A stretch of DNA of 64,000 nt from a virus (lineage: Duplodnaviria > Caudoviricetes). This document shows positions 1 through 64,000 of this stretch, in pieces. Location: IMG/VR virus record IMGVR_UViG_3300047469_000103, positions 128,001 to 192,000 of that record. One strand, 5' to 3'. A program made the translations under genes and the position numbers. Position 1 is the first letter of the stretch, and every line of letters starts with the position of its first letter. Below the pieces are notes generated by a model. It saw only the letters and a list, made by a program, of their open reading frames with translations. It was not told where the DNA came from and did not search any database.

Positions 1-2
1 TG

Positions 3-347
3 CACCGGACTAACGTTTTCGTAATCTAGTTCAATGCGATAACTCATGCGCCCACCATCCGCCAAATGCGCTTCTGGAATATGCACAGAAGTGGTGGTGC
101 TGAAATACGTGTGATACGCACCGTTGCGATTGAAGCGAACGCCCGCGTGTTTTAATTCGCCGTCGTTAATTTGCCAGACCGAAGGGCCACACATATCATG
201 TGCCAGTTTGAAGCCGAAATAAATCTGCTGCATTTCAGGTTCCCACGTATTCACCGGGCCAAAGCCACGGTCGGGCATACCGACTGCTTTTGCATATTTG
301 TTTTCGAATTCGCGCTGCAACGCTTCCGTGTTCATGATCTTTTTCAT
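3..347 (-). CDS. hypothetical protein, runs off window start
   Basis: Hand-translated MKKIMNTEALQREFENKYAKAVG...; ATG overlaps the stop of the 344..979 gene (ATGA); no stop before the window edge. Confidence 0.8.
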   Translation of the reverse strand, partial: MKKIMNTEALQREFENKYAKAVGMPDRGFGPVNTWEPEMQQIYFGFKLAHDMCGPSVWQINDGELKHAGVRFNRNGAYHTYFSTTTSVHIPEAHLADGGRMSYRIELDYENVSPV

Positions 348-979
348 TTGCAATCGTCCTGTTCGTCTTCCGCTTCGTTCATCATGCGCAGCGTCGATAG
401 AAGCTCTTCACGGCCTGCTTTGATACCGGGATTGCCGCCCGCTGCTTCCCACGCTTCCTGCACGCTTACATGGTCGCTCATGGCTTCCTGATACCCAAAC
501 CAACGCTCAGCAATTACCGGGTCGCTATCAACGCCTCCGGTGTGCTGTGAGGACAATTCGTAAACCGTGTAACCGTGGCGAATCATCGCCTGTTCGAATC
601 GCTGGCGCGTACTAAGTTTCGAGCCGACCAAACGTTTTACATAAACGTCTTGAAACGGGTAATAGCCATAACGCGAAAGTGCGTCACGCAGAATTTTATT
701 ATGCACCTGTTCAACGCGCACATAATGATAATTCAGGTAGACCGCATATTCTTCCAGCGCCGTCAGGAATTCTTTGAAGCGGCCTTTGTTCTGGAATGCA
801 GGATTAACGTCGATACGGGAAATTGCCGCCGCACGCATACGCATTTCGTTTTCCGCGTTGATGTATTCACCGGATCGCAGATACACAACGATGGGGCCGG
901 TTTTGAATTCCACACTGCGCGGCAAACGCGATTCGGATTGTTCCGCGAGAAACGTTTTGATTTCGACAGGCAAGTTCAT
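344..979 (-). CDS. GNAT-family acetyltransferase domain fused to small phage modules
   Basis: ISRIDVNPAFQNKGRFKEFLTALE resembles GNAT motif A (V.P..Q..G); ...KILRDALSRYGY resembles motif B. Confidence 0.7.
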   Translation of the reverse strand: MNLPVEIKTFLAEQSESRLPRSVEFKTGPIVVYLRSGEYINAENEMRMRAAAISRIDVNPAFQNKGRFKEFLTALEEYAVYLNYHYVRVEQVHNKILRDALSRYGYYPFQDVYVKRLVGSKLSTRQRFEQAMIRHGYTVYELSSQHTGGVDSDPVIAERWFGYQEAMSDHVSVQEAWEAAGGNPGIKAGREELLSTLRMMNEAEDEQDDCK

Positions 980-1227
980 TTGTTCTTATTCCTTTTGCGC
1001 ATTTCACGAATGAGGCGATGCCGGGTTGGCAGCCAATTGATGCCCATTACTTCCACGTAAAAATCGTGGCTCATAAAAACGGTGCCGGGGGCAGTCTCGA
1101 AATCACCGTTCATAAACACTTTCGTTTCTTTTGGTGCGCTCATGAGAAATTCCAAAGCGCGTTGTGTTGCTTCTACAACATCTGACGTGCTGGCGCGGGC
1201 GTGGCCGATATGCGGGTCAGTAATCAT
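976..1227 (-). CDS. hypothetical protein
   Basis: ORF in the overlapping minus-strand gene chain. Confidence 0.75.
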   Translation of the reverse strand: MITDPHIGHARASTSDVVEATQRALEFLMSAPKETKVFMNGDFETAPGTVFMSHDFYVEVMGINWLPTRHRLIREMRKRNKNK

Positions 1228-1478
1228 TTTCTTCTACTCACTTGGCGCATTTTCTTTTTGATTTTACGCGTAGCACGTTTGGCGTTGATGTTTTTCGGGC
1301 GACGATAAACGCCACCTTTGCGCGGCTTGGATTCTGTGCGCCACGTCGGCGTCGGTGCGAGCAATCCACCCATAACATTACCGATTGAAATTGTCTGCGC
1401 CATCAGCAAAGCCGCCATCATGTTGCGCCCACGAAAACCCGTGCGGTACGCGTTTAGTGCAGACGATTCGCTAAACAT
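1224..1478 (-). CDS. hypothetical protein with Lys/Arg-rich C-terminus
   Basis: ORF in gene chain; ends NAKRATRKIKKKMRQVSRRK. Confidence 0.75.
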   Translation of the reverse strand: MFSESSALNAYRTGFRGRNMMAALLMAQTISIGNVMGGLLAPTPTWRTESKPRKGGVYRRPKNINAKRATRKIKKKMRQVSRRK

Positions 1479-1921
1479 TGAAGCACTTCCTTATGAACGA
1501 TTTGGTAAATGTCGAAAAAGGCCCGATTGAAACCGCCGTGACCTAAACCCGGTGACGAAAGCGAAACGGTGAATTTGCCTTCTTTCATTTCGCCGGAATA
1601 ATGCCCGGTGTATTTGCCCCGGTCGCGCTGACGCTTTACGTCGCCATGCGTGAAACGATACGCCCAGCCAGTCGGCAACTCAGGCATAACAAACGTCGCG
1701 TTTAAATCTGCGTCGTTGTACATCAGCGTATAGGTGGTCACGTGCGGACTGTAATCAATATTGCCCCACGTCATTTGCACGCCTGCATCGTCTTCCGCCT
1801 GAAACAATTTCGTCAGCAGCGATTTATATTCGTCTGGCGTCATTTGTAGTTCGGCAGCAATCTCGTGCCAAGGGCCGCTAAGCTCTTCGGCTATACGCTC
1901 TTCAACCGATAAATATTTCAT
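1454..1921 (-). CDS. hypothetical protein
   Basis: Start reassigned to ATG 1921 (MKYLSVEE) behind GAGG. Confidence 0.75.
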   Translation of the reverse strand: MKYLSVEERIAEELSGPWHEIAAELQMTPDEYKSLLTKLFQAEDDAGVQMTWGNIDYSPHVTTYTLMYNDADLNATFVMPELPTGWAYRFTHGDVKRQRDRGKYTGHYSGEMKEGKFTVSLSSPGLGHGGFNRAFFDIYQIVHKEVLQCLANRLH

Positions 1922-1934
1922 GATGCGCCCTCGC

Positions 1935-2234
1935 TTATTTGCGGGATTGTTTACGCGCCTTCTTTTCTGCTTTGCGTTTGGCGCGTTTCTTTGCAGCACC
2001 GGGAACACCGCCGACAATCGACAGGTAACGGAAACTGTCAGTGCCTTTTACACGCTGGCGGAAATCTCCCATATGCACGTCACCGCGCAAACGTTCCAGA
2101 ACAGTTTTTTCATTCCGCTCCATGTTGAACAGCAATTGGCTTTTACCGAAGCTGTTAGAACCGCCGACAATTATAACGTCTTTGTTCTGCACTTCGCTTT
2201 TAGAAATGTCAGTCGTCGCAGTAATAATTTCCAT
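1935..2234 (-). CDS. hypothetical protein with Walker-A-like motif and basic tail
   Basis: DVIIVGGSNSFGKS matches GxxxxGKS; ends KKRAKRKAEKKARKQSRK. Confidence 0.75.
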   Translation of the reverse strand: MEIITATTDISKSEVQNKDVIIVGGSNSFGKSQLLFNMERNEKTVLERLRGDVHMGDFRQRVKGTDSFRYLSIVGGVPGAAKKRAKRKAEKKARKQSRK

Positions 2235-2236
2235 TG

Positions 2237-2917
2237 TTACGGTGCCTCTGTGATTTCGAGTTCGTGAGTGAGGATATAAACGAATGGCATGCGATACGGT
2301 TTGCGATCTTTCACAATTACCGTATCTGCGAGAATTGCCGAAACCCTTCCCTCTTTTATGTGCATGTCGTTTACCGATTTCATCGACCGACCATTTAACA
2401 CGACGGCGATTCGCACCACGTCACCAACGCGCAATTCTTTGTCGATGGTTGTGGAGAAATCAGCAGGCCGACTCATTACCGAATAAACCAGATTCAGAAA
2501 GGTTGGATTCGGACTGAAGTACACGTCGTTTTTGATATCGTGCCACAGCGCAAAATTCATGTCGGCGCCGAAGTATTCTTTCAGTTGGCGCTTGCCGTCG
2601 AAGACCTTCTGCATTTCGTCATTCAGCGAAGGCCCGTAGGAGTCCAGCAGAGACGTTCTAAGCAGTGCGTACATCGTTTGCCCTTGCATGAACCGCCGTC
2701 CTTCCATAGCGGGCTTAGAAGGGGTCGCACGTAGGGCCACAAGCGAATAGCTTTCACCGTTTGCGATGTTCGTCCGCGTCCGGTTGTTTGCGTCAGGGAT
2801 GGCGCCGAGTTCGAATTCAGAACTGCCCATATAATCGTAACCGAGCAATTCGCCCAAACCAGCAGACTCCGCACGGTAACGCGCATTTACGCGTGCCAGC
2901 AAATATGGAATGTACAT
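2237..2917 (-). CDS. hypothetical protein
   Basis: 226-aa ORF; YDYMGSSEFELGAIP segment and an SH3/KOW-like C-terminus (LRVGDVVRIAV). Confidence 0.8.
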   Translation of the reverse strand: MYIPYLLARVNARYRAESAGLGELLGYDYMGSSEFELGAIPDANNRTRTNIANGESYSLVALRATPSKPAMEGRRFMQGQTMYALLRTSLLDSYGPSLNDEMQKVFDGKRQLKEYFGADMNFALWHDIKNDVYFSPNPTFLNLVYSVMSRPADFSTTIDKELRVGDVVRIAVVLNGRSMKSVNDMHIKEGRVSAILADTVIVKDRKPYRMPFVYILTHELEITEAP

Positions 2918-3321
2918 TACTTGGCATCCTCTTCGTCTAATTCTAAATCGTCGCTTTCTTGAAATTGGTCAGGCACATATTTCGGACTGACAAATTTTCC
3001 GAAGACGGTGTAATTGTTGTAGCCTTTAAATTGTCCGCCCTGCAACGTAATTGTCTGCGAACCATTTTGCCAGCCGAGCATGTGCCACCACGCACTGAAA
3101 AACATTTTGAATTTGAATTTGCGTGGCTTCTCTTGCGCAGCGCCAACTTTAAAACGGAACCGCGTGAAACTACAGGCACGCGCAAACGCACATGCAATTT
3201 CCCACACCGTTTCATACAGCACGCGCAGAATGTAATAGGCCAACACAAAAGCAGTGACGCAGCCCAGTGCAGCAGCCAGCAGGAAAGTGAACGAAACGTC
3301 AGGCCAAAGATTATTTAACAT
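2917..3321 (-). CDS. membrane protein
   Basis: N-terminal hydrophobic helix FTFLLAAALGCVTAFVLAYYIL. Confidence 0.75.
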   Translation of the reverse strand: MLNNLWPDVSFTFLLAAALGCVTAFVLAYYILRVLYETVWEIACAFARACSFTRFRFKVGAAQEKPRKFKFKMFFSAWWHMLGWQNGSQTITLQGGQFKGYNNYTVFGKFVSPKYVPDQFQESDDLELDEEDAK

Positions 3322-3326
3322 TTAAT

Positions 3327-3812
3327 TCACCACTGAATGCCGGGATGGGAAATGCCGACGCGTGCTTTGTCTTTCAAACGCCCCAGCCGCGCCAATTCCT
3401 GAATGTACACATAATCGACACCCGGCAACGGAAGCTGCTGCGCATCGTGGCGGCGATCCAGACTCACTTTCGAATCCAATTCTTTTTCGAAACGGTCGAG
3501 CGCTTCCCACAAATCAGGAACCACGCAAATCGAAATGTGATCGTGATTCGTGAACTGCGCCCAACGTACCGCCGCACGAATTGTTTCGACGACTTGCACA
3601 GTGATGGACATTTCGCCGTCTTCGCCAATGCACGGGCCAGCAATTTTGCTACCCATGATCGTATAGTCGAATTGTTGCACGCGGCCTTTTACCAGATGAT
3701 TCAGGCGTTGCACCAAATCAGGAATTTGGTCGCGCAGAGAATCGACGTTCACGCACTCGACAGGAATAACGCCCAGTGCTTTTTGATGGCCTACAGAAAC
3801 TGCGATGTACAT
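3327..3812 (-). CDS. hypothetical protein
   Basis: ORF in gene chain, GGAG RBS. Confidence 0.8.
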   Translation of the reverse strand: MYIAVSVGHQKALGVIPVECVNVDSLRDQIPDLVQRLNHLVKGRVQQFDYTIMGSKIAGPCIGEDGEMSITVQVVETIRAAVRWAQFTNHDHISICVVPDLWEALDRFEKELDSKVSLDRRHDAQQLPLPGVDYVYIQELARLGRLKDKARVGISHPGIQW

Positions 3813-3821
3813 AAATGCTCC

Positions 3822-4112
3822 TTAAATGGCCGAGCCAATTTTAGTTTTTTGATTATCCCTTTCGTGACGCAGAATTGCAGTCGGGCCGAAACCGGGGTCA
3901 GGGTGTTTGATGTAGTGCAGAAAACGTTCGACGGCGACAACCGGAATGCCGTCTTTAAATTCGACAGACTCACACGTGCTTTCCACACGCTTAATCATGT
4001 CGAGTTGATTATCGCAGAAATTTCTCAACCAGAAATAACGACGGATAATCCAGAACAGATAACACGCAGCGCAAAACTCAACAACCATGCGGAAAATTTC
4101 AAAGGGTTCCAT
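3822..4112 (-). CDS. small membrane-anchored protein
   Basis: Hydrophobic N-terminus MVVEFCAACYLFWII; GAGGA RBS. Confidence 0.75.
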   Translation of the reverse strand: MEPFEIFRMVVEFCAACYLFWIIRRYFWLRNFCDNQLDMIKRVESTCESVEFKDGIPVVAVERFLHYIKHPDPGFGPTAILRHERDNQKTKIGSAI

Positions 4113-4114
4113 CG

Positions 4115-4237
4115 TTAAATCCTCTTAGGGTCAGGTTCTTCAATGCACGACAGCGCGTAGGAAACGGCGCCGATAATAAAAGAAAGAGCAACGACGCATC
4201 CTGCGAATTGCAGCGTCAATAACAAAGGCGATTCCAT
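4115..4237 (-). CDS. 40-aa single-TM microprotein (not in ORF track)
   Basis: MESPLLLTLQFAGCVVALSFIIGAVSYALSCIEEPDPKRI; fills the gap between genes. Confidence 0.6.
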   Translation of the reverse strand: MESPLLLTLQFAGCVVALSFIIGAVSYALSCIEEPDPKRI

Positions 4238-4262
4238 ATCGTTTTAATTGTCCTACAGGCAA

Positions 4263-4280
4263 GCGGAGCCGAAGCCCCGC
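4263..4280 (-). terminator. stem-loop GCGGGGC-TTCG-GCTCCGC
   Basis: UUCG-loop hairpin just after the 4294 stop; U-tract weak. Confidence 0.5.
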
Positions 4281-4293
4281 CGCATGGTAAAAG

Positions 4294-4590
4294 TTAAACC
4301 GGGTACGACATACAAACGACAGCAAGACGTTTGCGTTTCAAATGCTGAATACTGCCGTGGCCGTCCACAATAACGAAAGGCACATCGGTACAGGCTTCGA
4401 TGCGATCAATGAGAGATTGCACCGTCGCGCTGTTATTCAGCGAGCGTTCCCAAATGTACGGTTTGCATTTGGTCGATGCTGGCGCACGGAAAACAATGCG
4501 CAGACATTCCTGTTCGTACACGGCCATTTCGATCAGGCCGAGTTCGCTGGTCAGTTCGTGCAATTCCGGTGCTGGCTTTTTATCGCTCAT
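4294..4590 (-). CDS. hypothetical protein
   Basis: ORF in gene chain, ATGA overlap. Confidence 0.75.
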   Translation of the reverse strand: MSDKKPAPELHELTSELGLIEMAVYEQECLRIVFRAPASTKCKPYIWERSLNNSATVQSLIDRIEACTDVPFVIVDGHGSIQHLKRKRLAVVCMSYPV

Positions 4591-5144
4591 TTGCGGTTCG
4601 CCTCGTTCTTGTCCAGATTTGCAGCGTTGCGAATCAGCATATTACCGGAATGACCACGGACGGTTTCCATTTCGGTCTGGCGGTAAATGTAGATACACAG
4701 GTCGCAAAGCTTTTTACCGGTGATAAGCATGTGGCTGATATCCTCGACGAATTTATCACGCGTCAGGGTATGGAAACGATGTTCTGCTTCAGCCGGTTCA
4801 CTTTTCACGGCCAGCGTAACGCCGATGGTATCGAAAATCAGTTTCTCGAAATCCGCCGTTGTGATCGTCCAGCTATTCGGAATGATCGACGGTTTGTCGT
4901 CTACAGGTTTCGGTGCTTTTCCACCTTCCAGCCATTTGCCGGTTTCGATCAACTGTTCGATTCCGTCAAACCACGCATTGAGCTTTTTGTCTTCGTCGTC
5001 GAGCGACACTTCGACTTTGCCTTCTGCGAAAACGGTGCCGTGACAGCAAACGTTATTCAGCGCGATTGCAAAACGATGCGGCCCAACTTCTTTAATCAAC
5101 GCCGACAGAACGGATTCAGTTACAGCGTTCGCTTTAGTGCCCAT
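4587..5144 (-). CDS. hypothetical protein
   Basis: ORF preceded by ACTCACG...TAAAGGAAGTTT leader. Confidence 0.8.
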   Translation of the reverse strand: MGTKANAVTESVLSALIKEVGPHRFAIALNNVCCHGTVFAEGKVEVSLDDEDKKLNAWFDGIEQLIETGKWLEGGKAPKPVDDKPSIIPNSWTITTADFEKLIFDTIGVTLAVKSEPAEAEHRFHTLTRDKFVEDISHMLITGKKLCDLCIYIYRQTEMETVRGHSGNMLIRNAANLDKNEANRK

Positions 5145-5180
5145 AATTCAAACTTCCTTTAAAGCGTGAGTGTTGTAGTA

Positions 5181-5203
5181 GCGGCCAATCAAAGACCAGC
5201 CGC
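5181..5203 (-). other. intergenic hairpin followed by TACTACAA-CACTCACG
   Basis: GCGGCTGGTC-TTT-GATTGGCCGC; no U-tract. Confidence 0.5.
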
Positions 5204-5222
5204 CACAATACCATTCGTCGCC

Positions 5223-5528
5223 CTACCAGTCAAGCCGGGGGTGTGGGTCGAAGTAGGAGAACGCCCCAGCGGCAGCCCATACGGCAGCGGCAGGCGTAGA
5301 GGTGGTTAGGCCGGTCGTAGCGCCTTCCCGGTTGTACGTTCGATTCACGCATGCGCCTTTATGCGAAAGGTCACATTTCAAAATCAAAACGCCCGTATCC
5401 CAAAGCGAAAGAGTCCAACCTGCATCATGTTCAATCGTCGATGAAATAAGCCCGCGATTAATTGCGCACGCTTCCGCATCTTTAATCATCTGTTCGGTTT
5501 GCAGGCGTTCCAATTTTGTCTGGCGCAT
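5223..5528 (-). CDS. hypothetical protein
   Basis: ORF in gene chain. Confidence 0.75.
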   Translation of the reverse strand: MRQTKLERLQTEQMIKDAEACAINRGLISSTIEHDAGWTLSLWDTGVLILKCDLSHKGACVNRTYNREGATTGLTTSTPAAAVWAAAGAFSYFDPHPRLDW

Positions 5529-5537
5529 ATCTAGTCC

Positions 5538-6041
5538 TTAATCTGCTCGCTGCAATACTTCAGCCATTTCCATTTCGATGGCTTCGTATCGCTCATTCAT
5601 TACAGTCACGTCGTTTTGTAAATCGCCGTTCTGCTTTTTCAGTTCTTCGATTTGCTCGTGCAGCGCCACAATTTCATCGCGCTGTGTCTCGATGCACTCT
5701 GCCTTATTTCGTACCGTTTGGTCACGACGACCAACACGCGCAGCCAACACTTCGTTATCTTGCTGTAGGCGCGTGACGCTTAATGCTTGTCGGTTAATCG
5801 TTTGGTCACGACGACCGATGCGCTGATTCAGTTTGTCGATGTACGCATTCTTTTGTGCGCAGACTTTTTCTACGCGCAGAACGTGTGCCTTCAGCGTTTC
5901 GATGCGTTTGTTTTTGCTTGCGTGAATTCGAACGATGCGGCGTTCACAGTATTTCCACACAGCTTCGCCTTGTTTGTTTGGTTCGGCGTGTTCTCGCATT
6001 CCGGCAAGCGCAACATTACGACCGTGGTATTCTTTATTCAT
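5538..6041 (-). CDS. coiled-coil protein with internal repeat
   Basis: Heptad pattern; GRRDQT twice, 28 aa apart. Confidence 0.8.
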   Translation of the reverse strand: MNKEYHGRNVALAGMREHAEPNKQGEAVWKYCERRIVRIHASKNKRIETLKAHVLRVEKVCAQKNAYIDKLNQRIGRRDQTINRQALSVTRLQQDNEVLAARVGRRDQTVRNKAECIETQRDEIVALHEQIEELKKQNGDLQNDVTVMNERYEAIEMEMAEVLQRAD

Positions 6042-6831
6042 TTGTCAGCCCCAGCAGCGTGTGGATTTCTGCGAATTTGTTGTTCGCGAAAGTATATTTG
6101 TTGTGCTGCTTTTCTTTGTTGGCGCGTTGTGGAACATCCACCGATTTGTGATGATCGAAAAGACCGCGCAGCGTTGTGGTGTAGGTCAGTTCCGGTTCGT
6201 TGAAAAACGCCCACTCATACATCCGCACAATCAGGTTCGTGTGTGGATCGTGCTTGCCGGAAATGTAGTCTTGGATGTTCAGCTTTGGCATTACGCCGAG
6301 TTCCAATTGCAGCGCGGTGAAAACGTAACGGAAAATCTGGCGTTTACGTTTCGCACGTTCTTCGTCGTCGGTCGATTCTTCGTACTGCTTTTTCAGCGTG
6401 TGCAAACTGCCAACACAGGAACGGAACATTTCGCGAGCGTCGAAGTAATGGTGACACACTTCCTGCAAGCAGGTGTACACGTTGTTGTATTTGAAATTGA
6501 GGTTGTTGCAGCCGCCACCAACAACTTCGAAAATTGGCAGATTGGATTGCGTGCAAAGGCGCAGCGCTTTTTCCAGCGAAAAGAATTGCACGTCGGACGG
6601 AACCTGATTACCAGCGGCGTCAGTGAACGGAAACTTTTCTTTGTGCGTGGCACGTGGATAAGTGTTCAAGTCCAACTTTTTGTCGATGCCGATTACGGTG
6701 AAATCGAAGTCACTCAAATCGGTATGGGTGCCCCACGAACGCGAGCCAGTTTCTGCGATTACCAGCGGCGTGATTTCCAACCGGTGGCGCAGAGTTTGTT
6801 CTAACAAAACACCGTCATGTTGCTGATTCAT
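6034..6831 (-). CDS. DNA polymerase beta-superfamily nucleotidyltransferase (Nuc-transf/RlaP-like)
   Basis: IAETGSRSWGTHTDLSDFDF matches the GS..WG...SD.D signature. Confidence 0.8.
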   Translation of the reverse strand: MNQQHDGVLLEQTLRHRLEITPLVIAETGSRSWGTHTDLSDFDFTVIGIDKKLDLNTYPRATHKEKFPFTDAAGNQVPSDVQFFSLEKALRLCTQSNLPIFEVVGGGCNNLNFKYNNVYTCLQEVCHHYFDAREMFRSCVGSLHTLKKQYEESTDDEERAKRKRQIFRYVFTALQLELGVMPKLNIQDYISGKHDPHTNLIVRMYEWAFFNEPELTYTTTLRGLFDHHKSVDVPQRANKEKQHNKYTFANNKFAEIHTLLGLTNE

Positions 6832-7220
6832 TTTGCGTCCCGTTGGATTTCTGCGTGAGTGTGCAATTCAGGTTTCGGTTCGGCGCTGCCGAGAGTCATT
6901 GCGCGATAACGTTCCAAATCTGCTTCGCGTGCAATGTCCCACAGGTTTTGTGAAACGGTGCGCGATTTGAACAGTTTCAGTTTCATGCCTTCGCAGATAA
7001 AGATTGCTTCGGCCACTTCGTAATAAGGCTTCGGCAATTTCTCGCATTTAACTTTCATCACAACGCGGTTGCCGATGCTGTACGCGTTGTCACCGAGGAA
7101 ACCCGCGTAACGAACAATTTGATCCGGGGTAACAACTACGTCCGGCGCTTCCATTGCAGCTTTGTCGGCAACTACACGCAGAGCCGCAGCGTTGAAGAAA
7201 ATCAGAATAAAAGTGTTCAT
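6828..7220 (-). CDS. hypothetical protein
   Basis: Start reassigned to ATG 7220 (MNTFILIF) behind GAGG. Confidence 0.7.
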   Translation of the reverse strand: MNTFILIFFNAAALRVVADKAAMEAPDVVVTPDQIVRYAGFLGDNAYSIGNRVVMKVKCEKLPKPYYEVAEAIFICEGMKLKLFKSRTVSQNLWDIAREADLERYRAMTLGSAEPKPELHTHAEIQRDAK

Positions 7221-7221
7221 G

Positions 7222-8040
7222 TTAACCCTCGGAATCCAAATGAAGTTTGGCAGCAAGTTCTGTAAGCGAGCCGGTAATTACATGCGGGGTTTTCGTCTGC
7301 GCATGCACAACCGTGACTTCGATTTCATCGTGGAAATCAGAAAGCGGATACGGGTCAATCATGCGCTCGACGATGTAGGTTCCCACAATGTCGTCAACAA
7401 CCATAACCACAGCACCGGCGCGGGCGATTTGCGAAACGATTTTGTTCTCGACAAAAACCGATTCCATTTGCTGTTCGGTCAGGGCCAGAATGTTGTCGTA
7501 CATAACGCCGTAATCTTTCACTTCACGGAACAATTGCACCGGCTTATTTTTCGCGTTGATCGACGGGCCGAGGTATTGCAAACGCGCTGGCGCTTCGACA
7601 ACGTGTAACGTGTGATTGGTAAACGACGGACAGGAAATATCGTTCACCAAAAGATACGTTTGGTTGCGCAGCAGTTCCAGCGACACAGAACAGTTTTGTG
7701 CAATGTTGCGCATCGGCGTGCGGATTTCATCGTAACCGGTGATATGCACGTCTTCGAAATTCAACATCGTTTTCGCAAGGATCATGCTGTCGGTATCGCC
7801 ACGGCTGGAAAGATTCAGCGAATCTGAATTGCCCCAGCAAGTAAATGGGAAACCTTCGCTGCAAAAACCAGCAGAAACAACCTTGACGTTTTCAACCGGG
7901 GTGCTGAAGTTTGCAGCTACGCACGGCACCAATGCTTCGGCCATCATCGCATGCACCAAATGATCGTGGTGCATCACGCCGACTTCGACAAACATGTTTG
8001 CACCTTTTGGCAAACGTACTTGGAAAATTTCGTATTTCAT
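7222..8040 (-). CDS. hypothetical multi-domain protein
   Basis: 272-aa ORF; N-terminal H..VVSAGFC...CWGNSDSLNLSSR module. Confidence 0.8.
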   Translation of the reverse strand: MKYEIFQVRLPKGANMFVEVGVMHHDHLVHAMMAEALVPCVAANFSTPVENVKVVSAGFCSEGFPFTCWGNSDSLNLSSRGDTDSMILAKTMLNFEDVHITGYDEIRTPMRNIAQNCSVSLELLRNQTYLLVNDISCPSFTNHTLHVVEAPARLQYLGPSINAKNKPVQLFREVKDYGVMYDNILALTEQQMESVFVENKIVSQIARAGAVVMVVDDIVGTYIVERMIDPYPLSDFHDEIEVTVVHAQTKTPHVITGSLTELAAKLHLDSEG

Positions 8041-8336
8041 TTTGGCACCGATACGAGGGTGATTTTTGGAATCAGTTGGAAATGCACGCGGCGGCAGTAA
8101 TACGCTTCCCCGTCACGCACTTCAATTCCGTCGAGATACGTCAGGTTGATTGCCGTCATATTTTTACTTTGTTCAAGTCGTAAAATGGCGGCATTAATAT
8201 TTCCATTTGCGCGACGCTTGTAGTTCTCCAGTCGCGTCAGGATGTAGGAGTTGTCAGCGTCCGGCCCGCCAGAAATATCGTCACCGATTTTGATGCTGTG
8301 CTGGCGCGATTGCAGCGGTAGGTTTTCACGAAACAT
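8037..8336 (-). CDS. hypothetical protein (paralog of 9294..9566)
   Basis: ORF in gene chain; aligns without gaps to 9294..9566. Confidence 0.75.
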   Translation of the reverse strand: MFRENLPLQSRQHSIKIGDDISGGPDADNSYILTRLENYKRRANGNINAAILRLEQSKNMTAINLTYLDGIEVRDGEAYYCRRVHFQLIPKITLVSVPK

Positions 8337-8592
8337 TTTTCTTCTCCCGCATGAAAACCCAATTACCTAGCGGCCTGATAATCAGCGGTGAACCCATGAT
8401 TACCAGCCAGACAATTTGAAACTGGAAACCGTAGGAATCCCAACGCGGCCCCATACGTCCGAGTTCCGGCCAATCGAGGAAATCCAGCGTGAGCATTACA
8501 GCCGATGGGATTGCATACAGGGTAGACCAGACGATTAGCCACTTCGCACGACGGCGAAGACCTTTCCATTTTGCTTTCAGGAATTTAATCAA
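8326..8592 (-). CDS. two-TM membrane protein
   Basis: Two hydrophobic helices; start probably TTG 8592 overlapping the upstream stop. Confidence 0.7.
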   Translation of the reverse strand: MIKFLKAKWKGLRRRAKWLIVWSTLYAIPSAVMLTLDFLDWPELGRMGPRWDSYGFQFQIVWLVIMGSPLIIRPLGNWVFMREKKNVS

Positions 8593-9284
8593 TTTATTTC
8601 TCCAGCTTCCCAACGCTTAAACAAGTCATACAAACCTGCCGGATGATAAACCATGCTGACTTCCCAATTGTTGAAACGCTCACGCCACGTTTCTAACGGC
8701 TGGTACAAATCACCGGCACGCAGGAATTCTTTTGCGTACTCACACCAGAACATGATGCGCCCATCCGTGTGTACGAATGCAGTGAAAAACAAATCGTCCC
8801 ATTTGATAACCGCACCGCCCACCATTTCAGGCAAGTGGAAGTTTGGTTGGTGCGCAATGCACAGCGGTTCGTATTGTGCCCGTCCCTCTGCAATCAAATC
8901 TTTTTCTTTCTTGATTTCCCCGATGCGCATTGGCACCGTGGTATAGCTACGTTTTTCACCATCGGGCGGATTCATGTTTTCCTGAATCGCTGCGAGAATT
9001 GCATGCGGCATTTTCTCGCTAAGCATCGCCTGAAACACCAACGCACCTTCTTCAGTAAAGTACGTGTTTTCTACATCGCCGCCGTGAACGTATTTCACCA
9101 GTAGCAATTGTTTGGTTTTACCGTCCGAGCCTGTCCCGAAATATTGGACAATACCGAAGTCGCCCTCTTCCCCGTCCACGTACACATAATCGTCGTGGTT
9201 GGTTTCGAGCGTATCTTCCCACGCTTCAATCGGTGCCTTTAAAAGATGCACCAAAGCGTTACCGAATTCAGTTGAACCGAGCAT
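8589..9284 (-). CDS. hypothetical protein
   Basis: 231-aa ORF in gene chain. Confidence 0.8.
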   Translation of the reverse strand: MLGSTEFGNALVHLLKAPIEAWEDTLETNHDDYVYVDGEEGDFGIVQYFGTGSDGKTKQLLLVKYVHGGDVENTYFTEEGALVFQAMLSEKMPHAILAAIQENMNPPDGEKRSYTTVPMRIGEIKKEKDLIAEGRAQYEPLCIAHQPNFHLPEMVGGAVIKWDDLFFTAFVHTDGRIMFWCEYAKEFLRAGDLYQPLETWRERFNNWEVSMVYHPAGLYDLFKRWEAGEIN

Positions 9285-9293
9285 GATATGTCC

Positions 9294-9566
9294 CTATGGT
9301 TTTAACAGAAGAAATTCGACCTTCACCAGAACCGCTGGCTTGTCTTTACGCACCACAAAACTTTCGTGATGAATGCGATCAATTGCACGGCGCCCGGTTT
9401 CTTTTTCCAGCTTCGCGATTGCTTCATTCACTTTATGCAAAGCGCTTTCACGACAGTAGCGAACCGACTCCGCGAGACTGCTGATTGTTTCCTGCCGACC
9501 TACACGCTCTTGCATAGGCAGATGCACCGTATATTGACGGCTGTACAATTCGTTTTTATCAAACAT
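9294..9566 (-). CDS. hypothetical protein (paralog of 8037..8336)
   Basis: ORF in gene chain. Confidence 0.75.
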   Translation of the reverse strand: MFDKNELYSRQYTVHLPMQERVGRQETISSLAESVRYCRESALHKVNEAIAKLEKETGRRAIDRIHHESFVVRKDKPAVLVKVEFLLLKP

Positions 9567-9569
9567 AAA

Positions 9570-9920
9570 TCACCAATCCGATGGATGCCAGTATTCCAGA
9601 TTGCTTTTCAGCTTAGTCATTTCTTCCGGGTAGATGCCGCGCTTTTCTGCCAGTTCGAAAATCTCTTTCTTTACCTGTGCAGTCAGTTCTTTACGCTTCT
9701 TGAATTCCGGGTCGTAGGTGCAGACTTTCGCCAGACCAACTTTCATGAAATTCGGAGTGAATTCATAACGCGCACCACACTGGAAAGTAATCGACTCGTT
9801 CCAGTGACCACAGGTGTGCAATTCCCACTTGCGAGTTTCTTTTACGGTGCTGTTGCCGCACTTCAGGCAGCAGGTGATTTCCGAAATCCGTTTGATGCCA
9901 ATACTGTAATCAGTTTGCAT
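9570..9920 (-). CDS. putative zinc-ribbon protein
   Basis: CCLKCG...HTCGH...FQCG. Confidence 0.75.
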   Translation of the reverse strand: MQTDYSIGIKRISEITCCLKCGNSTVKETRKWELHTCGHWNESITFQCGARYEFTPNFMKVGLAKVCTYDPEFKKRKELTAQVKKEIFELAEKRGIYPEEMTKLKSNLEYWHPSDW

Positions 9921-9944
9921 AATTCTTTTCCTTGTCCTACAGGG

Positions 9945-9976
9945 AAAGGGCGAAGGAAAAATCCCCCGCCCCTTTT
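9945..9976 (-). terminator. stem-loop after the LemA-like module
   Basis: AAGGGGCG-GGGGA-TTTT-TCC-TT-CGCCCTTT. Confidence 0.5.
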
Positions 9977-9977
9977 G

Positions 9978-10298
9978 TCAGTCCAGCACTACGCCGTTTT
10001 GAATGCGCACATGTTCACGGTAGAAAATCGCCGTGTAGAGAAAACCGGGCCACGCAATCAGAGTCCCGACAAAACCGCCAACAATCAAACCTGCATATTT
10101 CGAAGTATCTGCATCTTTGAAGAGGGCGTAATTCGGAATCATTGTGCGGGCACGTTCTGCTGCGTGAGCTTTCGACGTACCAGAAACCAGAATGGCTTCA
10201 CCGGCGCCGTAGCTTGCAATGCGGGCAATTGCTTTCTGCGAAACAAACGCAGAAGTTACAATGCCGATTACGAGATACCACAGGACGAATACGAGCAT
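9978..10298 (-). CDS. two-TM membrane protein
   Basis: Hydrophobic helices at aa 1-20 and about 70-92. Confidence 0.75.
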   Translation of the reverse strand: MLVFVLWYLVIGIVTSAFVSQKAIARIASYGAGEAILVSGTSKAHAAERARTMIPNYALFKDADTSKYAGLIVGGFVGTLIAWPGFLYTAIFYREHVRIQNGVVLD

Positions 10299-10873
10299 TA
10301 GTAAAGCCCGCCGTCAGTGCCAGTCTTGAACGATTCTGCCGACTTGTCATTCAGCAGAACTTTGAAATCATCAGTGTCGCCATTACAGCCGGTGTGCAGA
10401 GTAGGCAGACCGAAGAAACTCAGGATCGGGCCATGCGGGAAATTGCGGGAAATATCACACGCGTTACGTTTGCGATCTACCAGCATTTTTTCCGACTTCA
10501 GGAATTCGGTACGACCGCTATCAATGATGTTCATGATTTTGGTGTACAGTTCCGGCGACGGCGCAACGTTGTGTTCTTTCAACATTGTGACCATCGGGTT
10601 TTTCCCATCGTTACGACTGTGAATCTGTTCGTTAACGGTGGCCTTGATATCGTCTACGCTCATGCCGCGAATGCCGATGGTTTCTTTAACCTTCTGGCTG
10701 ATATTCGACAGCGTGGTTTGACGGCTTTCGTTCGCTGCGACAATTCCGTTTTCCAGCTTCACGAAATTATTGCGGATGCCCACGGCCCAAATGATCGTAA
10801 CGATCAGCAGACCAATGAAAGCGAGGCTGATAGCACCGCCAATACCGATTGCACCACGTTGATTGCGTTTCAT
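10298..10873 (-). CDS. LemA-family-like membrane protein
   Basis: N-terminal TM, then NNFVKLENGIVAA and C-terminal RNFPHGPILSFFG, as in LemA proteins. Confidence 0.65.
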   Translation of the reverse strand: MKRNQRGAIGIGGAISLAFIGLLIVTIIWAVGIRNNFVKLENGIVAANESRQTTLSNISQKVKETIGIRGMSVDDIKATVNEQIHSRNDGKNPMVTMLKEHNVAPSPELYTKIMNIIDSGRTEFLKSEKMLVDRKRNACDISRNFPHGPILSFFGLPTLHTGCNGDTDDFKVLLNDKSAESFKTGTDGGLY

Positions 10874-10899
10874 GATTTTCCTTAATGAGTATTTTGCGT

Positions 10900-11955
10900 T
10901 TATACGAATCGACGGCGACGATAGCCGTAGCCACGTCTTCCGAACTTCTCGCTATATGCCTTTACAGTTAATCCCATGCAGGCCAACAGCAGGAACGTAC
11001 CGAGGATTTCCACCCAAAGCGGCGCGCTGTATTCGGATTCAAGGAAGTCGTATTGACGCAAATCTTCCCGTTCAAAATATGGCAGCGATAATTCAATCGC
11101 GCCAAGCAATTCACCAACGTCATAGGCGCCGAGCTTTCCAGCTTTTTCGGTCAGCACCATATTGAAGTCGGCCATTTCTTCGTTACGTTTCGTGTTGGTC
11201 GAACGGCTGAAGACTTCCGCTTTCTGCACCACGTTATCAGTGAGATAAAGTGTCAGAACAACATCGTTCTTTTTTCCGCCAGTCCACTTGTTCCGTAACG
11301 CATCGGAAAAGCCTACATCTTTCACCGCGTCCACAACGCAAACAATTACGTTCGCACCACGGAACGGCCCCCAGTCCCTTTGCGCAACTGCAAGTTTTCC
11401 AGAAAGTTCGTCGCTCGCCACAATTCGCGAAAGCCCACGATCCACTTGGAAGCCGTTGTAGATACTTGGATACTCAGGCAACCAACCGGTGTACTGATCT
11501 TGTTTATTCAGCATTACGGTTTGTTCACTAACGTACTGAAAATTCAGAAAACGTTTCGTGGTTGCGTAAGCATCGCCTAGCGCCGTGAACTTGTAGATTT
11601 CCGGCTCATTGGATTTCGAATACGTGTGTTCCGAATACGCATCGTCATCAATGTTGGAAATCACCGACCATTTCCACCGGGGAATTTGTCGGGTACAAGT
11701 TTTCGATTTGCCGTGAGAATCCGTGCCGCAACTGTACGTTTCCGTTTCAGGATCATACGTGCGTTTCTTCGCGACGACTGCGCCCGAAAGCAATTCTACA
11801 TCCGAGGCTTGAGCATACAGAGCGCCATAATAAAAACCCACGGCAACAATGATGCCCACAGCCCCGGCCAGAAGTGCTTCGATTGCATCACGTCGCCACG
11901 CAAAAAGCGCGACAGCAGCAACCATTGCGATTGCCGTATACATGATGATATCCAA
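10900..11955 (-). CDS. membrane protein with large periplasmic (TPM-like) domain
   Basis: 2 N-terminal TMs, 1 C-terminal TM; GANVIVCVV...WTGGKKNDVVL; adjacent to the LemA-like gene. Confidence 0.7.
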   Translation of the reverse strand: MDIIMYTAIAMVAAVALFAWRRDAIEALLAGAVGIIVAVGFYYGALYAQASDVELLSGAVVAKKRTYDPETETYSCGTDSHGKSKTCTRQIPRWKWSVISNIDDDAYSEHTYSKSNEPEIYKFTALGDAYATTKRFLNFQYVSEQTVMLNKQDQYTGWLPEYPSIYNGFQVDRGLSRIVASDELSGKLAVAQRDWGPFRGANVIVCVVDAVKDVGFSDALRNKWTGGKKNDVVLTLYLTDNVVQKAEVFSRSTNTKRNEEMADFNMVLTEKAGKLGAYDVGELLGAIELSLPYFEREDLRQYDFLESEYSAPLWVEILGTFLLLACMGLTVKAYSEKFGRRGYGYRRRRFV

Positions 11956-11960
11956 AACTT

Positions 11961-12434
11961 TTATTCCTCAGAAACGCCCGGTTTACGAACGATTACGTCG
12001 CCATATTCCAGCGCAGCATTCCACGCTTCTACCGTGTTATACGCACTGGTGCCGACGAACAGTGCGTTACGGGTTTCACGATCAAACAGCATGAACGTGT
12101 CTTCGTCGAGGAAACTAACGGTGAAATAACCGTCTTGGAATTTGAACACTTGCCCGCCGCGAATGATGTACAGCGGCAAACCTTTTTCGATATCGAACGC
12201 TTCGTTTTTCAGACGCATGCGCAACGCAGCTTCTTTCACAATCGGCCACGGAACAACTTCGCCTTTTTCGTCACAAACCAACTGGTGTTCGAAGTAGCCG
12301 TCGCCATCACCGAAACCGCGAATGATTTCGTCGGCGTAATTGGTGCTGGTCATTGGCACGCAGCCGGAATCATACAGCGCGTAAGCAATGGCTTCTTTGT
12401 CGTCGAGGGTCAGCAGATTGCGTTCGGTGTTCAT
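11961..12434 (-). CDS. hypothetical protein
   Basis: ORF in gene chain. Confidence 0.8.
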   Translation of the reverse strand: MNTERNLLTLDDKEAIAYALYDSGCVPMTSTNYADEIIRGFGDGDGYFEHQLVCDEKGEVVPWPIVKEAALRMRLKNEAFDIEKGLPLYIIRGGQVFKFQDGYFTVSFLDEDTFMLFDRETRNALFVGTSAYNTVEAWNAALEYGDVIVRKPGVSEE

Positions 12435-12649
12435 TATTGAATGCTCCAGAAACCGTGAGTGTCCACGTTGAAAGTTGTGTCGTATTGTTTGAGTGTTTCG
12501 ATTGCTTTGTTTGCACTTTCTTCCGACCGGAAATGCGCAGCCTCTTCCTTATTGTCGGTTGTCATCACGCCGTCACGATTGGAAGCGACGTAATAGAAAA
12601 TGCGGCCCTGTTCCGGCACATAAGTTCCTAGCACAAAAAGCTGATCCAT
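12434..12649 (-). CDS. hypothetical protein (tandem paralog A)
   Basis: Start at TAATG overlap (MDQLFVL); similar to 12649..12873. Confidence 0.75.
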   Translation of the reverse strand: MDQLFVLGTYVPEQGRIFYYVASNRDGVMTTDNKEEAAHFRSEESANKAIETLKQYDTTFNVDTHGFWSIQ

Positions 12650-12873
12650 TACCGCCTCCAATTCGTTGTCGGTACAACTTTGAAATTCACGCCCATTGCA
12701 TGCAGCGGTTTTGCAGCACCTTCGGCAGCTTGTAGCGTCAGGTAATGCGCTGCGTCTTCGGTTTTGTTAGAACACAGCAAACCATTCTCACCGCTCAGGC
12801 CACAGAAATAAAACGTGTCATCGTGGTCGGAACGATAGGCGCCGAGAATGTACATCTGCACCAATTCAGTCAT
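12649..12873 (-). CDS. hypothetical protein (tandem paralog B)
   Basis: Similar to 12434..12649. Confidence 0.75.
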   Translation of the reverse strand: MTELVQMYILGAYRSDHDDTFYFCGLSGENGLLCSNKTEDAAHYLTLQAAEGAAKPLHAMGVNFKVVPTTNWRR

Positions 12874-13319
12874 GGCAAAACTTCCGGTTCAAAATCATCT
12901 AATTCCACATAGCGAACCAGCGTACACAAATAACACTTGCGGCCTTTTTCATCAGTGCGTGACGCGTGGTGATTGCCGTAGCCGTTCCAGTGTTCCCACC
13001 CGTCAGCCGCGAGTTTTGCCGGAACCTTTACACCGCTTTTCCTTTCGAGCAATTTGTACGACATTGTTTCGCGTCGTTTGCCATAATGGCCCATACCGCG
13101 TTCGTCGAATTCGATTTTACACGGACGATCCATCAGATTGCCCAACGCGAGCATTAATTCGGCTGCGTCAATTTGCACATCCAACAAACGAAAGCCGGTC
13201 AGGTTGTCTTTTACAGAAATTCGAAATGCGGTTTTGCCATCGTCGGATTCTGCACTGCGCCCGATGCTTAACGTTGTTGGGGATTCCTTTTCAAGAATCC
13301 GTTTAATCGTGCGACTCAT
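12870..13319 (-). CDS. hypothetical protein
   Basis: ORF in gene chain. Confidence 0.8.
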   Translation of the reverse strand: MSRTIKRILEKESPTTLSIGRSAESDDGKTAFRISVKDNLTGFRLLDVQIDAAELMLALGNLMDRPCKIEFDERGMGHYGKRRETMSYKLLERKSGVKVPAKLAADGWEHWNGYGNHHASRTDEKGRKCYLCTLVRYVELDDFEPEVLP

Positions 13320-13543
13320 TTCGACTGGCCCGGTTTGTAACCTTCTGGCAAATCATCCCACGCGAGAATTTCCACTTCTTCCCAATGGCCCATCCAATCT
13401 TGATACCAGCCAGTTTGGCGAGCGCCGTTCGGGTGTGTGAATTTCGCACGTTCAACTTCACCGTTTTTCAACGTCACCAGATACCAACCGTAATTCTCCG
13501 GCAACGTTTTTTCATACGGCATTTTCCAGTTTGCAATTGCCAT
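13316..13543 (-). CDS. DUF551-like small protein
   Basis: W.....LPENYGWYLVT...EILAWDDLPE pattern; start reassigned to ATG 13543. Confidence 0.6.
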   Translation of the reverse strand: MAIANWKMPYEKTLPENYGWYLVTLKNGEVERAKFTHPNGARQTGWYQDWMGHWEEVEILAWDDLPEGYKPGQSK

Positions 13544-13544
13544 G

Positions 13545-13757
13545 TCACCACCCTGAAATGATGTAGCAGTTATCGTCGAGTTTTGGTTCGACTTTAAACC
13601 CGCCCTTTTCCAAATCGTCAATCAGCGTTTGGTTGATCTTGTCAGCCTGCCACGCGATTTGTGATTTGCCACCGATGCCCGCCTCTTTCATGCGCTGGTA
13701 AAGATCGCGATAATTCGGGGACGATTTGATGCACGCTTTCAGTTCCACGAGAGTCAT
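13545..13757 (-). CDS. hypothetical protein
   Basis: ORF with GAGG RBS. Confidence 0.75.
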   Translation of the reverse strand: MTLVELKACIKSSPNYRDLYQRMKEAGIGGKSQIAWQADKINQTLIDDLEKGGFKVEPKLDDNCYIISGW

Positions 13758-13799
13758 AAAATGTCCTCTATCATTAGACCATCAAAAGTCTATGTAGTT

Positions 13800-13810
13800 C
13801 ATTTACAGTT
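13800..13810 (-). promoter_or_regulatory. putative phage late-type promoter AACTGTAAAT
   Basis: Same 10-mer is intergenic at 54910..54919; no -35 box. Confidence 0.4.
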
Positions 13811-13811
13811 T

Positions 13812-14558
13812 TTATTCGTACTGGATACCGTGAGCGTCCAGTACAGCTTTTACTTCGTTTAGTGCTTCCTGCCGTACCGATGCTTCCCGTGGCGTACTGC
13901 CGAGACTGTGCGCTACAGGAAGTTGCAGTTTTTTACGACCGAAGTTTTCGTCACGCTTGCCGACCATCGCGTGGTAAATAGCGTCAATCAGTTTCGGGTC
14001 GTTAAGGTCTTGACCACTTGCGTTTGCCAGTGCGTTAAAACCGGCTGTGCGCATTTCGTCAGTGACTTGGAAAGCAAACGGCGCATTCCATTCACGTTCA
14101 ACAATTGTCGCAGCGCTGTCGGTCAGGTGGCGCAGTTGTTCCGTGAGTTCGTAGGCTTTGTCTTCGATGCCTTTCATGGCATTTTCAAACAGAACTTTTG
14201 CTTGGCGTTTTACCGCCGCTTCGAAATCACTCAGGCCACTTTTCTGTGCGCGGTATTCCAGCATGCGACCGGAAAATTCCGAACACATGTCTTCCAGCGT
14301 TTCGATAAGAATCGGCACGTCGTTAAGCTGGATGGAAATGCGCAGTTTTTCCAAATCCCAATCGGGCCTTTCCGAAAGTTCTTTCAGCACGCCAGCTTTG
14401 ACGTAACCTAGCAGAATCACTTCCAGAAATTGCCGACCACCATCCGCAGCTTTGCGGTCGAGGTCACGCATTTTTACTTCTTCGTAAACAGGCACGTCAC
14501 GGATGAATTGATCGGTGTGTGCGCAGCCGTGAATCTTTGCTTTCAGTGGAGTCGTCAT
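13812..14558 (-). CDS. hypothetical mosaic protein (Ead/Ea22-like C-terminus)
   Basis: VTDEMRTAG module and EVKAVLDAHGIQYE end. Confidence 0.75.
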   Translation of the reverse strand: MTTPLKAKIHGCAHTDQFIRDVPVYEEVKMRDLDRKAADGGRQFLEVILLGYVKAGVLKELSERPDWDLEKLRISIQLNDVPILIETLEDMCSEFSGRMLEYRAQKSGLSDFEAAVKRQAKVLFENAMKGIEDKAYELTEQLRHLTDSAATIVEREWNAPFAFQVTDEMRTAGFNALANASGQDLNDPKLIDAIYHAMVGKRDENFGRKKLQLPVAHSLGSTPREASVRQEALNEVKAVLDAHGIQYE

Positions 14559-14986
14559 GCTTTTTTCTCACGCACGTTAGTGACGATTTTCATCAGGCCC
14601 ATGAATTCGAAATTGGAATCCGATTCGCAGCGATAAACAATCAGTTTCCATTCCGGGTGCTGTTCGACATGTTCAAGCGCATCGAGCATCATTTTGTCGC
14701 CGGGAATGTACGGCCACGAATTGGAAAACTCGCCAGTTGCATTGTTGAACCAAACGGCTTTTTCGTCTGGCTGCAATTTCAGGTATTCCGACAAAGCACG
14801 CATCAAATTTTCGTAGCTTTCGTCATAGTCGATGTGCGTGTAACCGGGCGGCGGCTCTGTGCCTTTTGGGTGCGAACGCGGGAACCAGTAATCATGCTTG
14901 ATCGAACCGGGTGTGACTCCCGGTGATTCATATTCGTAGGCGTAGATAGGCACCAACGAACGCAACTTATCCCAATCAATTTTCAT
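14555..14986 (-). CDS. hypothetical protein
   Basis: ORF in gene chain. Confidence 0.8.
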   Translation of the reverse strand: MKIDWDKLRSLVPIYAYEYESPGVTPGSIKHDYWFPRSHPKGTEPPPGYTHIDYDESYENLMRALSEYLKLQPDEKAVWFNNATGEFSNSWPYIPGDKMMLDALEHVEQHPEWKLIVYRCESDSNFEFMGLMKIVTNVREKKA

Positions 14987-14993
14987 GACAACC

Positions 14994-15698
14994 TCACGGA
15001 ATAAAAATGTTGGTGTTCAACCCGTGCTGTTCGATTTTCACAGCAGTGACCGGGTGAATCAAACCGAATGCTTCAGGGCGCAGACAGTCGAGGATTTGAC
15101 CGGCAACATATGCACGGTAAGTTTCCAGATTGTATTCGTCCAGTTTGTCAGCACCGGCCCACTGATTACGCACGTAACCGAACTCGTGTAGCATGCGGAT
15201 AAATTCCGCTTTATCCCACGTGACGCCCCGATTGTCGCTGGCGTCAGAAGCAATGCGCAGCAGTTCCCAAATGTTGCGTGCCAAATCGCCTTCCGGTTGG
15301 GTCAGACCGTCGCGTTTTTGTGCAGGGAAATCTTCGTTCAAATGCACAGTCAATTGCCACATAACTGCGTCCATGCGTTCTTGGTTTTTCACCAGACGCG
15401 CAGCGGATTCCGCAGCCTGTGCAATTCCTTCCGGTGACTTGCGATATTTCTCACTGGCTTCGTTCATCATCACTTTGAATTCGTCCCACACTTTATTCAC
15501 GTCGGAACCTTGCACGATTTCAACAGTGTGTTCATTGAATTTCAGCGTGGCGGAAATCGACGGACGCCCGTTAGAAGCACGGTCGTAATTGTGCAGTTTC
15601 AGGTATTCGATGATTTCGATAACTGTCGGACGAAAACTGTCGCCACCGCAAGCGTCGAAATGGTGAACATGTTCGTCTTTTTTGAATACGGTAGCCAT
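14994..15698 (-). CDS. hypothetical protein
   Basis: 234-aa ORF in gene chain. Confidence 0.8.
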   Translation of the reverse strand: MATVFKKDEHVHHFDACGGDSFRPTVIEIIEYLKLHNYDRASNGRPSISATLKFNEHTVEIVQGSDVNKVWDEFKVMMNEASEKYRKSPEGIAQAAESAARLVKNQERMDAVMWQLTVHLNEDFPAQKRDGLTQPEGDLARNIWELLRIASDASDNRGVTWDKAEFIRMLHEFGYVRNQWAGADKLDEYNLETYRAYVAGQILDCLRPEAFGLIHPVTAVKIEQHGLNTNIFIP

Positions 15699-15922
15699 CA
15701 GCGTTTAATCCTTGCTTGTTGGAGAATTTGACCGGCTTCGTATTGCAGGTCTTCCCATTGGCGAGTCGCAGCGCGTTCGGCTTCGCTCAGTTGATTGTCA
15801 CCACCCAATTTAATGCGGCGGTTTTCTTGCGCGTCACGAATGCCCATCAGCGCTTGCGCAGCGAACGCGTAATTCGCTTCTGCAATTTTCAACGCGTTTT
15901 CTTGTTCCGTCGTCATGGTCAT
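15698..15922 (-). CDS. hypothetical protein
   Basis: Start reassigned to ATGA overlap at 15922. Confidence 0.7.
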   Translation of the reverse strand: MTMTTEQENALKIAEANYAFAAQALMGIRDAQENRRIKLGGDNQLSEAERAATRQWEDLQYEAGQILQQARIKR

Positions 15923-16365
15923 TTCCACATGTAAGTTGCAGGATAAGAACCGGATGTTTTCTTGCCCAGTTCGTTTGCGTAGTACAGACGAATTGCATCG
16001 CAACGCCAATCCCACTGTTTATGCTTCAGCAGGTCGGCCAGAACTTTTTGCAGGAACGGCAGCAGCGAACCTTTGTCGTCGAAAAGGAAGTCGTGAATTT
16101 CCATTAAGCGTTCGTGTTCGTGTTGCTGATCGGGCGCCATCGCCTTCCATGTTGAAAGGTCGTAATAGGTGCGGTGCGGATCGTAGTTAAGTGGGAAATT
16201 CCCGTTTGCATCGAATGCACTTTCCAGCGCTTCCATAACCGGGTCGTAAACGGCCAGCATCATTTCCCGGTCGTACATAAAACCGTCGTCACGAATGCGC
16301 TCAGTTAATTCGCGAGTAATCGCTTTGAAATTGTTGTCGCGGCTGCGTTGCATTTTACGACTCAT
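15919..16365 (-). CDS. hypothetical protein
   Basis: ORF in gene chain. Confidence 0.8.
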   Translation of the reverse strand: MSRKMQRSRDNNFKAITRELTERIRDDGFMYDREMMLAVYDPVMEALESAFDANGNFPLNYDPHRTYYDLSTWKAMAPDQQHEHERLMEIHDFLFDDKGSLLPFLQKVLADLLKHKQWDWRCDAIRLYYANELGKKTSGSYPATYMWK

Positions 16366-17030
16366 TTGTCATCCTCCGGCACTACGCCTTTGCGCAAATC
16401 ACGCGCAGCTTTGAACGTCTTGTGCATTTCATCAGACATGGTTCCGCATGCCCTGTGCAGGTCGTCGCTCATTGCAGACAAACCGTCAGACATGCGGCCA
16501 ACCGAATCGAAAATACTGTCGAATTGCTTTTGCATTTCCGGCGTCATGTTTCCGCTGGTGTACGTGTGCGTTTCTTTGTAGTGGTACGCCGCAGCTTCTT
16601 CGAGAATTTCTTCTTTTGTTTTCTCGCTCGCTTCTGGTTTCGGTTCTTCTTTTTCTTTCGGCCACACGCCGATGTGGAAAGCGAACGTAAGGAACTGGAA
16701 CACTAACACGCGCATCGTTTTCCCGCGCATGGTGCCTAGTTCGAAATATTGCGTACATTTACGCCCGTCGCGGTTGATGTAAAACAGCGGCGTCATGCTG
16801 AAACGAAAACGCATGTAGAACTTGCCGAGACGCAGCACGTAGGCCGGGTCGTCGTGCATCAGTCCAATGAGAAAAACAAAGCATTGCGAAATCAGGAAGA
16901 TCGAAAAGCCGATGTAGAAACTTTCATTGTCCCCACCAATTCCGAAAATCGGCAAGGAGATAAATGTGCCCGTGCAGAGAATCAGCAAAAGCACACTGGC
17001 GATTTGTCTTTCCGTTCGAATAATTGTCAT
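16362..17030 (-). CDS. membrane protein with acidic helical C-terminus
   Basis: Two N-terminal TM helices. Confidence 0.75.
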   Translation of the reverse strand: MTIIRTERQIASVLLLILCTGTFISLPIFGIGGDNESFYIGFSIFLISQCFVFLIGLMHDDPAYVLRLGKFYMRFRFSMTPLFYINRDGRKCTQYFELGTMRGKTMRVLVFQFLTFAFHIGVWPKEKEEPKPEASEKTKEEILEEAAAYHYKETHTYTSGNMTPEMQKQFDSIFDSVGRMSDGLSAMSDDLHRACGTMSDEMHKTFKAARDLRKGVVPEDDK

Positions 17031-17037
17031 GTCTGCC

Positions 17038-17892
17038 TCACAGAGCCATGATGTTTAAAAAGTGGCTTTCGATAGTGGCGTTCATTACTTCACTGTCGCA
17101 CAAACCAAACGTAGAGTTTTGCAATTGTTCCAGCGCTTGAGCGTTCACCAGAACAACGTCGTGCATGCCGACAACCAGACACGTTAACGCGGCACCGTTG
17201 CAGTCGATAACAGCATCGGGCAAACCGACGAATACAGACGGACTCAACGGGATTCCTTTGTCGGGATAAACACGCGCTTTAATGTCGATTGTTACGGCGT
17301 GCGTAAAACCTTTCTTCCAGCTTTCGCTGCGTCGATGATTCAGCAGCAAATCAATCATGCAACGGCCCCGTAGGAGACGCACACGAGGTTGCACAACCGG
17401 GTGCAATGGTTTCTTTGTGACAAATACAAACTTCGCCGTGAAGCGCAGATGATAGCCCCGCTCCAGCATCACCAGACTGCACGCTGTATTGAATTCGTCG
17501 TTTGTGTTGGGCCAGATAGTGGCGATATTACGAAACGTCGCAGGCGACAGCACAAGGCCGTTCGGGGCAGCGCTTTTCATCAGGTCAACCAACCGGTCAC
17601 AAATGTTCCGAGTCAGCGCGGGCCACTGTGTTTTGTCCACGTCAATAATTGGAATTTGCGAAACCGTTACGCCGCCGATACCGAACGTGATTTTGTAGCC
17701 TTTGCTTTTCATCAGTTCGCGCATGGTGCGTTTGAATGCGTGGTCATGTTCGTAACCGGTAATGACTTTCGCCGCGACTGCATTGAAAAGCGTCAGCGGG
17801 AAATGATACGGCTTCATTCCGCGCTGTTTGATCGAGTTGATTAAATCCGCAGCAAGCTGTTTGTACTCGGGTGAAAAGTCGCACTTATTCAT
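17038..17892 (-). CDS. hypothetical protein with duplicated N-terminal domain
   Basis: Two ~70-aa units ending KGYKITF / RGYHLRF. Confidence 0.8.
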   Translation of the reverse strand: MNKCDFSPEYKQLAADLINSIKQRGMKPYHFPLTLFNAVAAKVITGYEHDHAFKRTMRELMKSKGYKITFGIGGVTVSQIPIIDVDKTQWPALTRNICDRLVDLMKSAAPNGLVLSPATFRNIATIWPNTNDEFNTACSLVMLERGYHLRFTAKFVFVTKKPLHPVVQPRVRLLRGRCMIDLLLNHRRSESWKKGFTHAVTIDIKARVYPDKGIPLSPSVFVGLPDAVIDCNGAALTCLVVGMHDVVLVNAQALEQLQNSTFGLCDSEVMNATIESHFLNIMAL

Positions 17893-18130
17893 CGAAAGTC
17901 CTTAGTTCATTTCCGTGGGTGTCCACGTGTGCTTCTTTACAGTAACGGTGAAAGCTGTCGCGGGCTTCTGCACTGCGTTTGTTTGCGTAGTCGGTGCCAA
18001 AGCGGGCAACCCAATCGTCGTAGATTTTCGTTCCGGGTTGACGGCGCAAATACGTGTCGCAATTATCGTGGAACTGCGCACGCAAGCGGCGGATTGCTTC
18101 AGCCTGTTTTTGTTTCTTGCTCTTCGCCAT
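17885..18130 (-). CDS. hypothetical protein
   Basis: Start reassigned to ATG 18130 (MAKSKKQ) behind GAGG. Confidence 0.7.
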   Translation of the reverse strand: MAKSKKQKQAEAIRRLRAQFHDNCDTYLRRQPGTKIYDDWVARFGTDYANKRSAEARDSFHRYCKEAHVDTHGNELRTFDE

Positions 18131-18440
18131 TGCCGTTCCCTCGGGTGAATTCAAATGTTGGTTCGATCAAACGCATCACCGCAACTTTCTGATTAAAACG
18201 TTCGGTGTAAACGTCCATGATTTCTTTGTGACGGATCGTGATTTTCTGAATCGCCCCGTTCACGTTTGCAGCGCTAGAGCCGCACTGTTCAAATGCGGCT
18301 TTCTGCGACATGCCGTCAACCATCACCAGATACGCGGCCCGTGTTGCTTTGTCTTCCATATTGCCGCGCATCTGTTTAACGATCAGTCGAAATTCTGCGT
18401 CCGACAAAGTGATGTGATCGTTACGGTTCCATCTAGCCAT
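18099..18440 (-). CDS. TrfB/KorA-like HTH DNA-binding protein
   Basis: LSDAEFRLIVKQMR...TRAAYLVMVDGMSQKAAFEQCGSSAANVNGAI matches the TrfB pattern (AA.LVLVDG.S...AA...G.S...V..A). Confidence 0.65.
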   Translation of the reverse strand: MARWNRNDHITLSDAEFRLIVKQMRGNMEDKATRAAYLVMVDGMSQKAAFEQCGSSAANVNGAIQKITIRHKEIMDVYTERFNQKVAVMRLIEPTFEFTRGNGNGEEQETKTG

Positions 18441-18876
18441 TCTTGAACTCCAACAAATTCATTAATTTCAAAAGCGTTTCGATATCTTTTATGCCCAGTT
18501 CCTGCACAGCTTTCATAGCGCGGTAATAGCGTTGCAGTTGCGCCGGGTCGAGCGATTCCAGAAAATCACGCACCTTCTTTTCTGACGTAACATTCTTTCG
18601 TAAAGTCTTTTCTTTCGGCGTCACCGGATCGAGCATGAAACAACATTCAGGCATCGTGATATGGTACGGGCGCTTTTCATTCCACGGCCTGTACTTATCG
18701 TTTTCGCCATCCAATTCATGCGCGGGACAAAGCACGTAACAACCGGCGTGATTCAACTCGGGTTCGACCACAAAAAGATGCTGGCCTGCATACTCGCTGA
18801 ATAAGTAGTGATCGCGCTTCATGCCCATTTGCATTGCGGATTTTATTAGAACGCGTGTTCCATGCTCAATGCTCAT
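18433..18876 (-). CDS. hypothetical protein
   Basis: ORF in gene chain. Confidence 0.8.
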   Translation of the reverse strand: MSIEHGTRVLIKSAMQMGMKRDHYLFSEYAGQHLFVVEPELNHAGCYVLCPAHELDGENDKYRPWNEKRPYHITMPECCFMLDPVTPKEKTLRKNVTSEKKVRDFLESLDPAQLQRYYRAMKAVQELGIKDIETLLKLMNLLEFKNG

Positions 18877-19169
18877 TTCTTTTTCCTCGGTTTCTTGTAA
18901 GGAACGTCAGCGGCACGACACAGAATTTTGTAGAGAGTGTCACCTTTTTTCAGAAGGCCCGCATCCAGAAGTAGTTGTGAATTTTCCACCAACTTCATTT
19001 CGAAAACGCCCACAGCCAAATCGCGACTGTGTTGGCGACGGCGTTTAATTCTTTCCAGTTCATTATCGGTTGAATCCAGAACCTTTTCCGCTGCTGTTTT
19101 TTCTCTGCGCCGTTCGCTGTACCCATAACTATTGGAACCGTTAAGAGCCATCGCGTGACGCATCATCAT
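18873..19169 (-). CDS. hypothetical protein
   Basis: Start reassigned to ATGA overlap at 19169. Confidence 0.7.
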   Translation of the reverse strand: MMMRHAMALNGSNSYGYSERRREKTAAEKVLDSTDNELERIKRRRQHSRDLAVGVFEMKLVENSQLLLDAGLLKKGDTLYKILCRAADVPYKKPRKKK

Positions 19170-19579
19170 ACCGCCGAAGGAACCACCCACCATGTCACCT
19201 CTTTACGCGGATCGTTAATAGGATAAACAGTGCGATGTTCGGCAACCTGAATTGTCGGTTTTTCTATAACGCCACGCGCACGGTTTTTACGAAACCACAT
19301 TGTCGCTGCGCTGGTCACACGCCCGATATCGAGGCCGACAAAAGCAAGGTGCAGGCAAGCTTCGTCATCACGCGAATACGCACGAAACACCCCGATGCAA
19401 GCGCGGCCTTCGTATTGGCAAATCTGCCAGCCGCCTTCTGGATCGACCGCAATCAAATCCGGGTAAAGTGCTTCGTAAGTTTTCAGAAATTCTCCGACTT
19501 GCAATCCGCCGAATTCTTTCTTGATTACTTCGATGTGAAAATGTTGATGCGCGGAAAAAGCTTCGTAACCGAAATCCAT
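19166..19579 (-). CDS. hypothetical protein
   Basis: ORF in gene chain. Confidence 0.8.
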   Translation of the reverse strand: MDFGYEAFSAHQHFHIEVIKKEFGGLQVGEFLKTYEALYPDLIAVDPEGGWQICQYEGRACIGVFRAYSRDDEACLHLAFVGLDIGRVTSAATMWFRKNRARGVIEKPTIQVAEHRTVYPINDPRKEVTWWVVPSAV

Positions 19580-20152
19580 TTAATTCTCCCCGTCAACGTG
19601 CGTCAGCACTGGCTTTGCAGAAACCCGGCGCTGCGTTTCGTAAATGTCTTCGAATTCCGACCAGTCGAGCGGATCGAGTTCTTGTTTCTCTTCGTTCCAT
19701 TTACCATCAAACGGACAATTAACAACCGTGGTCATCCACCAACCCACAGCAGGACTCGCTGACGGGTTTTTCATTTCTACATCTTTTGCTTTGTTTTCGA
19801 GGTGGCCCGCAATCATGAACCAGTGGAACGAGTGGCCGGGAATAGGCGGAAAATCAACGATGAATTTACGAATGTCTTGCGCAGCTTCCGCGTAGTCTTG
19901 TGCCATCAAAATAACTTTGTCGAACGTCATCATCAGCACGGCGCGATGGTGCTTTGCGATTGCGGGATTGTAGGCAAGCTTCCACAGGCGCGAAATGTCA
20001 GCGAGTTCCGAGTAACCGTATTCGCCAGCGCCCAAATAATGCTGCGCCATGCTGTTCCACACGGGGATCATTGCGCCGTAACTATTTTTCATTGCGATCA
20101 GAGTTTCGAAACGCTCACCGGGCCACACTTTCAACATTACACAATCAGTCAT
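19580..20152 (-). CDS. hypothetical protein
   Basis: 190-aa ORF in gene chain. Confidence 0.8.
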   Translation of the reverse strand: MTDCVMLKVWPGERFETLIAMKNSYGAMIPVWNSMAQHYLGAGEYGYSELADISRLWKLAYNPAIAKHHRAVLMMTFDKVILMAQDYAEAAQDIRKFIVDFPPIPGHSFHWFMIAGHLENKAKDVEMKNPSASPAVGWWMTTVVNCPFDGKWNEEKQELDPLDWSEFEDIYETQRRVSAKPVLTHVDGEN

Positions 20153-20153
20153 T

Positions 20154-20450
20154 TTATTTTCCGTCGTCGAAGGTTGTGGTCACGACCAGATAAGCGCCTT
20201 TCATTTCGGGAGATTTCGCTTTCGGTTTACCGTGAACGATTTCCCATTTGTGGTTTACTTCCGAAGCGGCGTCGGCTTCGAATTGCTTGGCGTATTTCTT
20301 TGCGTGGATTACATACAGCGCCTGCAATTGATCGTCGATGTTGAACTGCGTGTGGTACAGGGTTTCCGGTCGGCCTTCGTTGTCGAAGTTAACGCGGATT
20401 TCTGTGCTGGTGCGCATTTCGATAAAGCTTTGAACAGTTTGCATTGCCAT
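20154..20450 (-). CDS. hypothetical protein
   Basis: ORF with GGAG RBS. Confidence 0.8.
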   Translation of the reverse strand: MAMQTVQSFIEMRTSTEIRVNFDNEGRPETLYHTQFNIDDQLQALYVIHAKKYAKQFEADAASEVNHKWEIVHGKPKAKSPEMKGAYLVVTTTFDDGK

Positions 20451-20481
20451 GAGTTTTTCTCCGGTCTGATTTCACTCCAAA

Positions 20482-20501
20482 GCGCACTCGTGAGAATGCG
20501 C
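20482..20501 (-). terminator. family-1 hairpin GCGCATTC-TCAC-GAGTGCGC-TTT
   Basis: 8-bp stem; near-identical copies at 22748 and 24247. Confidence 0.55.
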
Positions 20502-20508
20502 AGGAAAG

Positions 20509-20619
20509 TTAATCGTCTTCGCCCGTGTCTGGAATGTCACCGCTTTCGTCTTGTTCGCAGTCTTCGCATTCAACTTCTTCGCGGTCTATTCCGTGTGGAC
20601 ACCAAATCGAATCTTCCAT
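20509..20619 (-). CDS. 36-aa acidic CxH-CxxC microprotein (not in ORF track)
   Basis: MEDSIWCPHGIDREEVECEDCEQDESGDIPDTGEDD; GAGGA RBS; same motif as the upstream gene. Confidence 0.7.
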   Translation of the reverse strand: MEDSIWCPHGIDREEVECEDCEQDESGDIPDTGEDD

Positions 20620-20629
20620 CTTTTATTCC

Positions 20630-20968
20630 TCAGTCGTGGAAGTGTCGCCATTCAGCCGCTTCAAGTCCGCGCTGATAGGATTCGTCCAGCGCCGCGCCGC
20701 ACTCCATACATTCGTCGGCGGGCATGTCGTGCATGCAGTAATCGCCGCTGTCGCATTCGGCTTCTAAACGCGCCTCGTGTTCGTCGTCGCACGCGTCACA
20801 TTCACCAACTACGTGATGCTTGCAGGCCCGTGCAATTTCAGGCGGCGTGCAAATTTCGCAGTGCAGGTAATGCACACCATGTCCGCAAATATCGTCGCCC
20901 GGTTCCATGTCGCAAATGTCGCAGTTACCGCACGGTTCTTCGTTGGTGCATTTAGCAAATTCCATCAA
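20630..20968 (-). CDS. acidic Cys/His-rich protein with three CxH-x(5-6)-CxxC repeats
   Basis: CGHGVHYLHCEIC, CKHHVVGECDAC, CMHDMPADECMEC. Confidence 0.8.
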   Translation of the reverse strand: MMEFAKCTNEEPCGNCDICDMEPGDDICGHGVHYLHCEICTPPEIARACKHHVVGECDACDDEHEARLEAECDSGDYCMHDMPADECMECGAALDESYQRGLEAAEWRHFHD

Positions 20969-21251
20969 CCTTTTCCTCGCTGCCTTTTCTCTTTTTCAAA
21001 ATGAAGTAATCGTGAAACATGATTGAGCTAATCATACCACCAGCAGCCGCGAAGCCCGAAACAAACGCGTACCAGTAATTGCCGTCGATGATGATTTTTG
21101 CGTAGCCACCAATCAACAGCAATTCCATGACGTTCATCACGTAAGACGTGCCCGCGATATGCCAGCGCAAATCATGATTCACATTCTTGTGCTGGAAACC
21201 TTTAACGAAAACCGAAATAAAGGTTCCAGCGAATGCGAGCGCGAAAATCAT
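20952..21251 (-). CDS. small multi-TM membrane protein
   Basis: Three hydrophobic segments. Confidence 0.75.
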   Translation of the reverse strand: MIFALAFAGTFISVFVKGFQHKNVNHDLRWHIAGTSYVMNVMELLLIGGYAKIIIDGNYWYAFVSGFAAAGGMISSIMFHDYFILKKRKGSEEKVDGIC

Positions 21252-21460
21252 TTACCGCGAAGCTCGTTATAAACTTTGACGTACTCGTGGTGCAGAAGCA
21301 CAAGCTGATTTTGCAGGTCGTGTTCTTCTTCCGTCAGTTTATATTCGACGGCGTAAAAAGCTTTGCGACGATCAGACGCCACCTTCAGCGCTTCGATCAT
21401 TTCGTAAGCGAACCTTACGTTGCCTTCGGCTTGGCGCAAGGCCAGTTCATGCGGAGACAT
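21248..21460 (-). CDS. hypothetical helical protein
   Basis: ORF in gene chain. Confidence 0.75.
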   Translation of the reverse strand: MSPHELALRQAEGNVRFAYEMIEALKVASDRRKAFYAVEYKLTEEEHDLQNQLVLLHHEYVKVYNELRGK

Positions 21461-21665
21461 TGCAACCTCTCAATTCCAGTTTGTTTGCGGCCTTCTTGAA
21501 CGACTTCACAGCGTTATTCAACGTGACGCGGTGCAAGTGTTGCGGTTCGACAAGTTCGTGACCTTTAGCGGCCTTGTAGGCGTGCTGGTACGACTCTTTT
21601 ACAGTATCGCGCACAGATTGCAGGGCGAAACCGTTGAAGCTCGAAACGTCGTTGGCAATGTTCAT
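21447..21665 (-). CDS. hypothetical protein
   Basis: Start reassigned to ATGA overlap at 21665 (MNIAND). Confidence 0.7.
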   Translation of the reverse strand: MNIANDVSSFNGFALQSVRDTVKESYQHAYKAAKGHELVEPQHLHRVTLNNAVKSFKKAANKLELRGCNVSA

Positions 21666-22408
21666 ACGGTGACTTCCTGAGTAGGTGCGGCGTGGACAAG
21701 GGAAACGGATTTGGTAGCGGTGATTTTGTAATCGTACCAACCGGGCAAATGTTTCATCACGCCCGGTTCTTTGTGACTGTCGAACATATGCGGCGTGCTG
21801 CTGATAAACAAACCAGAAGCTTTTTCGAATTCCGCGATAATGTGATCGTGCCAACGCTCAAGCATGCGCGCTTCTTTTTCGTTGGTTTCAACTTTGTCGC
21901 TGAAAACCGGCGATGCGTTGCCTTTGAATTCTTCAATCGACCGGCGCATGTGTTTCAGTTCGCGGATCAAATCGTAGGTTTCGTAAAGCTCAGTGAAATC
22001 CGGCGTGTCGAAGTGCCGTTTGATTTTGCTGTACGCCAGAAGGTTTTCACCGATGTTGCGATGCGTGACATTTACGTCGAGACGAAATAGGCCGTCGCCA
22101 TTGTCATTCATCTGGCCGTAATGTGCGATTGGATATTGGTTGTGCCACACGTGACCATTTTCAGCAGTCAGAACAAAACCGTCGTTTTTCTTTTCGTCGC
22201 TGGCGTTGTCCCACTCACCCGGAACTTTGTGATGCTCTTTCACGACCAGCTTTTGGAATTCCAGACGCGGGTAAATTTCTGCGCCTTCGTCGATTTGCTG
22301 GTGGCATTCGTCACGCCACGGAACAAAGCGCGAGAACGCCGGGTAAAACATATTCTTGCGAATGTGTGCGAACAGAGTCCAGATTTCTTCCCCGATTTCG
22401 TAGCGCAT
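21662..22408 (-). CDS. hypothetical protein
   Basis: 248-aa ORF in gene chain. Confidence 0.8.
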   Translation of the reverse strand: MRYEIGEEIWTLFAHIRKNMFYPAFSRFVPWRDECHQQIDEGAEIYPRLEFQKLVVKEHHKVPGEWDNASDEKKNDGFVLTAENGHVWHNQYPIAHYGQMNDNGDGLFRLDVNVTHRNIGENLLAYSKIKRHFDTPDFTELYETYDLIRELKHMRRSIEEFKGNASPVFSDKVETNEKEARMLERWHDHIIAEFEKASGLFISSTPHMFDSHKEPGVMKHLPGWYDYKITATKSVSLVHAAPTQEVTV

Positions 22409-22710
22409 TATTTATTCCCTTTTTGAGTAGGTTGGTCTAGGCGTTCAACCGCAATTCGCATTGCGATGTTTTTCAATCGTTCTTGCATGAGTTCAACAAA
22501 CCGCATGTTGCCGTATGACGCTAAAACAATTCGGTTTACATCAGCGCCGGGAAATTCAGTAGCGGCGAGAAATCCGTACTGGTAATACACAATGGAGCCA
22601 TCGTTCTGTTCTTGGGAAACGCACGGAGCGAGAATGGCGTTTACCAAATCATTTGTCATCGAATCCAAATCAACGCCTAGTGCGTTTTCCAGCAGAGTGA
22701 GTGTCAGCAT
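22408..22710 (-). CDS. hypothetical protein
   Basis: Start reassigned to ATG 22710 behind GAGG. Confidence 0.7.
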   Translation of the reverse strand: MLTLTLLENALGVDLDSMTNDLVNAILAPCVSQEQNDGSIVYYQYGFLAATEFPGADVNRIVLASYGNMRFVELMQERLKNIAMRIAVERLDQPTQKGNK

Positions 22711-22747
22711 TGCGTAAACCTCGTAGGGACGTTTCAGTAATTCCAAA

Positions 22748-22767
22748 GCGCACTCTTTCGAATGCGC
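22748..22767 (-). terminator. family-1 hairpin GCGCATTC-GAAA-GAGTGCGC-TTT
   Basis: GNRA loop, 8-bp stem, intergenic. Confidence 0.6.
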
Positions 22768-22782
22768 AGAAGAATTAAAGAA

Positions 22783-23238
22783 TCACACGCGTTTGCCGTT
22801 TTTGTCGAGGCGATAAATGCGCGTGGTTTGCAGCGGCGGTATGCCTTGCGTTTCGTTGAAGTGAAGTTCTGCGCAGGCCATTACAGCGAAAGCGTAGCAA
22901 CGCGGATACTGCCCAGCGCCACTGTGAGGCCCGTAGAGCGACGTAAAGCCAATCCCGTCGCCCATCGTAACCGTTACGCCTCTTTCGTGCCCTACGGCGC
23001 TCATGCGAAGTTTCAGCGCAAGCATAACCGTATGCGATTGGTCTTTGTACGGGTTGAACTCCATCGGACAACCGCCTGCCAGTTCAAAACCGGGCGGCGT
23101 GTAGAATGCCCGAATCGAATGATCGCTCATTCTTGAAAACGGGCCTTCCAGTTCGCACAGTTCCGCACACGCAATCAACAACGCCGAGGCGCCGGGTTCT
23201 TCTTTGATTACGATGTTGCACCAAACCTGCTTTTTCAT
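22783..23238 (-). CDS. hypothetical protein, weakly NinX/DUF2591-like
   Basis: FNPYKDQSHTVMLALKL and PRCYAFAVMACA segments. Confidence 0.7.
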   Translation of the reverse strand: MKKQVWCNIVIKEEPGASALLIACAELCELEGPFSRMSDHSIRAFYTPPGFELAGGCPMEFNPYKDQSHTVMLALKLRMSAVGHERGVTVTMGDGIGFTSLYGPHSGAGQYPRCYAFAVMACAELHFNETQGIPPLQTTRIYRLDKNGKRV

Positions 23239-24206
23239 TTCTTCGCCTTTTGCAATTTGTCGTAGGCTGAAATCGACAGACCGGCGCGACGTGCTTCGTT
23301 CAATTGCGCGATACGCAATGTCAGGTGTTGCAAATCCTGCATTACGCCTTCGTGAATCTTTTCGTCAGCGACCGACCATTTCTTCGGATCAATTTTACCG
23401 ACCGGCTTTTTATTCGCGTCGGTGAAATCTTTCAGCGTCTGCACATGCTCAGGCAGTTTCGGTCTGCGGCCAGTCCGTGCGGCTTTTACTTTGCCGTCGT
23501 TAATGGTTTTCGCAACCTGTGCAACGATTGGCCCTTTCGGATTAATCGCTTCCGAAATCAGCGCCAAATCGTTCTGGCCTTTTACGCGTGGCGGGCGTTT
23601 CGGAATTGGCTTCGCGGCCAGTTGCGCTTTAGTCGGCTTGCCGGTTTTGATTTCCGGCGATTCCGCTGCAATTTGCGCGATGGTTTTACCGACCGTCTTT
23701 TCTTCGCGACCGTGCATTTGTTGAATGGCGCGATTCCAGCCGAAACCGTCAGCAGCTTTTTTGCCCAGCTTCGTCAGCGCGTAGCCAAACGATTTCTTCG
23801 CTTGTACGGTTACGTGTTGCATCAACAGCGCGTCGATAGAACCGTGGAAATGCTGCGAAACGATTTTTAGGCAAGTATCGAAATCGTCGCCGTTTACCTT
23901 CGCGGTAATTGCTTCGCGATCTTTCAGGCTTACACGGGAAGCTTTACCGGCCTGTACGTTTTCGGTTTCGATAGCCTTGAGCAATTTCGCTGCGGACGCG
24001 TAGCTTTTCACTACAGCGAAACGAGCAGGCGCTTTGCCCGGTGCCATCGACACAAACGCATGCGCGCCCGGTGCCATTGCCAGAAGCGAAATCGAAGCGA
24101 CTGGATTTTCTTTTTTGGTGTCGAGCAGGTTATAGATGGTCACAGCACCTTTTGCGAAAACGAGTTTGTGCTGGGGGAACATTACACGAGCGTCGGACTG
24201 TTTCAT
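23235..24206 (-). CDS. Lys/Ala-rich basic protein, putative nucleic-acid binding
   Basis: 323 aa, strongly basic; AAGGAAGT RBS after an intergenic hairpin. Confidence 0.8.
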   Translation of the reverse strand: MKQSDARVMFPQHKLVFAKGAVTIYNLLDTKKENPVASISLLAMAPGAHAFVSMAPGKAPARFAVVKSYASAAKLLKAIETENVQAGKASRVSLKDREAITAKVNGDDFDTCLKIVSQHFHGSIDALLMQHVTVQAKKSFGYALTKLGKKAADGFGWNRAIQQMHGREEKTVGKTIAQIAAESPEIKTGKPTKAQLAAKPIPKRPPRVKGQNDLALISEAINPKGPIVAQVAKTINDGKVKAARTGRRPKLPEHVQTLKDFTDANKKPVGKIDPKKWSVADEKIHEGVMQDLQHLTLRIAQLNEARRAGLSISAYDKLQKAKK

Positions 24207-24246
24207 TTTGTACTTCCTTTTTGATGAATTCGGATTTTACTCGGCT

Positions 24247-24266
24247 ACGCACTCGTTAGAATGCGC
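24247..24266 (-). terminator. family-1 hairpin GCGCATTC-TAAC-GAGTGCGT
   Basis: Third copy; lacks a U-tract. Confidence 0.45.
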
Positions 24267-24278
24267 AGCGATAGTGGG

Positions 24279-24641
24279 TCAGAATTCTTGCAGTGTTGCA
24301 GCGATATCATGCGGGATCAAATACATTTCGCATTCGTCCGACATGGTAGTCAGGCTAACCAACGTGCCGTGCAATTCGCGCAATTCACGCGTGGCGGTCA
24401 TGTAGCGGCTGTACGATTCGTTCGTCAGGCCACCGGCCAAATCAGTGACCAGCAATGCGGTTTGTGCGAACGCATTTTTCAGCGCCAGCATTACGTCGCA
24501 TTTCTTAACGTCGTTGATTTCGTCGTATTCGATTTTCCAGAAAGCATCTGGCACGTTGTCCAGCGAACGCACGGTATCGAACAAATCATATTGCATGGTG
24601 GTAATGCGACGGCCCGGTGCGCAGATATATAACCAACTCAT
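24279..24641 (-). CDS. hypothetical protein
   Basis: Start reassigned to ATGA overlap at 24641 (MSWLYIC). Confidence 0.7.
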   Translation of the reverse strand: MSWLYICAPGRRITTMQYDLFDTVRSLDNVPDAFWKIEYDEINDVKKCDVMLALKNAFAQTALLVTDLAGGLTNESYSRYMTATRELRELHGTLVSLTTMSDECEMYLIPHDIAATLQEF

Positions 24642-24805
24642 TTGTCTTGTTTCCTTTTCTCTTCGGCAATCATTGCCTTTGTTTGAAATGCGTCCCACTC
24701 TTCGGCGGTTACTTCCCGGCCACCGGCTGCGAGTTCTTCACGCAAACCGGATTCAGTAGTGGTGACGGCTTTTGACTGGTAACGGTCGTTTACGATCCAG
24801 TGCAT
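24638..24805 (-). CDS. 55-aa hypothetical protein (not in ORF track)
   Basis: MHWIVNDRYQSKAVTTTESGLREELAAGGREVTAEEWDAFQTKAMIAEEKRKQDK; abuts both neighbours. Confidence 0.7.
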   Translation of the reverse strand: MHWIVNDRYQSKAVTTTESGLREELAAGGREVTAEEWDAFQTKAMIAEEKRKQDK

Positions 24806-24807
24806 TT

Positions 24808-25503
24808 TCATTCAGACGGTTCCTGCGATTCGACGAATTCGTAAGTTTCGACATTCCGTTCGATGGTGAAATCTGCACCGAATTGATCGTCGAATACTTG
24901 ACCGATTTTAAACGCAGCGGCCAACTCACTATCGGCGTGAATTTGATGCGTTACACACACCAGCTTTTCGCCTTCAGGTTTAAACGTCAGGTCGAAAGCG
25001 TAATTCATGCCTTCGGTTTGTGCGACTTGAGCATTCGCCCAATCGAGCGCGTCATTCCACGACGTTTGCAGCAGCAGATAAACCGGCATCTGATAATCAA
25101 CCGGAACCACTGTGCAAGTTGCTTGAAAGATATTCAGCTTTTGGAATTTGCTGAAATCAATGTGCGTGGAAATATTCAGCGGCTGTTCGGCGGCAATTTC
25201 CGCATCGCTGTAATATACGAAACCACGACCACGACGGCGCACGTTTTTCAGTACGCCTTCAAATTCACCGAAGGTACGGAACCGGCCATCTTTGTAGCAC
25301 TTGATAACCTGCTGTTGCTTTCCGTCAATGGTGATATTGCGGCCCATCACTTCCGAAGCCATAACCATCGGGCGATTGATTTGTTGCGGTGCAACTTCTT
25401 CAGCGGCTTTTACAGCGGCATCGCTGGCTTCTTTGTCGTAGCTTGCTTCGTGCGCTTTCGCAGCGGCCAGAACGAACACAGCCAGTTGGTTTTGCGATTT
25501 CAT
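24808..25503 (-). CDS. hypothetical protein
   Basis: 231-aa ORF with GAGG RBS. Confidence 0.8.
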   Translation of the reverse strand: MKSQNQLAVFVLAAAKAHEASYDKEASDAAVKAAEEVAPQQINRPMVMASEVMGRNITIDGKQQQVIKCYKDGRFRTFGEFEGVLKNVRRRGRGFVYYSDAEIAAEQPLNISTHIDFSKFQKLNIFQATCTVVPVDYQMPVYLLLQTSWNDALDWANAQVAQTEGMNYAFDLTFKPEGEKLVCVTHQIHADSELAAAFKIGQVFDDQFGADFTIERNVETYEFVESQEPSE

Positions 25504-25525
25504 GATGTAGCCTCTTTCGGTCGAT

Positions 25526-25561
25526 TTGGTTTACTACTGACAAAACCCGCACGAGGCGGGT
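25526..25561 (-). repeat. family-2 hairpin/terminator plus TTTGTCAGTAGTAAACCAA cassette
   Basis: 34/35 identical to 38932..38966, with a compensatory A-T to G-C stem change. Confidence 0.8.
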
Positions 25562-25574
25562 TTGTTTTCAGCGG

Positions 25575-25727
25575 TTACGTCGAGAGCGAGTCGATTAGTT
25601 CGTCCTCTTCCTCCCAACAGGAAATGTGAAGGGCTTCACCAAACGGGCCACGCTCGTTAGTGATTCCGCCACAATTACGGCAGCGGGATTCCCCATCATC
25701 AGGAATTTCTACGCGTTCGCTATCCAT
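25575..25727 (-). CDS. 50-aa acidic CxxC/HxxC microprotein (not in ORF track)
   Basis: MDSERVEIPDDGESRCRNCGGITNERGPFGEALHISCWEEEDELIDSLST; GGAGG RBS; TAAATG junction. Confidence 0.7.
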   Translation of the reverse strand: MDSERVEIPDDGESRCRNCGGITNERGPFGEALHISCWEEEDELIDSLST

Positions 25728-26012
25728 TTAAATTTCCTCCGAGCGGTCTTCGATGAATTGTTGGCCGTCAAAATCGCACGGCATGAAACGATCAGTGCCG
25801 GGAACGCGTTTCTGAATCCGCGTAGGTTCGATTTCGTAAATGAAATCACCATCGCGCAATTCGATGCGGCACCACGGGTACGACTTGTGTTCGTCGAAAG
25901 AAGCCATCGCCTCTTCCAGCGTTTCGAACGAATCGCAGAACTTGCAATTCTCTTCGGTCATGCCGTCAGTGGTTTCGTACTTACCGGCTGCAACGCTGAA
26001 TTTCATGCTCAT
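25728..26012 (-). CDS. hypothetical protein
   Basis: Start reassigned to ATG 26012 behind GAGGA. Confidence 0.75.
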   Translation of the reverse strand: MSMKFSVAAGKYETTDGMTEENCKFCDSFETLEEAMASFDEHKSYPWCRIELRDGDFIYEIEPTRIQKRVPGTDRFMPCDFDGQQFIEDRSEEI

Positions 26013-26040
26013 GTTTATTTCCTCGTGGGGGCTTATTTCA

Positions 26041-26063
26041 AAAACCCGCAAGGGCGCGGGTTT
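26041..26063 (-). terminator. intrinsic terminator
   Basis: AAACCCGC-GCCCTT-GCGGGTTT-T. Confidence 0.65.
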
Positions 26064-26078
26064 ATTCGAAAGGGGATT

Positions 26079-26252
26079 TTATTTGCGTGGCGTAGTCACA
26101 AACGACTGCGCGATTTCTTCCAGTTGCTCAGCGCTAAGTTTCGGCGCGTCCGGGTAATACGTGTTCATTGCTGTTTCGTATTCCTCGCGGGTTATTAATC
26201 CGCTTGCTGCCAGTTCGTTGTATTCGTTTACCGGTAGCTCTTTAACGATCAT
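26079..26252 (-). CDS. 57-aa hypothetical early protein (not in ORF track)
   Basis: MIVKELPVNEYNELAASGLITREEYETAMNTYYPDAPKLSAEQLEEIAQSFVTTPRK; TAAAGGAAGTTT RBS; bracketed by its own promoter and terminator. Confidence 0.75.
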   Translation of the reverse strand: MIVKELPVNEYNELAASGLITREEYETAMNTYYPDAPKLSAEQLEEIAQSFVTTPRK

Positions 26253-26314
26253 CGCAAACTTCCTTTAATCCGTTAGGGTCGGAATCTCGGGCACGGCTTG
26301 CCCGTGTGACTTTC

Positions 26315-26342
26315 ATTGTACCTAAACGGCAAAAGGAATCAA
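26315..26342 (-). promoter_or_regulatory. sigma70-type promoter TTGATT-N16-TACAAT
   Basis: Direct match; followed by CGGGCA-N5-TGCCCG hairpin at 26288..26304. Confidence 0.7.
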
Positions 26343-26620
26343 GCCCCCGTGTAACCTTCGATAACCGCCCCGTGCCAGTAGCGCCCGGTCAATAGCCAAC
26401 GCGTGTTGTCCGTGGCCCCTGTAGCGATGTGCAGCGCCTTTGCCTCTTCTTCTGTTAGAGGTTCTGACGCCTTGCCTTGCAAAAGGCGCTCGTGCGCTTT
26501 CTGTAGAACTTCATAGGCGCGTTTGTAACCGTCGCGTTTCAGTTCCCGGCGAATCTGCGCAAATCGTGTTGCGCTGCAATCGCCTACAATTCTGTTTCCT
26601 TGCCGCAGTCGAATTCTCAT
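26339..26620 (-). CDS. hypothetical protein
   Basis: ORF in gene chain. Confidence 0.75.
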   Translation of the reverse strand: MRIRLRQGNRIVGDCSATRFAQIRRELKRDGYKRAYEVLQKAHERLLQGKASEPLTEEEAKALHIATGATDNTRWLLTGRYWHGAVIEGYTGA

Positions 26621-27366
26621 GTCACCGATTCCATGTAGGTTTTGAAATCCCGCACATTTGGACTGGCGGGGAAAATAACAAAGTCATCCGATTCCTGAGA
26701 CTTGTTAAACGTGCCACTGAAATAAACGCCGTTCACTGTCGATAGGTCTTCGATGGTTGTGTTCGGCGTGCGCACCAAAATGAATTCCACGACCGGCGCG
26801 TAATGTTGCAGCGTGCATTGCAGAACGTGTAAATCGAAACCGACCATACATTCTACTTCGTGCGTCATGCGATCCAGCGTGAGGCATTTATGTTTCTTGC
26901 CGCGCCATTCGAAAACGCCCAGTCGCAGAATTAATTCCGCGTTGCAGTTTAAACCGGCTGGTAAATCATCCGTCGCCGGTTCGTTACGTTCCATTTTCAA
27001 ACGCATGGAAATGCTTTGCTTCTGAATGCCGTAAGCCAGCATTGTCAGCCACGGAATATTTCCCGTGATCGTGTTGTAAAACTGCGCGTCTGCAAAATCG
27101 AAATACACAACGTCGCTCACTGGCATTTTGTGTTGTGTATGTTTCCACACTGCCAACGCAAGATGCTTCGGTAAACGTAACGCCGTAGTCCAGCGACTAA
27201 CGCCGTGCAAACCAGCGCCGTACAGAATCGCGAAACCGCACGCCAGCACCAACAACACGCGGCCAATAAATGGCAGCACGTATTTAACAATGAGAAACGC
27301 GAATGCCAGAACTAGAAACGCAGTGATCCACGAATTAAGCTGGATGCTGGAAATGGTATTAAACAT
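26617..27366 (-). CDS. membrane protein
   Basis: Two N-terminal TM helices. Confidence 0.8.
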   Translation of the reverse strand: MFNTISSIQLNSWITAFLVLAFAFLIVKYVLPFIGRVLLVLACGFAILYGAGLHGVSRWTTALRLPKHLALAVWKHTQHKMPVSDVVYFDFADAQFYNTITGNIPWLTMLAYGIQKQSISMRLKMERNEPATDDLPAGLNCNAELILRLGVFEWRGKKHKCLTLDRMTHEVECMVGFDLHVLQCTLQHYAPVVEFILVRTPNTTIEDLSTVNGVYFSGTFNKSQESDDFVIFPASPNVRDFKTYMESVT

Positions 27367-28042
27367 TTTTGTACCTCACTTGATCCTTGAGAAATTCGTC
27401 GTGGGTAATTGTCAGGCGAACCAGTGAAGCGGAACGGTCGTCTTTACCCACACCCGGAATTACCAGCGACGTTTTTACGTGCGTGTATTTGTGCTGCAAA
27501 ATCTGGCGGGCGAATTCCGCCGCTTCAGCACACGTCGTTTTAAAATCGTCTTCGTGCATGTCGAAATGCGGCATGGCGATAATGTCGATGTACTCGGCGC
27601 CGGTCGTGTGGTGATCCGTATAAACGATGTTGTCACCGTCCCACGCTTTCGGCCACAGACTGCCATTCGTGCGCACGTATCCAATTGACACGCCCGTATC
27701 TTGGCGACCGGGAGACGTGAATTCGAAGTCACCATAAAACACCGAAGTGCAGCGGTGAATTTCCAGCAGCTTTTCGCCCGGTTCGATTGGCGCCGGTTCG
27801 TGCTGGATTAATGGGAATTCAATAATGTTGCGCGTCAAATCTTGCGCAAGACAGAAACCTTGAAACAGGGTATCGAGACGCACGCCCGAATAACCGGATT
27901 CGGTACGCATGTCGGCGTAGACTTCGATGGCGCGGCAATTTAATTTGCTCATGGCCTTTTCGAATTTCTCACGATCCAACGCGAAATTCACTTTGCGCTG
28001 GTCTTCGGAGAGTTTGAATTTCGGAGGGAAAGAAATATTCAT
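27359..28042 (-). CDS. hypothetical mosaic protein
   Basis: REKFEKAM...Y...LFQGFCLA module at the N-terminus. Confidence 0.8.
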   Translation of the reverse strand: MNISFPPKFKLSEDQRKVNFALDREKFEKAMSKLNCRAIEVYADMRTESGYSGVRLDTLFQGFCLAQDLTRNIIEFPLIQHEPAPIEPGEKLLEIHRCTSVFYGDFEFTSPGRQDTGVSIGYVRTNGSLWPKAWDGDNIVYTDHHTTGAEYIDIIAMPHFDMHEDDFKTTCAEAAEFARQILQHKYTHVKTSLVIPGVGKDDRSASLVRLTITHDEFLKDQVRYKNV

Positions 28043-28335
28043 TCGCGGTCTTCCTTGAAATCGTTTTTGTGACGGCGCTTGTATTCACCATAACCGCGAC
28101 TGCAATTTGCGATTATGTCTTCGTACCGGCCAATGGGATATGCGTCTGCCATTTCTGGCGGCATTTCGTATTCCTTCGCATACGCTTTTGCATTCTCTTC
28201 AGTGTCGAAGAAAATATGCACGCTGCGAGCGTTGGTGTAATCGTAGCCACCGGGGATATACCAGCGGCTGACGACGAATTTCGATGTGGGTTTTCTGTAC
28301 AGCGTGCCTTCGTGTTCCGTGGTGTACAGATTCAT
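28039..28335 (-). CDS. hypothetical protein
   Basis: ORF in gene chain. Confidence 0.8.
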   Translation of the reverse strand: MNLYTTEHEGTLYRKPTSKFVVSRWYIPGGYDYTNARSVHIFFDTEENAKAYAKEYEMPPEMADAYPIGRYEDIIANCSRGYGEYKRRHKNDFKEDRE

Positions 28336-28337
28336 TT

Positions 28338-29063
28338 TTAAACCCCCAGCACTTTACGTTGGCGTGGAGTGAGTGCAGCGAGCGCTTCGGCCTTTTCTTT
28401 TTTCGCCTTGGCATCTTTGCGCTCTTTCGCTTTGCGTGCCTTGTCGGCTTTCTCGTGCGTTTCCCACCACGCGGCAACGTCACGCATGCGCGCATCTTTT
28501 GCATCGCTGTACAGCAATTTGTCGCGCTCTGCTTTTGGCAACGCGGTAATGATCGCGCACAGTTCGGTTTCGCAGCGTTCGTCCGAAGCGTAAATGTTTT
28601 TCTCTTCACGCTTGAGCCACGCAGGCACCGTCATTTCCAGACGCTTGCGTACAACGATTTGGTAACGCGCAGCATCGCGCAGTTTGATTTCTTTTTGGGT
28701 CGGTTCCATATGATCGCAATTGCAAGGCATGATTTTTCCCTCACGGACATTATTAACAAAAGTGACGACCGCGTTTTCGATAATGCGCAACGGGTCTTGT
28801 GTGTGCGTGCCTTCGTTCCAGATTTCAGGCGTACACGAAACTTCGAAATTAAATTCCACGCCCCGGCGTAGAAATCCAGTTACGCGGTTTGGGTTTCGGC
28901 GTTCGTGCGAATCCGTCATCCATTCCCACCGCCAGCCAATCGGCAATTCTGGCAATCGGAATTCGTATTTCTTGGGAATCTCTTTTCCCGTGACTGGCAC
29001 CTTTCCGCGCCAGCCGTAACGACCGTTCTTTAATCCGGTCGTCCATGCTTTTAGTGCGCCCAT
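28338..29063 (-). CDS. hypothetical protein
   Basis: 241 aa; C-terminal WWETHEKADKARK...ALAALTPRQRKVLGV. Confidence 0.8.
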   Translation of the reverse strand: MGALKAWTTGLKNGRYGWRGKVPVTGKEIPKKYEFRLPELPIGWRWEWMTDSHERRNPNRVTGFLRRGVEFNFEVSCTPEIWNEGTHTQDPLRIIENAVVTFVNNVREGKIMPCNCDHMEPTQKEIKLRDAARYQIVVRKRLEMTVPAWLKREEKNIYASDERCETELCAIITALPKAERDKLLYSDAKDARMRDVAAWWETHEKADKARKAKERKDAKAKKEKAEALAALTPRQRKVLGV

Positions 29064-29066
29064 GAA

Positions 29067-29327
29067 TTACTCCACAAACCACTCTTTGCCGTTCAACCAC
29101 ACGGCGCCTTTTTCTTCCAGCGTCTTTGCCATTTCGTCAGTAACGATGCAAAGTGTCGCTGGCCCTTCGACCGTGCTGTATTCAGCGTAAGAACCAGCGG
29201 CTTTAATTTCTGCGGCCTTCGCGTTGAACTGTTCTTTGGTTTTCGCCACCAAATAACCGTCGTGGCGATTTCCCCAACCAGCTTCATATTCACGGACGCT
29301 GTTGAAATACGCTACGTTCTGAGACAT
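29067..29327 (-). CDS. hypothetical protein
   Basis: ORF with AAGGA RBS. Confidence 0.8.
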   Translation of the reverse strand: MSQNVAYFNSVREYEAGWGNRHDGYLVAKTKEQFNAKAAEIKAAGSYAEYSTVEGPATLCIVTDEMAKTLEEKGAVWLNGKEWFVE

Positions 29328-29362
29328 ACAATTTTCCTTCTATTATGTTTCCTAGCATCCCA

Positions 29363-29386
29363 TTGCCTACCAACACGGATAGGCAA
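29363..29386. other. intergenic inverted repeat TTGCCTA-N10-TAGGCAA
   Basis: 7-bp perfect arms (9 with wobble); no U-tract. Confidence 0.5.
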
Positions 29387-29401
29387 GTGGATAACGTCGG
29401 A

Positions 29402-29650
29402 TTAAAAATTTACATGCAGCGTGTGACTGATGAAAGAATAATTACCCGGCATCACGTCAGGATCAAGATTCAATTCGTCCGGGTCTACGTCCGGGTTGTA
29501 GATCATGGTTTCCGCCGAGAAATAAACCGGCGCCCACCAATCGTACAAATCGAAACAGGCGCAGTAGGTCATTTGGTCAGGCCCGCTATCAACGTCGAGA
29601 AACGCAGTAACAGCACCATTGCGACCATGCTTCACTTCGAAATTAAACAT
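29402..29650 (-). CDS. acidic hypothetical protein
   Basis: ORF in gene chain. Confidence 0.75.
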   Translation of the reverse strand: MFNFEVKHGRNGAVTAFLDVDSGPDQMTYCACFDLYDWWAPVYFSAETMIYNPDVDPDELNLDPDVMPGNYSFISHTLHVNF

Positions 29651-29816
29651 CGTTCAAACTCCCTTTAGGCTTGAGCATGCGCGCCTTGCGCATGTACTCG
29701 TTTCGGTCTGCCAAGTATTCGGCAGCGGCCATAGTAAACCCGGCGTGTTTTGCTTTCAAGTAATACGTGTTCGCGTACCGGGCTTGATGCACGAGCCACC
29801 ACAGCGATTCGCTCAT
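29643..29816 (-). CDS. 57-aa hypothetical protein (not in ORF track)
   Basis: MSESLWWLVHQARYANTYYLKAKHAGFTMAAAEYLADRNEYMRKARMLKPKGSLNDV; ATGA overlap upstream. Confidence 0.65.
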   Translation of the reverse strand: MSESLWWLVHQARYANTYYLKAKHAGFTMAAAEYLADRNEYMRKARMLKPKGSLNDV

Positions 29817-30220
29817 ATGTCGTCTTCCATTGCTTGTTTGCGTTTGGCTTCGCGTTCCGCTCTACATTGAGCGTTGTAGATTTTCGAAGCCTTGCGATTA
29901 TATTCCTTCTTGAAATGCCAGCCGAAAATTCCGTACCAGCTAGACATATTGTTCGAAGTGCTTTGCATGCTGTTGCCGATGAACAGAAGCGGTTCAACAA
30001 AAATTGCACGCAGGATTTTAAGTGCGATGTGGCCCCAGTGCGCGCCACCTTTGTAATACAGCACGGCGTTATAAAGGCCGTAGCTCCAGCCGCGCAAAAG
30101 TGGGCGAGCAAGAAAACCGATGATAACCGGCGTCACGCAAAACCCGACGATCATGCAAGCGTATGCGTAAATCTGCACAGCCTTGGGCATGCCCATTAAT
30201 GTTGTGAAAATGGTTTCCAT
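29813..30220 (-). CDS. membrane protein
   Basis: Hydrophobic helices at aa 15-40 and 60-80. Confidence 0.75.
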   Translation of the reverse strand: METIFTTLMGMPKAVQIYAYACMIVGFCVTPVIIGFLARPLLRGWSYGLYNAVLYYKGGAHWGHIALKILRAIFVEPLLFIGNSMQSTSNNMSSWYGIFGWHFKKEYNRKASKIYNAQCRAEREAKRKQAMEDDI

Positions 30221-30229
30221 GTTGCCTCC

Positions 30230-30502
30230 TTAACTGCGTGCGTCTTCGTGCAGCAGTTTCAATTCCTGCAATTTATCCGACAGTTCAATAAAGCCGTTGC
30301 CGGTGTGAACTTCGGTGCCGGTTGCAGTGACCATGTTCAACGTGAAGAATTCACGATCTGCAATTACGAGCGAGCCAACGAAAAACTCGTTGCGGTCAAC
30401 CTTGCGCGAAATGTTGTAAACCGCGCAACCGAGATAGCTGGCCGACGAAATGTTGATGTTAGGAGCGAACAGAGCTTTGACTGTGTTTCGTGAATGCAGC
30501 AT
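30230..30502 (-). CDS. hypothetical protein
   Basis: ORF in gene chain. Confidence 0.75.
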   Translation of the reverse strand: MLHSRNTVKALFAPNINISSASYLGCAVYNISRKVDRNEFFVGSLVIADREFFTLNMVTATGTEVHTGNGFIELSDKLQELKLLHEDARS

Positions 30503-30516
30503 GGTATTTCTCCGAA

Positions 30517-30657
30517 TTAGATTTTGGTGGCGCCGCGTGGTTTAGGTGCGTTCTTTTTACTGCGGTATTCCATGTAGCAGATTGCGAACATGATCGCAGC
30601 AACACCAGCCAGTACGGCGATTTCTTTTACGTGGCCGATTACGGTTACTTCGTACAT
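30517..30657 (-). CDS. 46-aa single-TM microprotein (not in ORF track)
   Basis: MYEVTVIGHVKEIAVLAGVAAIMFAICYMEYRSKKNAPKPRGATKI. Confidence 0.65.
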   Translation of the reverse strand: MYEVTVIGHVKEIAVLAGVAAIMFAICYMEYRSKKNAPKPRGATKI

Positions 30658-30686
30658 TTTAAAACTCACTTCTTGAAAAAAGTTGA

Positions 30687-31103
30687 TTAGCAGATTTTGT
30701 AAGTGCCGGATTTCAGCAGGTCACGCATCACGTCGCGGGTCATCATTGCAGGGCCGTTTTCGTCACTGCGCAGATGCTGTACATAGTCGCCGTAATCAGG
30801 CCCGTGCATGATTACGAATTCAATGCTGTACGGTTCCGTGTTCGGGTCTGGATACTCCGCTTTGTGTTCCTTTCGGATTTTATCACAATGCGCGTTGTAG
30901 CCTTCCACGTCGGCGCCGATGTTCGTCAGATACACGAACGCCTTTTTGCCTTCTTCAGAAAGCATGCTGGTTTGTGATGCCAGCGTGTCGAAATGAAACG
31001 TCATACCAACGTCACCAATTCGCACCGTATCGCCTTCGCGCAATTCACCAATTAAATCTGGTGAAGCGGCAAGGTCGAGTACCATTCCTTTTAGCAGTGT
31101 CAT
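30687..31103 (-). CDS. hypothetical protein
   Basis: Start reassigned to ATG 31103 (MTLLKG) behind GAGG. Confidence 0.75.
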   Translation of the reverse strand: MTLLKGMVLDLAASPDLIGELREGDTVRIGDVGMTFHFDTLASQTSMLSEEGKKAFVYLTNIGADVEGYNAHCDKIRKEHKAEYPDPNTEPYSIEFVIMHGPDYGDYVQHLRSDENGPAMMTRDVMRDLLKSGTYKIC

Positions 31104-31114
31104 TTTATTGCACC

Positions 31115-31261
31115 TCAAACATTTTTACGGAAACGACGTTGAGCGTCCTGCAATTCTTTGGCGCGGTTTTCTTCAGCGGCAACTTGCTCGCTGTTCCACT
31201 GCCAAGTTTTGCGAGGCGAGTTCGAAACGGTAGTGCGGGATTGGACATTGAATGCGCGCAT
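31115..31261 (-). CDS. 48-aa early protein (not in ORF track)
   Basis: MRAFNVQSRTTVSNSPRKTWQWNSEQVAAEENRAKELQDAQRRFRKNV; first gene after the promoter, TAAAGGAAGTTT RBS. Confidence 0.7.
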   Translation of the reverse strand: MRAFNVQSRTTVSNSPRKTWQWNSEQVAAEENRAKELQDAQRRFRKNV

Positions 31262-31323
31262 TGGAAACTTCCTTTAAGGCGTGAGTTAAGAATCTATCAG
31301 GCGTTAGTGCCGATCTGGAATCA

Positions 31324-31352
31324 ATAGTGCCCGAATGCCAATAGGAAGTCAA
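31324..31352 (-). promoter_or_regulatory. sigma70-type promoter TTGACT-N17-CACTAT
   Basis: Direct match immediately after a terminator. Confidence 0.65.
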
Positions 31353-31370
31353 CGCGCAGAAACGACGAAA

Positions 31371-31401
31371 GGCCCACGGCCCTTATGACGGGGCGGTGAG
31401 C
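31371..31401 (-). terminator. intrinsic terminator
   Basis: GGCTCAC-C-GCCC-N7-GGGC-C-GTGGGCC followed by TTTCGTCGTTT. Confidence 0.6.
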
Positions 31402-31408
31402 CTATTCG

Positions 31409-31645
31409 TTACGTGCCGTATTGCAGGCGGTGACGGCCTTTCGCTTTGAGTTCGGCCTTTGTGTTTGGTACGCCCTTGATGGTGGCGCCCGTTTGCTTTG
31501 CGAAACCGTTAACCAGATGGTCTTCGAAATCTGCGAAGCGGCGCGCTTCCGTTTCTTTTGCCGACCAACTGAATTTGTAACCGTAGCCAGTTGCATACGA
31601 ATGCCCTGTCATGAACTTGCCGCGTTTCAATAGTAGTAGTGCCAT
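31409..31645 (-). CDS. hypothetical protein
   Basis: GGAG RBS before ATG 31645. Confidence 0.7.
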   Translation of the reverse strand: MALLLLKRGKFMTGHSYATGYGYKFSWSAKETEARRFADFEDHLVNGFAKQTGATIKGVPNTKAELKAKGRHRLQYGT

Positions 31646-31659
31646 TTCGAAATCTCCCT

Positions 31660-31860
31660 TTAGGCGTCGATTGTAATTCCCACACGCCGACGATTTGTCA
31701 GCGATTCATTTTCTTCACGCAGCAAACGCGCCATACACTCTGCTTCAATTGCGCGTCGTTTCCATTTTGCTAATTCGATGGCCTGAATATAAACCAGACC
31801 GATTACGCACAAGCCACCGAACATTAAAAGTGCTGCTGCCATAATTTCCACGATACTCAT
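31660..31860 (-). CDS. single-TM protein with short coiled coil
   Basis: Hydrophobic aa 3-26; GGAGG RBS. Confidence 0.75.
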   Translation of the reverse strand: MSIVEIMAAALLMFGGLCVIGLVYIQAIELAKWKRRAIEAECMARLLREENESLTNRRRVGITIDA

Positions 31861-31897
31861 ACATCCTCCTAAATCCTTTCAGGGAACCGCATGCAAT

Positions 31898-32278
31898 TTA
31901 TTCCGCTACACAATCCAGTTTTGCAGTGGCCTTTGTTTCCGCTGCGGCTTGCAGTAAATCAGCGCGGAAGTGATCCGCGTTCTTTCCACACAGCGGTTGA
32001 CCACCTTTCCCGTAGAACCGTGCAAGCTCCAGAATTTCTTTTTGACCATTTACAGCGGTCAGGTCGAAATTCAGTTTCGCGGTCACTGCGTTACTTGCAG
32101 GTTTCGCGTCGGTGCGACATTCGAATGTGCCGTCGCGCTTTTCGTTGCGCGCTGCGGTTTGCATACCGAATTTATTTGTCGAACACATTTGTTGCGCCAT
32201 CACCGTGTAGAAATCCGCTACGCGTTCTTCTTTGCAAGGTTGGCCAGCCAGACACACACTCAGGAAGAGAGAAATCAT
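31898..32278 (-). CDS. putative exported protein with duplicated Cys-containing domain
   Basis: Short hydrophobic N-terminus; two KE..+A.FY....Q.+C..N...C units. Confidence 0.75.
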   Translation of the reverse strand: MISLFLSVCLAGQPCKEERVADFYTVMAQQMCSTNKFGMQTAARNEKRDGTFECRTDAKPASNAVTAKLNFDLTAVNGQKEILELARFYGKGGQPLCGKNADHFRADLLQAAAETKATAKLDCVAE

Positions 32279-32293
32279 TTGAACGTCCTTTTA

Positions 32294-32782
32294 TTACGAA
32301 AGCTCGCCAGCCAGATATTTGTTGGCGATGTGAATGTACTTGCGGAAACTCGGCACCGATTCGCAATCGTTATAATCTCGGTCGTTGTGAATAAAGAACC
32401 GGTGCATGCTGCGGCGCTTCTTGTGCGACAGCCAGAATTGATGCGAAAGCGCGAGGTCATAAATTTCCGGCTCGTATGCGCGGGCGAAGTCGAAAACTAT
32501 TTTGTAATCCTTGTGATACGACGGCACGGTGATTTGCCACGAATACACAATGCCGTTTTCTGGTCTGCCTTTTTTAATGTACCCGCCCAGCAGAATTGCG
32601 CACTCACAAATTCGATTCATGATTGCGGTTTGCTTGGCTTGCGTTCGGGCAATGAGGTCGCCCAATTCATGCGGCGTTACGTTGCGCTCTTTGGCAGCTT
32701 TCAAAAACTGGATCGAATTACGCGTTGCCGCGAAAAGACTTTCCAGTTCCGCCAATTGTCCGTCAAATGCTGCGTTCCACAT
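32294..32782 (-). CDS. hypothetical protein
   Basis: ORF in gene chain. Confidence 0.8.
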   Translation of the reverse strand: MWNAAFDGQLAELESLFAATRNSIQFLKAAKERNVTPHELGDLIARTQAKQTAIMNRICECAILLGGYIKKGRPENGIVYSWQITVPSYHKDYKIVFDFARAYEPEIYDLALSHQFWLSHKKRRSMHRFFIHNDRDYNDCESVPSFRKYIHIANKYLAGELS

Positions 32783-32792
32783 ATAGTCACCT

Positions 32793-33434
32793 TTACAGAT
32801 AAATGAACGCGTCCAATTCAGGCAGACGTTCTTCGCTTTTGAATTTCCGCATGGCCCACAGCGCGGTCAACATGCAGCCTTGATCGTGCAGAAGGTTCGC
32901 CGGGTAAATTGCAGTCGGCGCGGCATAAAGTTTACGCATCACCTGTGCCTGCAAGTCATTCGGGTTTTCGTAAATCACCTGAATTTCTTTTGTCGGCATT
33001 ACGAAACGCATAATGAAACCATGCTTGAGCATTTCGTCTTTGAACTGGTGATAGGCCGTACCATCAAACGGGAAACCGTCGATGTTCGGGTAATCGTATT
33101 TCGGAATCGGCTCGGCTTCAATTTCAGGCGCAATCATTTCTGCAATTGCGTCAAGCGTGCCGATCATTTCCGCGTGAACCGCATTTGCAGATTCGGTAGG
33201 AATGCGCAAATCAGCATCGGCTTTTCCGTCTGCCCCGAATGCGAAATCACGCACGGGCAATTGGCGTCGTTCTACGCCTTTCCAGAAACCGTTAGCGCGT
33301 CGTTCTTCGCGCCATTTAATTTGGTTGGCAGTTGCAGCCAATTGACGCGCTTTTGATTCCTTCAGACAAATGAAGGCAAGGGCCAGAAAGCCAATGCAGA
33401 TTGCAACGCCAATAATCAACAAAACATTTTCCAT
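32793..33434 (-). CDS. membrane-anchored protein
   Basis: N-terminal TM; AAGGAG RBS. Confidence 0.8.
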   Translation of the reverse strand: MENVLLIIGVAICIGFLALAFICLKESKARQLAATANQIKWREERRANGFWKGVERRQLPVRDFAFGADGKADADLRIPTESANAVHAEMIGTLDAIAEMIAPEIEAEPIPKYDYPNIDGFPFDGTAYHQFKDEMLKHGFIMRFVMPTKEIQVIYENPNDLQAQVMRKLYAAPTAIYPANLLHDQGCMLTALWAMRKFKSEERLPELDAFIYL

Positions 33435-33465
33435 CGCCGTATCTCCTTTTGGCTAGACGAAAAAT

Positions 33466-33493
33466 AACCCCCTTTGATTTCTCGCCGGGGGTT
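33466..33493 (-). terminator. intrinsic terminator after the KTSC gene
   Basis: AACCCCC-N14-GGGGGTT-ATTTTTCGT. Confidence 0.6.
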
Positions 33494-33509
33494 TAGGGAA
33501 ACGCTCGTT

Positions 33510-34988
33510 TTACAGAGCGCGGAATTCTTCAGCAGTAAGCGGCTTGCCGGTGTAGGTCAGTTGGCCGTCGAGCGAAATGATTTGATCGAACGGCAGCGGG
33601 AAACGATTTTCGGTGATTGCGTAACGAACGTTCTCACGACGTACAACACGTTCGATTGGCACGATTACCGATTTGCTACCCTTGACTACACGCACACCAT
33701 GTTCGCGAACGTCGGTGATGGTCGGACGCGGTTCAACGCTGTGCATCTTTTTTGCTGGTGCAGCTTCAGCCTTTGCGAAATCTGCTTTTTTGTTGCCAAC
33801 GGTTTTGCGTGCATTTTCAGCAGGCTTTGCGGCGGCGACTTTTGCAGCAGGTTTAGCAGCCGGTTTTGCAGCCGGGGTTTCGTCAGCAACAAACTTGCCA
33901 CGGTTGTTTTTGCGCAGGCTGGATACCGCAACGCGGGTGCCTTCTTCGGTCACGATGTAACGTGCGCCGTCAGTGCCTTTAACAACCTTGGCGATGGTTT
34001 CCGCTTTGCGACCGTTCATGTAAACAGCGCCGCGCAAATCGTTGCCGGTGAATTCTACAGCTTCAGCTTTTGCAGCAGGTTTTACAGTGGCTTTAGCAGC
34101 CGGGGTTTTTGCAGCAGGGGCTTTTTCAGTTGCAGCCGCTTTTGCGCCGCCCTTTGCCATTTTGCCGGTCTTCACGTCACGAATGTGAGCGATGAAGAAT
34201 TTACCCGACGATTCAGCAGTTTCCAGCGCACGAGCTTCGCTCAATTTCACGCCTTCGTAATTCCAAACTGCGCCGTCTTTAAAGGTGACGATCAAAGTTT
34301 GAGTGTTGCGGTCGTATTCGGCAGAAACCAGATTCGACGACTTGCTGATTTCCAGATGGCGAATCGGGAATTTACGCACGTTCGACGATTCAGCTTCGAA
34401 TTCGTCAGCCGCTGGCTTTTTAGAAGCCGGTGCTTTTGCAGCAGGTTTAACAGTTGCTTTTGGTGCTGGTGCTACCGGCGCTTTTGCGTCGTATTTCGAA
34501 ACGGCGTCAGCCATTACGCGCAGATTGCCACGGTTGTTGCGTTCGATATCGGCCAGCAAAATGCGAGTGCCTTTATCGGTAACGGCGAAACGTTGTTCGG
34601 TTTCTTTGTCCTTCACGATGCGCGTTACGGTTTCTTTCGCACGACCGATCAAAACAACCTGATCGCGAACTTCAGTCGCTTTCAGTTCCACGACTTCAGC
34701 TTCGACCTTTTTACCGCGTGGCGTTTTTGGTTCGCCATCCAGTTTCAGGGTTGGAGCTTTTGCAGCAGGAGCTTTTGCAGCCGGTGCTTTCGGTGCAACT
34801 TCCGATTGCTTGGCTTTGAATTCTTTTGCCCACGATTTCAATTCGCGGAAAGTAACGCCGTTACCGATATCGGTGCCCAGCGAATAAAGTGCTTCACCGG
34901 TTTCCGATTTGTGCGCCTTGTTCTGAGCTTCCAGAGCGGCAACAGCAACGGACAACATAGCAGCGACGGTGTGAGTAGAAGTAGTCAT
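33510..34988 (-). CDS. KTSC-domain protein with three repeated beta domains and PAAK histone-H1-like linkers
   Basis: SSNLVSAEYDRNTQTLIVTFKDGAVWNYEGV...ESSGKFFIAHIR is a KTSC signature (aa ~214-272); repeats at aa ~105-160, 315-369, 424-480. Confidence 0.85.
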   Translation of the reverse strand: MTTSTHTVAAMLSVAVAALEAQNKAHKSETGEALYSLGTDIGNGVTFRELKSWAKEFKAKQSEVAPKAPAAKAPAAKAPTLKLDGEPKTPRGKKVEAEVVELKATEVRDQVVLIGRAKETVTRIVKDKETEQRFAVTDKGTRILLADIERNNRGNLRVMADAVSKYDAKAPVAPAPKATVKPAAKAPASKKPAADEFEAESSNVRKFPIRHLEISKSSNLVSAEYDRNTQTLIVTFKDGAVWNYEGVKLSEARALETAESSGKFFIAHIRDVKTGKMAKGGAKAAATEKAPAAKTPAAKATVKPAAKAEAVEFTGNDLRGAVYMNGRKAETIAKVVKGTDGARYIVTEEGTRVAVSSLRKNNRGKFVADETPAAKPAAKPAAKVAAAKPAENARKTVGNKKADFAKAEAAPAKKMHSVEPRPTITDVREHGVRVVKGSKSVIVPIERVVRRENVRYAITENRFPLPFDQIISLDGQLTYTGKPLTAEEFRAL

Positions 34989-35140
34989 GGTGTAATCCTT
35001 TTAAAATGAGTTTGGCATAATTGCCGGTCTGAAAAACGTTTTGCCTTAAAGGCGCATAGCTGGTCGAGCATTTGCAGCAGGTTCGAAACTTACCCTAATC
35101 TGTTAGTGCAGATTCGTGCGGGCATATTTGCCGAGATTCA

Positions 35141-35169
35141 ATATTGCGTGAAAGCTGTTTGAACGTCAA
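35141..35169 (-). promoter_or_regulatory. sigma70-type promoter TTGACG-N17-CAATAT
   Basis: Followed by CTCGGCAAATATGCC (35121..35135). Confidence 0.65.
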
Positions 35170-35221
35170 CCCCCTGTGCAAACTTTCTTTGCTGGTAGGC
35201 AGATTCGCTAGGCCAGCCCCG

Positions 35222-35251
35222 CTGCACATTCCGAAACCGGCGAATGTGCAG
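35222..35251. other. perfect 10-bp inverted repeat CTGCACATTC-N10-GAATGTGCAG
   Basis: Just after the 35262 stop; no U-tract on either strand. Confidence 0.6.
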
Positions 35252-35261
35252 GAAGGCTTAT

Positions 35262-35510
35262 CTAGATTCGCGGAAGCCAGTTAAACCGCTTCCAGCCGCA
35301 TACAACAGGCAACCAAAGGAAAACGATGGTTGCGCCCGCTTCCAGCCACGCCCGCGCCTTCAGCCAGCCGCGTAGCTCGTTATAGTGCTGGTAAGTTGTC
35401 GCGCACTGTTCGTCAGTCTCGCGCATTTCCCGAATGTACAGAATCGAAACGGCGAACATTCCCGCGCCGATTGTCAGGTAAACGAGAACCACTATCAGAA
35501 TGTAGAACAT
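35262..35510 (-). CDS. two-TM membrane protein
   Basis: Start reassigned to ATG 35510 (MFYILIV). Confidence 0.7.
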   Translation of the reverse strand: MFYILIVVLVYLTIGAGMFAVSILYIREMRETDEQCATTYQHYNELRGWLKARAWLEAGATIVFLWLPVVCGWKRFNWLPRI

Positions 35511-35512
35511 GC

Positions 35513-36184
35513 TCAACCCTCGACAGTCTGCCAACCAGTGGCGTCGGCTTGTAGACGTTTCAGCGCAGACATAGAAACGTACATCGGCACCAGAACGTTA
35601 TAGGCCGATTCGAAATCAATATCCGGCGAACCCGATTCGAAAAGCTCAATTCCGCGTGCGGTGATGCTTTCCTTTTCATCGTCGAGAACCTTAGCCATTT
35701 CTTCAGCTTCAGCAATCGACCATTCCAACGAACCGCGCACGTCGGCGTAAAACGCGCCTAGAATCTTTTTCATGTCGTCTTGAAAGATTTCCGACAGAAT
35801 TAAAACGCGGGTGAATTCCAATTCCGCGATTTCGCCAATGTGAATGTCTTGCGTGCGTTGAACGCGGTCGCTTTCCGTTTTCCAGTTCGCCGGTTTCAAC
35901 AACGCCAACGAATTCAAACCTGAATGGCAGCACTGGACAGCAACGCGCAATTCGAACAGTTGATTTTCAACCATACGGAATTGCTGTTCGTTGGTGATGG
36001 CTTCGACGTGCGAACCGAATTGATTCGGCGTGCCGTCTTCCTTTGCCCAGCCTGCAATGTTGCCTTCGCCGTCGATCCACGCAAACAACGTAAGATCGTT
36101 TTCATCCGCCACGCCCTTTTCAACCGGTTGCATTTCGAACGCGGCGTTTTTGTTAGCGCAGTGGAACACATAAACTGTAGACAT
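35513..36184 (-). CDS. hypothetical protein
   Basis: 223-aa ORF in gene chain. Confidence 0.8.
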   Translation of the reverse strand: MSTVYVFHCANKNAAFEMQPVEKGVADENDLTLFAWIDGEGNIAGWAKEDGTPNQFGSHVEAITNEQQFRMVENQLFELRVAVQCCHSGLNSLALLKPANWKTESDRVQRTQDIHIGEIAELEFTRVLILSEIFQDDMKKILGAFYADVRGSLEWSIAEAEEMAKVLDDEKESITARGIELFESGSPDIDFESAYNVLVPMYVSMSALKRLQADATGWQTVEG

Positions 36185-36187
36185 GAT

Positions 36188-36625
36188 TTATTCCTCGATT
36201 ACAAACGTTGTAGTGATGCCGATAACCAAACCGTCGTCGGCCACGCCGGTACGAATGCGGTGTTTTAATTTCTTGCCTTCAAATGCCACGCGATAGCGAT
36301 ACATATGCGTGCGCATTAATTCCTGTGCATCTTTCAGCAATTCGCCGCCGCCGACCGACGTTAATTCGTTGTCGTCGGAAACGGTGCATTCCATTTCGAT
36401 TGCGCCAAGATATTGATGGCTGGTGAATTCGTCCGGCATACCAATTGGCATAACGAACGAACCGTCGGTGCGATTCGGAAGGCCGTCGATGCGTGCATAA
36501 CCTAAAAGGTCGCCGTCATCATTAAACCACTCATACGATTTATGCTCGCGTGGATGTGGATCGCCTTTGTTAACTTGCGTGCCGTCGAAACGTTTATCGG
36601 CACAGCGGTAAATATGCGTGTTCAT
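36188..36625 (-). CDS. hypothetical protein
   Basis: ORF in gene chain. Confidence 0.8.
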   Translation of the reverse strand: MNTHIYRCADKRFDGTQVNKGDPHPREHKSYEWFNDDGDLLGYARIDGLPNRTDGSFVMPIGMPDEFTSHQYLGAIEMECTVSDDNELTSVGGGELLKDAQELMRTHMYRYRVAFEGKKLKHRIRTGVADDGLVIGITTTFVIEE

Positions 36626-36843
36626 TATTTGCTCTCCACGTAGGTGACGAATTCTTTACCGATGGTTGCCCATTTCTCTAAATCGAATTGCGACAGCTTG
36701 CGAACGTGGAAGGTTTTACGTTCCATGTAAATTCCGGCTTCTGCATTTGTGTAATCCAAATAGTATTGGTGCAGGCCAGCTTTACCGAGAGTCAAATGCG
36801 GGCAACCGATCGCAGCGATGATCGTGGTTTTATTAATTGCCAT
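36625..36843 (-). CDS. hypothetical early protein
   Basis: ATG 36843 behind TAAGGGAAGTTT. Confidence 0.75.
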   Translation of the reverse strand: MAINKTTIIAAIGCPHLTLGKAGLHQYYLDYTNAEAGIYMERKTFHVRKLSQFDLEKWATIGKEFVTYVESK

Positions 36844-36903
36844 GTTCAAACTTCCCTTATCTCGTGAGTGACAAATCTGGTAGGCATATTTGCCGAGGAT
36901 TGA

Positions 36904-36933
36904 ATCGTCTCACTTTCCTTGTCCCATCGTCAA
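36904..36933 (-). promoter_or_regulatory. sigma70-type promoter TTGACG-N18-GACGAT (TGn extension)
   Basis: Followed by CTCGGCAAATATGCC (36883..36897). Confidence 0.55.
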
Positions 36934-36971
36934 GCGCCCGCGCAAAACTTTCTGCAACGGGCGCACAGGCG

Positions 36972-37364
36972 TTAGGCGGCGGCGTAGGCGCTAACCTGTT
37001 CGACGATCTTGGCGCCACGCGTTTTGGAAGCGCGGGAACTTGGTTCGCCGTTTATGTAGAAGGCAACCGGGCGATTCATCTTTGACTTGCCGCGCACGAT
37101 TGCATAACCGTGCATGACAATCCCCGATTTGAAATTGAGTACGACCTTTTCACCGTTGCTCAATTTGTACGTTCCGCGTTCGGTGATAATTACATCCGAC
37201 TCGACGGGAATAAATTCTACCGTCACATTTTCCGGTGCGCCCATTGCTTTTGCACACGCAGTTAATTGGTCGGACGTTTCTTTGCTGTCGCTGTACCAGT
37301 GAACGAAATCCTGTTGCACTTTGCCAGTCATGACAATTCGCGTGCCGTAAATTTTATTACTCAT
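36972..37364 (-). CDS. hypothetical protein
   Basis: ORF in gene chain. Confidence 0.8.
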   Translation of the reverse strand: MSNKIYGTRIVMTGKVQQDFVHWYSDSKETSDQLTACAKAMGAPENVTVEFIPVESDVIITERGTYKLSNGEKVVLNFKSGIVMHGYAIVRGKSKMNRPVAFYINGEPSSRASKTRGAKIVEQVSAYAAA

Positions 37365-37554
37365 ATTGCTTTCCTCGATTTACGTGACGCTGTAGCGCCT
37401 CTACTAATTCAGCCTTCCGGTGCGACTGCTTTTCCTTCTCTGCACTTTCCAGTTCCAACGTTAACCGGTTCTCACGCATGTAAACGCCGAACGCACACAA
37501 CAGCATGACAACGTAACCTGCCATACAACCGTACATGACATATTCAGGACGCAT
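37357..37554 (-). CDS. single-TM protein
   Basis: Start reassigned to ATG 37554 behind GGAG. Confidence 0.7.
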   Translation of the reverse strand: MRPEYVMYGCMAGYVVMLLCAFGVYMRENRLTLELESAEKEKQSHRKAELVEALQRHVNRGKQYE

Positions 37555-37575
37555 ATTTTTATTCTCCATACGAGA

Positions 37576-37598
37576 AAACCGGACACTAGGCCCGGTTT
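37576..37598 (-). terminator. intrinsic terminator
   Basis: AAACCGG-GCCTAGTGT-CCGGTTT-TCTCGT. Confidence 0.65.
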
Positions 37599-37631
37599 CT
37601 ACTTTTGAGGTTTTATTGCGTTGGTGTCACC

Positions 37632-37898
37632 TTACTGAATTCGAATTGGTTCAAGTTCGCCTTTCGGCCAGCAGACGGTGCCGTGTTCGTTAATACGTGC
37701 GCCGGGAGTGCAAAGCCATACCATCATGTCTTTGTCGATTTGCTCAGGCGGCACAATACTGTTGTAGGCACACAGCGCGTCAGATACGGTTGCGCCTTTT
37801 CCCCAGTATCCGTTTTTGTGAACCATGACGTAAGACAGCGAAGCGTCCACGGTATGGTCAGCGAGAAATTTCTCAACAACGGATTTACGTGCGGTCAT
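37632..37898 (-). CDS. hypothetical protein
   Basis: Start reassigned to ATG 37898 (MTARKS) behind GGGAG. Confidence 0.75.
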   Translation of the reverse strand: MTARKSVVEKFLADHTVDASLSYVMVHKNGYWGKGATVSDALCAYNSIVPPEQIDKDMMVWLCTPGARINEHGTVCWPKGELEPIRIQ

Positions 37899-37944
37899 TT
37901 TATTTCTCCCACAATTTATTTTAAGGTTGGCAGAGCGACCAGCT

Positions 37945-38301
37945 TTACCACGTAGCAGGAATGACGTTGCGGTGAACCAGCGGTTTGAGAATGTCGGCCA
38001 GCGCTTCGACTGCTTTCTTTTGCGCTGGTGTTGGTTTTTCGTTTCCGAAATACGTTCCACCTTCCAATGCCTCCGCAAGAATTTCCGCGTCGGACACAGA
38101 TTGCAGAGTAACGGTCACGGCTTTTTCAGGCCGCATTAACAGAACGAATTTCGTGGCCGAGTCAACGAGACGTTTTCGTGTCTCCTTGCTGCGGTCGTCG
38201 TAAAGCTCTTCGATCAGACCATCATCGGTAAGAAGCTGCACACGATGATAAAGAACCTCTACCTGAAATTGCGTCAGATTTAATTCTTGCGGATATTGCA
38301 T
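37945..38301 (-). CDS. hypothetical protein
   Basis: Start reassigned to ATG 38301 (MQYPQE). Confidence 0.75.
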   Translation of the reverse strand: MQYPQELNLTQFQVEVLYHRVQLLTDDGLIEELYDDRSKETRKRLVDSATKFVLLMRPEKAVTVTLQSVSDAEILAEALEGGTYFGNEKPTPAQKKAVEALADILKPLVHRNVIPATW

Positions 38302-38321
38302 GATAATGCCCCTTTGCTTGT

Positions 38322-38525
38322 TTATGGTTTTACGCGTTTCACTTTTACGTTGGTGCAGTGCCGACAAACCATTGTGTAGCTGCGGTGATGGATAATTCCA
38401 GCAGCAGCCATATCAGCGGCAATAATGCTGCCGTCTTGCGCTGCCGTCCATTTTACGTCTTCGATTGCGACACATTTGTAATCGTGTTCACACAGGCCCA
38501 ACAGGCGGCGCAGAAGTTTAAGCAT
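38322..38525 (-). CDS. small Cys/His protein (DUF1660-like)
   Basis: LLRRLLGLCEHDY...VCRHC. Confidence 0.65.
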   Translation of the reverse strand: MLKLLRRLLGLCEHDYKCVAIEDVKWTAAQDGSIIAADMAAAGIIHHRSYTMVCRHCTNVKVKRVKP

Positions 38526-38533
38526 GCGTCACC

Positions 38534-38908
38534 TCAGAAATTCAATGCGCGATGTGCGCCGGAACGTGCCAGTTTGAAAATGGCGCCGTCTTTATAGTAG
38601 ACCGAAATATTCGTTTCCAGTCCTTCGCGGCTGTAGCAGTAGAAATCCAGAATGGCGCGACCGTCTTCGGTCAATTCCACGCCCTTACGAAAATCAGCCC
38701 ACGAAATTAAATCAGCGAGGTCGGTGTCTTGCCAATTTTCCGTTTTCGCAACGATGGCAATATTAGCCGAAAAGGTTTCGCTGTGATCTTGCGTGTTAAG
38801 GCGTGTGCCGAGTTCCATACGGCTCAGGTTGCGCACTTCCTGTTTTGTGTAGTCGCGAATCTTTTTGCATTCTTCAGCAGTTGGTTTCCACAGTTTCGAA
38901 ATTGCCAT
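38534..38908 (-). CDS. hypothetical protein
   Basis: GAGGA RBS. Confidence 0.8.
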   Translation of the reverse strand: MAISKLWKPTAEECKKIRDYTKQEVRNLSRMELGTRLNTQDHSETFSANIAIVAKTENWQDTDLADLISWADFRKGVELTEDGRAILDFYCYSREGLETNISVYYKDGAIFKLARSGAHRALNF

Positions 38909-38931
38909 TGTCGTTTCCTCTTAGGGTCAGA

Positions 38932-38967
38932 TTGGTTTACTACTGACAAAGCCCGCACGAGGCGGGC
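38932..38967 (-). repeat. family-2 hairpin/terminator plus TTTGTCAGTAGTAAACCAA cassette
   Basis: Near-identical to 25526..25561. Confidence 0.8.
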
Positions 38968-38972
38968 TATGT

Positions 38973-39482
38973 TTACTCAGGCTGATAAATCTCGACGGAT
39001 TTAATCGGGCCTTTGAATTTGAAACAGCGGGCGATGAAATCGCGCACGTCTTCTTCAGACTTGCCGTATTCCTGTTGCACTGCGCCGTTCTCGAAAGTGA
39101 TGGTGTAAAGTTGCTCGCCCATTGGAGGCTCCTTGATGGTTTTCAGATGTTGTAGAATTCGGTGATGCGCATTTATTTCGTTGCGCATTCTTTCCGCTGC
39201 TTCTGCGCCGTGTTCGTATTCGTGATCCGCGAACGGACTGTTATACGCTTCAGCTTCTTTATAGTCGCGAATGAGCGCCTGAATATCCGCTGAATCAAAC
39301 CACGACAACGCACGTTCGGCACGTTCCAGAATTGTACGCGTGCCGGTGAAGGCTTGATGATTCTCCACCTTGTTCAAAACATCGACCGTCACGCCCATAT
39401 AATGAGCAAGGTCACTGCTTTTAATGCCGAGGCGAATTCGCCAGCGTTGCAAATTGCGTCCGGTCAATTCACACGTTGCCAT
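38973..39482 (-). CDS. XRE/Cro-type HTH protein with extra C-terminal domains
   Basis: LTGRNLQRWRIRLGIKSSDLAHYMGVTVDVLNKVEN fits the XRE HTH pattern. Confidence 0.7.
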   Translation of the reverse strand: MATCELTGRNLQRWRIRLGIKSSDLAHYMGVTVDVLNKVENHQAFTGTRTILERAERALSWFDSADIQALIRDYKEAEAYNSPFADHEYEHGAEAAERMRNEINAHHRILQHLKTIKEPPMGEQLYTITFENGAVQQEYGKSEEDVRDFIARCFKFKGPIKSVEIYQPE

Positions 39483-39672
39483 TTTTGCGCGCTTCCTCTT
39501 CTGCTTCCTGTTCGATCTTTTCGATTTCGGCGGTCATACGTGCGTATGCTTCCGACCGACGTTTATAGTACATATGCACCTTGTACATTTTCCGGCCTTC
39601 CCACGCGAACCACGCAATGAGCGCGAGAATGATTAAAACGTACACGGTGCGGAGAACTATTTGCGGTTCCAT
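39469..39672 (-). CDS. single-TM protein
   Basis: Hydrophobic aa 9-24, charged helix. Confidence 0.75.
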   Translation of the reverse strand: MEPQIVLRTVYVLIILALIAWFAWEGRKMYKVHMYYKRRSEAYARMTAEIEKIEQEAEEEARKNGNV

Positions 39673-40031
39673 TATTTCGCACTCAGCAAGTCAACAATGA
39701 ATGGATCGCAAATATCAGCGCCTTGATTTTGCAGAAACTCGACAAGCTCAACAGTCGAATTACCACGGCACAAAAGTTCGCCCGCTAAAGTGACGATGCT
39801 GAAATTCGAATTCTGATCCCACAGGTTAATTGAGAACCAGATATATTCGTGGGTGCCGTCATTCAAAATGCGACGGACATGGAAAGAACAACCGCCGACA
39901 AAATCTTCACGGCTAACACGAACCACGTTTTCGTTGAAAAGCGTTTCGACGATGGTCGGCAGAACACGCGACGGCACCATGATTGTGTTGCGCAGTTGTG
40001 CTTTCGATGCAGCTACAGATTGCAGAGTCAT
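39672..40031 (-). CDS. hypothetical early protein
   Basis: First gene after the 40090 promoter. Confidence 0.8.
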   Translation of the reverse strand: MTLQSVAASKAQLRNTIMVPSRVLPTIVETLFNENVVRVSREDFVGGCSFHVRRILNDGTHEYIWFSINLWDQNSNFSIVTLAGELLCRGNSTVELVEFLQNQGADICDPFIVDLLSAK

Positions 40032-40089
40032 AGGAAACGTTCCTTATTGCGTGAGTTCAAAAGTCGGTAGGCATATTTGCCGAGACTCA

Positions 40090-40119
40090 ATATTGCACGA
40101 ATCGGCATTCAGTTGTCAA
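40090..40119 (-). promoter_or_regulatory. sigma70-type promoter TTGACA-N18-CAATAT
   Basis: Perfect -35; followed by CTCGGCAAATATGCC (40070..40084). Confidence 0.65.
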
Positions 40120-40127
40120 TCCCCCGT

Positions 40128-40316
40128 TTACGCAAGGGACTTCCAACGGCGTACTGGTTTCTCTACATCGCGTTTCAGAAGTTTGGCCCATTGCACTTTG
40201 AACTGCGTGCGGCCATAAAGTGCTTCAAGTTCGGCAGCCGGTTTTGTATCCGCATATACGGTTATGGTGGCGCTGGTGAAATGCGCGTTTGTGATGCGGA
40301 CAGAATATTTGTTCAT
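40128..40316 (-). CDS. hypothetical protein
   Basis: ORF between a terminator and a promoter. Confidence 0.7.
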   Translation of the reverse strand: MNKYSVRITNAHFTSATITVYADTKPAAELEALYGRTQFKVQWAKLLKRDVEKPVRRWKSLA

Positions 40317-40342
40317 GAAAAATCGCCGGGGGAGAAACGAAA

Positions 40343-40365
40343 AAGCCCCGCACGAGGCGAGGCTT
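40343..40365 (-). terminator. family-2 related terminator AAGCCTCGCCTCGTGCGGGGCTTTTCGT
   Basis: Same GCCTCGTGCGGG core as 25546 and 38952. Confidence 0.65.
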
Positions 40366-40378
40366 AGTCTTTTACGTT

Positions 40379-40912
40379 TTAGTCTTTCTTGCCACTGACA
40401 GGAACAATTACAGAACCATCCTCAGTGCGGCGATTACCTTTTTCTTCAGCGCGGCGAATATCTTCGTCGTGCATATCTGCGACATTACCGAAATTGCGTT
40501 TACGTTCGGCGGCTTTGTCTTCCGCATTCGCATCAATCAAATGTTGCAACGAATTGAAGTGCGTCATGCCGCGACCGGTAGCTGGCAGGAAATAAGCGTC
40601 GGCACGTTGCGCGTGTGCTTCAAGGCCGGACGGTTCCCCTTTCTTTGCCATTTCCACAAATACGCTGTACCCATCACCGAATTCCGTGAAAATCCATTCA
40701 CCGAAACGCTGGTGCGCTTCACGCGTGGTCATATAGTCGGCCAGTTCTTCGGAAAACTTACCGAGGCGCAGATTCGAGAATTTCATCAGTTCGAAGAAAT
40801 CGCGAGTCTTAACGAACGCACGGGATTTGCCTTGACGCATGGTAATGTCCAAAACGACTTTAACGCCATCGGCCATTTTCGAAACGTCAGCAGGGTTCAT
40901 GTTGATAGGCAT
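40379..40912 (-). CDS. hypothetical protein
   Basis: 177-aa ORF, GGAG RBS. Confidence 0.8.
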   Translation of the reverse strand: MPINMNPADVSKMADGVKVVLDITMRQGKSRAFVKTRDFFELMKFSNLRLGKFSEELADYMTTREAHQRFGEWIFTEFGDGYSVFVEMAKKGEPSGLEAHAQRADAYFLPATGRGMTHFNSLQHLIDANAEDKAAERKRNFGNVADMHDEDIRRAEEKGNRRTEDGSVIVPVSGKKD

Positions 40913-41000
40913 TGCAGTAACTCCAAAATCCAGCGCGAAAGATTCACCGGGCGCCAGCGGCTGGAAAACCAGCGCCTAGTGTTTGTTGCTCAAATGTTCT

Positions 41001-41231
41001 TTACAGTTTTTCGCGTTCGGCGCGAATGTCGAGGAATTCAGGCTGAATGCCGAAATTCTCTTTGACGTAATCAATGCCGGTTCCCCGCGCCACTTCAAAG
41101 CGTGGCGTAGGGCTTTCGTTAAACGGCCAGATGCACGGCTTCAAACCTTTCGTGTGCAACTGGATAAGGTCGGGGCCGTGATCGCAATGTAGAACGACGA
41201 TTTTTTCGATTTCAAGCATCAGTCGTTTCAC
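41001..41231 (-). CDS. hypothetical protein
   Basis: Start probably GTGA overlap at 41231 (or ATG 41219). Confidence 0.65.
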   Translation of the reverse strand: MKRLMLEIEKIVVLHCDHGPDLIQLHTKGLKPCIWPFNESPTPRFEVARGTGIDYVKENFGIQPEFLDIRAEREKL

Positions 41232-41587
41232 AGGATCATTCCCGACCGAACCAAACGGAAGTGATCGGCGCAATCGAATTTCAAATCGGTTGCTTGCGTG
41301 CCAATTTGGAACGGCAACAATTTCGCATGGAAGCGATTTTGGTTGTGTTCGTTTTTGTGATCCAGATGGCGCGCTTCTTCGGTCATTGCCGCGTTAGCGT
41401 ATTCCCACGCTTTCCATTGTTCATCCGTTTGAGGCGCACGGTCGGTATTAATGAACAAACCATCAAGGGTACGAATCGCACCAATGAGGTTAATGCTCAA
41501 ACCCGAATCCGCTGGAATGAAATAGAAATCAACACCTTCAGGATTCCGTTCAAATGTGAACAGGATTGCTTCGTGTGCAGCGCTCAT
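41228..41587 (-). CDS. hypothetical early protein
   Basis: Start reassigned to ATG 41587 behind AAGGA. Confidence 0.75.
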   Translation of the reverse strand: MSAAHEAILFTFERNPEGVDFYFIPADSGLSINLIGAIRTLDGLFINTDRAPQTDEQWKAWEYANAAMTEEARHLDHKNEHNQNRFHAKLLPFQIGTQATDLKFDCADHFRLVRSGMIL

Positions 41588-41669
41588 GATGTATGTCCTT
41601 TTCAACGAGTGAGAAAACTTCCGCTAATCCGTGAGTGTCGAATCGCGACCTCTGCGGGCTAGAGCGCCC

Positions 41670-41698
41670 ATCCTACAGGGCTTGCGGGCCTGTGTCAA
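41670..41698 (-). promoter_or_regulatory. sigma70-type promoter TTGACA-N17-TAGGAT
   Basis: Direct match; leader carries GATTCGAC-ACTCACG. Confidence 0.7.
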
Positions 41699-41705
41699 CC
41701 CGGTG

Positions 41706-41924
41706 TCAGTCGTCGAGCCGGTCAGTGTGTTCGATGTACGCATAGACGTAATCGTCTGGCGTTGGAATATCGTTTGCGTACCATTCCGCGAGCTTTTCTT
41801 CCGCTTCGCGTAATGTCCAACATTCTTTGTAAACGTCGCGTTCTAATTCGGGTTCAAATGTGTGAGGATTGGAAACCGCAATCACAAACCAAACGACGTA
41901 GACTTCAATTCGATTGTGTCGCAT
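41706..41924 (-). CDS. hypothetical protein
   Basis: AAGGA RBS before ATG 41924, overlapping the LytTR stop. Confidence 0.7.
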   Translation of the reverse strand: MRHNRIEVYVVWFVIAVSNPHTFEPELERDVYKECWTLREAEEKLAEWYANDIPTPDDYVYAYIEHTDRLDD

Positions 41925-42315
41925 CAGCGCCTTCCTTTGCGGTGAGTTCCGCTAATGCGCGATTTGCTTCGTTGGATTTTACAATGCTGCGGATTACAGG
42001 TTTTTCACGACGGGAAATAGGCGACACGTGACCGTTGTTCAAATGCACGTCATACATGCCATTCAGCGTCCGACTCATACTGACTACCGAGTCCCGGCGA
42101 ACCAGAACGCCGCGATGGCTGCGCACAAAAAGATCGCCGTAACGCTTTTCCAATTCGACCAAAGAAATGTCGAGGATCGGACGGCGTTCGTTTTTACGCA
42201 AAACCACTTCGGTATATTTCTGACTGGATTCAAACGCAACGATATCGTCGAGTTTGTATTCCATAGCAACCCGGCCATTCGTGTATGTGAATTCGGTCAC
42301 GCGTGCCTGTTCCAT
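41905..42315 (-). CDS. stand-alone LytTR-family DNA-binding protein
   Basis: DDIVAFESSQKYTEVV...ISLVELEKRY...FVRSHRGVLV...VSPISRR is a LytTR signature; no receiver domain. Confidence 0.85.
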   Translation of the reverse strand: MEQARVTEFTYTNGRVAMEYKLDDIVAFESSQKYTEVVLRKNERRPILDISLVELEKRYGDLFVRSHRGVLVRRDSVVSMSRTLNGMYDVHLNNGHVSPISRREKPVIRSIVKSNEANRALAELTAKEGADATQSN

Positions 42316-42324
42316 TTCTATTCC

Positions 42325-42930
42325 TTACGTTGCGAGAAGTTTCAGCAAAATTGCGAGTTCATCTTTCGAACGCTGCGCAATGCTTTCTTGCGTCTTCGTG
42401 CTACTCGATTTGAAGTAGAGCTTTACAGTATCGCCACGGTACTTCTGAACCTTGTTGATAAAGTCCGAATCGGAGCCTTTGAAGTTGGCGCCCAACGCTT
42501 TGATAATCAGCGAAGTGTTTGCACCGTACTGCACAGCAACCGAGAACACGCATTCGCGCACAGCAACGTGACGATCTTTAACAACGATGCCATTTGCCAG
42601 AAGCTTTGCCGCTTGCGGTTCGTAGTGGGTTGAAGCGATGTAAAGAAACTGATTTGTTTCGAATTCCAACGGCTTCGCGTTTGCGATTTGGTTATACACC
42701 GCTGTGAATTCTTTCGTGCCCGGTTGCAGACCTTTGAATTGCGCCTGATATGCCGTGCCGAATTTCGATGCAACGAATGCCGCCATGCTGCCGTTATTCG
42801 ATGCGAGTTGGTGAGCGCCGTAGGACACGCCGCCGTTATCACCTTTGCCTGTACTTACGGTTTTTACACCGCGACCGCCCGACTCAAAACGTGCCGAAAC
42901 ATCGCCAGTGATTTCGCGATAAGTAGACAT
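42325..42930 (-). CDS. lysozyme-like muramidase (VgrG3 C-terminal-like), putative endolysin
   Basis: VSARFESGGRGVKTVSTGKGDNGGVSYGAHQLAS; later VFSVAVQYG. Confidence 0.8.
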   Translation of the reverse strand: MSTYREITGDVSARFESGGRGVKTVSTGKGDNGGVSYGAHQLASNNGSMAAFVASKFGTAYQAQFKGLQPGTKEFTAVYNQIANAKPLEFETNQFLYIASTHYEPQAAKLLANGIVVKDRHVAVRECVFSVAVQYGANTSLIIKALGANFKGSDSDFINKVQKYRGDTVKLYFKSSSTKTQESIAQRSKDELAILLKLLAT

Positions 42931-42965
42931 AACACTTCCTCCTTTTTAGTGAGTGTTATGTCTAA

Positions 42966-42995
42966 ATTATCGCATTCAGTTTTAACGTTCCACAA
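42966..42995 (-). promoter_or_regulatory. possible extended -10 promoter TTGTGG-N18-(TGc)GATAAT
   Basis: Intergenic, upstream of ACACTCAC and GGAGG of the muramidase gene. Confidence 0.4.
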
Positions 42996-43677
42996 TCGGC
43001 CCGTCAAAGTCTGTTAGTGCATCGGGAAGCCACGGAATTGCATTCGTCATACACTCCGCGTTGCCGCAATCGCCCATGATCGAATCACCGGTGACGAAAT
43101 TCACACGCATCATCACGCGGTACGGTGTGCGCTCGCCAATCAACGGGAAATCGGCGTAAACGTAAAACCATCCGAATTCATCGACTTCACCACGGATGAA
43201 AGACGGACGCCCATGCAACTGCTTTTCCTGCACATGATTCCCGAGGAAATTTATGTACATGTTCGGCATGTGCGGACTTACGACTTCGCCGTGATGCAAC
43301 TGCGCAAAAGTTCGAACACTTTGCAGCATGAAAAGATGGTACGCATATTTCAGCAACGAGAGTCCCGAACCACGAACAGTCCAGTTATCCCACGGGCCGG
43401 AAAGCTGCGAACAGATTGCGTTCGGATGCGAGCGCATGTCTGCCATGTTGCGCTTGGACAGACCGCCGAATGCTTCCATGTCAGTTTTAAAACGTTCGTG
43501 CAATGTCGAGATTTTGTCACCCGTCATAAACGCATGCAAAACATCCTTCACGTACTTACGAACAAGTGGTTCGATCCATGCAGGATTCGCCGGGGGAACT
43601 TTGAGCGCAATCTGAATATCAGGATGGCCCATCGGCGGCATTCGTTCTTCAGAATCTGCCAGCACAACATTTAACAT
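42982..43677 (-). CDS. hypothetical protein
   Basis: 231-aa ORF in gene chain. Confidence 0.8.
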   Translation of the reverse strand: MLNVVLADSEERMPPMGHPDIQIALKVPPANPAWIEPLVRKYVKDVLHAFMTGDKISTLHERFKTDMEAFGGLSKRNMADMRSHPNAICSQLSGPWDNWTVRGSGLSLLKYAYHLFMLQSVRTFAQLHHGEVVSPHMPNMYINFLGNHVQEKQLHGRPSFIRGEVDEFGWFYVYADFPLIGERTPYRVMMRVNFVTGDSIMGDCGNAECMTNAIPWLPDALTDFDGPIVER

Positions 43678-43680
43678 TTT

Positions 43681-44235
43681 TCACCGTCCGCTTCGACCGG
43701 GCGTTCGTTTGATAGATCGCTCACTAAGAAGCAACCCGTTGTAGTTCATCCACATGGAATCTTTACCGCACTTTTTGCACTCGTAAAGAAACACATTAAT
43801 CGTCGCCTCTTCCAGCAGCAAAGGCTGTGCTGGAGGATCGGTTCGATGTTTATTACAGAACGGACAAAGTAAATCGTCAATTCCGCGTGCGTCTTTGCCG
43901 GGTAATCCGCGAATGCTTGCGCCGCAATCCCCTCTTGCCCCCTGCACACCGGGCGGGCCGGGCATACCTGTTGGCCCAGTTGGCCCCGTGAAATACTTGC
44001 GAATCTTTTCGATCAAAGTATCAGGCTTGCATACAAAACCAATGTACACGCCTTTGTTCATCGCATGGCGAATGGCACAGTCTTCAGCAGATTGGCGAGC
44101 GTCGAAATCCGAATCGTAATCATCGGAACTTTCCAATTCTTGCTCGTATTGAACGTCGAAAATTGCTCGCCATGAAAACCAGCTTTTTGCTTGTGGGATA
44201 TAACCCCCACGAGTATCAAGTACGCGAGTTTGCAT
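43681..44235 (-). CDS. protein with collagen-like Gly-X-Y run and C-terminal zinc ribbon
   Basis: GPTGPTGMPGPPGVQGARGDCGAS; CPFC...ECKKC. Confidence 0.8.
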   Translation of the reverse strand: MQTRVLDTRGGYIPQAKSWFSWRAIFDVQYEQELESSDDYDSDFDARQSAEDCAIRHAMNKGVYIGFVCKPDTLIEKIRKYFTGPTGPTGMPGPPGVQGARGDCGASIRGLPGKDARGIDDLLCPFCNKHRTDPPAQPLLLEEATINVFLYECKKCGKDSMWMNYNGLLLSERSIKRTPGRSGR

Positions 44236-44237
44236 TT

Positions 44238-44531
44238 TTACACCTGCTTTGTGGCGTCGAAAATGTGCCAGATCAAAGCGCCGCCCGCTTCTTGCACAGT
44301 GCCGAGGAATTTACCCGGACGCGACTCGACAGCATGGTTAGGGCCGGTGCCCATCAAACGGATTTTACGGTGCTGGAAATGTGTGCTGGTTTCGTCGATC
44401 AATGCCCACAGTTGCAGGTTGTCTCGATGGTTGTGATCCTTCTGGAATTGCACAGAAAGAATCTCAGCACCGAACGGCATCATGATTTCCTGTTCTTCGG
44501 TGATTTGCAGCGGGTATTTTCCTACGATCAT
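44238..44531 (-). CDS. hypothetical beta-rich phage protein
   Basis: KYPL...MPFGAEILSVQ...LWALID...GTG...FLGTVQ...WHIF. Confidence 0.8.
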   Translation of the reverse strand: MIVGKYPLQITEEQEIMMPFGAEILSVQFQKDHNHRDNLQLWALIDETSTHFQHRKIRLMGTGPNHAVESRPGKFLGTVQEAGGALIWHIFDATKQV

Positions 44532-44902
44532 TTTTTGCCCCCGTGGGTATTGATGAATTTGCGAATGTGTTCCTCAAACAGCGCAGGAAGATCAGCAATT
44601 TTTCCGTTGCGGTACTGGTCAGGATAATGCTCGATGACTTCCCCGTTACGCGAGAACGCAGAGAAATCCATCAGACCAAATTCCACAACGATATACAGTT
44701 CTTCGCTGTACGCCCATTCGAACATGATGCGCTTGTTTGAATCTGGTGTTACTTCGAAAACTTTACCGCGACAAAGATCGGGAAACTTTTCAAACATATC
44801 ACGTGCGGTTTGCATCACAGCACCGGGCAACGCATCAGCGCCGTGTCCATCCCAGTCGTCAAAGCTGCAATGCGTCCAAATGAAATCAAGATCAACCATC
44901 AA
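44528..44902 (-). CDS. hypothetical protein (WDG.GA...FEW type)
   Basis: DDWDGHGADAL...VTPDSNKRIMFEW. Confidence 0.8.
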   Translation of the reverse strand: MMVDLDFIWTHCSFDDWDGHGADALPGAVMQTARDMFEKFPDLCRGKVFEVTPDSNKRIMFEWAYSEELYIVVEFGLMDFSAFSRNGEVIEHYPDQYRNGKIADLPALFEEHIRKFINTHGGKK

Positions 44903-45108
44903 ATCATTCCTTCAAACCGCAGCACGATGTTGTTCCTATCAGCGCCACGCGGGTAAACTTTTGCACGCATTTTTCTGTAGGCTTTCCAGTATGCTTTGCG
45001 TGTGTGAATATCGGTATTCAGCCTGTCGCCAACATTGTCGAGAAAACCTTTGGTAATCGCGGTTGTTTGTTGGCGATAAGATTCTGCGAGTTGGTATGTC
45101 GTACTCAT
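44899..45108 (-). CDS. hypothetical protein
   Basis: ORF after an intergenic hairpin. Confidence 0.75.
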   Translation of the reverse strand: MSTTYQLAESYRQQTTAITKGFLDNVGDRLNTDIHTRKAYWKAYRKMRAKVYPRGADRNNIVLRFEGMI

Positions 45109-45128
45109 TACCAGTTCCCTTTGTAGTA

Positions 45129-45144
45129 GGGCCGTCCGTGGCCC
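45129..45144 (-). repeat. family-3 hairpin GGGCC-ACGGAC-GGCCC
   Basis: Identical 14-mer at 50539..50552; no U-tract. Confidence 0.7.
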
Positions 45145-45150
45145 ATTCGT

Positions 45151-46173
45151 TTATTTGGTGACTGCGATTTCGTCCATCGTAATCACAGTGTATTCCGGTT
45201 CGATACCGCTTTCACCTTCGCCACTGTCGCATGCGCCTTCTTCGTCATAAATCCGCTGCGGTTTGTGCGTGATGGATTGTTGAAACCACGCCCACGCCAA
45301 CGAATCATGAATCAAAACTGTGCGGTTTTCTTCACGGACATGCGGACACAATTCGTTGAGAATCGAAGTGAACGTATCCAGAGAAAACATATGGAAATCT
45401 ACGCCGAGACGAACAGGGTGCATCGACTGTCGATCAAAGTGCGAGTACCGTGTTTTGTACGCTCGAAAAGTTTTCATCGCATCGAGAACTGTCGGCGCAG
45501 CTTTCTTCATAGTTTCAGAAACGCGCATCTGTCCGCGACCAGAACCGCTGACGGAAAATGTCGGAGAAATGTCGTCGCCGTCATCGTCGAGTTCGCCGTC
45601 TTCCCACAAGTTTTCTTTGCGGAAACGTGCTTGCAATTCGCGATTGTCAATCAACCGACCGAAGCGGCGCGTCTCACCGTAGAATGCGTAAGGGCGAATG
45701 CGTTCTTTGTAGTTTTTCCACTCTTCAAACATCGCGCCCATTGCGTATTGGCTAATGTGTTCGTCGGGGAAAAGAATGTGCGCTTCGCGGCGCGGCAGGC
45801 TGCGGCGATGGTCGATGTTGTTACCGACTTTTTCAATTACTTGTGCGAAGCGGTGGTACAGAATGTCTTTGATGTAGCCGAGTTCGGGCGTGAAAATAAT
45901 ATGCCCGGAAAAAACGATCTTGTTAAACAGCGCAACGATTTCTTCTTCGGTCGTATCGAGGCCGATGCACAGGATTTCCTGCGGCACATTGCCTTTCATG
46001 TAATTCGCTACACGGGCTTGCGCACTGCCTGCGGTGGTGCTGAAAACAATTGCGTTTGTTGTAACGCCTTCACCGATAGGGCCGTTAATGCTGTAGCCCA
46101 TGATGATTGCTTTGGTGGCAGTTTCATACAGTGCTTCATTTTCAAACGTGGTAAAACCGATTTTATGTTGCAT
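45151..46173 (-). CDS. hypothetical protein
   Basis: 340 aa; start reassigned to ATG 46173 behind AAGGA. Confidence 0.8.
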   Translation of the reverse strand: MQHKIGFTTFENEALYETATKAIIMGYSINGPIGEGVTTNAIVFSTTAGSAQARVANYMKGNVPQEILCIGLDTTEEEIVALFNKIVFSGHIIFTPELGYIKDILYHRFAQVIEKVGNNIDHRRSLPRREAHILFPDEHISQYAMGAMFEEWKNYKERIRPYAFYGETRRFGRLIDNRELQARFRKENLWEDGELDDDGDDISPTFSVSGSGRGQMRVSETMKKAAPTVLDAMKTFRAYKTRYSHFDRQSMHPVRLGVDFHMFSLDTFTSILNELCPHVREENRTVLIHDSLAWAWFQQSITHKPQRIYDEEGACDSGEGESGIEPEYTVITMDEIAVTK

Positions 46174-46253
46174 GATTCTTCCTTTGCGCTTTCCACGCAT
46201 AAGTTAGATAAGTTTCTCTGTGCTTTCCGCACACGAGTATTGCGTTTGTTACG

Positions 46254-46382
46254 TCACTGTTTCTTGTCGTCCTCCCGCTTGCGCTTTTCCTCTTCTTGGC
46301 GCTTCTGCAATTCACGCATTGCGCGGCCTTCGTTCGCTTCTCTGCGTTCGCGGATATTCGCTACGCCCGGTTGTTCAAACAT
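46254..46382 (-). CDS. 42-aa charged helical microprotein
   Basis: MFEQPGVANIRERRE...; ATG overlaps the upstream stop, AAGG RBS. Confidence 0.55.
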   Translation of the reverse strand: MFEQPGVANIRERREANEGRAMRELQKRQEEEKRKREDDKKQ

Positions 46383-46638
46383 CGTCGCCCACCTTATCAA
46401 ACAGTACGGAATTAAATGCGATATCAGGGAAGCCATCCAGATATAATTTGGTGTGCCAGCTATGCACGCAAGCATCGGCCACTGTGTAAATTGCACCGGC
46501 AGTCAAATGCGTGTTGGCACTTTCCACTTCACCGGGCCAGCCACCTTCGGCCATGTAACGAACTTCGTCGCCGGTTTCGATACGCTCTTCGTCGCCATCA
46601 AAATCATCGTCGATTTCAAATTCATTCATCTTTTTCAC
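46375..46638 (-). CDS. hypothetical SH3-like protein
   Basis: ETGDEVRY...LTAGAIYTV...FPDIAFNSVLF. Confidence 0.75.
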   Translation of the reverse strand: MKKMNEFEIDDDFDGDEERIETGDEVRYMAEGGWPGEVESANTHLTAGAIYTVADACVHSWHTKLYLDGFPDIAFNSVLFDKVGDDV

Positions 46639-46915
46639 CCGCGAATTGTTGCACAGGATTGACGCAGTTTTGAACCACGTGTTCCGCTTCTGCGTAGGAG
46701 AAATTCAGGGATGGAATCATCGGGCGCTCACTTGGGATAACGGGCATCCAACGATCTTCTGGTGGATTGTTGAAATGAGCCAACATTACTTCAACCAATT
46801 TTGCAGCGTCTTCGAATTCCACACACGGCAAAGCGTACAGCATCACGTAATCGGGTTTGATATCGTGAATGCTACGGTCGGGCCAGACTAAATGACCTTT
46901 CGTATCGTAGCCCAT
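46622..46915 (-). CDS. hypothetical protein (start uncertain)
   Basis: ATG 46915 (MGYDTKG); frame is open further upstream. Confidence 0.65.
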   Translation of the reverse strand: MGYDTKGHLVWPDRSIHDIKPDYVMLYALPCVEFEDAAKLVEVMLAHFNNPPEDRWMPVIPSERPMIPSLNFSYAEAEHVVQNCVNPVQQFAGEKDE

Positions 46916-46961
46916 TTGCTTGTGCAAACTTCCATGCTGTTTGAACTTTATTTCTTCGGGA

Positions 46962-47366
46962 TCAAGGACGAAACAAACCCAAATTCGCTGGGTTAATTTC
47001 CACTTGATACATCGCGTCGCTCGTAATCCGTTGGTGGTTTTGCGGTGGCGCAGGTTCGGACGCATGACTCATTCCCATTGAAAAAGTTGGTTGCTTGTTA
47101 TTGGCAGCTTCGATTTCTTTCCACATCGCCGGGTGCATGAAAAGCTTGCCGTCAGTCTTGATGATTTGACGCGATGGAACTTCATACGAAATATGGTTGA
47201 AGCGTTTCGCTTTCTTCCACATTTTTCGATGCGCCCACTTGCGTTCTTGCGTGCGGTGTTTCGTTTCAGTCAGCATGGCATTCAGATGCACGCGGAAACC
47301 GTTAAGTTTCAGCAGCATGTCGCCGGGATATACGTTGCCGTTTCTGTCTGGATAAACATCATTCAT
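46962..47366 (-). CDS. hypothetical protein
   Basis: Start reassigned to ATG 47366 (MNDVYP) overlapping the upstream stop. Confidence 0.75.
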   Translation of the reverse strand: MNDVYPDRNGNVYPGDMLLKLNGFRVHLNAMLTETKHRTQERKWAHRKMWKKAKRFNHISYEVPSRQIIKTDGKLFMHPAMWKEIEAANNKQPTFSMGMSHASEPAPPQNHQRITSDAMYQVEINPANLGLFRP

Positions 47367-47544
47367 ATTCTGGAATCTCCAGTGTGGTTTCACGGCGTCC
47401 GCATGCGAAAACCAAACGACCGTTTCCGTCAACGCTCACGTCTACATCTTGCATGTCATGAAAACCCACGTTCAAATATTGCAACGCGGATTTCATTTCA
47501 TCGTAGAGTTCCTGCATGGTCATTGATTCAGGCATATTTTGCAC
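47359..47544 (-). CDS. hypothetical protein
   Basis: ORF in gene chain; exact start uncertain. Confidence 0.7.
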   Translation of the reverse strand: MQNMPESMTMQELYDEMKSALQYLNVGFHDMQDVDVSVDGNGRLVFACGRRETTLEIPEYE

Positions 47545-47968
47545 ACGCCTTCACAATGGATTGCCACGCGTCGAGGCCGTCCATTTCTTCGAAGCCTTCG
47601 AATGGGACTGTCGCGATTCCGGCCATGAGTTTCTTGCAGCGCTCAGGTTCGTATTGTTCCAGAATTTCCAGAACTTTATCACGCACGTTGAACCACTCAT
47701 TCAGCGAATTGCGGGCACTGTAGCTGGCGCGTAGAACCGTAGCCATGCGGGAGTGATTCTTTTTGATATCGACAATCGCAAGCAACGTCTGGTCAATCGC
47801 ACGACCGTTTTTGTACGTCTTGCAGTCTTCAACAAAGTTGACGACAAGCCGTGCAAAATTACGCGAGGCAGTCGGTTCGTCGGATTCAGCCAGCACACAG
47901 ATTTCCGCAATAACTTCAGCATCAGACAGGCGCGTATATTCTGCGAAGAAAATATCGTCCTTGTCCAT
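47528..47968 (-). CDS. hypothetical helical protein
   Basis: ORF in gene chain. Confidence 0.8.
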   Translation of the reverse strand: MDKDDIFFAEYTRLSDAEVIAEICVLAESDEPTASRNFARLVVNFVEDCKTYKNGRAIDQTLLAIVDIKKNHSRMATVLRASYSARNSLNEWFNVRDKVLEILEQYEPERCKKLMAGIATVPFEGFEEMDGLDAWQSIVKACAKYA

Positions 47969-48270
47969 TAGATCACCGAGCCGATGCTGCTGGTTACATG
48001 ATTGAGAACACGGCGAATATCGTCGATGTTTTTAATCAGATGTTTTTCCATCGCTTCTACGCTCATTTCCCAACCGAAGCGCGGGTCGTTGTCGCTATCC
48101 CACATGCAATGGCCGAAGAAATAAACGCCGTAGTCGCTGCCCACGTAACGGATTTCCACAAGCGGAACAAAACGCTCCAGTTCGTTAGGCAGGCCGTCGA
48201 AAACAAACTTGTTATTCACGTTGTCCACAGCCGCAAAAAGAACTTCGCGCAGAGATTGGGATTCGGTCAT
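47968..48270 (-). CDS. hypothetical protein
   Basis: ORF in gene chain. Confidence 0.8.
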   Translation of the reverse strand: MTESQSLREVLFAAVDNVNNKFVFDGLPNELERFVPLVEIRYVGSDYGVYFFGHCMWDSDNDPRFGWEMSVEAMEKHLIKNIDDIRRVLNHVTSSIGSVI

Positions 48271-48275
48271 GGCGA

Positions 48276-48722
48276 TTACTCGATGGTTTTTAATTGGTCA
48301 ATTGTGCGCCGTTTCATGCGTTTCAAAACGAGCAACGCGTTGTAATCCAGATCGTCAACTTTATCCCAATCTGGTTTGTCGTTTGCGTACTTCACAGGAT
48401 CAGTCAAAAGCAGCAGGTTATATTCCGCTTGTAAATCTTCGACTTCCATACGCAATTGTGAAAGCGTGGTGCCGTAAACAACCATGCGGGTAAACAGCGC
48501 AACCGGAGCGCCCATGAACCATTCAGAAACCGCGCTGCAACGGCCACAAGTCCAGTGCATAAAATCAGTACCTTCCTGATAATCTGCTGCACTTTTTTCC
48601 ATTTCGTAAGCGGTGTAAGAATGGCTCCAACCTTCACAGCAAACGCATTTCACGGAAGCGCTGCGGGGCGTGGGTTGTGGCTTTGTCGCGAACAAACTTT
48701 TCAGCCAGCCGAAACCTCTCAC
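48276..48722 (-). CDS. zinc-ribbon protein
   Basis: CVCCEG...HWTCGRCSAVSEW. Confidence 0.75.
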   Translation of the reverse strand: MRGFGWLKSLFATKPQPTPRSASVKCVCCEGWSHSYTAYEMEKSAADYQEGTDFMHWTCGRCSAVSEWFMGAPVALFTRMVVYGTTLSQLRMEVEDLQAEYNLLLLTDPVKYANDKPDWDKVDDLDYNALLVLKRMKRRTIDQLKTIE

Positions 48723-49021
48723 AACGCAATCCCCAGTTTGTGGCAGAGACGGTTGATATCCGCCATCGTTCCAGTGTCCGCGCCGTCGATGATTTTTTGC
48801 GCTTGCAGGGTTTCCGTCAGCAGGCGTTCAAGTTCAACTTTTGCGCTGTACAAAGTCGGCGTGTCGGTAATCAAACTCGGTTTATTGATCGCGTTAATAT
48901 CGTCAAGCAACGCGATGCGGTGCAGCAAACGGTCGAGGTTTCCAGTGGCACGAATCACCGCCGACCGGGCGCGACTCATGTTCATATTTTCCGGGGAGAA
49001 ATCGTCGTCATCGAAATTCAT
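48719..49021 (-). CDS. hypothetical helical protein
   Basis: ORF in gene chain. Confidence 0.75.
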   Translation of the reverse strand: MNFDDDDFSPENMNMSRARSAVIRATGNLDRLLHRIALLDDINAINKPSLITDTPTLYSAKVELERLLTETLQAQKIIDGADTGTMADINRLCHKLGIAL

Positions 49022-49025
49022 GGTT

Positions 49026-49304
49026 TCACCATTGGTTTATTTGGATCGGTGCCAGATTGAGGGCCAGCACTTCGTTAACAATTCCTTGCAGATATTCACG
49101 CGAATAATCTTCGGTGTCTTCTTCAGGAAGTTCGTAGTTTTTACTACTCTGTGCATACGTCACACATTCACGGATCAAACCCCACGGCATATGCGGGATG
49201 CGCAAAATGACAGCATGCAATTCACCGACAGCCGTTGTGTAAGCGGGCAGCAGTCCGGCACGTTCTGCATGACTGGTCGTCTGAAACAGAACTAAATAAT
49301 TCAT
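49026..49304 (-). CDS. hypothetical protein
   Basis: ORF in gene chain. Confidence 0.75.
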   Translation of the reverse strand: MNYLVLFQTTSHAERAGLLPAYTTAVGELHAVILRIPHMPWGLIRECVTYAQSSKNYELPEEDTEDYSREYLQGIVNEVLALNLAPIQINQW

Positions 49305-50215
49305 TTGATTGGAAGCGTCACTTGCACAGTCGAGTCGAGAACTTCCGGTTGATTACGCCCGGTGTTTTTCGAGAAGTGGAATTGCGAACCGCAAACCTTG
49401 CAAGTTACTTTGCGATAATATGTATCATCATCGCGGCACCAATTGCCAGTGTCGGAGGTGCATTCTTCGGAACAGGATTCAGACGGATGGTCGCAGTGCG
49501 ATGCAATTTCTTTGATTGCAGATTTCGCACGTTCGATGATTTCTTGCTGCTTTATAATCGCCTGAGAAAGCATGCTACCGATAAGTTTTGCAGGCGCAGC
49601 GGTTGCGGCTTTTGCAGACAGCCAATGCGGCAAAACAAAATTGTACAAATCGCGACCGGGTTGGCTGTGCATAAACGCAGCGGCCATTTCCATACGATGT
49701 TTGCATTCGATCCAGACTTGCTCTTCCTTCATGTGCGTCCGTGGATGTTGCAGGAATGCAGGAAAAAGAATAATTGCATCACGCGCATAATGTACGCAGA
49801 TGCGACCGGCTGGTGTACTCCACTTACCCGTGTGGTGGAAGAAATCTTTCAGGAATTTTTTATCTACGTTGTACGACTCAGGAATTTCGTCGATCAGCGC
49901 AATTGATTCTTCCGTGCCGGGAGTCGTGCGTGCATTGGTATGGGCAATCACGTGGCAAATTGTCGCCTGCATTACGCCCATTTTCATTTCGTCGGGAATA
50001 TCTACGCGGGCGCTGCCTTTGCTAATGATCGTAGCCAGAACGTGCGCGGCTGCAATCACGGCATGGAACGTGAATTGGGAACCGGTGGCGAACCACAAAC
50101 CATACGCGAAATTTGCATTGTAATCACGTAGGAAAGATTCGCTTTCGACGATGCTCCAAGTGCGATGGCCTTCGGAGTCTTCGCCGGTGTGAACGCTTAC
50201 GCTAATGTTGCTCAT
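49301..50215 (-). CDS. hypothetical protein with C-terminal Cys/His zinc-binding module
   Basis: Start at ATGA overlap 50215; HCDHP...TCKVCG. Confidence 0.8.
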   Translation of the reverse strand: MSNISVSVHTGEDSEGHRTWSIVESESFLRDYNANFAYGLWFATGSQFTFHAVIAAAHVLATIISKGSARVDIPDEMKMGVMQATICHVIAHTNARTTPGTEESIALIDEIPESYNVDKKFLKDFFHHTGKWSTPAGRICVHYARDAIILFPAFLQHPRTHMKEEQVWIECKHRMEMAAAFMHSQPGRDLYNFVLPHWLSAKAATAAPAKLIGSMLSQAIIKQQEIIERAKSAIKEIASHCDHPSESCSEECTSDTGNWCRDDDTYYRKVTCKVCGSQFHFSKNTGRNQPEVLDSTVQVTLPIK

Positions 50216-50517
50216 GCCTTTTCCCCTCGTGCGCAAAATATGCAGGTGAATGCGCGTTTGTCACCAGTGAATTCGTTTCTGCAATCGTGGCACGTGCCGA
50301 GGTAAGAACCGGGCGCGTAACCAGCGCTATGCAGTTGTGGAATTTGTGCGCCGAAACATGCAATTTCAGCAGTCACAATATCAGGAATCAAACGCTCCAT
50401 ATCTTCCGGGGTATTCGCTTTGTAAAGTGCGAGATACTTTTGTCGTGCCTCTTTGTGTGCGTCAAAGTTGTACGCAGAAGCATCCAGCCAAACGAAAAGA
50501 CGATCCCAATTTGTCAT
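50212..50517 (-). CDS. zinc-finger protein
   Basis: GYAPGSYLGTCHDC...FTCIFC. Confidence 0.75.
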   Translation of the reverse strand: MTNWDRLFVWLDASAYNFDAHKEARQKYLALYKANTPEDMERLIPDIVTAEIACFGAQIPQLHSAGYAPGSYLGTCHDCRNEFTGDKRAFTCIFCARGEKA

Positions 50518-50538
50518 TTTTATTATCCGTTAAGTGGT

Positions 50539-50552
50539 GGCCGTCCGTGGCC
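50539..50552 (-). repeat. family-3 hairpin GGCC-ACGGAC-GGCC
   Basis: Identical to 45130..45143; intergenic. Confidence 0.7.
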
Positions 50553-50562
50553 GGGAATCCTT

Positions 50563-50853
50563 TTACTCTTCGTCGTCGAAGGCGTAGATAAACGCGCCGC
50601 CGGAGAACGCGAGGTTTTCACCGAAACCGATAAACGCTTCAGTTTCTGCGTAGAAAGTTTTCAGTGCATTGCCAACGAAATAGGTACATTCGATTTGCAA
50701 CGGGCAGCCTTCGTTATCAACCAGTTTGGTTACGGTCATTGCAACGTTACCGTTACGCACAGCCGTCAACGCGCCCACATACGGGGTCATGTTTTCCAGC
50801 ACTGCGTCTTCGGCTTCGGTTGCTTCGACGTTTTGGTTTTCAACTTCAGACAT
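50563..50853 (-). CDS. acidic hypothetical protein
   Basis: Start reassigned to ATG 50853 (MSEVEN) behind GGAG. Confidence 0.75.
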   Translation of the reverse strand: MSEVENQNVEATEAEDAVLENMTPYVGALTAVRNGNVAMTVTKLVDNEGCPLQIECTYFVGNALKTFYAETEAFIGFGENLAFSGGAFIYAFDDEE

Positions 50854-50866
50854 TTTCAACTCCATT

Positions 50867-51232
50867 TTAACGACGTTTTTTGGTCTTGCGGTTTTGCCGC
50901 TGCTGTTGACGAATGCGGGCACTCGCTACAGCAGAAAGCATTTCGGGAGTAAACGTAGGCGCTTGGCCTTCGCTCACTGCAATTTCGTTAAGCATTGCGC
51001 TCAGTTCAACTTTGCCAGCGTTGCGGGCCAGTGCATCCATCAAATCGTGTTTTTCCGTCAGTTCGGATTCTTCGATGGTTACGTTAGCGCTGATTTCTAC
51101 CGGCTCTTTGAGGTATGGCATTTCGTCAACGTGAATAATGTGCGGAGTCTCACCACGCAGGCGCGGGGCCGGGGCATTCTCTTCGGATTCGGCGTTGATC
51201 GCAGCCAACAGGTTCGGGTCGATTTCTTGCAT
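50867..51232 (-). CDS. hypothetical protein, acidic body and basic tail
   Basis: Start reassigned to ATG 51232 behind GGAG. Confidence 0.75.
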   Translation of the reverse strand: MQEIDPNLLAAINAESEENAPAPRLRGETPHIIHVDEMPYLKEPVEISANVTIEESELTEKHDLMDALARNAGKVELSAMLNEIAVSEGQAPTFTPEMLSAVASARIRQQQRQNRKTKKRR

Positions 51233-51233
51233 G

Positions 51234-51611
51234 TTAATTACGCTCCAGAAAAATAGGTTTGTTTGAATTGCCTTGCAGTTGCACCACATACGAATAGCCG
51301 TCGCCGCTTTTGCTTTTCGTCGTGCGCACAACGCGCAATTTCAAATGATGTTCGAAGCTACCGAGTTCGACCAGCAGCGTTTTGCTCAGGTCGAGCGCTC
51401 GTTGATGTGAAAACAATTCCAGCACGAGTAAAAGGTTATCTTTCTTCCCGGCTTTTTCAGCACTGCGCACTTTGTACTGCACCAATTCACAGGCATGAAA
51501 TCCACGCTTGTCGATCAGGCGGATGATTGGCAGTGCGCCCTTGCCCACCTGATAGTTGCACATAAACAAAGTGGCAATCAGATATTTCAGAATTTCAGTT
51601 TCGTTTTGCAT
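51234..51611 (-). CDS. hypothetical protein
   Basis: ORF in gene chain. Confidence 0.75.
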   Translation of the reverse strand: MQNETEILKYLIATLFMCNYQVGKGALPIIRLIDKRGFHACELVQYKVRSAEKAGKKDNLLLVLELFSHQRALDLSKTLLVELGSFEHHLKLRVVRTTKSKSGDGYSYVVQLQGNSNKPIFLERN

Positions 51612-52165
51612 TTCTGCATCACCATACGCACGGCAGCTTTTGTACCGAGCGAGTAGAAAACATGTGATAGTTTTTGACGGGATTCGAATTCTGCTTGCAC
51701 TTCCTCAAGGCTGATTGGCCCCATGTTGGTATGCTCCAGCGAAACGTTCATGTAGCGACGATCTTTTACAAGCGTGCTATGCAAATGTCCGTGTAGATTT
51801 CGTTTGCCGCGCAAGTGGTCAGGATGCAACGGGGCGTGAGTCATAATCAGACTTTTCCACCGGTACATGCTATGAACACTATTTACAGTTTTCAACTGGC
51901 TGATAAATTCCGCACTCACGTATTCGGTACAATGGTTGCCGAGAATCACAACCTTTTTACCGGGGAAACTATCGAAGCGTTCCCAACCTTCTTTCGTGAA
52001 TGCAATGTCGCCTAAAACGTAAGTCGTATCGCGCTTGTTACTGCGCACTTGTTCACGCCACCGCATTTCTACAAAATCATCGTGCGCTTCCACGGATGGA
52101 AAATTGCGGTACGTGTGAATTTGTTTGTGGCCCAAATGCAGGTCTGCACATCCGAATGCGCCCAT
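51587..52165 (-). CDS. calcineurin-like metallophosphoesterase
   Basis: ADLHLGH, LGD, LGNH, THAP, HGHLH motifs. Confidence 0.9.
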   Translation of the reverse strand: MGAFGCADLHLGHKQIHTYRNFPSVEAHDDFVEMRWREQVRSNKRDTTYVLGDIAFTKEGWERFDSFPGKKVVILGNHCTEYVSAEFISQLKTVNSVHSMYRWKSLIMTHAPLHPDHLRGKRNLHGHLHSTLVKDRRYMNVSLEHTNMGPISLEEVQAEFESRQKLSHVFYSLGTKAAVRMVMQKCKTKLKF

Positions 52166-52671
52166 TACAAGTCCTTGTTATATTTTGGATTGGCGATTTG
52201 TAGCATCAAAGTTTCGGCATGGCTGGTGTACGATTGAACTTCCCACAACAGGCCGTCGTAGAAAATGCTTTCGGTAAAAATAACGAATTTCTTCAGCATC
52301 GCCAGCAAGTCAGGATAGCTGGTGATTCGCAGATTACCGGAGCCGAGATATTCCGCCTGTGCGGTTTCAGTGCCGATTACAATATCCGTTGCCGACGTGA
52401 CCACATCATCTTTAAACGTGCGCCAGTTGTTGTGGCAGAAAATCGTCGGCTGCAATTCAGTGTTGTCGTGTTTCACGTAGAGCGTCATCGGTGAACGTTC
52501 GTATTCACCTGCAATCTTTTCGTCTTTGTTTCCGTTGCGGTCGTTTGCAGTGTTCCACAATTCCCAACCACCGGAACGCGTAGCCATCAGACGCACGGAA
52601 TACGGCAGGTTGAAAAGTTCGTACAACCGATTGTTCGCGGCGATTACAACGTCATGGTAGGAGTTGTGCAT
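52165..52671 (-). CDS. hypothetical protein
   Basis: ORF in gene chain. Confidence 0.8.
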   Translation of the reverse strand: MHNSYHDVVIAANNRLYELFNLPYSVRLMATRSGGWELWNTANDRNGNKDEKIAGEYERSPMTLYVKHDNTELQPTIFCHNNWRTFKDDVVTSATDIVIGTETAQAEYLGSGNLRITSYPDLLAMLKKFVIFTESIFYDGLLWEVQSYTSHAETLMLQIANPKYNKDL

Positions 52672-53041
52672 TTCGTTCTTCCATCAAAATGAAAAGATTT
52701 GTGATGTTTACTTCGCGGCCACTGTCTTCCAACTGCTTGCGGTATTCTTGGCCGTCGTAAATCTTGCTGACCGCGCCCCACAGTTTATCCATGCCGAACT
52801 TTTCAACAAAGAAGTCACAGCCGCGCTGATAACGACGATTCATCATTTCCAACATTTCAGTGTCGTTCCGTTTAACAGCGGAATGCAGCAGAATAAATTC
52901 CAACTGGGACAGGCGAGGGCAGTACGTCTTTTCATGTACAACTTCTGCCATCGCTTTGCCGAGTTCTTCAAACGGGTTTTTGCGGTTGTGATCTTCCAGC
53001 ACCTGTTTGATGTGGTTGCGCAGTTCGTCTTTGTTCGACAT
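52652..53041 (-). CDS. hypothetical protein
   Basis: ORF in gene chain. Confidence 0.8.
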   Translation of the reverse strand: MSNKDELRNHIKQVLEDHNRKNPFEELGKAMAEVVHEKTYCPRLSQLEFILLHSAVKRNDTEMLEMMNRRYQRGCDFFVEKFGMDKLWGAVSKIYDGQEYRKQLEDSGREVNITNLFILMEERNAQLLP

Positions 53042-53051
53042 GGATATTTCC

Positions 53052-53522
53052 TTACGCCACGAGTTTATCTGCGAGCGCTAAAACGTCAGTGAAGTGTCCG
53101 GCGTTGGCAGCTTCCATTGCGTAATCTGCCAAATCAAGACCAGTAGTATTTGCATAGGCGCGAACGGCAGCATACATCGGGTATTTCTGCCACACCGGAA
53201 CTTTCAGAACCGTCATTGCTTCGAAGAAAATCGCATCGCATTGTTCGCGAGTGATGTACACGATTACGCCGTTAACCATTACCTGTCGCGTGGTGCAAAG
53301 GTAATCGTGAATTACTGCGGCTTTTCCGTACTTGCCATTCGGCGGCAACAGCCAGCGAATCCACCACGGGGTCGATGCCAAATCGGTACGATAACCAACC
53401 GGCACGTCTACGCTGATTCCGGTTCCGAGTGCGCCAATGATGTAGGCGAACAATTGCCAAATAACGTAATGGATTCCGTCGTCTTCAAATTCCGCAACGA
53501 GGGGAGTTGTGAAACTACTCAT
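53052..53522 (-). CDS. DUF1353 family protein
   Basis: VPVGYRTDLASTP...GKYGKAAVIHDYLC...CDAIFFEAM...MYAAVR. Confidence 0.85.
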   Translation of the reverse strand: MSSFTTPLVAEFEDDGIHYVIWQLFAYIIGALGTGISVDVPVGYRTDLASTPWWIRWLLPPNGKYGKAAVIHDYLCTTRQVMVNGVIVYITREQCDAIFFEAMTVLKVPVWQKYPMYAAVRAYANTTGLDLADYAMEAANAGHFTDVLALADKLVA

Positions 53523-53862
53523 TTTTACCTTCTGGATAAAGTGTCAGGCTAATCGCCCAGCGTTCGACGCCGGGGCTAACCATAAAGTTTTCGTGAATGT
53601 CGGTTAAGTCCCAGTCGGAACGTTCCAACAAATGGAATTTTGCAGCCATTACCGGACTGAAAAGCAGCGCACGAATATATGCGTTCTTCACAAACGAAAG
53701 CTGTTCGGAACTGCCATGCACGTGCATGTCTACAGTCAGTGAGTCGCCGCTCAAAGGCAGCGTGATTTTTTCAACAGATGCAGTCATCCATTGGCCCATG
53801 AAAATGCGCACGGTGCCGCCAACGGCTTTAACTTTGGTCAAATGTTCGTAAGATTTATTCAC
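53515..53862 (-). CDS. hypothetical protein
   Basis: Start reassigned to GTG 53862 next to the upstream stop. Confidence 0.7.
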   Translation of the reverse strand: MNKSYEHLTKVKAVGGTVRIFMGQWMTASVEKITLPLSGDSLTVDMHVHGSSEQLSFVKNAYIRALLFSPVMAAKFHLLERSDWDLTDIHENFMVSPGVERWAISLTLYPEGKNE

Positions 53863-53863
53863 T

Positions 53864-54259
53864 TTATTTCGGCACCTGATAAAAGTATTCGAGTCGGAGT
53901 TCGAAGGTAACGGCAAGCACGCCGCACACGGGTTCATAGCCCAGCATCTTGTAATCGAAACTATCGAAATAGAAGCCTTCGTAATTAAACGAGAAGTGCC
54001 AGCCTTCCATGTTGTTCTGGTAGCCTTGGCCCACGTCATATAGCAAGCGGCACATGTACTGCGGATGCAATTCAATCCGAATGCGCGTCTTCAGTACGTG
54101 CAATTGACTGGTGCCGAAATTCTCTTCGAAAGATTCAACTTCTTCGACGTTCGCCATGTAGCACGCACCGTTCCAGAACGGCAATTTCATGTCCGAGGTA
54201 GCTGCAATTTTAAAAGCAGATACAAGTTTGGTAAACTGCTTTATTGATTCGACTCGCAT
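53864..54259 (-). CDS. hypothetical protein
   Basis: ORF in gene chain. Confidence 0.75.
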   Translation of the reverse strand: MRVESIKQFTKLVSAFKIAATSDMKLPFWNGACYMANVEEVESFEENFGTSQLHVLKTRIRIELHPQYMCRLLYDVGQGYQNNMEGWHFSFNYEGFYFDSFDYKMLGYEPVCGVLAVTFELRLEYFYQVPK

Positions 54260-54882
54260 TTTATGAATCTCCCAAATCGTTTTTGGATTTCATGTTCGTA
54301 GTGACGCAGGCGCGTGTGCTTGCCGTATTGGTAGTCAGACACCGCCGTGAATTTTATCGTGATGGTTTCGCGTGAATGTTTCGCTGTACCAAACTGTGCG
54401 TCCATGTCGGAAAGATAGAACAGCATTCCGCCAATGTTGACCGGGCGCATTTCATCACCTTTGAACACGGCTTCTGAGAGCGCTTGGTATTTAGCCCAAA
54501 TCTTTTTTTCGTCGCTGTGATACAAAGTCGTGGTAAGTACGAACGTCGGCGGGCAACCGGCGAAACTCATTGTGTGCCCCATCCACTCTACGTTAGTGAC
54601 GCTTTGTTCATGCAGGGCATTGACCGGAACGAACACGTAAGATTCGTCTTTAATATTCAGCAGAATCAGTTTCGGTTTCCGTTTCCCCGCTGGATCAAGG
54701 CAGAAATACCGCATCAATTCGCGCATGCTTTTGTGATACTGCTTGTCGTATTTGAAATACGCCAAACGCTCAGCAAGCGGCACCGGTTTATCAGCTTGTC
54801 GATATTTGATTCGACCGGGCGGCTCTGACTCATCAAAGTCTAAATCGTCTTCTTCGTGGTAATCATGATCGTCATCGCACAT
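54241..54882 (-). CDS. hypothetical protein
   Basis: GAGGA RBS after an intergenic motif. Confidence 0.8.
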   Translation of the reverse strand: MCDDDHDYHEEDDLDFDESEPPGRIKYRQADKPVPLAERLAYFKYDKQYHKSMRELMRYFCLDPAGKRKPKLILLNIKDESYVFVPVNALHEQSVTNVEWMGHTMSFAGCPPTFVLTTTLYHSDEKKIWAKYQALSEAVFKGDEMRPVNIGGMLFYLSDMDAQFGTAKHSRETITIKFTAVSDYQYGKHTRLRHYEHEIQKRFGRFIKCESNQ

Positions 54883-54908
54883 GGCAAGTCCTCTTCAGGT
54901 ATGTCATG

Positions 54909-54919
54909 TATTTACAGTT
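54909..54919 (-). promoter_or_regulatory. putative late-type promoter AACTGTAAATA
   Basis: TAAATA core as in T4 late promoters; 10-mer shared with 13801..13810. Confidence 0.45.
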
Positions 54920-54936
54920 TTACGCACCAACGAAAA

Positions 54937-54967
54937 AGCCCCCGAATCCGAAAGGAAACGAGGGCCG
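54937..54967 (-). terminator. intrinsic terminator
   Basis: GGCCCTCG...CGGGGGCT followed by TTTTCGT. Confidence 0.65.
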
Positions 54968-54970
54968 TCG

Positions 54971-55792
54971 TTAAGCATAGATCAAATCACGCACTTCAAA
55001 ACCTTCAAACGAATGCAACAGAACAAAGTCTGAATAATTCGTCGTTGTGTAAATCGCATCCGCCGTAGCCACTGCACCGTTCGCCAAGGAAAGCGCCGGG
55101 GCATTCAGGTCGGAGAAAACAAAAGTCCACACACCGTTTTTGCAGTTGAAGAAAACAGGCGATTGATCGTCAGTTGCATAGGCAGAAACAACAACGATTT
55201 CTTTAACCGCGTCGTACCACATATCCGTCACAGTGAAACCTTCGATATTCGTAACGCCTTCGGAGACAAGTTGCCCCATGCGCCCGCTGAAAGTTTCCAG
55301 AGTGTTTGGCGTGTTAACCGTCACATGGAATTTATTGCTAAACGCCATGTTAACCACACCTTCGCCCACGGTCACAACGTCCCACAATGGGCCGTACATA
55401 ATCCGACCGTCTGCTGTGCCGAACAGTGGAATTCCATTCACGTTTAACGACGATGTGAAAACCGTTGCGTCTTCGTGAACAGTCTGCCAAGTAGTGCCAT
55501 CAAATGATCGAATACCGAAACCGTTTTCTGCGACATAGAATTTCGTGCCGGAGAAAACCACGTGACTGCACTCACCAAAAACTACATCTTCAGCATTCCA
55601 GTCTTGCTTGTCAGTAGACGTAAAAATCCCTTCGCCTACTGCGACATAAATTCCTTTGCCCGTTGCAATGTCGTTTATTTTTGCTGGAACAGATGCAGGT
55701 ACAAAACCATCAGATGTTTGAACGTAAATTCCATCTTGGTTAGTACCTGAGCCACCGACTACAAATGCTTGTCGTGGAGCAGGTTTTACGAC
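54971..55792 (-). CDS. beta-propeller-like domain, predicted -1 frameshift extension of the 55786..56736 protein
   Basis: 273 open codons; first 77 contain no ATG/GTG/TTG; about seven blade-like repeats (GIYVAVGEGIFTSTDKQDW, FYVAENGFGIRSFDGTTW). Confidence 0.75.
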   Translation of the reverse strand, partial: VVKPAPRQAFVVGGSGTNQDGIYVQTSDGFVPASVPAKINDIATGKGIYVAVGEGIFTSTDKQDWNAEDVVFGECSHVVFSGTKFYVAENGFGIRSFDGTTWQTVHEDATVFTSSLNVNGIPLFGTADGRIMYGPLWDVVTVGEGVVNMAFSNKFHVTVNTPNTLETFSGRMGQLVSEGVTNIEGFTVTDMWYDAVKEIVVVSAYATDDQSPVFFNCKNGVWTFVFSDLNAPALSLANGAVATADAIYTTTNYSDFVLLHSFEGFEVRDLIYA

Positions 55793-55798
55793 TTTTTT
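55745..55798 (-). promoter_or_regulatory. programmed -1 ribosomal frameshift signal: A_AAA_AAG + 7 nt + stem-loop
   Basis: ACA AAA AAG TCG TAA; hairpin ACCTG-CT-CCAC-GAC-N11-GTC-G-GTGG-CT-CAGGT at 55784..55745. Confidence 0.75.
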
Positions 55799-56736
55799 GT
55801 GACGAACGCCGTTGCTTCAACGAGTACAGGTTCACCACTGCCAAACTTCGGCGTAGCGACCAGAACAATCGAGAATTCACCGAGCGGAGAACCAGCTTTA
55901 TTTCGTTCAACGGTTGACGGAATGTAATCGCTGATATGACGGAACGCGTACTGCTGAATCATTTGCGTAACAGACAGGTCGCCGTTGGTTGCCGAGTCAG
56001 CCACAACACGCGAGCCGCTGTTGTACCAAACGTAGTTTTTTGCAGTGCCGTTGTACGCCAGTTGCAAATCCCACTTCAGTGCATTTTCAGTGGCGGTCGG
56101 ATCAACGTCGATCATCAAAGAAATGTCGTACATATCCGTAACGTTTGGCACGTCAGGATTCAGCGAGCCGACGCTAACTGCAAACGTCCAGTTTTCCAGC
56201 GTATCCAATTCGATATCGAACGCGCCAGCGCCGTCACCGTAATAGGTCGCATCGTTGTATTTGCGAATTGCCAAACCCATTTCGATATCGGAGTTTTTAC
56301 CGATTACGAAATCGTCAGCCGGATTACCAATACCCGAAAGCATGTATTGTTTTCCGTCGTCGCCTTCAATAACAAAAGTGATTTCACCTTTGCCTGTTGC
56401 AACAAGCGGTTCATAACCAACGTCACCCAACGCGCCACTTGGAACGAATGGGCCGACAGCAATACAAATACCGCCCAAATACATCGACATGATTTTGCCG
56501 TCGATTGCAGTGGTGATGCCTTCCAGCGTCATTGCAGTTGTTGCGCCGTAATAGTTACTGATCGAAGTACGGAATGCTTGGCTATTAAAAATCTCCAACA
56601 TTTCTTCTTCGGTTACTTGAATGCGGCGGGTCTTCGGAGGGGAACCGGCTTCGTTAATGGCGGCGATGATTTGCGCCAAGACGCCTGTATAATCCTGAAC
56701 TTCCATAAGGGTTTCCTGTGTAATTAAGGAAGACAT
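55786..56736 (-). CDS. acidic beta-rich protein, probable virion component
   Basis: 316 aa; GGGAG RBS and TTTAAATA upstream; ends at the slippery site. Confidence 0.8.
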   Translation of the reverse strand: MSSLITQETLMEVQDYTGVLAQIIAAINEAGSPPKTRRIQVTEEEMLEIFNSQAFRTSISNYYGATTAMTLEGITTAIDGKIMSMYLGGICIAVGPFVPSGALGDVGYEPLVATGKGEITFVIEGDDGKQYMLSGIGNPADDFVIGKNSDIEMGLAIRKYNDATYYGDGAGAFDIELDTLENWTFAVSVGSLNPDVPNVTDMYDISLMIDVDPTATENALKWDLQLAYNGTAKNYVWYNSGSRVVADSATNGDLSVTQMIQQYAFRHISDYIPSTVERNKAGSPLGEFSIVLVATPKFGSGEPVLVEATAFVTKKS

Positions 56737-56746
56737 TATCTCCCTT

Positions 56747-56754
56747 TATTTAAA
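56747..56754 (-). promoter_or_regulatory. putative late promoter TTTAAATA
   Basis: One mismatch to T4 late TATAAATA; intergenic, 10 nt before the ATG. Confidence 0.4.
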
Positions 56755-56773
56755 AGGAGGACTCCCTATTAAA

Positions 56774-57097
56774 TTAGCGCTTTGCTTGATCCATAATGCG
56801 CGACCACATTTCGTTCGTGAAAACTTCTTTGTCGTCATGGAACTTTTCTACGTTATCGCCACACTGCGAACAGAAGTTTACGCGGATGATGTGGCCCGGA
56901 TGTGGCAATGCTTTTCGCGAGGTATTGAATTCGATTACCTGTTCACCGAATTCCTGAAGTTTTTCGCCCCAATCCTTTTTCGATACAGTCTTGCCTGCAA
57001 TCAAAGCGATAATGCACGCGCCCGGTTCACATGGTTTGATTATCCCGGCCTTTACTTCGTCGCGTAGCGTAGCGTTACAGCGTGCAGAAAGTTCCAT
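56774..57097 (-). CDS. hypothetical protein with CxxC
   Basis: VNFCSQCG. Confidence 0.75.
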   Translation of the reverse strand: MELSARCNATLRDEVKAGIIKPCEPGACIIALIAGKTVSKKDWGEKLQEFGEQVIEFNTSRKALPHPGHIIRVNFCSQCGDNVEKFHDDKEVFTNEMWSRIMDQAKR

Positions 57098-57352
57098 TTA
57101 TAGTTCCTCGTATTTAAACAAACGATACGCATGCTTTGTCATTTTCCAGCCTTCCAGCAATGCGACAAAGCCAGCCACCAAAACCAACACGCCCAACACA
57201 CAATAGGCGATTTCATGCTTTGTCATTTCGTGTTCGGTCATCCACTCAATACGCGCGTAGGACACGTAAGCGGAGAATGCGATAAGGGCAATCACTGCCA
57301 GATTAACAGTGGTGACAAACAGCAGAAAAACAATGCTAAAGAAACGATTCAT
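57098..57352 (-). CDS. two-TM membrane protein
   Basis: Start at TAATG overlap 57352 (MNRFFSIV). Confidence 0.75.
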   Translation of the reverse strand: MNRFFSIVFLLFVTTVNLAVIALIAFSAYVSYARIEWMTEHEMTKHEIAYCVLGVLVLVAGFVALLEGWKMTKHAYRLFKYEEL

Positions 57353-57612
57353 TAAAAGTAATCCGGGTAAACGTTCGGGTTGAATAACTTGCGCACCGTG
57401 CGAATGAGCAGACACACGGAAGCGACGATACCAACGCCGAGAAAAAAGAGGGGTAACATCACGCCAGCCGCCATCGAATAAGCGGCATGAACTGCAACGT
57501 CGTCGCGATGAAATTGCGAGTAGATAACGCTCAAAGTAATTCCGGCATAAGCCAGACCAACAGCCGCGATTGTGACGCACACCAACGAAATCACAATATG
57601 AAATAAGCGCAT
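57352..57612 (-). CDS. two-TM membrane protein
   Basis: Two hydrophobic helices; AAGGA RBS. Confidence 0.75.
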   Translation of the reverse strand: MRLFHIVISLVCVTIAAVGLAYAGITLSVIYSQFHRDDVAVHAAYSMAAGVMLPLFFLGVGIVASVCLLIRTVRKLFNPNVYPDYF

Positions 57613-57645
57613 CAGGATAGTCCTTTATTGGTTGGTATACGAAAA

Positions 57646-57675
57646 ACGGGATTTACCGAAAATGGCAAACCCCGC
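57646..57675 (-). terminator. intrinsic terminator
   Basis: GCGGGGTTTGCC-N6-GGTAAATCCCGT followed by TTTTCGT. Confidence 0.65.
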
Positions 57676-57680
57676 TTTTG

Positions 57681-57902
57681 TTAAAACTTCGCTTCTTTTA
57701 CATTCCGATGCACTTGCAGATAAGCGATGATGTAGATCGCACCAATCCACATTGCACCGCCGAGCCACGACAACAGCACGGCTGCATATTCGAAATAGCC
57801 GCCGAGTGAATTGAGGTAGTCGCCCACATAACAAATCAACCATGTAATTAAGCACATGAGAACAACGGTTGCGAACGAAAGTATGTGAGCGAAATTTCTC
57901 AT
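57681..57902 (-). CDS. two-TM membrane protein
   Basis: Two hydrophobic helices, basic C-terminus; TAATG overlap with dcd. Confidence 0.75.
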   Translation of the reverse strand: MRNFAHILSFATVVLMCLITWLICYVGDYLNSLGGYFEYAAVLLSWLGGAMWIGAIYIIAYLQVHRNVKEAKF

Positions 57903-58618
57903 TAGCCGAGCATCCGTGGAAGTGTTGGGATCGCGCTTTGATTCATGTATTTACCGCCTCGTTCGGCATAGGAAGTATCGCATTCCTCATTGCCTTCCAA
58001 GAACAGAATCTGTGCGCAGCCTTCGCCCGCGTAAATCTTTGCAGGCATAGTTGTCGTGTTGCTGAATTCCAAAGTCAGCGAACCTTTCCAGTCCGGTTCT
58101 AGTGGCGTGACGTTTACAATCAGGCCGCAGCGGGCATACGTCGATTTGCCGATGCACAGAACCAAAACGTTTCGCGGAATGTGGAAGTTTTCCGGCGTGT
58201 TCGCCAGAGCAAAACTGTTCGGCGGCAGATACAGTGCTTCACCGTTTGGAATATCCTTTTCAACGAAATTGTCTTCGTTGAAATCTTTCGGATCGACACA
58301 CGAATTGTTGATGTTTGTGAACACCTTGAATTTGTTGCCGACACGAATGTCATAGCCGTAGGAACTGAGGCCATACGGAATGATTTTGCGATCACCGTCG
58401 TGCGTAACTTGCTTGGCAGAAAAAGGCGAGATAATCGGATCGTATTCATACGCCCGCAATTTCAAACCCATTTCTTCGTGCTGTGCGTCCGAGTACATCG
58501 ACCAGAACTTGCCGTCTTTTGAATCGGCCCAGCAGTTGAATTTGCCGTGGCGCATCCATGCAAATTGTGTGCGTGCGACTGCTTTGGAAGCAATCCACTT
58601 ATCTGACATGATGCTCAC
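57902..58618 (-). CDS. dcd: dCTP deaminase with N-terminal insertion
   Basis: [62 protein letters not shown]. Confidence 0.95.
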
Positions 58619-58938
58619 GAAAAGTTCTCCTTTTCTTCAGCAGTTGCCTCACGGATAATGTAATCGGCTTGCGCCTGCACCATCGCGTTTTCGATGTGTT
58701 CGGAATGCCAGCAAATGAACGTGCCATTCATTGTGGACATTACCATCGTGAAAGGTTCGAAAACTTGCGGTGCGAATTGCGGTGCGAATTTCCGAAGCAC
58801 TTCCAGCGCATGTTCGTTGAGATAGTTTTGATTACCATCACCGGCAATGTAATACATGCGGTCGTAAACGCGGCGCAGGCCCAGTGCCAGTTGCTGGATA
58901 ACGTAAGCTGGTGGCAGTTGCTTTTTACCTTCAGTCAT
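58615..58938 (-). CDS. hypothetical protein
   Basis: ORF in gene chain. Confidence 0.75.
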
Positions 58939-58939
58939 T

Positions 58940-59326
58940 TTAATTCCCCCGTGTTCCTACAATTTGAGGCAAACCGTGGCCGCGCTCTTTACACAGACGC
59001 TCAGACAAACGATGCACAGTGAGACGGCCAGCCGAATCGAAAACTTCTTGCTTGTTTTCTTCGTTGTACCAGAATGCAAAGTTTCCGTTTTCGTCGTACA
59101 CAGCGAGGTACGGTTTCTCTTCGTATTTGTCGAGCAGATAAACGAGTTCTTCTGCGACGAATTCTTTGGTGATGGTCGGGTGCGTTTGACCGCCGACAAG
59201 ATAGAACGGATCGGCTGGCTTACGCTCTACGACTGCCTTCAGAGCGTTGTTAATATCCCGTACAAATTCATCACGCATTAATGCGTAAGCTTCTTTGTGC
59301 CGTTCGATCATGCCTTTGATAAACAT
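58940..59326 (-). CDS. hypothetical protein
   Basis: ORF in gene chain. Confidence 0.75.
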   Translation of the reverse strand: MFIKGMIERHKEAYALMRDEFVRDINNALKAVVERKPADPFYLVGGQTHPTITKEFVAEELVYLLDKYEEKPYLAVYDENGNFAFWYNEENKQEVFDSAGRLTVHRLSERLCKERGHGLPQIVGTRGN

Positions 59327-59508
59327 TATTCGCCCCTTACGTGAATGACTTCTAAACCTTTGTCTTCGAAGTCTTTAATGCGTGCGTCGTCATGTGTATA
59401 GACACAGGTAACATCGTCCGCGTGTTCAATCATGATGTAACGCAATTCCTTTACAGTTTTTTCAACTGCTTGCGGATCGCCTTTATTCTGGATGTATATT
59501 TCGATCAT
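59326..59508 (-). CDS. hypothetical protein
   Basis: ATGA overlap with the baseplate hub gene. Confidence 0.7.
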   Translation of the reverse strand: MIEIYIQNKGDPQAVEKTVKELRYIMIEHADDVTCVYTHDDARIKDFEDKGLEVIHVRGE

Positions 59509-60773
59509 TGGAAGTTGCGACTGGTCTGATCTACGCCAGATGCAGAAGCATTAACCTTTGTTTTGGGTTGAGAAGAACCAGCCGGATTGCCCGCTTCAGA
59601 AAGGAACGGACGATACAGATAAAGGATTTCGGCGTACTTCTTACCGCCCTTAATCATGATCGTTTTCCCGCCGACAATGTAGCGACCGGCAACGTCGTTT
59701 GGTGCAGGCGTTCCAGAACCTTTTGCATCCGAACCTTGCTGGAAATCAATCGAGGTAAACGATTTAATATCTGTCGCGGAATCAGTGAGCGCAACGAGGC
59801 GTTCGCTAAACATGGAAAGCAAACGGACATTCTGGTAATACGCACGTTCGTAATGTTCGTGAATATTGTAACCGTCTTCAGGGCCGGTGCCGGGATCAAG
59901 TCCCGAATAACTCACACGTGCGCCACGCTCTTTTAACTGCGCCAGAATATCGGTGTTGATTGGAACGCCAGCAGCCGGAGCGCTAACATCCATCGTCTCA
60001 ATTGCCATCGCGCTTGTTTCATCTGCGAAAGCGTGACCGAACAGCTTGTGTCCGTAGTTTACAAAGTGCGTAAACAAACCGGAAACGCTCGTATCTTTTG
60101 CGGTACGAACATCAACGCTTGTGCCTGTAGCGCCTGCACCGTCTTTGTTGTGTACCAAAGTTTGTTTCGGCGTTTCTTTTAACAGGGCCATCAGGTCTTT
60201 ATAAACCAGTGTGCCGTCCATTCGCACGCAACGCGCCATGCAACTTGTATCGTCCACATATCCGCGCATTGCCAAGTCTTCAGAAAAACCTAAACGTGTC
60301 GTGTTTAAATTCATCCAAATTTGTGTATCGACAGTTGGTTTCGCCGGGCCTTCAAACAGCAGCGAGCTTCGTTCGGCCATCTGTTGCATAACGTTTGCGC
60401 TGGTGCCTTCGAAGGATTCAGCGTAAGAACCTGCACCGAATTTCGGAGCATCGTAAATGCAGACAACATGCAGAACTTTACCGCTTGCGTTTCGTGGTCG
60501 TGTCCAACCGAATACACGGAATTTATATTCCGGTGCGGTTTCAGCAGTCTTGCCGAGACGCAGCGAAATCAGTGTGCCGTTTTTCAAATTCAAATCACGC
60601 GACAAAGTTTCGTTTTCGTCACGCAGACTCAATTTCATAGCAGGTAGGCCCATACCAAACCCTTCCATGATCCAAATATTTTCGACCATGTTACCGGAAG
60701 GGGGCATAGGACTACCCGCAACATCGAGCGTGCAAAAAGCCATGCCTTCGATGTTGAGGGTAGCTTGTGCCAT
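59505..60773 (-). CDS. putative baseplate hub (T4 gp27 / GpD / VgrG-N-like)
   Basis: 422 aa; N-terminal IWIMEG...LPAMKLSLRD...ISLRLGK pattern; follows a gp53-like gene. Confidence 0.55.
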   Translation of the reverse strand: MAQATLNIEGMAFCTLDVAGSPMPPSGNMVENIWIMEGFGMGLPAMKLSLRDENETLSRDLNLKNGTLISLRLGKTAETAPEYKFRVFGWTRPRNASGKVLHVVCIYDAPKFGAGSYAESFEGTSANVMQQMAERSSLLFEGPAKPTVDTQIWMNLNTTRLGFSEDLAMRGYVDDTSCMARCVRMDGTLVYKDLMALLKETPKQTLVHNKDGAGATGTSVDVRTAKDTSVSGLFTHFVNYGHKLFGHAFADETSAMAIETMDVSAPAAGVPINTDILAQLKERGARVSYSGLDPGTGPEDGYNIHEHYERAYYQNVRLLSMFSERLVALTDSATDIKSFTSIDFQQGSDAKGSGTPAPNDVAGRYIVGGKTIMIKGGKKYAEILYLYRPFLSEAGNPAGSSQPKTKVNASASGVDQTSRNFQ

Positions 60774-60786
60774 AAATGCCTCTTAA

Positions 60787-61113
60787 TTAAATGGTGACGA
60801 TACTTGATTCCGAACTACTGGCTTTCGCCCGTTGCAGTCGCGTAGTCATTTCGTTCACGTTTGGAATTTTGATTCGCATTCCCTGTGTGATTTCCCAAAT
60901 GTCGTCAAGGCCGTTGTAGACCATGATTGCGCGCCACCACTTAATGTTGCGGTACGCATTAAAGGAAATCAAACCGGGGTTGAATTGTTCCATAGCATTT
61001 ACAGTATAAGGCGTATAGGATTCAACGCCTTCAATTGCCTCGTAGGAAACATCAAGCAGCGGATCAATTCCGTAAGAATCAACCCGTACAAATTCCCGTT
61101 GGTTGTAAAGCAT
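60787..61113 (-). CDS. baseplate wedge, T4 gp53 / LysM-like
   Basis: NPGLISFNAYRNIKWWRAIMVYNGLDDIWEITQGMRIKIP; start ATG 61113 behind GAGGT. Confidence 0.7.
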   Translation of the reverse strand: MLYNQREFVRVDSYGIDPLLDVSYEAIEGVESYTPYTVNAMEQFNPGLISFNAYRNIKWWRAIMVYNGLDDIWEITQGMRIKIPNVNEMTTRLQRAKASSSESSIVTI

Positions 61114-61121
61114 AGACCACC

Positions 61122-61862
61122 TCAAATAACTGCAAAGAATTTATCCAAGTCTTCTTTGGTCGTTGTCCAGTACGCTTCAAACGTCACGTTAATCGTTGCA
61201 GCAATCGGATTACCGACAGCATCAAACTGCGAATCAAACGTACAATCCACACTGTTGATAATGCACGGAGAAAAACGAAAGAAACGACCGACGTTCAACG
61301 TGATTTCATCGCCGCCTAATTGCACAGCGTTTGTAAAATCACCCGGTAGCAAACTGGTGACGCCTTGCGTATTCAGGTTAGGGCCGGGGGCGACCAGCAT
61401 GCCCCCAATGCCTTCACTTGGCGCAACCAATTGCAAAAGCTTTTTCATTTTGTCGGTTACTTCCAAATACGCATCGTCATACGCAACGATGGCAAAAGGA
61501 ATTGTGAGAATCAACGTAGAACCCGACGACCAAACAGCACCGCTCAAATATTTGTTGATCGACGTGATACCGGTTGTCGCACGTGAGATATTTTCCGCGT
61601 ACTGCGCGCCCTGTCCTTCACCGGTTTTTTCACCGGCAGTTTCAGACAACGGCTGCGCAAATGGGCGGTCATAACTGGAGGTCAAATGGAGGCCGAAGTT
61701 TTCAGGCAACGGCGTATCCATGTTAATAATCAATTCACCGTGCCGACGCACCTCAAGCTGTGCCGTATAAATACTGGCAATATCCGGTTTAGCTTTTGCG
61801 GAACCAGACGGAACGGTTACGTTGAAAATTGAAGCAACTGCTGCGCCAAATGATGTAGACAT
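61122..61862 (-). CDS. putative tail-tube initiator / baseplate cap (T4 gp48/gp54-like, CIS tube-like)
   Basis: APGP...ITLNVGRFFRFSPCIINSVDCTFD...GNPIAATINVTF tube-fold-like C-terminus; synteny. Confidence 0.55.
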   Translation of the reverse strand: MSTSFGAAVASIFNVTVPSGSAKAKPDIASIYTAQLEVRRHGELIINMDTPLPENFGLHLTSSYDRPFAQPLSETAGEKTGEGQGAQYAENISRATTGITSINKYLSGAVWSSGSTLILTIPFAIVAYDDAYLEVTDKMKKLLQLVAPSEGIGGMLVAPGPNLNTQGVTSLLPGDFTNAVQLGGDEITLNVGRFFRFSPCIINSVDCTFDSQFDAVGNPIAATINVTFEAYWTTTKEDLDKFFAVI

Positions 61863-64000
61863 TAAACATACCCTGAGTTGATAAATAAAAGCCCGAGGTC
61901 GTCAATCATTGCGGGCACATCGTCGAGTTGCGGCATGTCGTTTTTATCACCGGCTTTTCCACCGCCACCGCCACCACCGCCACCACTAGGCGCGGCACCG
62001 CCACCAGAAGGCGCAGTATCACCGCCGCTAACCATTGCAACTTTTTGCACACCGTCAAAAGAATTTCTTTCGGCAGGTGCAGCAACTGGTGTCGAAGTTA
62101 CAGCAGACATTGCAGTTGCAGGCGTTGCGGCGCTGCTAGTTTGGATTGGCGTTTCGTTTGCGTAATACGACGATGATGCAGGCGATTCGACAGGCGCTTT
62201 ACTTCCGAACATTTCCGCTGTCGATTGCATAAATCCACCGGTCGGCGTTGCTTTCATTCCCGGCGGTAAACCCGACTGTGAACCCATTACTTTTGGATGG
62301 TCTGTATTGCTGTACGTTGTTACGCCTTTTTCCGAAGGCCCACCGCCACCGAAGAAACCGGTTGCAGCATCAGCAACACCATTCACGATATTTCCGAACG
62401 ATGGCAAACCAGATGCGAGACGTGGAATATTCGGAATCGGCAAGGCACGACCGAGTTCCCGCATGTACGGGTTTTTACCGAATATTTTGTTTTTCAAACC
62501 ACCGGTTGCAGCGTCAACTTTACGCAGAGCTTTATCAACACCCGGCGCCATCGTACCGAACGAACCAATGCCTTCGATTTGTCCGATGCGTGTAATTGCA
62601 CCAGTAATTTTCCGTGTTGTTGCACTTTGCACAGGTTTTGCACTGCGACCGTAACCACCACCGCCACCCGGCGCAGGCGCTGTAGTGCCGCCACCATTTC
62701 CGAGAGCGCGCATTTTATCAGCACGTGCTTTCCAGTCAGTTCCCGATGCAGGCGCACCGCTTTTTAATTGTTGCTCATAAGCGGCTTGTTGTTCTGGTGT
62801 ACGCGTTACGGCTTTATCGCCCATCACGTCAACAGTTGCAGGAACATTTCCTTTTTCAACGCTGAAATCTTTGCTTTCGGTTTTCGTTGCATCCGCAGCG
62901 GCTTTATCATTTGCAGCAACAGCCGTAGCCACAGCAGCCGTCGCCACCGCTTCGTTTGCGGCTTCTTTTGCACCTAAAGCATTACCGGTTGCTTGCGTGG
63001 CTTTACTTTCCGATTCAGGTTTTGCAATGCCTGTACCGTCGCCAGTTGTGCCTTGCGATGGAATTGCACCTTTCGTATTTTCTTCAGCAGATTTTACTGT
63101 AACTTCTGCTGCTTTATCCATTTCTTTTGCAGCCGCAGCTTGCATCAGTTGTGGACTTTGACCACCGGAAGAAACTTCAGTACCGCCACCGCCGCCACCT
63201 TTACCACCGCCAGCACCAATTAATTCTACGTGCCAAGGTTCATTGGAAAGTGGACGGTGAAAACCATACTTTTTAAACATCCCGGTAGTTTCAAGGGACT
63301 GTGCAGATTTGCGGTCAATGTCGATTGCGAAACCGGATTCGTGACGCGACGTGCCGGGACGTGCAACACGTTTTGTATCGCGACCGTATTTAACCCACAA
63401 TTGTTCCTGTTCCATTCTGGTACGGAAAGCAGACGCAACGTTAACAACCGTGCCGCCCTGATTCGTTACCCAATCACCGACCATCGTGTACCATGCTTGT
63501 TTAAACTTTTGATTTAAACCAGCCAAGTTTACGTCGGAACCATTTGGAATTGTTGCTTTTTGTCCGGCTGCGTAAAATGCACCGTCAGCAGGGGAAAGCA
63601 TACCAGCCGCAGTACCGCCGCCAGCTTCGTCACCGCCCGCGCCACCAGTACCACCACCGCTGCCACCTTGCGGCATTGCCATAATTCCGACAGTGCCATT
63701 TGATGCACCACCACCGCCAGAACCACCAGAAGTTTTGCCGCCATATTCACCAATCATTTTCTGCGAATATTGCGCACCGATTCCCGAACCATCTTTTGCA
63801 GCAGAACCGGGGCCAGCTTTTTCTTCGTTAAGCATTGCCAGTGCGGCAGCTTTTTCTGTACCGGCGCGACGATAAATGCTGTCTTTTGTTTTCGAATCAC
63901 TGGAACGGAAACGCTCACTGACTGTAGCTGCGCGAGTATCTTGCAGACGCGAAATAACGTCGGCATCGTCCATGCCTGCTACGTCACGATTTCCCAACGC
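61862..64000 (-). CDS. tail-associated protein with M15 (D,D-carboxypeptidase/endopeptidase) domain; 5' end outside window
   Basis: SAFRT..EQ..L...VARPGTSRHESGFAIDI...YGFHRPLSNEPWHVE (SxHxxGxAxD / ExWH); Gly/Ala-rich linkers; frame open to the window edge. Confidence 0.8.
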   Translation of the reverse strand, partial: ALGNRDVAGMDDADVISRLQDTRAATVSERFRSSDSKTKDSIYRRAGTEKAAALAMLNEEKAGPGSAAKDGSGIGAQYSQKMIGEYGGKTSGGSGGGGASNGTVGIMAMPQGGSGGGTGGAGGDEAGGGTAAGMLSPADGAFYAAGQKATIPNGSDVNLAGLNQKFKQAWYTMVGDWVTNQGGTVVNVASAFRTRMEQEQLWVKYGRDTKRVARPGTSRHESGFAIDIDRKSAQSLETTGMFKKYGFHRPLSNEPWHVELIGAGGGKGGGGGGTEVSSGGQSPQLMQAAAAKEMDKAAEVTVKSAEENTKGAIPSQGTTGDGTGIAKPESESKATQATGNALGAKEAANEAVATAAVATAVAANDKAAADATKTESKDFSVEKGNVPATVDVMGDKAVTRTPEQQAAYEQQLKSGAPASGTDWKARADKMRALGNGGGTTAPAPGGGGGYGRSAKPVQSATTRKITGAITRIGQIEGIGSFGTMAPGVDKALRKVDAATGGLKNKIFGKNPYMRELGRALPIPNIPRLASGLPSFGNIVNGVADAATGFFGGGGPSEKGVTTYSNTDHPKVMGSQSGLPPGMKATPTGGFMQSTAEMFGSKAPVESPASSSYYANETPIQTSSAATPATAMSAVTSTPVAAPAERNSFDGVQKVAMVSGGDTAPSGGGAAPSGGGGGGGGGKAGDKNDMPQLDDVPAMIDDLGLLFINSGYV

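Follow-up and report, generated by a model that had tools for sequence, protein, structure and literature searches.

What is the function of a short sequence that recurs, promoter included, ahead of one gene run after another in a jumbo phage, and is it read as DNA or as RNA? The question is raised by a viral sequence of 64,000 nt (IMGVR_UViG_3300047469_000103:128001-192000; this whole stretch is referred to as the window), in which a first-pass annotation had described promoters followed by a stem-loop, an ACTCAC motif and a Shine-Dalgarno (SD) sequence. Judged by sequence similarity, the window represents the early region of a Lu11/HRDY3-like jumbo phage, a relative of Pseudomonas phages HRDY3 and Lu11. 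Its baseplate-hub-like protein shows 74% identity to that of HRDY3 and 67% to that of Lu11, and the window is colinear with the ORFan-rich region of both phages. A phage sigma factor is encoded by this group, in which we detected no RNA polymerase of the T7 type; infection by these phages, which have no RNA polymerase of their own, would begin with the host sigma70 polymerase. The Lu11 record already labels the sites described below as sigma70-like early promoters. We found no transcript maps for Lu11-like jumbo phages, and both the transcription start and the early timing are what we infer. Hundreds of early genes in these phages are unstudied.

We identified seven copies of a cassette of ~90 nt, which consists of a promoter, a short GC-rich hairpin, a 23-base leader with a ribosome site, and an ATG. 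All lie on the minus strand; their boxes, at 41637, 40057, 36870, 35108, 31287, 26278 and 5172, were located by a covariance model (R1), which gave seven matches (E-values 2e-10 to 5e-13) and, on either strand, no others up to E=1. A scan with 15 box/SD positions also found seven sites in the window, compared with 0-2 in shuffled sequences. The repeat noticed in the first-pass annotation is real and all of its -35 hexamers (26342, 31352, 35169, 36933, 40119 and 41698) were correctly placed, as were the ACTCAC plus SD sites at 5166 and 42949; its membership had to be revised, the full count being seven, with the 5166/5172 site, outside the range first described, complete with promoter and hairpin.

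The first cassette (41615-41698, 46.5 bits) has a -35 TTGACA (41698-41693), a -10 TAGGAT (41675-41670), a hairpin GGGC-GCTCTA-GCCC (41669-41656), a box CACTCAC (41637-41631) and the SD block GGAAGTTT (41622-41615). Its gene probably starts at ATG 41587, after a second SD (AAGGA); the hairpin is identical in the 86% relative, and the sequence beyond it has diverged. The second (40029-40119, 48.6 bits; -35 TTGACA 40119-40114, -10 CAATAT 40095-40090) contains the hairpin GGCA-AATA-TGCC (40081-40070), for which an outer stem GAGTC/GACTT is possible, the box AACTCAC (40057-40051) and GAACGTTT (40042-40035), followed by the ATG (40031) of a 119-aa ORFan. The same hairpin is present in the third cassette (36841-36933, 51.9 bits; -35 TTGACG 36933-36928, weak -10 GACGAT 36909-36904, hairpin 36894-36883, box CACTCAC 36870-36864, GGAAGTTT 36855-36848, ATG 36843, 72 aa) and in the fourth (35086-35169, 49.8 bits; -35 TTGACG 35169-35164, -10 CAATAT 35146-35141, hairpin 35132-35121). 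The latter is of an orphan type: its box is CACTAAC (35108-35102), its SD block GTAAGTTT (35093-35086) is without GG, and no start codon comes next; ~100 nt more of leader precede a KTSC gene (ATG 34988).

In the fifth cassette (31259-31352, 51.6 bits), the -35 TTGACT (31352-31347) directly adjoins an intrinsic terminator (31384-31368), and is followed by a -10 CACTAT (31329-31324), a hairpin ATCGGC-ACTAAC-GCCTGAT (31314-31296), a box AACTCAC (31287-31281), GGAAGTTT (31272-31265) and ATG 31261 (48 aa). The sixth (26250-26342, 56.8 bits) comprises a -35 TTGATT (26342-26337), a -10 TACAAT (26320-26315), a hairpin CGGGCA-AGCCG-TGCCCG (26304-26288), a box CCCTAAC (26278-26272), GGAAGTTT (26263-26256) and ATG 26252 (57 aa). 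The seventh (5142-5233, 56.6 bits) has a -35 TTGACT (5233-5228), a TG-extended -10 TATTGT (5210-5205), a long hairpin with four G.U pairs (5206-5178), a box CACTCAC (5172-5166), GGAAGTTT (5157-5150) and ATG 5144 (185 aa); its HRDY3 orthologous cassette is at 311548.

The hairpin CTCGGCAAATATGCC is indeed identical at 35121, 36883 and 40070, and none of 100 shuffles yielded as many near-matches; the variants at 26288, 31300, 35014 and 41698 are also present as first described. Two sites that had been grouped with the cassettes do not belong to them, and neither matched the covariance model up to E=1. One is a hairpin CCGGCA-ATTA-TGCC (35014-35028, minus strand), which lies within the long KTSC leader and has neither promoter nor box. 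The other, CACTCAC-N9-GGAAGTG (42931-42955, minus strand), lies ahead of a VgrG3-like lysozyme gene; with a spacing of 9 rather than 8, no promoter and no hairpin, it is by its sequence a look-alike or a remnant. In addition, the GA(T/C/A)T-N4 motif placed before the box in the first description is unconserved outside this phage (0.1-0.6 bits).

Homologous cassettes were collected from relatives, giving 74 distinct copies in about nine related phage genomes of ~300 kb. As proposed at the outset, the element is genome-wide and common to early units, with 8-12 copies per complete relative; in the window and the complete relatives, cassettes are always co-oriented with, and directly ahead of, gene runs in the ORFan-rich region. 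Across 72 copies, the -35 consensus is TTGAC (the sixth cassette being an exception), a spacer of 16-18 nt follows, and the -10 is weak, with A2 and T6 kept and an upstream TG often present, mainly in the relatives' copies. By this consensus, the promoter appears to be sigma70-like, of the host type; nothing upstream of the -35 is conserved among copies. The distance from -35 to box is 61-66 nt in 69 of the 72. With +1 predicted from the position of the -10, the hairpin would begin ~0-4 nt past +1 and the whole 5' UTR would be ~55 nt. The hairpin lies 0-12 nt downstream of the -10 in most copies (6-10 nt in 43/69, the +1 being predicted only), with no U tract after the stem. In ~13 of 69 copies, 41637 and 5172 among them, the 5' arm enters or touches the -10, and therefore only part of that stem could be RNA.

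The leader contains the conserved single-stranded unit CACTCAC-N8-GGAAGTTT (box consensus ACACTCACG), in which the N8 has neither insertion nor deletion in the 74 distinct copies. Box positions are 92-100% conserved (~2 bits, compared with ~0 bits in the spacers), information drops to ~0 bits immediately after GTTT, and the start codon lies 3-6 nt past GGAAGTTT. The 3' half of the leader, UARGGAAGU, is an extended SD, 8 of whose 9 positions pair with the 16S rRNA 3' end; ordinary genes of the window have varied SDs other than GGAAGTTT. Pairing of this kind does not account for CACTCAC, the invariant A in GGAAG or the fixed 8-nt spacing; the CACTCAC half might act as an enhancer or be bound by a factor. 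Orphan copies (35108 in the window; 134341 and 254256 in Lu11; 148319 in HRDY3) keep the box and AAGTTT without a start codon, and lose only the GG of the SD.

Comparison with relatives suggests that the cassette is much more strongly conserved than the genes that follow it. Against the 86% relative, there were 0/75 differences in the SD block and SD-to-ATG stretch and 1/35 in the box, compared with 12% in the coding sequence behind cassettes. Most cassettes are syntenic across phages, and the proteins encoded behind orthologous cassettes share only 25-50% identity with their Lu11/HRDY3 counterparts. The cassette is thus the best-conserved feature in an otherwise fast-evolving region, which argues that something important reads it. 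The box was absent from PaBG, and a search of 185,579 prokaryote genomes gave one match, compared with ~4 expected by chance; it is thus no regulatory motif of the host. An Rfam search of the whole window with E up to 1 gave one unrelated chance match, and no family fits the cassette.

The hairpin differs from the box in how it is conserved. Each cassette has one hairpin (4-13 bp), and the family contains 51 different stem sequences with loops of 3-13 nt and no conserved loop sequence, in all of which pairing is kept; the hairpin-to-box spacer is loose (5-18 nt in the window, mostly 6-12 nt across the family). In a box-anchored alignment of copies from the window and relatives, 70.8% of cells pair, compared with 31-49% with a slid partner; the observed pairing was reached by 0/500 shuffles, and the covariation score was 0.283 versus 0.183, so that pairing exceeds both kinds of control. 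Mean folding energy was -9.7 kcal/mol versus -6.9 for dinucleotide shuffles (Wilcoxon 6.5e-6), and G.U pairs outnumbered A.C, both scored alike, by 33 to 12 (expected share 0.48, p=8e-4), with both p-values inflated because the copies are related by descent. Sense and antisense folding of all copies did not differ significantly (-9.7 versus -9.2), and three window hairpins have only 4 bp (~-4.6 to -4.9 kcal/mol, z-scores near -1). The stem also has a preferred sequence across phages, GGGCA/TGCCC, which could alternatively reflect sequence recognition. Because pairing persists despite changes in stem sequence and loop length, and G.U exceeds A.C, the alignments point to a hairpin maintained as an RNA structure, rather than an operator.

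On balance, we favour the view that the cassette is a standard early-mRNA leader, with a 5' hairpin that stabilises the message followed by a shared translation start region. The hairpin would cap the 5' end and shield early messages from 5'-initiated decay (RppH, RNase E), and the leader box would give the first cistron in each early transcript an identical ribosome-loading site; we infer both the stabilising effect and the translational role. A known example of such a layout is the phage T7 gene 10 leader, which has a 5' hairpin, an enhancer and a strong SD, with the epsilon sequence UUAACUUUA directly abutting the SD. Other 5'-terminal stabilisers are the ompA and papA 5' UTRs (Emory, Bouvet and Belasco 1992; review PMC3997798). 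Stabilisation of mRNAs by stem-loops at the 5' terminus is well established, and RppH requires unpaired nucleotides at that end (PMC3997798). Like these three leaders, the cassette has a small hairpin near the predicted 5' end, an unstructured stretch and a strong SD, a layout expected to block RppH/RNase E and to allow efficient translation of the first cistron. Unlike them, it occurs in 8-12 copies per genome and is conserved throughout a phage clade, and its CACTCAC box has no counterpart in them. Among the three roles initially suggested, the 5' stabiliser fits best, whereas an operator and a nut/put-like antitermination site fail their defining tests.

A second possibility, compatible with the early-mRNA leader, is that the 23-nt box is an RNA handle for one trans-acting phage factor (a repressor, activator or endoribonuclease), which would switch all early messages together post-transcriptionally, the hairpin being merely a stabiliser or a second contact. 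We hold this tentatively. CACTCAC, the A in GGAAG, the trailing TTT and the rigid 8 nt exceed what SD pairing needs, orphan copies retain the box and AAGTTT after losing the SD GG, and the box occurs only in this phage clade and is restricted to first cistrons of sigma70 units. However, conservation alone cannot separate a factor site from a ribosome enhancer, and control of the first cistron would leave the remainder of an operon on unless cleavage triggered decay of the whole message. There is precedent in T4, in which RegA acts on translational operators and RegB cleaves GGAG in early SD sequences. As in their targets, a sequence common to the translation start of many early messages permits coordinated control; unlike them, the cassette motif is GGAAG within a 23-nt box. 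RegA, RegB, S1 and S21 families were undetected in three complete relatives, the RegA/RegB controls being silent. CACTCAC-N8-(GG)AAGTTT might thus, as a speculative proposal, be an address label of the early regulon, through which an RNA-binding protein or nuclease unrelated to RegA/RegB times translation or destruction; orphan copies would then be long regulated leaders or decoys.

As for candidate readers named in the first-pass annotation, KTSC (33510-34988) and LytTR (41905-42315) domains were confirmed, whereas a Pfam scan of 30 ORFs revealed neither an XRE nor a TrfB domain. A LytTR gene adjoins one cassette in every cassette-bearing genome; beyond this adjacency, we found no link between the KTSC/LytTR candidate proteins and the element. 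LytTR sites are two imperfect direct repeats of 8-13 bp, ~12 bp apart and usually upstream of the -35 (PMC4064291, PMC6193735). The cassette was rejected as such a site: box and SD block are mutually unlike, 8 nt apart and downstream of the predicted +1.

It is unlikely that the repeats are mainly recombination modules, with identical cassettes on either side of small genes permitting gene gain, loss and swapping, and with a uniformity that would reflect concerted evolution. This reading draws on PeSLs of T4-type phages RB49 and phi1, in which the stem-loop is a tested terminator of upstream transcription and precedes, lies within or overlaps the promoter (Arbiol et al. 2010, PMC2839356). The architecture is indeed similar, i.e., ~100-bp intergenic repeats in a plastic early region with a sigma70-like promoter, a GC stem-loop, an SD and the start of a small ORFan, and cassettes are likewise possible gene-shuffling sites. 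Membership in the PeSL class does not hold: the cassette hairpin follows the -10, within the transcript, and lacks a U tract, separate terminators precede some promoters, and an invariant leader box is absent from PeSLs. There is no homology between the two. Some observations favour exchange at cassettes: first genes behind four of the seven have no homologue in Lu11 or HRDY3, the gene at 38534-38908 has a cassette in Lu11 (9883) and a different element here, a 0.5-kb gene of the 86% relative is missing here with a breakpoint inside the promoter of cassette 40057, and a 68-nt stretch common to cassettes 35108 and 40057 is 72% identical. However, the 0.5-kb difference is the only indel seen at a cassette. 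Synteny of most cassettes despite early proteins only 25-50% identical indicates that they are old and kept by selection, not recently spread, and selection column by column (box 2 bits, spacers ~0 bits) argues for function rather than homogenisation.

Very unlikely, in our judgement, is a nut/put/rrn-like antitermination site, through which polymerase would read through terminators in long early operons. The order of hairpin and then linear box in a promoter-proximal leader recalls rrn boxB-boxA, lambda nut (boxA-boxB), the rrn leader boxB-boxA-boxC and HK022 put, and ~21 kb from box 26278 to box 5172 contain no further sigma70 cassette. However, further promoter-like elements occur within long runs, and terminator-like sites are no more frequent than in shuffles (31 versus 29.9; 39 versus 31.2 +/- 6.1). 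The boxA consensus is CGCTCTTA / GCTCTTTAACAA, which CACTCAC(G) does not resemble; boxB requires a defined loop, and the loop here is unconserved; HK022 put consists of two adjacent stem-loops (~65-70 nt, just past the promoter), both larger than the one small hairpin of the cassette. The antitermination reading was rejected on these three features. Moreover, the placement of the box, which adjoins and takes in the SD and extends to the start codon, points to translation. Finally, we give almost no credence to a DNA operator over +1 at which a dimeric phage repressor shuts off early transcription: although the inverted repeat overlaps the predicted +1, the arms favour GGGCA/TGCCC across phages, three window copies share the entire 15-mer including the loop and several DNA-binding proteins are encoded nearby, this reading fails because neither half-site sequence nor spacing is constant (51 arm sequences spaced 3-13 nt apart, intolerable for a dimer with fixed half-sites), many stems contain G.U pairs, which would be mismatched in DNA, with a 33:12 sense-strand bias, and the three identical copies share their flanks too (families D5 and D7) and are therefore recent duplicates.

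The cassette provides a sequence-based map of host-polymerase transcription units in Lu11-like phages, with 8-12 per genome. If the hairpin stabilises and the box drives or gates translation, the unit would serve as a small, portable module for expression in Pseudomonas-type hosts. Recognition of the box by a dedicated factor, if it occurs, would represent a new post-transcriptional control of a whole early gene set, in phages unrelated to T4.

We identified seven copies of a cassette of approximately 90 nt in the window, each combining a σ70-type promoter, a hairpin and a leader with a conserved box (CACTCAC) and SD block (GGAAGTTT). All are on the minus strand, with boxes at 41637, 40057, 36870, 35108, 31287, 26278 and 5172. 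A scan for CACTCAC-N5-9-GGAAGTTT requiring at least 13 of 15 matches returned 7 sites, all on the minus strand, compared to 0–2 in shuffles. Run on the window with filters off, a covariance model constructed from 22 copies detected the seven with E values of 2e-10 to 5e-13 and nothing else up to E=1; an Rfam search found no family for the cassette. The first-pass annotation had described such a repeated leader in front of early operons. Its coordinates were all correct on re-checking, and the unit was borne out and extended to the seven copies and to the whole phage clade; however, the hairpin at 35014 and the ACTCAC/SD at 42949, which it had listed, were not matched by the covariance model and are not members.

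The promoter consists of TTGACN, a spacer of 16–18 nt and a weak -10 in which A2 and T6 are kept, often with TG upstream. It is followed by a GC-rich stem-loop, a loose spacer (5–18 nt in the window, mostly 6–12 nt across the family), the box, an 8-nt gap of constant length (G/A N N W T W A R) and GGAAGTTT, with the start codon 3–6 nt further on. Since the distance from the -35 to the box was 61–66 nt in 69 of 72 copies, a 5′ UTR of approximately 55 nt is predicted. Information content was 1.3–2 bits over the box and SD block and near 0 right after GTTT; this conservation is partly built in by the extraction pattern, and all model matches show it as well. Other genes in the window had varied SDs (GGAG, GAGG, AAGGA and others), and the sole GGAAGTTT there outside a cassette was a chance occurrence at 12873. 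Upstream of the -35, no conserved sequence was found across cassettes. Many Lu11/HRDY3-type cassettes carry, 30–60 nt upstream of the -35, palindromic repeats of the ACGCGTATAGAGG/TATACGCGTGCGCACGCGTATA type, sometimes as two direct 19-nt copies (for example, ~120–180 in locus L008 and ~16150–16200 in locus L036). These repeats are absent from the window and may be terminators or regulator sites.

Nearly all genes of the window are on the minus strand. A 422-aa baseplate-hub-like protein (59505–60773) showed 74% identity to Pseudomonas phage HRDY3, 67% to Lu11 and 42% to PaBG. By tblastn, the window was colinear with ORFan-rich regions of HRDY3 (genome size 313.7 kb; ~241–313 kb, then past the record end) and Lu11 (280.5 kb; ~28 kb down to 1, then 277–259 kb), with identities of 50–75% for structural proteins and only 25–50% for small proteins. 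At the nucleotide level, megablast gave no match for 6.9 kb of the window in GenBank phages. Members of the Lu11/HRDY3-type group are described as carrying a phage sigma factor and lacking a polymerase of their own (PMC7412058). A sigma domain was present in three relatives, and T7-type polymerase (PF00940) was not found in three relatives, with the control for the PF00940 search uninformative in bacteria. The Lu11 record annotates σ70-like "early promoters" at the cassette sites, and also carries a separate "middle/late" promoter motif unlike the early one.

Cassettes were detected in Lu11 (75, 4468, 6278, 9883, 11569, 243886, 254256, 276391, 117406 and 134341), HRDY3 (16727, 261500, 263869, 270249, 271725, 276283, 282091, 311548, 148493/148319 and 129098) and approximately seven IMG/VR contigs of 113–314 kb; pooling of the matches yielded 74 distinct copies. 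Isolated pattern matches in other viral contigs were not supported by the covariance model. PaBG had zero cassettes at E up to 1 and, in a simple scan, no comparable σ70 leaders, and a 38-bit version of the box had one match in 185,579 prokaryote genomes, approximately the chance level. Most window cassettes were syntenic with those of relatives, indicating that the cassettes are old. In comparison with IMGVR_UViG_3300042013_000061, an 86% relative, differences were absent from the SD block and SD-to-ATG stretch (0/75) and nearly so from the box (1/35), and amounted to 7.8% in the hairpin and spacers, 11.9% in the coding sequence behind the cassettes and 18% upstream of the -35.

Inspection against the textbook anti-SD shows that 8 of the 9 positions of UARGGAAGU can pair with the 16S rRNA 3′ end; the exception is an internal A.C mismatch. 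SD pairing does not require CACTCAC, the A that never varies, the TTT at the end or the strict 8-nt spacing. Orphan copies, which have no start codon behind them, were found at 35108 in the window, 134341 and 254256 in Lu11, and 148319 and 129098 in HRDY3. The second G of the SD is gone from all of these except HRDY3 129098, and the box and AAGTTT are kept; in 129098, GGAAGTTT is kept but buried in a stem. HRDY3 282091–282135 (locus L037, ~2091–2135), the orthologue of window cassette 26278, has no ORF directly behind it, and its SD lies inside a terminator-like hairpin (GGGAAGT-TTAGG-ACTTCCC, then TTTT); this early promoter may yield a short RNA of ~75 nt or an attenuated leader. Because orphan and SD-buried copies keep the box, it may have a function separate from the SD. 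That a dedicated factor reads the box is a less likely but real possibility. No candidate reader was identified: the RegA, RegB, S1 and S21 families were not detected in three relatives, where the controls for RegA and RegB gave no signal.

Among the readers suggested in the first-pass annotation, a search of 30 ORFs against Pfam confirmed the KTSC (33510–34988) and LytTR (41905–42315) domains but not XRE or TrfB. The LytTR gene is directly upstream of a cassette in 5 of 5 cassette-bearing genomes and absent from PaBG. FsrA sites are said to resemble TTAGGGAA. As a reader, however, LytTR was rejected, since the direct repeats 12 bp apart that define sites of this family (PMC4064291, PMC6193735) are not present. 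Just upstream of the LytTR gene, within the early region, 42325–42930 (minus strand) encodes a protein whose sole component is a VgrG3-like C-terminal domain (Pfam E=1.5e-56); this peptidoglycan hydrolase has 72% identity to Lu11 gp25, "putative endolysin". A CsrA/RsmA site was rejected because GGA fits only partly, only about one copy in three has the first GGA, and bacterial genomes lack the motif. T7/T3-type promoters are alike in ACTCAC...GGGA, but their spacing is 4 nt versus 7–8 nt here; pairing of ACUCAC with 16S rRNA is only a 6-mer match expected by chance; and the idea that orphan copies yield an antisense or decoy RNA was rejected, as no promoter was found on the opposite strand near 35000.

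The long leader behind the orphan cassette ahead of the KTSC gene contains a uORF (34986–35075, minus strand; 29 codons, MLDQLCAFK...) that lacks its own SD and terminates in an ATGA overlap with the start codon of the KTSC gene. In Lu11, the KTSC orthologue is directly behind a normal cassette (4468). The KTSC protein itself (33510–34988, minus strand, 492 aa) contains extended Lys/Ala/Pro repeats of the KPAA type (DNA repeat families D1–D3). It probably acts early as an abundant DNA-binding protein. At ~148250 in HRDY3, a similar Lys/Ala/Pro-rich protein, a possible paralogue, is located behind two tandem cassettes.

Pairing evidence favours a transcript structure for the hairpin. In the box-anchored alignment, a fixed 7-pair helix was 70.8% paired, compared to 31–49% with a slid partner and reached by 0 of 500 shuffles, and the covariation score was 0.283 versus 0.183 ± 0.035. 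The 36 nt ahead of the box had a mean folding energy of -9.7 kcal/mol versus -6.9 in dinucleotide shuffles (Wilcoxon 6.5e-6), and stems contained 33 G.U versus 12 A.C pairs, scored alike, with a composition-expected share of 0.48 (p=8e-4); these p-values are inflated, as the copies are related by descent. G.U pairing is specific to RNA, and to the sense strand. Folding energy showed no overall difference between sense and antisense, and three window hairpins had only 4 bp. The shuffle test, the box-anchored count and the symmetric G.U versus A.C count were taken as valid controls, and covariation on hairpins centred by the hairpin finder was left out of the count because picking the best hairpin creates apparent covariation even in random DNA. 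RNAalifold predicted no structure on the ungapped alignment, in which the window hairpins are shifted by one column; a stated structure was used for the pairing test instead. The stem begins 6–10 nt past the -10 in 43 of 69 copies, that is, 0–4 nt after a predicted +1 set 7 nt downstream of the -10, and in these copies it would match the geometry that known 5′ stabiliser hairpins require at the 5′ end (PMC3997798). In approximately 13 of the 69, among them the window copies 41637 and 5172, the 5′ arm reaches the -10, and therefore only part of the stem would be transcribable.

The first-pass annotation had offered an operator as one option. A dimeric operator with fixed half-sites is excluded by the pairing tests, the G.U bias and the variation among the best hairpins, whose stems had 51 different sequences and whose loops measured 3–13 nt. 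The antitermination (nut/put) option of the first-pass annotation also failed: the box is unlike boxA, loops are not conserved, the hairpin is single and small, and terminator-like sites were not commoner than in shuffles (31 versus 29.9; 39 versus 31.2 ± 6.1). The long run from 26278 to 5172 contains other repeated elements, which may be promoters. A σ54 promoter was dismissed by inspection, the GG-to-GC distance in GGCA-N4/5-TGCC being 9–10 versus 12.

No U tract follows the hairpin in any of the cassettes, and thus these hairpins are not terminators, whereas in the PeSLs of T4-type phages, the nearest published cassettes, the stem-loop is a terminator located in or before the promoter. A real terminator is present at 31384–31368, ahead of a cassette -35. 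Hints of gene shuffling at cassettes were few. First genes behind window cassettes were ORFans in 4 of 7 cases; a cassette is found at the Lu11 orthologue of 38534–38908, where the window has another element; and the 86% relative has an extra gene of ~175 aa that is absent from the window phage (window 40097–40125 versus IMGVR_UViG_3300042013_000061 13450–13964; loci L048 and L057). A second intergenic repeat unit occurs at 25511–25560 and 38917–38966 (minus strand; 88% identity over 50 nt) and comprises a GC hairpin (CCCGCCTCGTGCGGG) with TTTG, then GTCAGTAGTAAACCAA and CTGACCCTAAGAGG right before ATG; its leader part is also present at 4121–4134. This unit is similar to the Lu11 "middle/late promoter" annotation (CTGTAAATRGTA...) and may represent a terminator, a phage-sigma promoter and a leader. 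Repeat family D6, a small hairpin of the form GCGCA-loop-TGCGC plus its flanks, has three copies (20476–20512, 22742–22778 and 24241–24277).

Judged from sequence, it is rather likely that the cassette serves as the standard early-mRNA leader of these phages, with a 5′ stabilising hairpin, the remaining option of the first-pass annotation, and then a shared translation start region. The hairpin would stabilise the early mRNA from its 5′ end, and the translation start region common to the early genes would come after it.

Follow-up and report, generated by a model that had tools for sequence, protein, structure and literature searches.

A probable programmed -1 ribosomal frameshift appends a beta-propeller to a PAU gp9-related protein of Lu11-like jumbo phages

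Introduction

Several phages extend capsid or tail proteins C-terminally by frameshifting, and the described examples include gene 10A/10B of T3 and T7, Lactobacillus phage A2, the Listeria phages A118, A500 and PSA, and the Ig-like domains of Fraser et al. 2006 (PMC5009743). The locus described here resembles the T3/T7 10A/10B class in that the predicted shift takes place near the 3'-end, that a major short and a minor long isoform would be formed and that a surface domain would be added. As in the Ig-like class, in which the added domain occurs out of frame or in frame (PMC5009743), both arrangements were found (13 frameshifted loci, one in-frame locus). However, the Ig-like modules involve some 100 amino acids, whereas the extension described here comprises 273 residues and is predicted to fold into a seven-bladed beta-propeller. 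Moreover, its carrier is not a major capsid or tail protein, as in T3 and the Ig-like class, but a jumbo-phage-specific, PAU gp9-related protein with a presumed location in the virion.

The putative recoding cassette recalls those of dnaX and the IS3 family, which involve the identical A_AAA_AAG heptamer and a downstream hairpin; the spacing between these elements is 7 nt here and 6 nt in dnaX. As in dnaX, slippage should depend on one tRNA-Lys(UUU), by which AAG is read only weakly. No tRNA genes were detected in the window (the whole analyzed stretch of 64,000 nt). In contrast to dnaX, there is no conserved upstream SD-like stimulator, and the shift would lengthen the product, whereas that of dnaX truncates it. 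The tail assembly chaperones G/GT resemble our locus in that a short ORF contains, close to its end, a conserved -1 shift of a kind that annotation routinely misses, but here the product would comprise nearly 600 amino acids including a propeller, and the locus lacks a tape-measure gene.

Sphingomonas phage PAU gp9 itself carries a large C-terminal extension, and its homology to our protein ends at the frameshift site. However, the gp9 extension, with some 486 aa, is encoded in frame, and no sequence relationship to the propeller was found. Our literature search yielded no report of this frameshift, be it in Lu11, HRDY3 or another jumbo phage. The locus almost certainly uses a classical mechanism, and frameshift-appended display domains are already known, but what is new is the kind of domain that is added and the group of phages in which this occurs.

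Results

Organization of the transcription unit

The zero-frame ORF (P0001, 316 aa) occupies positions 55786..56736 on the minus strand, which carries all features described below, and its ATG is preceded by a good SD sequence (AAGGGAG). It ends with GTC ACA AAA AAG TCG TAA, which places the heptamer A_AAA_AAG (55792..55798) on the zero-frame codons ACA AAA AAG, one codon before the TAA. The -1 frame is closed by a TGA six to seven codons upstream of this site, and the overlap does not contain ATG, GTG or TTG. Beyond the heptamer, the -1 frame stays open for 273 codons plus TAA (54971..55792, stop at 54973..54971), and its first canonical start codon is a GTG at position 55561, 77 codons past the junction. 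In the predicted trans-frame product, the segment ATAFVTKKVVKPAPRQAF spans the junction and the peptide QAFVVGGSGTNQDGIYVQTSDGFVPASVPAK is located within extension residues 1-77. An earlier sequence-only reading of this DNA had described the 316-aa ORF, the heptamer, the -1 ORF and its start-less part in the same way, and all these statements hold, including the product sizes of 316 and 588 aa.

For comparative analyses, 15 orthologous loci were used, which include those of the isolates Lu11 and HRDY3. Megablast searches with the region against phage genomes gave no match, and it took protein-level comparisons to find the relatives. In 15 out of 15 relatives examined, the motif TAATTTAAT(A/G) is present 35-65 nt 5' of the orthologous ORF. 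The corresponding element of our sequence is TAATTTAATA (56767..56776), 31 nt 5' of the ATG, and we infer that the motif is a putative phage middle or late promoter. The promoter-like TTTAAATA at 56754, which had originally been highlighted upstream of the unit, is common to the nearest relative only and is not the conserved motif. The terminator that had been suggested after the unit was located at about 54933..54965 as a hairpin (GCCCUCG...CGGGGGC) followed by UUUUU. Equivalent hairpins with a T-run are present 3' of the extension in all 13 extension-bearing relatives, and in both relatives that carry only the N-terminal part (N part), the terminator follows the N ORF directly. Since the promoter motif precedes the N ORF and a terminator is found only after the extension, the two parts are likely to form one transcription unit.

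The neighboring genes encode a dCTP deaminase, a DUF1353 protein and small proteins without assigned function, and there is no tape-measure gene among them. The unit is thus located outside the tail-chaperone locus, as previously suggested. No paralogue of the N part or of the extension was detected by tblastn within the window.

Conservation of the slippery site and the downstream hairpin

Thirteen of the 15 relatives keep the identical in-frame heptamer, a hairpin at 7-nt spacing and a -1 ORF of 275-288 codons; their proteins share 46-85% identity and the sequences are up to about one substitution per site apart. The N-ORF orthologues (40-86% identity) all comprise 302-312 amino acids, and the extension (44-90% identity) is conserved from residue 1 in 13 out of 13 cases. 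In the other two relatives (L009, L013), the extension is deleted and the heptamer is gone too. The 13 frameshifted cases probably share one origin and thus represent a single event maintained by selection, not independent ones.

In E. coli-type decoding, no heptamer is more prone to shifting than A_AAA_AAG (PMC5009743). The heptamer alone is not beyond chance, however: AAAAAAG is under-represented in the window (15 copies seen, 29.5 expected). Because its mere presence is within chance, we put the weight on its position and conservation. In the 13 extension-bearing relatives, the two lysines are always encoded by AAA AAG, and the preceding codon varies (ACA, GCA, GTA or TCA for T, A, V or S) and always ends with A. 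When synonymous pair differences were followed in 15-codon windows along the fused gene of about 580 codons, the lowest value (0.14 vs. 0.465 overall) was obtained at the junction, where all 12 lowest windows are located (permutation 2/5000).

The 12-bp interrupted stem-loop that had been noted in the single sequence lies exactly at 55745..55784 and begins 7 nt 3' of the heptamer. It consists of 5 + 7 bp with a 2x2 internal loop and one bulge (MFE -15.3 kcal/mol, z -2.0), and we presume that it acts as 3' frameshift stimulator. A hairpin at this spacing is predicted in all 13 extension-bearing loci, and the one of L015 is a perfect 13-bp stem (z -6.2). Across the 13 sequences 96.5% of cells pair, compared with 21-46% when the partner is slid, and RNAalifold gives the same consensus hairpin. 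Covariation is not significant, with one double change that was matched by 79 of 500 shuffles. A candidate clean compensatory change in L011 (CGAC/GUCG to CUAC/GUAG) was rejected, as the common register gives a U-U mismatch with an alternative shifted pairing. In addition, a modest hairpin (z -2) is formed at the corresponding position in the in-frame relative described below. Because of the weak covariation and of this hairpin, the suggested role of the stem-loop rests on its position, its conservation and the suppression of synonymous changes. Folding of 130 nt for longer-range structures or a pseudoknot gave no consistent picture across the relatives, and a dnaX-like upstream SD stimulator was not conserved among them.

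Transcriptional slippage could deliver the same protein, if RNA polymerase added one A to the A6 run so that an A7 mRNA encoded the 588-aa fusion. The extra A gives an identical ...VTKKVVKP, most of the comparative evidence fits this scenario too, and Lu11-like jumbo phages have RNA polymerases that are poorly characterized. However, the run always consists of six As followed by G and keeps the X_XXY_YYZ register in 13 out of 13 loci, and the conserved hairpin has a 7-nt spacing that is typical of ribosomal stimulators. Slippage requires neither A6-G, nor this register, nor a hairpin, and bacterial polymerases generally slip productively on longer runs, of about 8-9 or more (reviewed in PMC5009743). 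Taken together, these data make transcriptional slippage improbable.

The extension is predicted to form a beta-propeller

Structural modeling of the extension with AlphaFold (AF2) yielded a Pro-rich linker (VVKPAPRQ) followed by a seven-bladed beta-propeller, in line with the roughly seven blades that had been proposed from the repeats. The model (pLDDT 91.8, pTM 0.89) contains 27 strands in 7 blades and is closed by the C-terminal strand, which together with extension residues 10-33 forms blade 1; blade 2 involves residues 39-67. The best PDB matches were all propellers, among them WD40, Ycf48 and a B. thetaiotaomicron protein (TM 0.6-0.72) as well as Kelch, and over all comparisons the TM values to propellers were 0.6-0.78; the model is thus not Ig-like. 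At the repeat level, the extension has distant matches to DUF6242/BNR-type proteins. Pfam returned only PF23366 for the extension (16.8 bits, below the gathering cut-off of 27), so that no profile of the BNR/Asp-box, Ycf48-like or HVO_0234-like propellers was matched at this cut-off. Neither the N part nor the extension had a match above threshold in Pfam and PHROGs, and no chaperone was matched. Two blades carry an Asp-box-like S-x-D-x-x-x-W.

In the start-less part of the extension, the differences at the three codon positions amount to 0.23/0.14/0.50, and within the species all SNPs of this region concern third positions. At the level of sequence comparison, these patterns show that the start-less -1 region codes and is under purifying selection.

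These findings bear on the idea of two separate genes, in which translation of the propeller would begin on its own at an internal or a non-canonical start codon or would follow from termination-reinitiation. GenBank does annotate a downstream gene (Lu11_0041 and the HRDY3 gene) and gene callers find internal GTG, TTG or ATG starts, but the first start codons of the relatives' extensions are found at inconsistent positions, 10-88 codons past the junction. Upstream of the internal starts are blades 1-2 and the residues with the highest conservation (VVGGSGT, GFVPAS), and as these blades fall into the start-less stretch, internally initiated products would lack one or two blades and have a broken fold. 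There is no start codon near the stop for reinitiation (GTC GTA / GTA AGT), and both the invariance of the heptamer and the synonymous-site minimum would be left unexplained. Since a natural single-chain fusion exists in addition, we regard two separate genes as very unlikely.

A natural in-frame fusion and the loss of the extension

One syntenic relative (P0026/L019) encodes a 582-aa in-frame fusion without slippery site, the N part and the propeller of which are 41% and 37% identical to ours. A search with P0026 for more in-frame fusions returned P0026 only. Plain in-frame fusions in relatives had been named as an argument against the shift; this one distant case lacks the slippery site, and it is no refutation of the frameshift but shows that both parts function within a single polypeptide.

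The in-frame relative branches before the frameshifted clade, and this order would also suit a decaying gene, in which an ancestral in-frame fusion lost its frame by a 1-nt mutation and the extension persists as a relic that is no longer translated. However, the -1 ORF has stayed open in 13 lineages over the divergence given above, the substitutions are of the coding type and the protein identity in the extension is preserved. True loss looks different, since in L009 and L013 deletion of the extension goes along with loss of the heptamer. Thus, gene decay is hardly credible. An assembly or sequencing error, with seven As and a plain 588-aa ORF as true sequence, has a negligible probability. 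Homopolymer length errors are common in some sequencing chemistries, but A6 is present in all four other assemblies of this species, which are independent, come from different samples and show no indels over 1766 nt, and also in two cultured isolates and in ten more metagenomic relatives.

Proposed mechanism

We conclude with a probability of about 85% that a programmed -1 ribosomal frameshift yields a 316-aa and a 588-aa protein. This number applies to the frameshift alone, and the functional reading, which is derived from homologues, is less certain. The proposal of such a shift with a 3' hairpin and two products, originally made from a single sequence, is supported by the co-occurrence of the elements, the natural fusion, the synonymous minimum and the propeller model. 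According to this mechanism, ribosomes would reach A_AAA_AAG with Lys tRNAs on AAA and AAG, and the hairpin 7 nt downstream would make them pause. Some would slip back by one base, with the tRNAs re-pairing on AAA AAA. Non-slipping ribosomes would stop two codons on and release the 316-aa protein, whereas slipping ribosomes would read on with VVKPAPRQ... over 273 codons to complete the 588-aa protein, which would consist of the N domain, the Pro-rich linker and the propeller.

The N-terminal domain and its likely location in the virion

The N-terminal 'anchor' domain is jumbo-phage-specific and adopts a beta-sandwich-rich fold in the AF2 model (pLDDT 85). PDB fold searches with this domain gave only weak, partial Ig-like/beta-sandwich matches (TM about 0.25), and thus no solved structure explains it. 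Residues 126-313 of P0001 align with residues 103-282 of PAU gp9 (28% identity, pairwise E 2e-12), Foldseek retrieved PAU gp9 from BFVD (H9NBN6, E 1.4e-14, rmsd 4.0 over 212 columns), and tblastn matched the domain to the PAU gp9-like family (E 3e-6). A further match (30% identity) is EST35_0383 of PA5oct, a virion 'structural protein' by ESI-MS/MS. These homologies suggest that the 316-aa protein is probably part of the virion.

PAU gp9 is annotated as 'capsid decoration protein (banana)' in JQ362498. Cryo-EM of PAU revealed a peri-pentonal 'arch' (PMC5646251); the link between gp9 and this arch is a GenBank note and is not stated in that paper. The sequence-only reading had placed the protein on a virion appendage, but the capsid surface appears more likely for the N domain, a location that rests on the GenBank note for PAU gp9 and on the 30%-identity match to PA5oct.

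Discussion

The N domain may serve as the anchor in the virion and, in line with the annotation of PAU gp9, probably sits at the capsid surface; the frameshift would then set a fixed sub-stoichiometric share of propeller-bearing copies. The propeller, for which the sequence-only reading had proposed a lectin/adhesin-like role, is probably a binding module, as judged from homologues. We tentatively suggest, as a possibility that we still consider doubtful, that the frameshift may be a dosing device for a new kind of capsid ornament, by which a PAU-gp9-like anchor occupies defined capsid sites in Lu11-like jumbo phages and a fixed minority of the copies carries a glycan-binding 30-kDa seven-bladed propeller. 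Steric hindrance might then preclude full propeller occupancy, and this would be a reason for keeping the shift over deep divergence instead of a simple fusion.

For the jumbo-phage clade that includes Lu11 and HRDY3, the finding implies a correction of the annotation, in which the propeller is called a truncated separate ORF or is partly 'intergenic'. It adds a well-supported case of recoding outside the tail-chaperone and major-capsid genes and widens the concept of surface domains added by frameshifting, which would cover a complete beta-propeller besides small Ig-like modules. Consisting of the heptamer and a 40-nt hairpin, the cassette is compact and suited to reporter constructs. The natural series of anchor alone, in-frame propeller and frameshifted propeller offers access to the question of why a fixed ratio of plain to decorated subunits is kept. 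Should the dosing reading be true, the propeller would correspond to the Hoc and Ig-like decorations but be lectin-like and far larger, and its ligand would be a host-surface or environmental glycan.

Architecture of the locus and probable frameshift signals

P0001, a 316-codon reading frame on the minus strand, runs from an ATG at 56736, which is preceded by a good Shine-Dalgarno sequence, to a TAA at 55788..55786. Its 3' end reads GTC ACA AAA AAG TCG TAA and places the slippery heptamer A_AAA_AAG (55798..55792, minus strand) in the zero-frame X_XXY_YYZ register, one codon short of the stop. A TGA six to seven codons 5' of the heptamer blocks the -1 frame, which contains no ATG, GTG or TTG within its overlap with P0001 and then stays open for 273 codons until a TAA at 54973..54971 (minus strand). 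The earliest canonical start in this extension is a GTG at 55561, 77 codons past the junction. Folding prediction yielded an interrupted 12-bp hairpin located 7 nt past the heptamer (55784..55745, minus strand; -15.3 kcal/mol, z -2.0), and 3' of the -1 frame lies a terminator composed of a hairpin and a T-run. A sequence-only reading had proposed that a -1 frameshift appends the extension to P0001. The heptamer, the open frame with its 77 start-less codons and the terminator that it described are borne out by the sequence, and its stem-loop refolded at exactly the same coordinates. The heptamer by itself is unremarkable in the window, where AAAAAAG is under-represented (15 copies versus 29.5 +/- 5.3 expected from shuffles); this scarcity would be expected if a shift-prone motif were avoided.

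We compared the junction in 15 orthologous loci (Lu11, HRDY3, IMG/VR contig, three metagenome contigs, eight protein-collection contigs). In 13 of the 15, the zero frame held A_AAA_AAG with at most one codon between it and the stop, and the same 13 had a -1 frame of 275-288 codons that is open from just 5' of the heptamer. The two others (L009 and L013, 45-46% identity) carry neither: their N-terminal reading frame ends in a stop with a terminator immediately behind it (L009 3427-3480; L013 2936-2990), and L013 has a decayed G AAA GCG at the homologous place. Thus, heptamer and extension are either both present or both absent.

In the 13 loci, the Lys-Lys pair at the junction is always coded AAA AAG, and the preceding codon is ACA, GCA, GTA or TCA, which gives four amino acids with an invariant final A. 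Synonymous change was measured on a codon alignment of the fused frames as the frequency of differing codons among pairs with the same amino acid. The gene mean was 0.465, and the twelve lowest 15-codon windows of this roughly 580-codon gene (0.14-0.21) all lay at the junction; a minimum as low was reached by 2 of 5000 column permutations. The suppressed zone begins about six codons ahead of the heptamer, reaches about twenty codons past it and spans heptamer, spacer and hairpin.

RNAalifold returned the identical 12 pairs on the 13 sequences, and pairing was found in 96.5% of cells versus 21-46% when the 3' partner was slid by 1-3 columns. Conservation among relatives, which had been suggested as a check, is seen for the heptamer (13/15 loci) and for the predicted stem. 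Substitutions in the hairpin mostly preserve pairing via wobble pairs; covariation is confined to a single double change, which 79 of 500 shuffles equalled, and is thus no proof of structure. In L015, which has diverged furthest among the frameshifted lineages, both arms carry several changes, and a perfect stem of 13 bp folds at this position (-32.2 kcal/mol, z -6.2). A relative with an in-frame fusion also folds a modest hairpin at the position homologous to the putative stimulator (L019 3404-3467; -14.8 kcal/mol, z -2.0), so that hairpin potential alone is not diagnostic; this hairpin could be a remnant or could result from the conserved Gly-Gly codons. No conserved SD-like stimulator was seen upstream of the heptamer.

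Taken together, we consider the -1 frameshift to be real with a probability of about 0.85. Its signals match classical -1 ribosomal frameshifting as known from dnaX and IS3; where one tRNA-Lys decodes both AAA and AAG, no heptamer slips more readily than A_AAA_AAG (PMC5009743). Transcriptional slippage adding one A would yield the identical protein, but a run of six As, an unvarying codon register and the spacing of the hairpin favour the ribosome and make this route improbable.

The extension and its in-frame counterpart

In the 13 extensions, the first start codon falls at varying places, 10 to 88 codons downstream. The translations can be aligned from residue one, and VVGGSGT and GFVPAS, which are among the best conserved motifs, sit ahead of any start codon. 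In GenBank, the extension is entered as a separate gene that starts 40 codons in for Lu11 (Lu11_0041; L001 3918-4727) and 90 codons in for HRDY3 (XDJ15262; L002 3924-4730); these public records mis-annotate the frameshift product. XDJ15263 of HRDY3, lying over the end of XDJ15262, is a probable spurious antisense ORF.

The extension was modelled with AlphaFold2 from a 16-sequence alignment. The model (pLDDT 91.8, pTM 0.89) is all-beta with 27 strands and begins with a linker of lower confidence (residues 1-9, VVKPAPRQA). From the strand list, seven four-stranded blades are predicted, in line with the roughly seven-bladed propeller anticipated before; blade 1 combines residues 10-33 with the C-terminal strand 265-272, and blade 2 comprises residues 39-67. 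According to this model, a product begun at any internal start codon would be one or two blades short and would lack closure. Foldseek matches were solely propellers (WD40, Ycf48, Kelch, a Bacteroides protein), with TM values of 0.6-0.72 in the PDB; in AFDB clusters TM reached 0.78, and the matches there included Ycf48-like, sialidase-like and viral fibre-like proteins. The sole Pfam match was sub-threshold (PF23366, 16.8 bits), and distant repeat-level matches were to DUF6242/BNR-type surface proteins. In the model of the N-terminal domain (pLDDT 85), the last strand (304-314) lies directly at the frameshift site, and thus the shift falls in an inter-domain linker.

An exhaustive profile search with the extension retrieved P0026, a protein of 582 aa on a 115-kb contig with the same gene neighbourhood. 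Its residues 1-305 match P0001 (41% identity, E 8e-72) and residues 309-582 the extension (37%, E 2e-42). The junction (ACC TAC AAA GAA CCG ACC CCG ACT CCG AAG AAA ACC TTC) is in frame and has no slippery heptamer. The sequence-only reading had counted a plain in-frame fusion in relatives against the frameshift; one relative does encode such a fusion, but without the heptamer, and the slippery site is therefore confined to loci needing a frame change. The fusion also shows that the two parts work as one polypeptide. A second in-frame fusion was not found in further search. Separate initiation of the propeller is very unlikely in view of this fusion, the blades that would be lost, the scattered starts and the conservation of the start-less part.

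In the N-domain tree, L009, which has the N-terminal part only, branches first, followed by the in-frame fusion and then by the lineages with the frameshift plus L013; a secondary loss of the extension is probable for L013. From this order, the frameshift most likely arose once; it was retained across path lengths near one substitution per site.

Substitution pattern and sequence accuracy

In extension codons 21-45, which lie past the hairpin and ahead of any start, differences at positions 1, 2 and 3 of the -1 frame amounted to 0.23, 0.14 and 0.50; the corresponding values for the N-terminal ORF were 0.30, 0.24 and 0.52. This stretch evolves with a normal coding pattern, like the N-terminal ORF, and such substitutions in a start-less -1 frame leave gene decay hardly credible as an explanation. 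Four further assemblies of the same phage species from different samples showed 0-12 differences over 1766 positions. Among them, nearly all SNPs fell at the third position of the frame concerned, and three SNPs were in the start-less part of the extension. All four had six As and zero indels, which reduces an assembly error in the A run to a negligible option.

Genomic setting and probable role of the protein

A nucleotide-level relative of the region was not found in the phage genome collection. At the protein level, two Pseudomonas jumbo phages, Lu11 (54% identity) and HRDY3 (53%), come closest among isolates, and P0001-type proteins also occur on metagenomic contigs up to 300 kb. Gene neighbours are a dCTP deaminase, small genes of unknown function and a DUF1353 protein; as had been stated earlier, this is not the tail-chaperone locus. 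Two genes upstream, a 160-aa ORF (57098..57580, minus strand) has a weak sub-threshold holin-family match (PF07332, 18.4 bits versus a 28.4 cut-off). In L015 (1-635), the upstream dCTP deaminase gene is split by an intein (598 aa; Pfam order DCD, Intein_splicing, DCD). A promoter-like motif, TAATTTAAT(A/G)G (56776..56767, minus strand), stands upstream of the gene in 15/15 relatives. A second conserved promoter-like motif, ACTGTAAATA (about 54915..54906, minus strand), follows immediately past the unit's terminator and is closely similar to CTGTAAATGGTAGG, the sequence at Lu11's annotated 'putative middle/late promoter'.

A PDB fold search with the N-terminal domain gave no resembling solved structure beyond generic beta-sandwiches. 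Among predicted viral structures, it matched the Lu11 orthologue, a Yersinia jumbo-phage protein, PAU gp9 (H9NBN6, E 1.4e-14) and, more weakly, PAU gp10. The GenBank record of gp9 (768 aa) calls it 'capsid decoration protein (banana)'. P0001 residues 126-313 align to gp9 residues 103-282. The homology ends at the frameshift site; the remainder of gp9, an in-frame extension of about 486 aa, is unrelated. Cryo-EM of PAU revealed an arch of extra density on vertex-adjacent hexamers, the gene being unnamed there (PMC5646251), so that the link between arch and gp9 is at annotation level. The PA5oct homologue is labelled 'structural protein, ESI-MS/MS'. For the protein studied here, a capsid-surface location is conceivable, at somewhat less than even odds, and a binding role of the propeller is doubtful.

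PAU gp10 is annotated as 'internal capsid vertex protein'. The N-domain fold is also common to A0A7H0XAC6, XAE1, XAE6 and XAE7 (349-639 aa; BFVD), which have neighbouring accession numbers and perhaps come from one phage genome. This hints that such proteins form a capsid-associated family, present in multiple copies, whose C-terminal parts vary.

Phage capsid and tail proteins are well known to gain C-terminal extensions by frameshifting, as in T3 and T7 10B, in A2, A118, A500 and PSA, and with the Ig-like domains. In-frame and out-of-frame versions occur side by side among relatives in that class (PMC5009743), and the present locus follows the same logic. Our literature search turned up no publication describing this shift for Lu11, HRDY3 or any other jumbo phage. 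The homologues and the relatives with the N-terminal part only suggest that the N domain may be an anchor able to stand alone or to bear differing display modules. Such extensions are already known as a class, from which this locus departs in payload, carrier and phage group: a predicted seven-bladed propeller of 273 aa takes the place of a roughly 100-aa Ig-like domain, the protein that bears it is PAU-gp9-like and not the major capsid or tail protein, and the phages are of the Lu11-like jumbo group.
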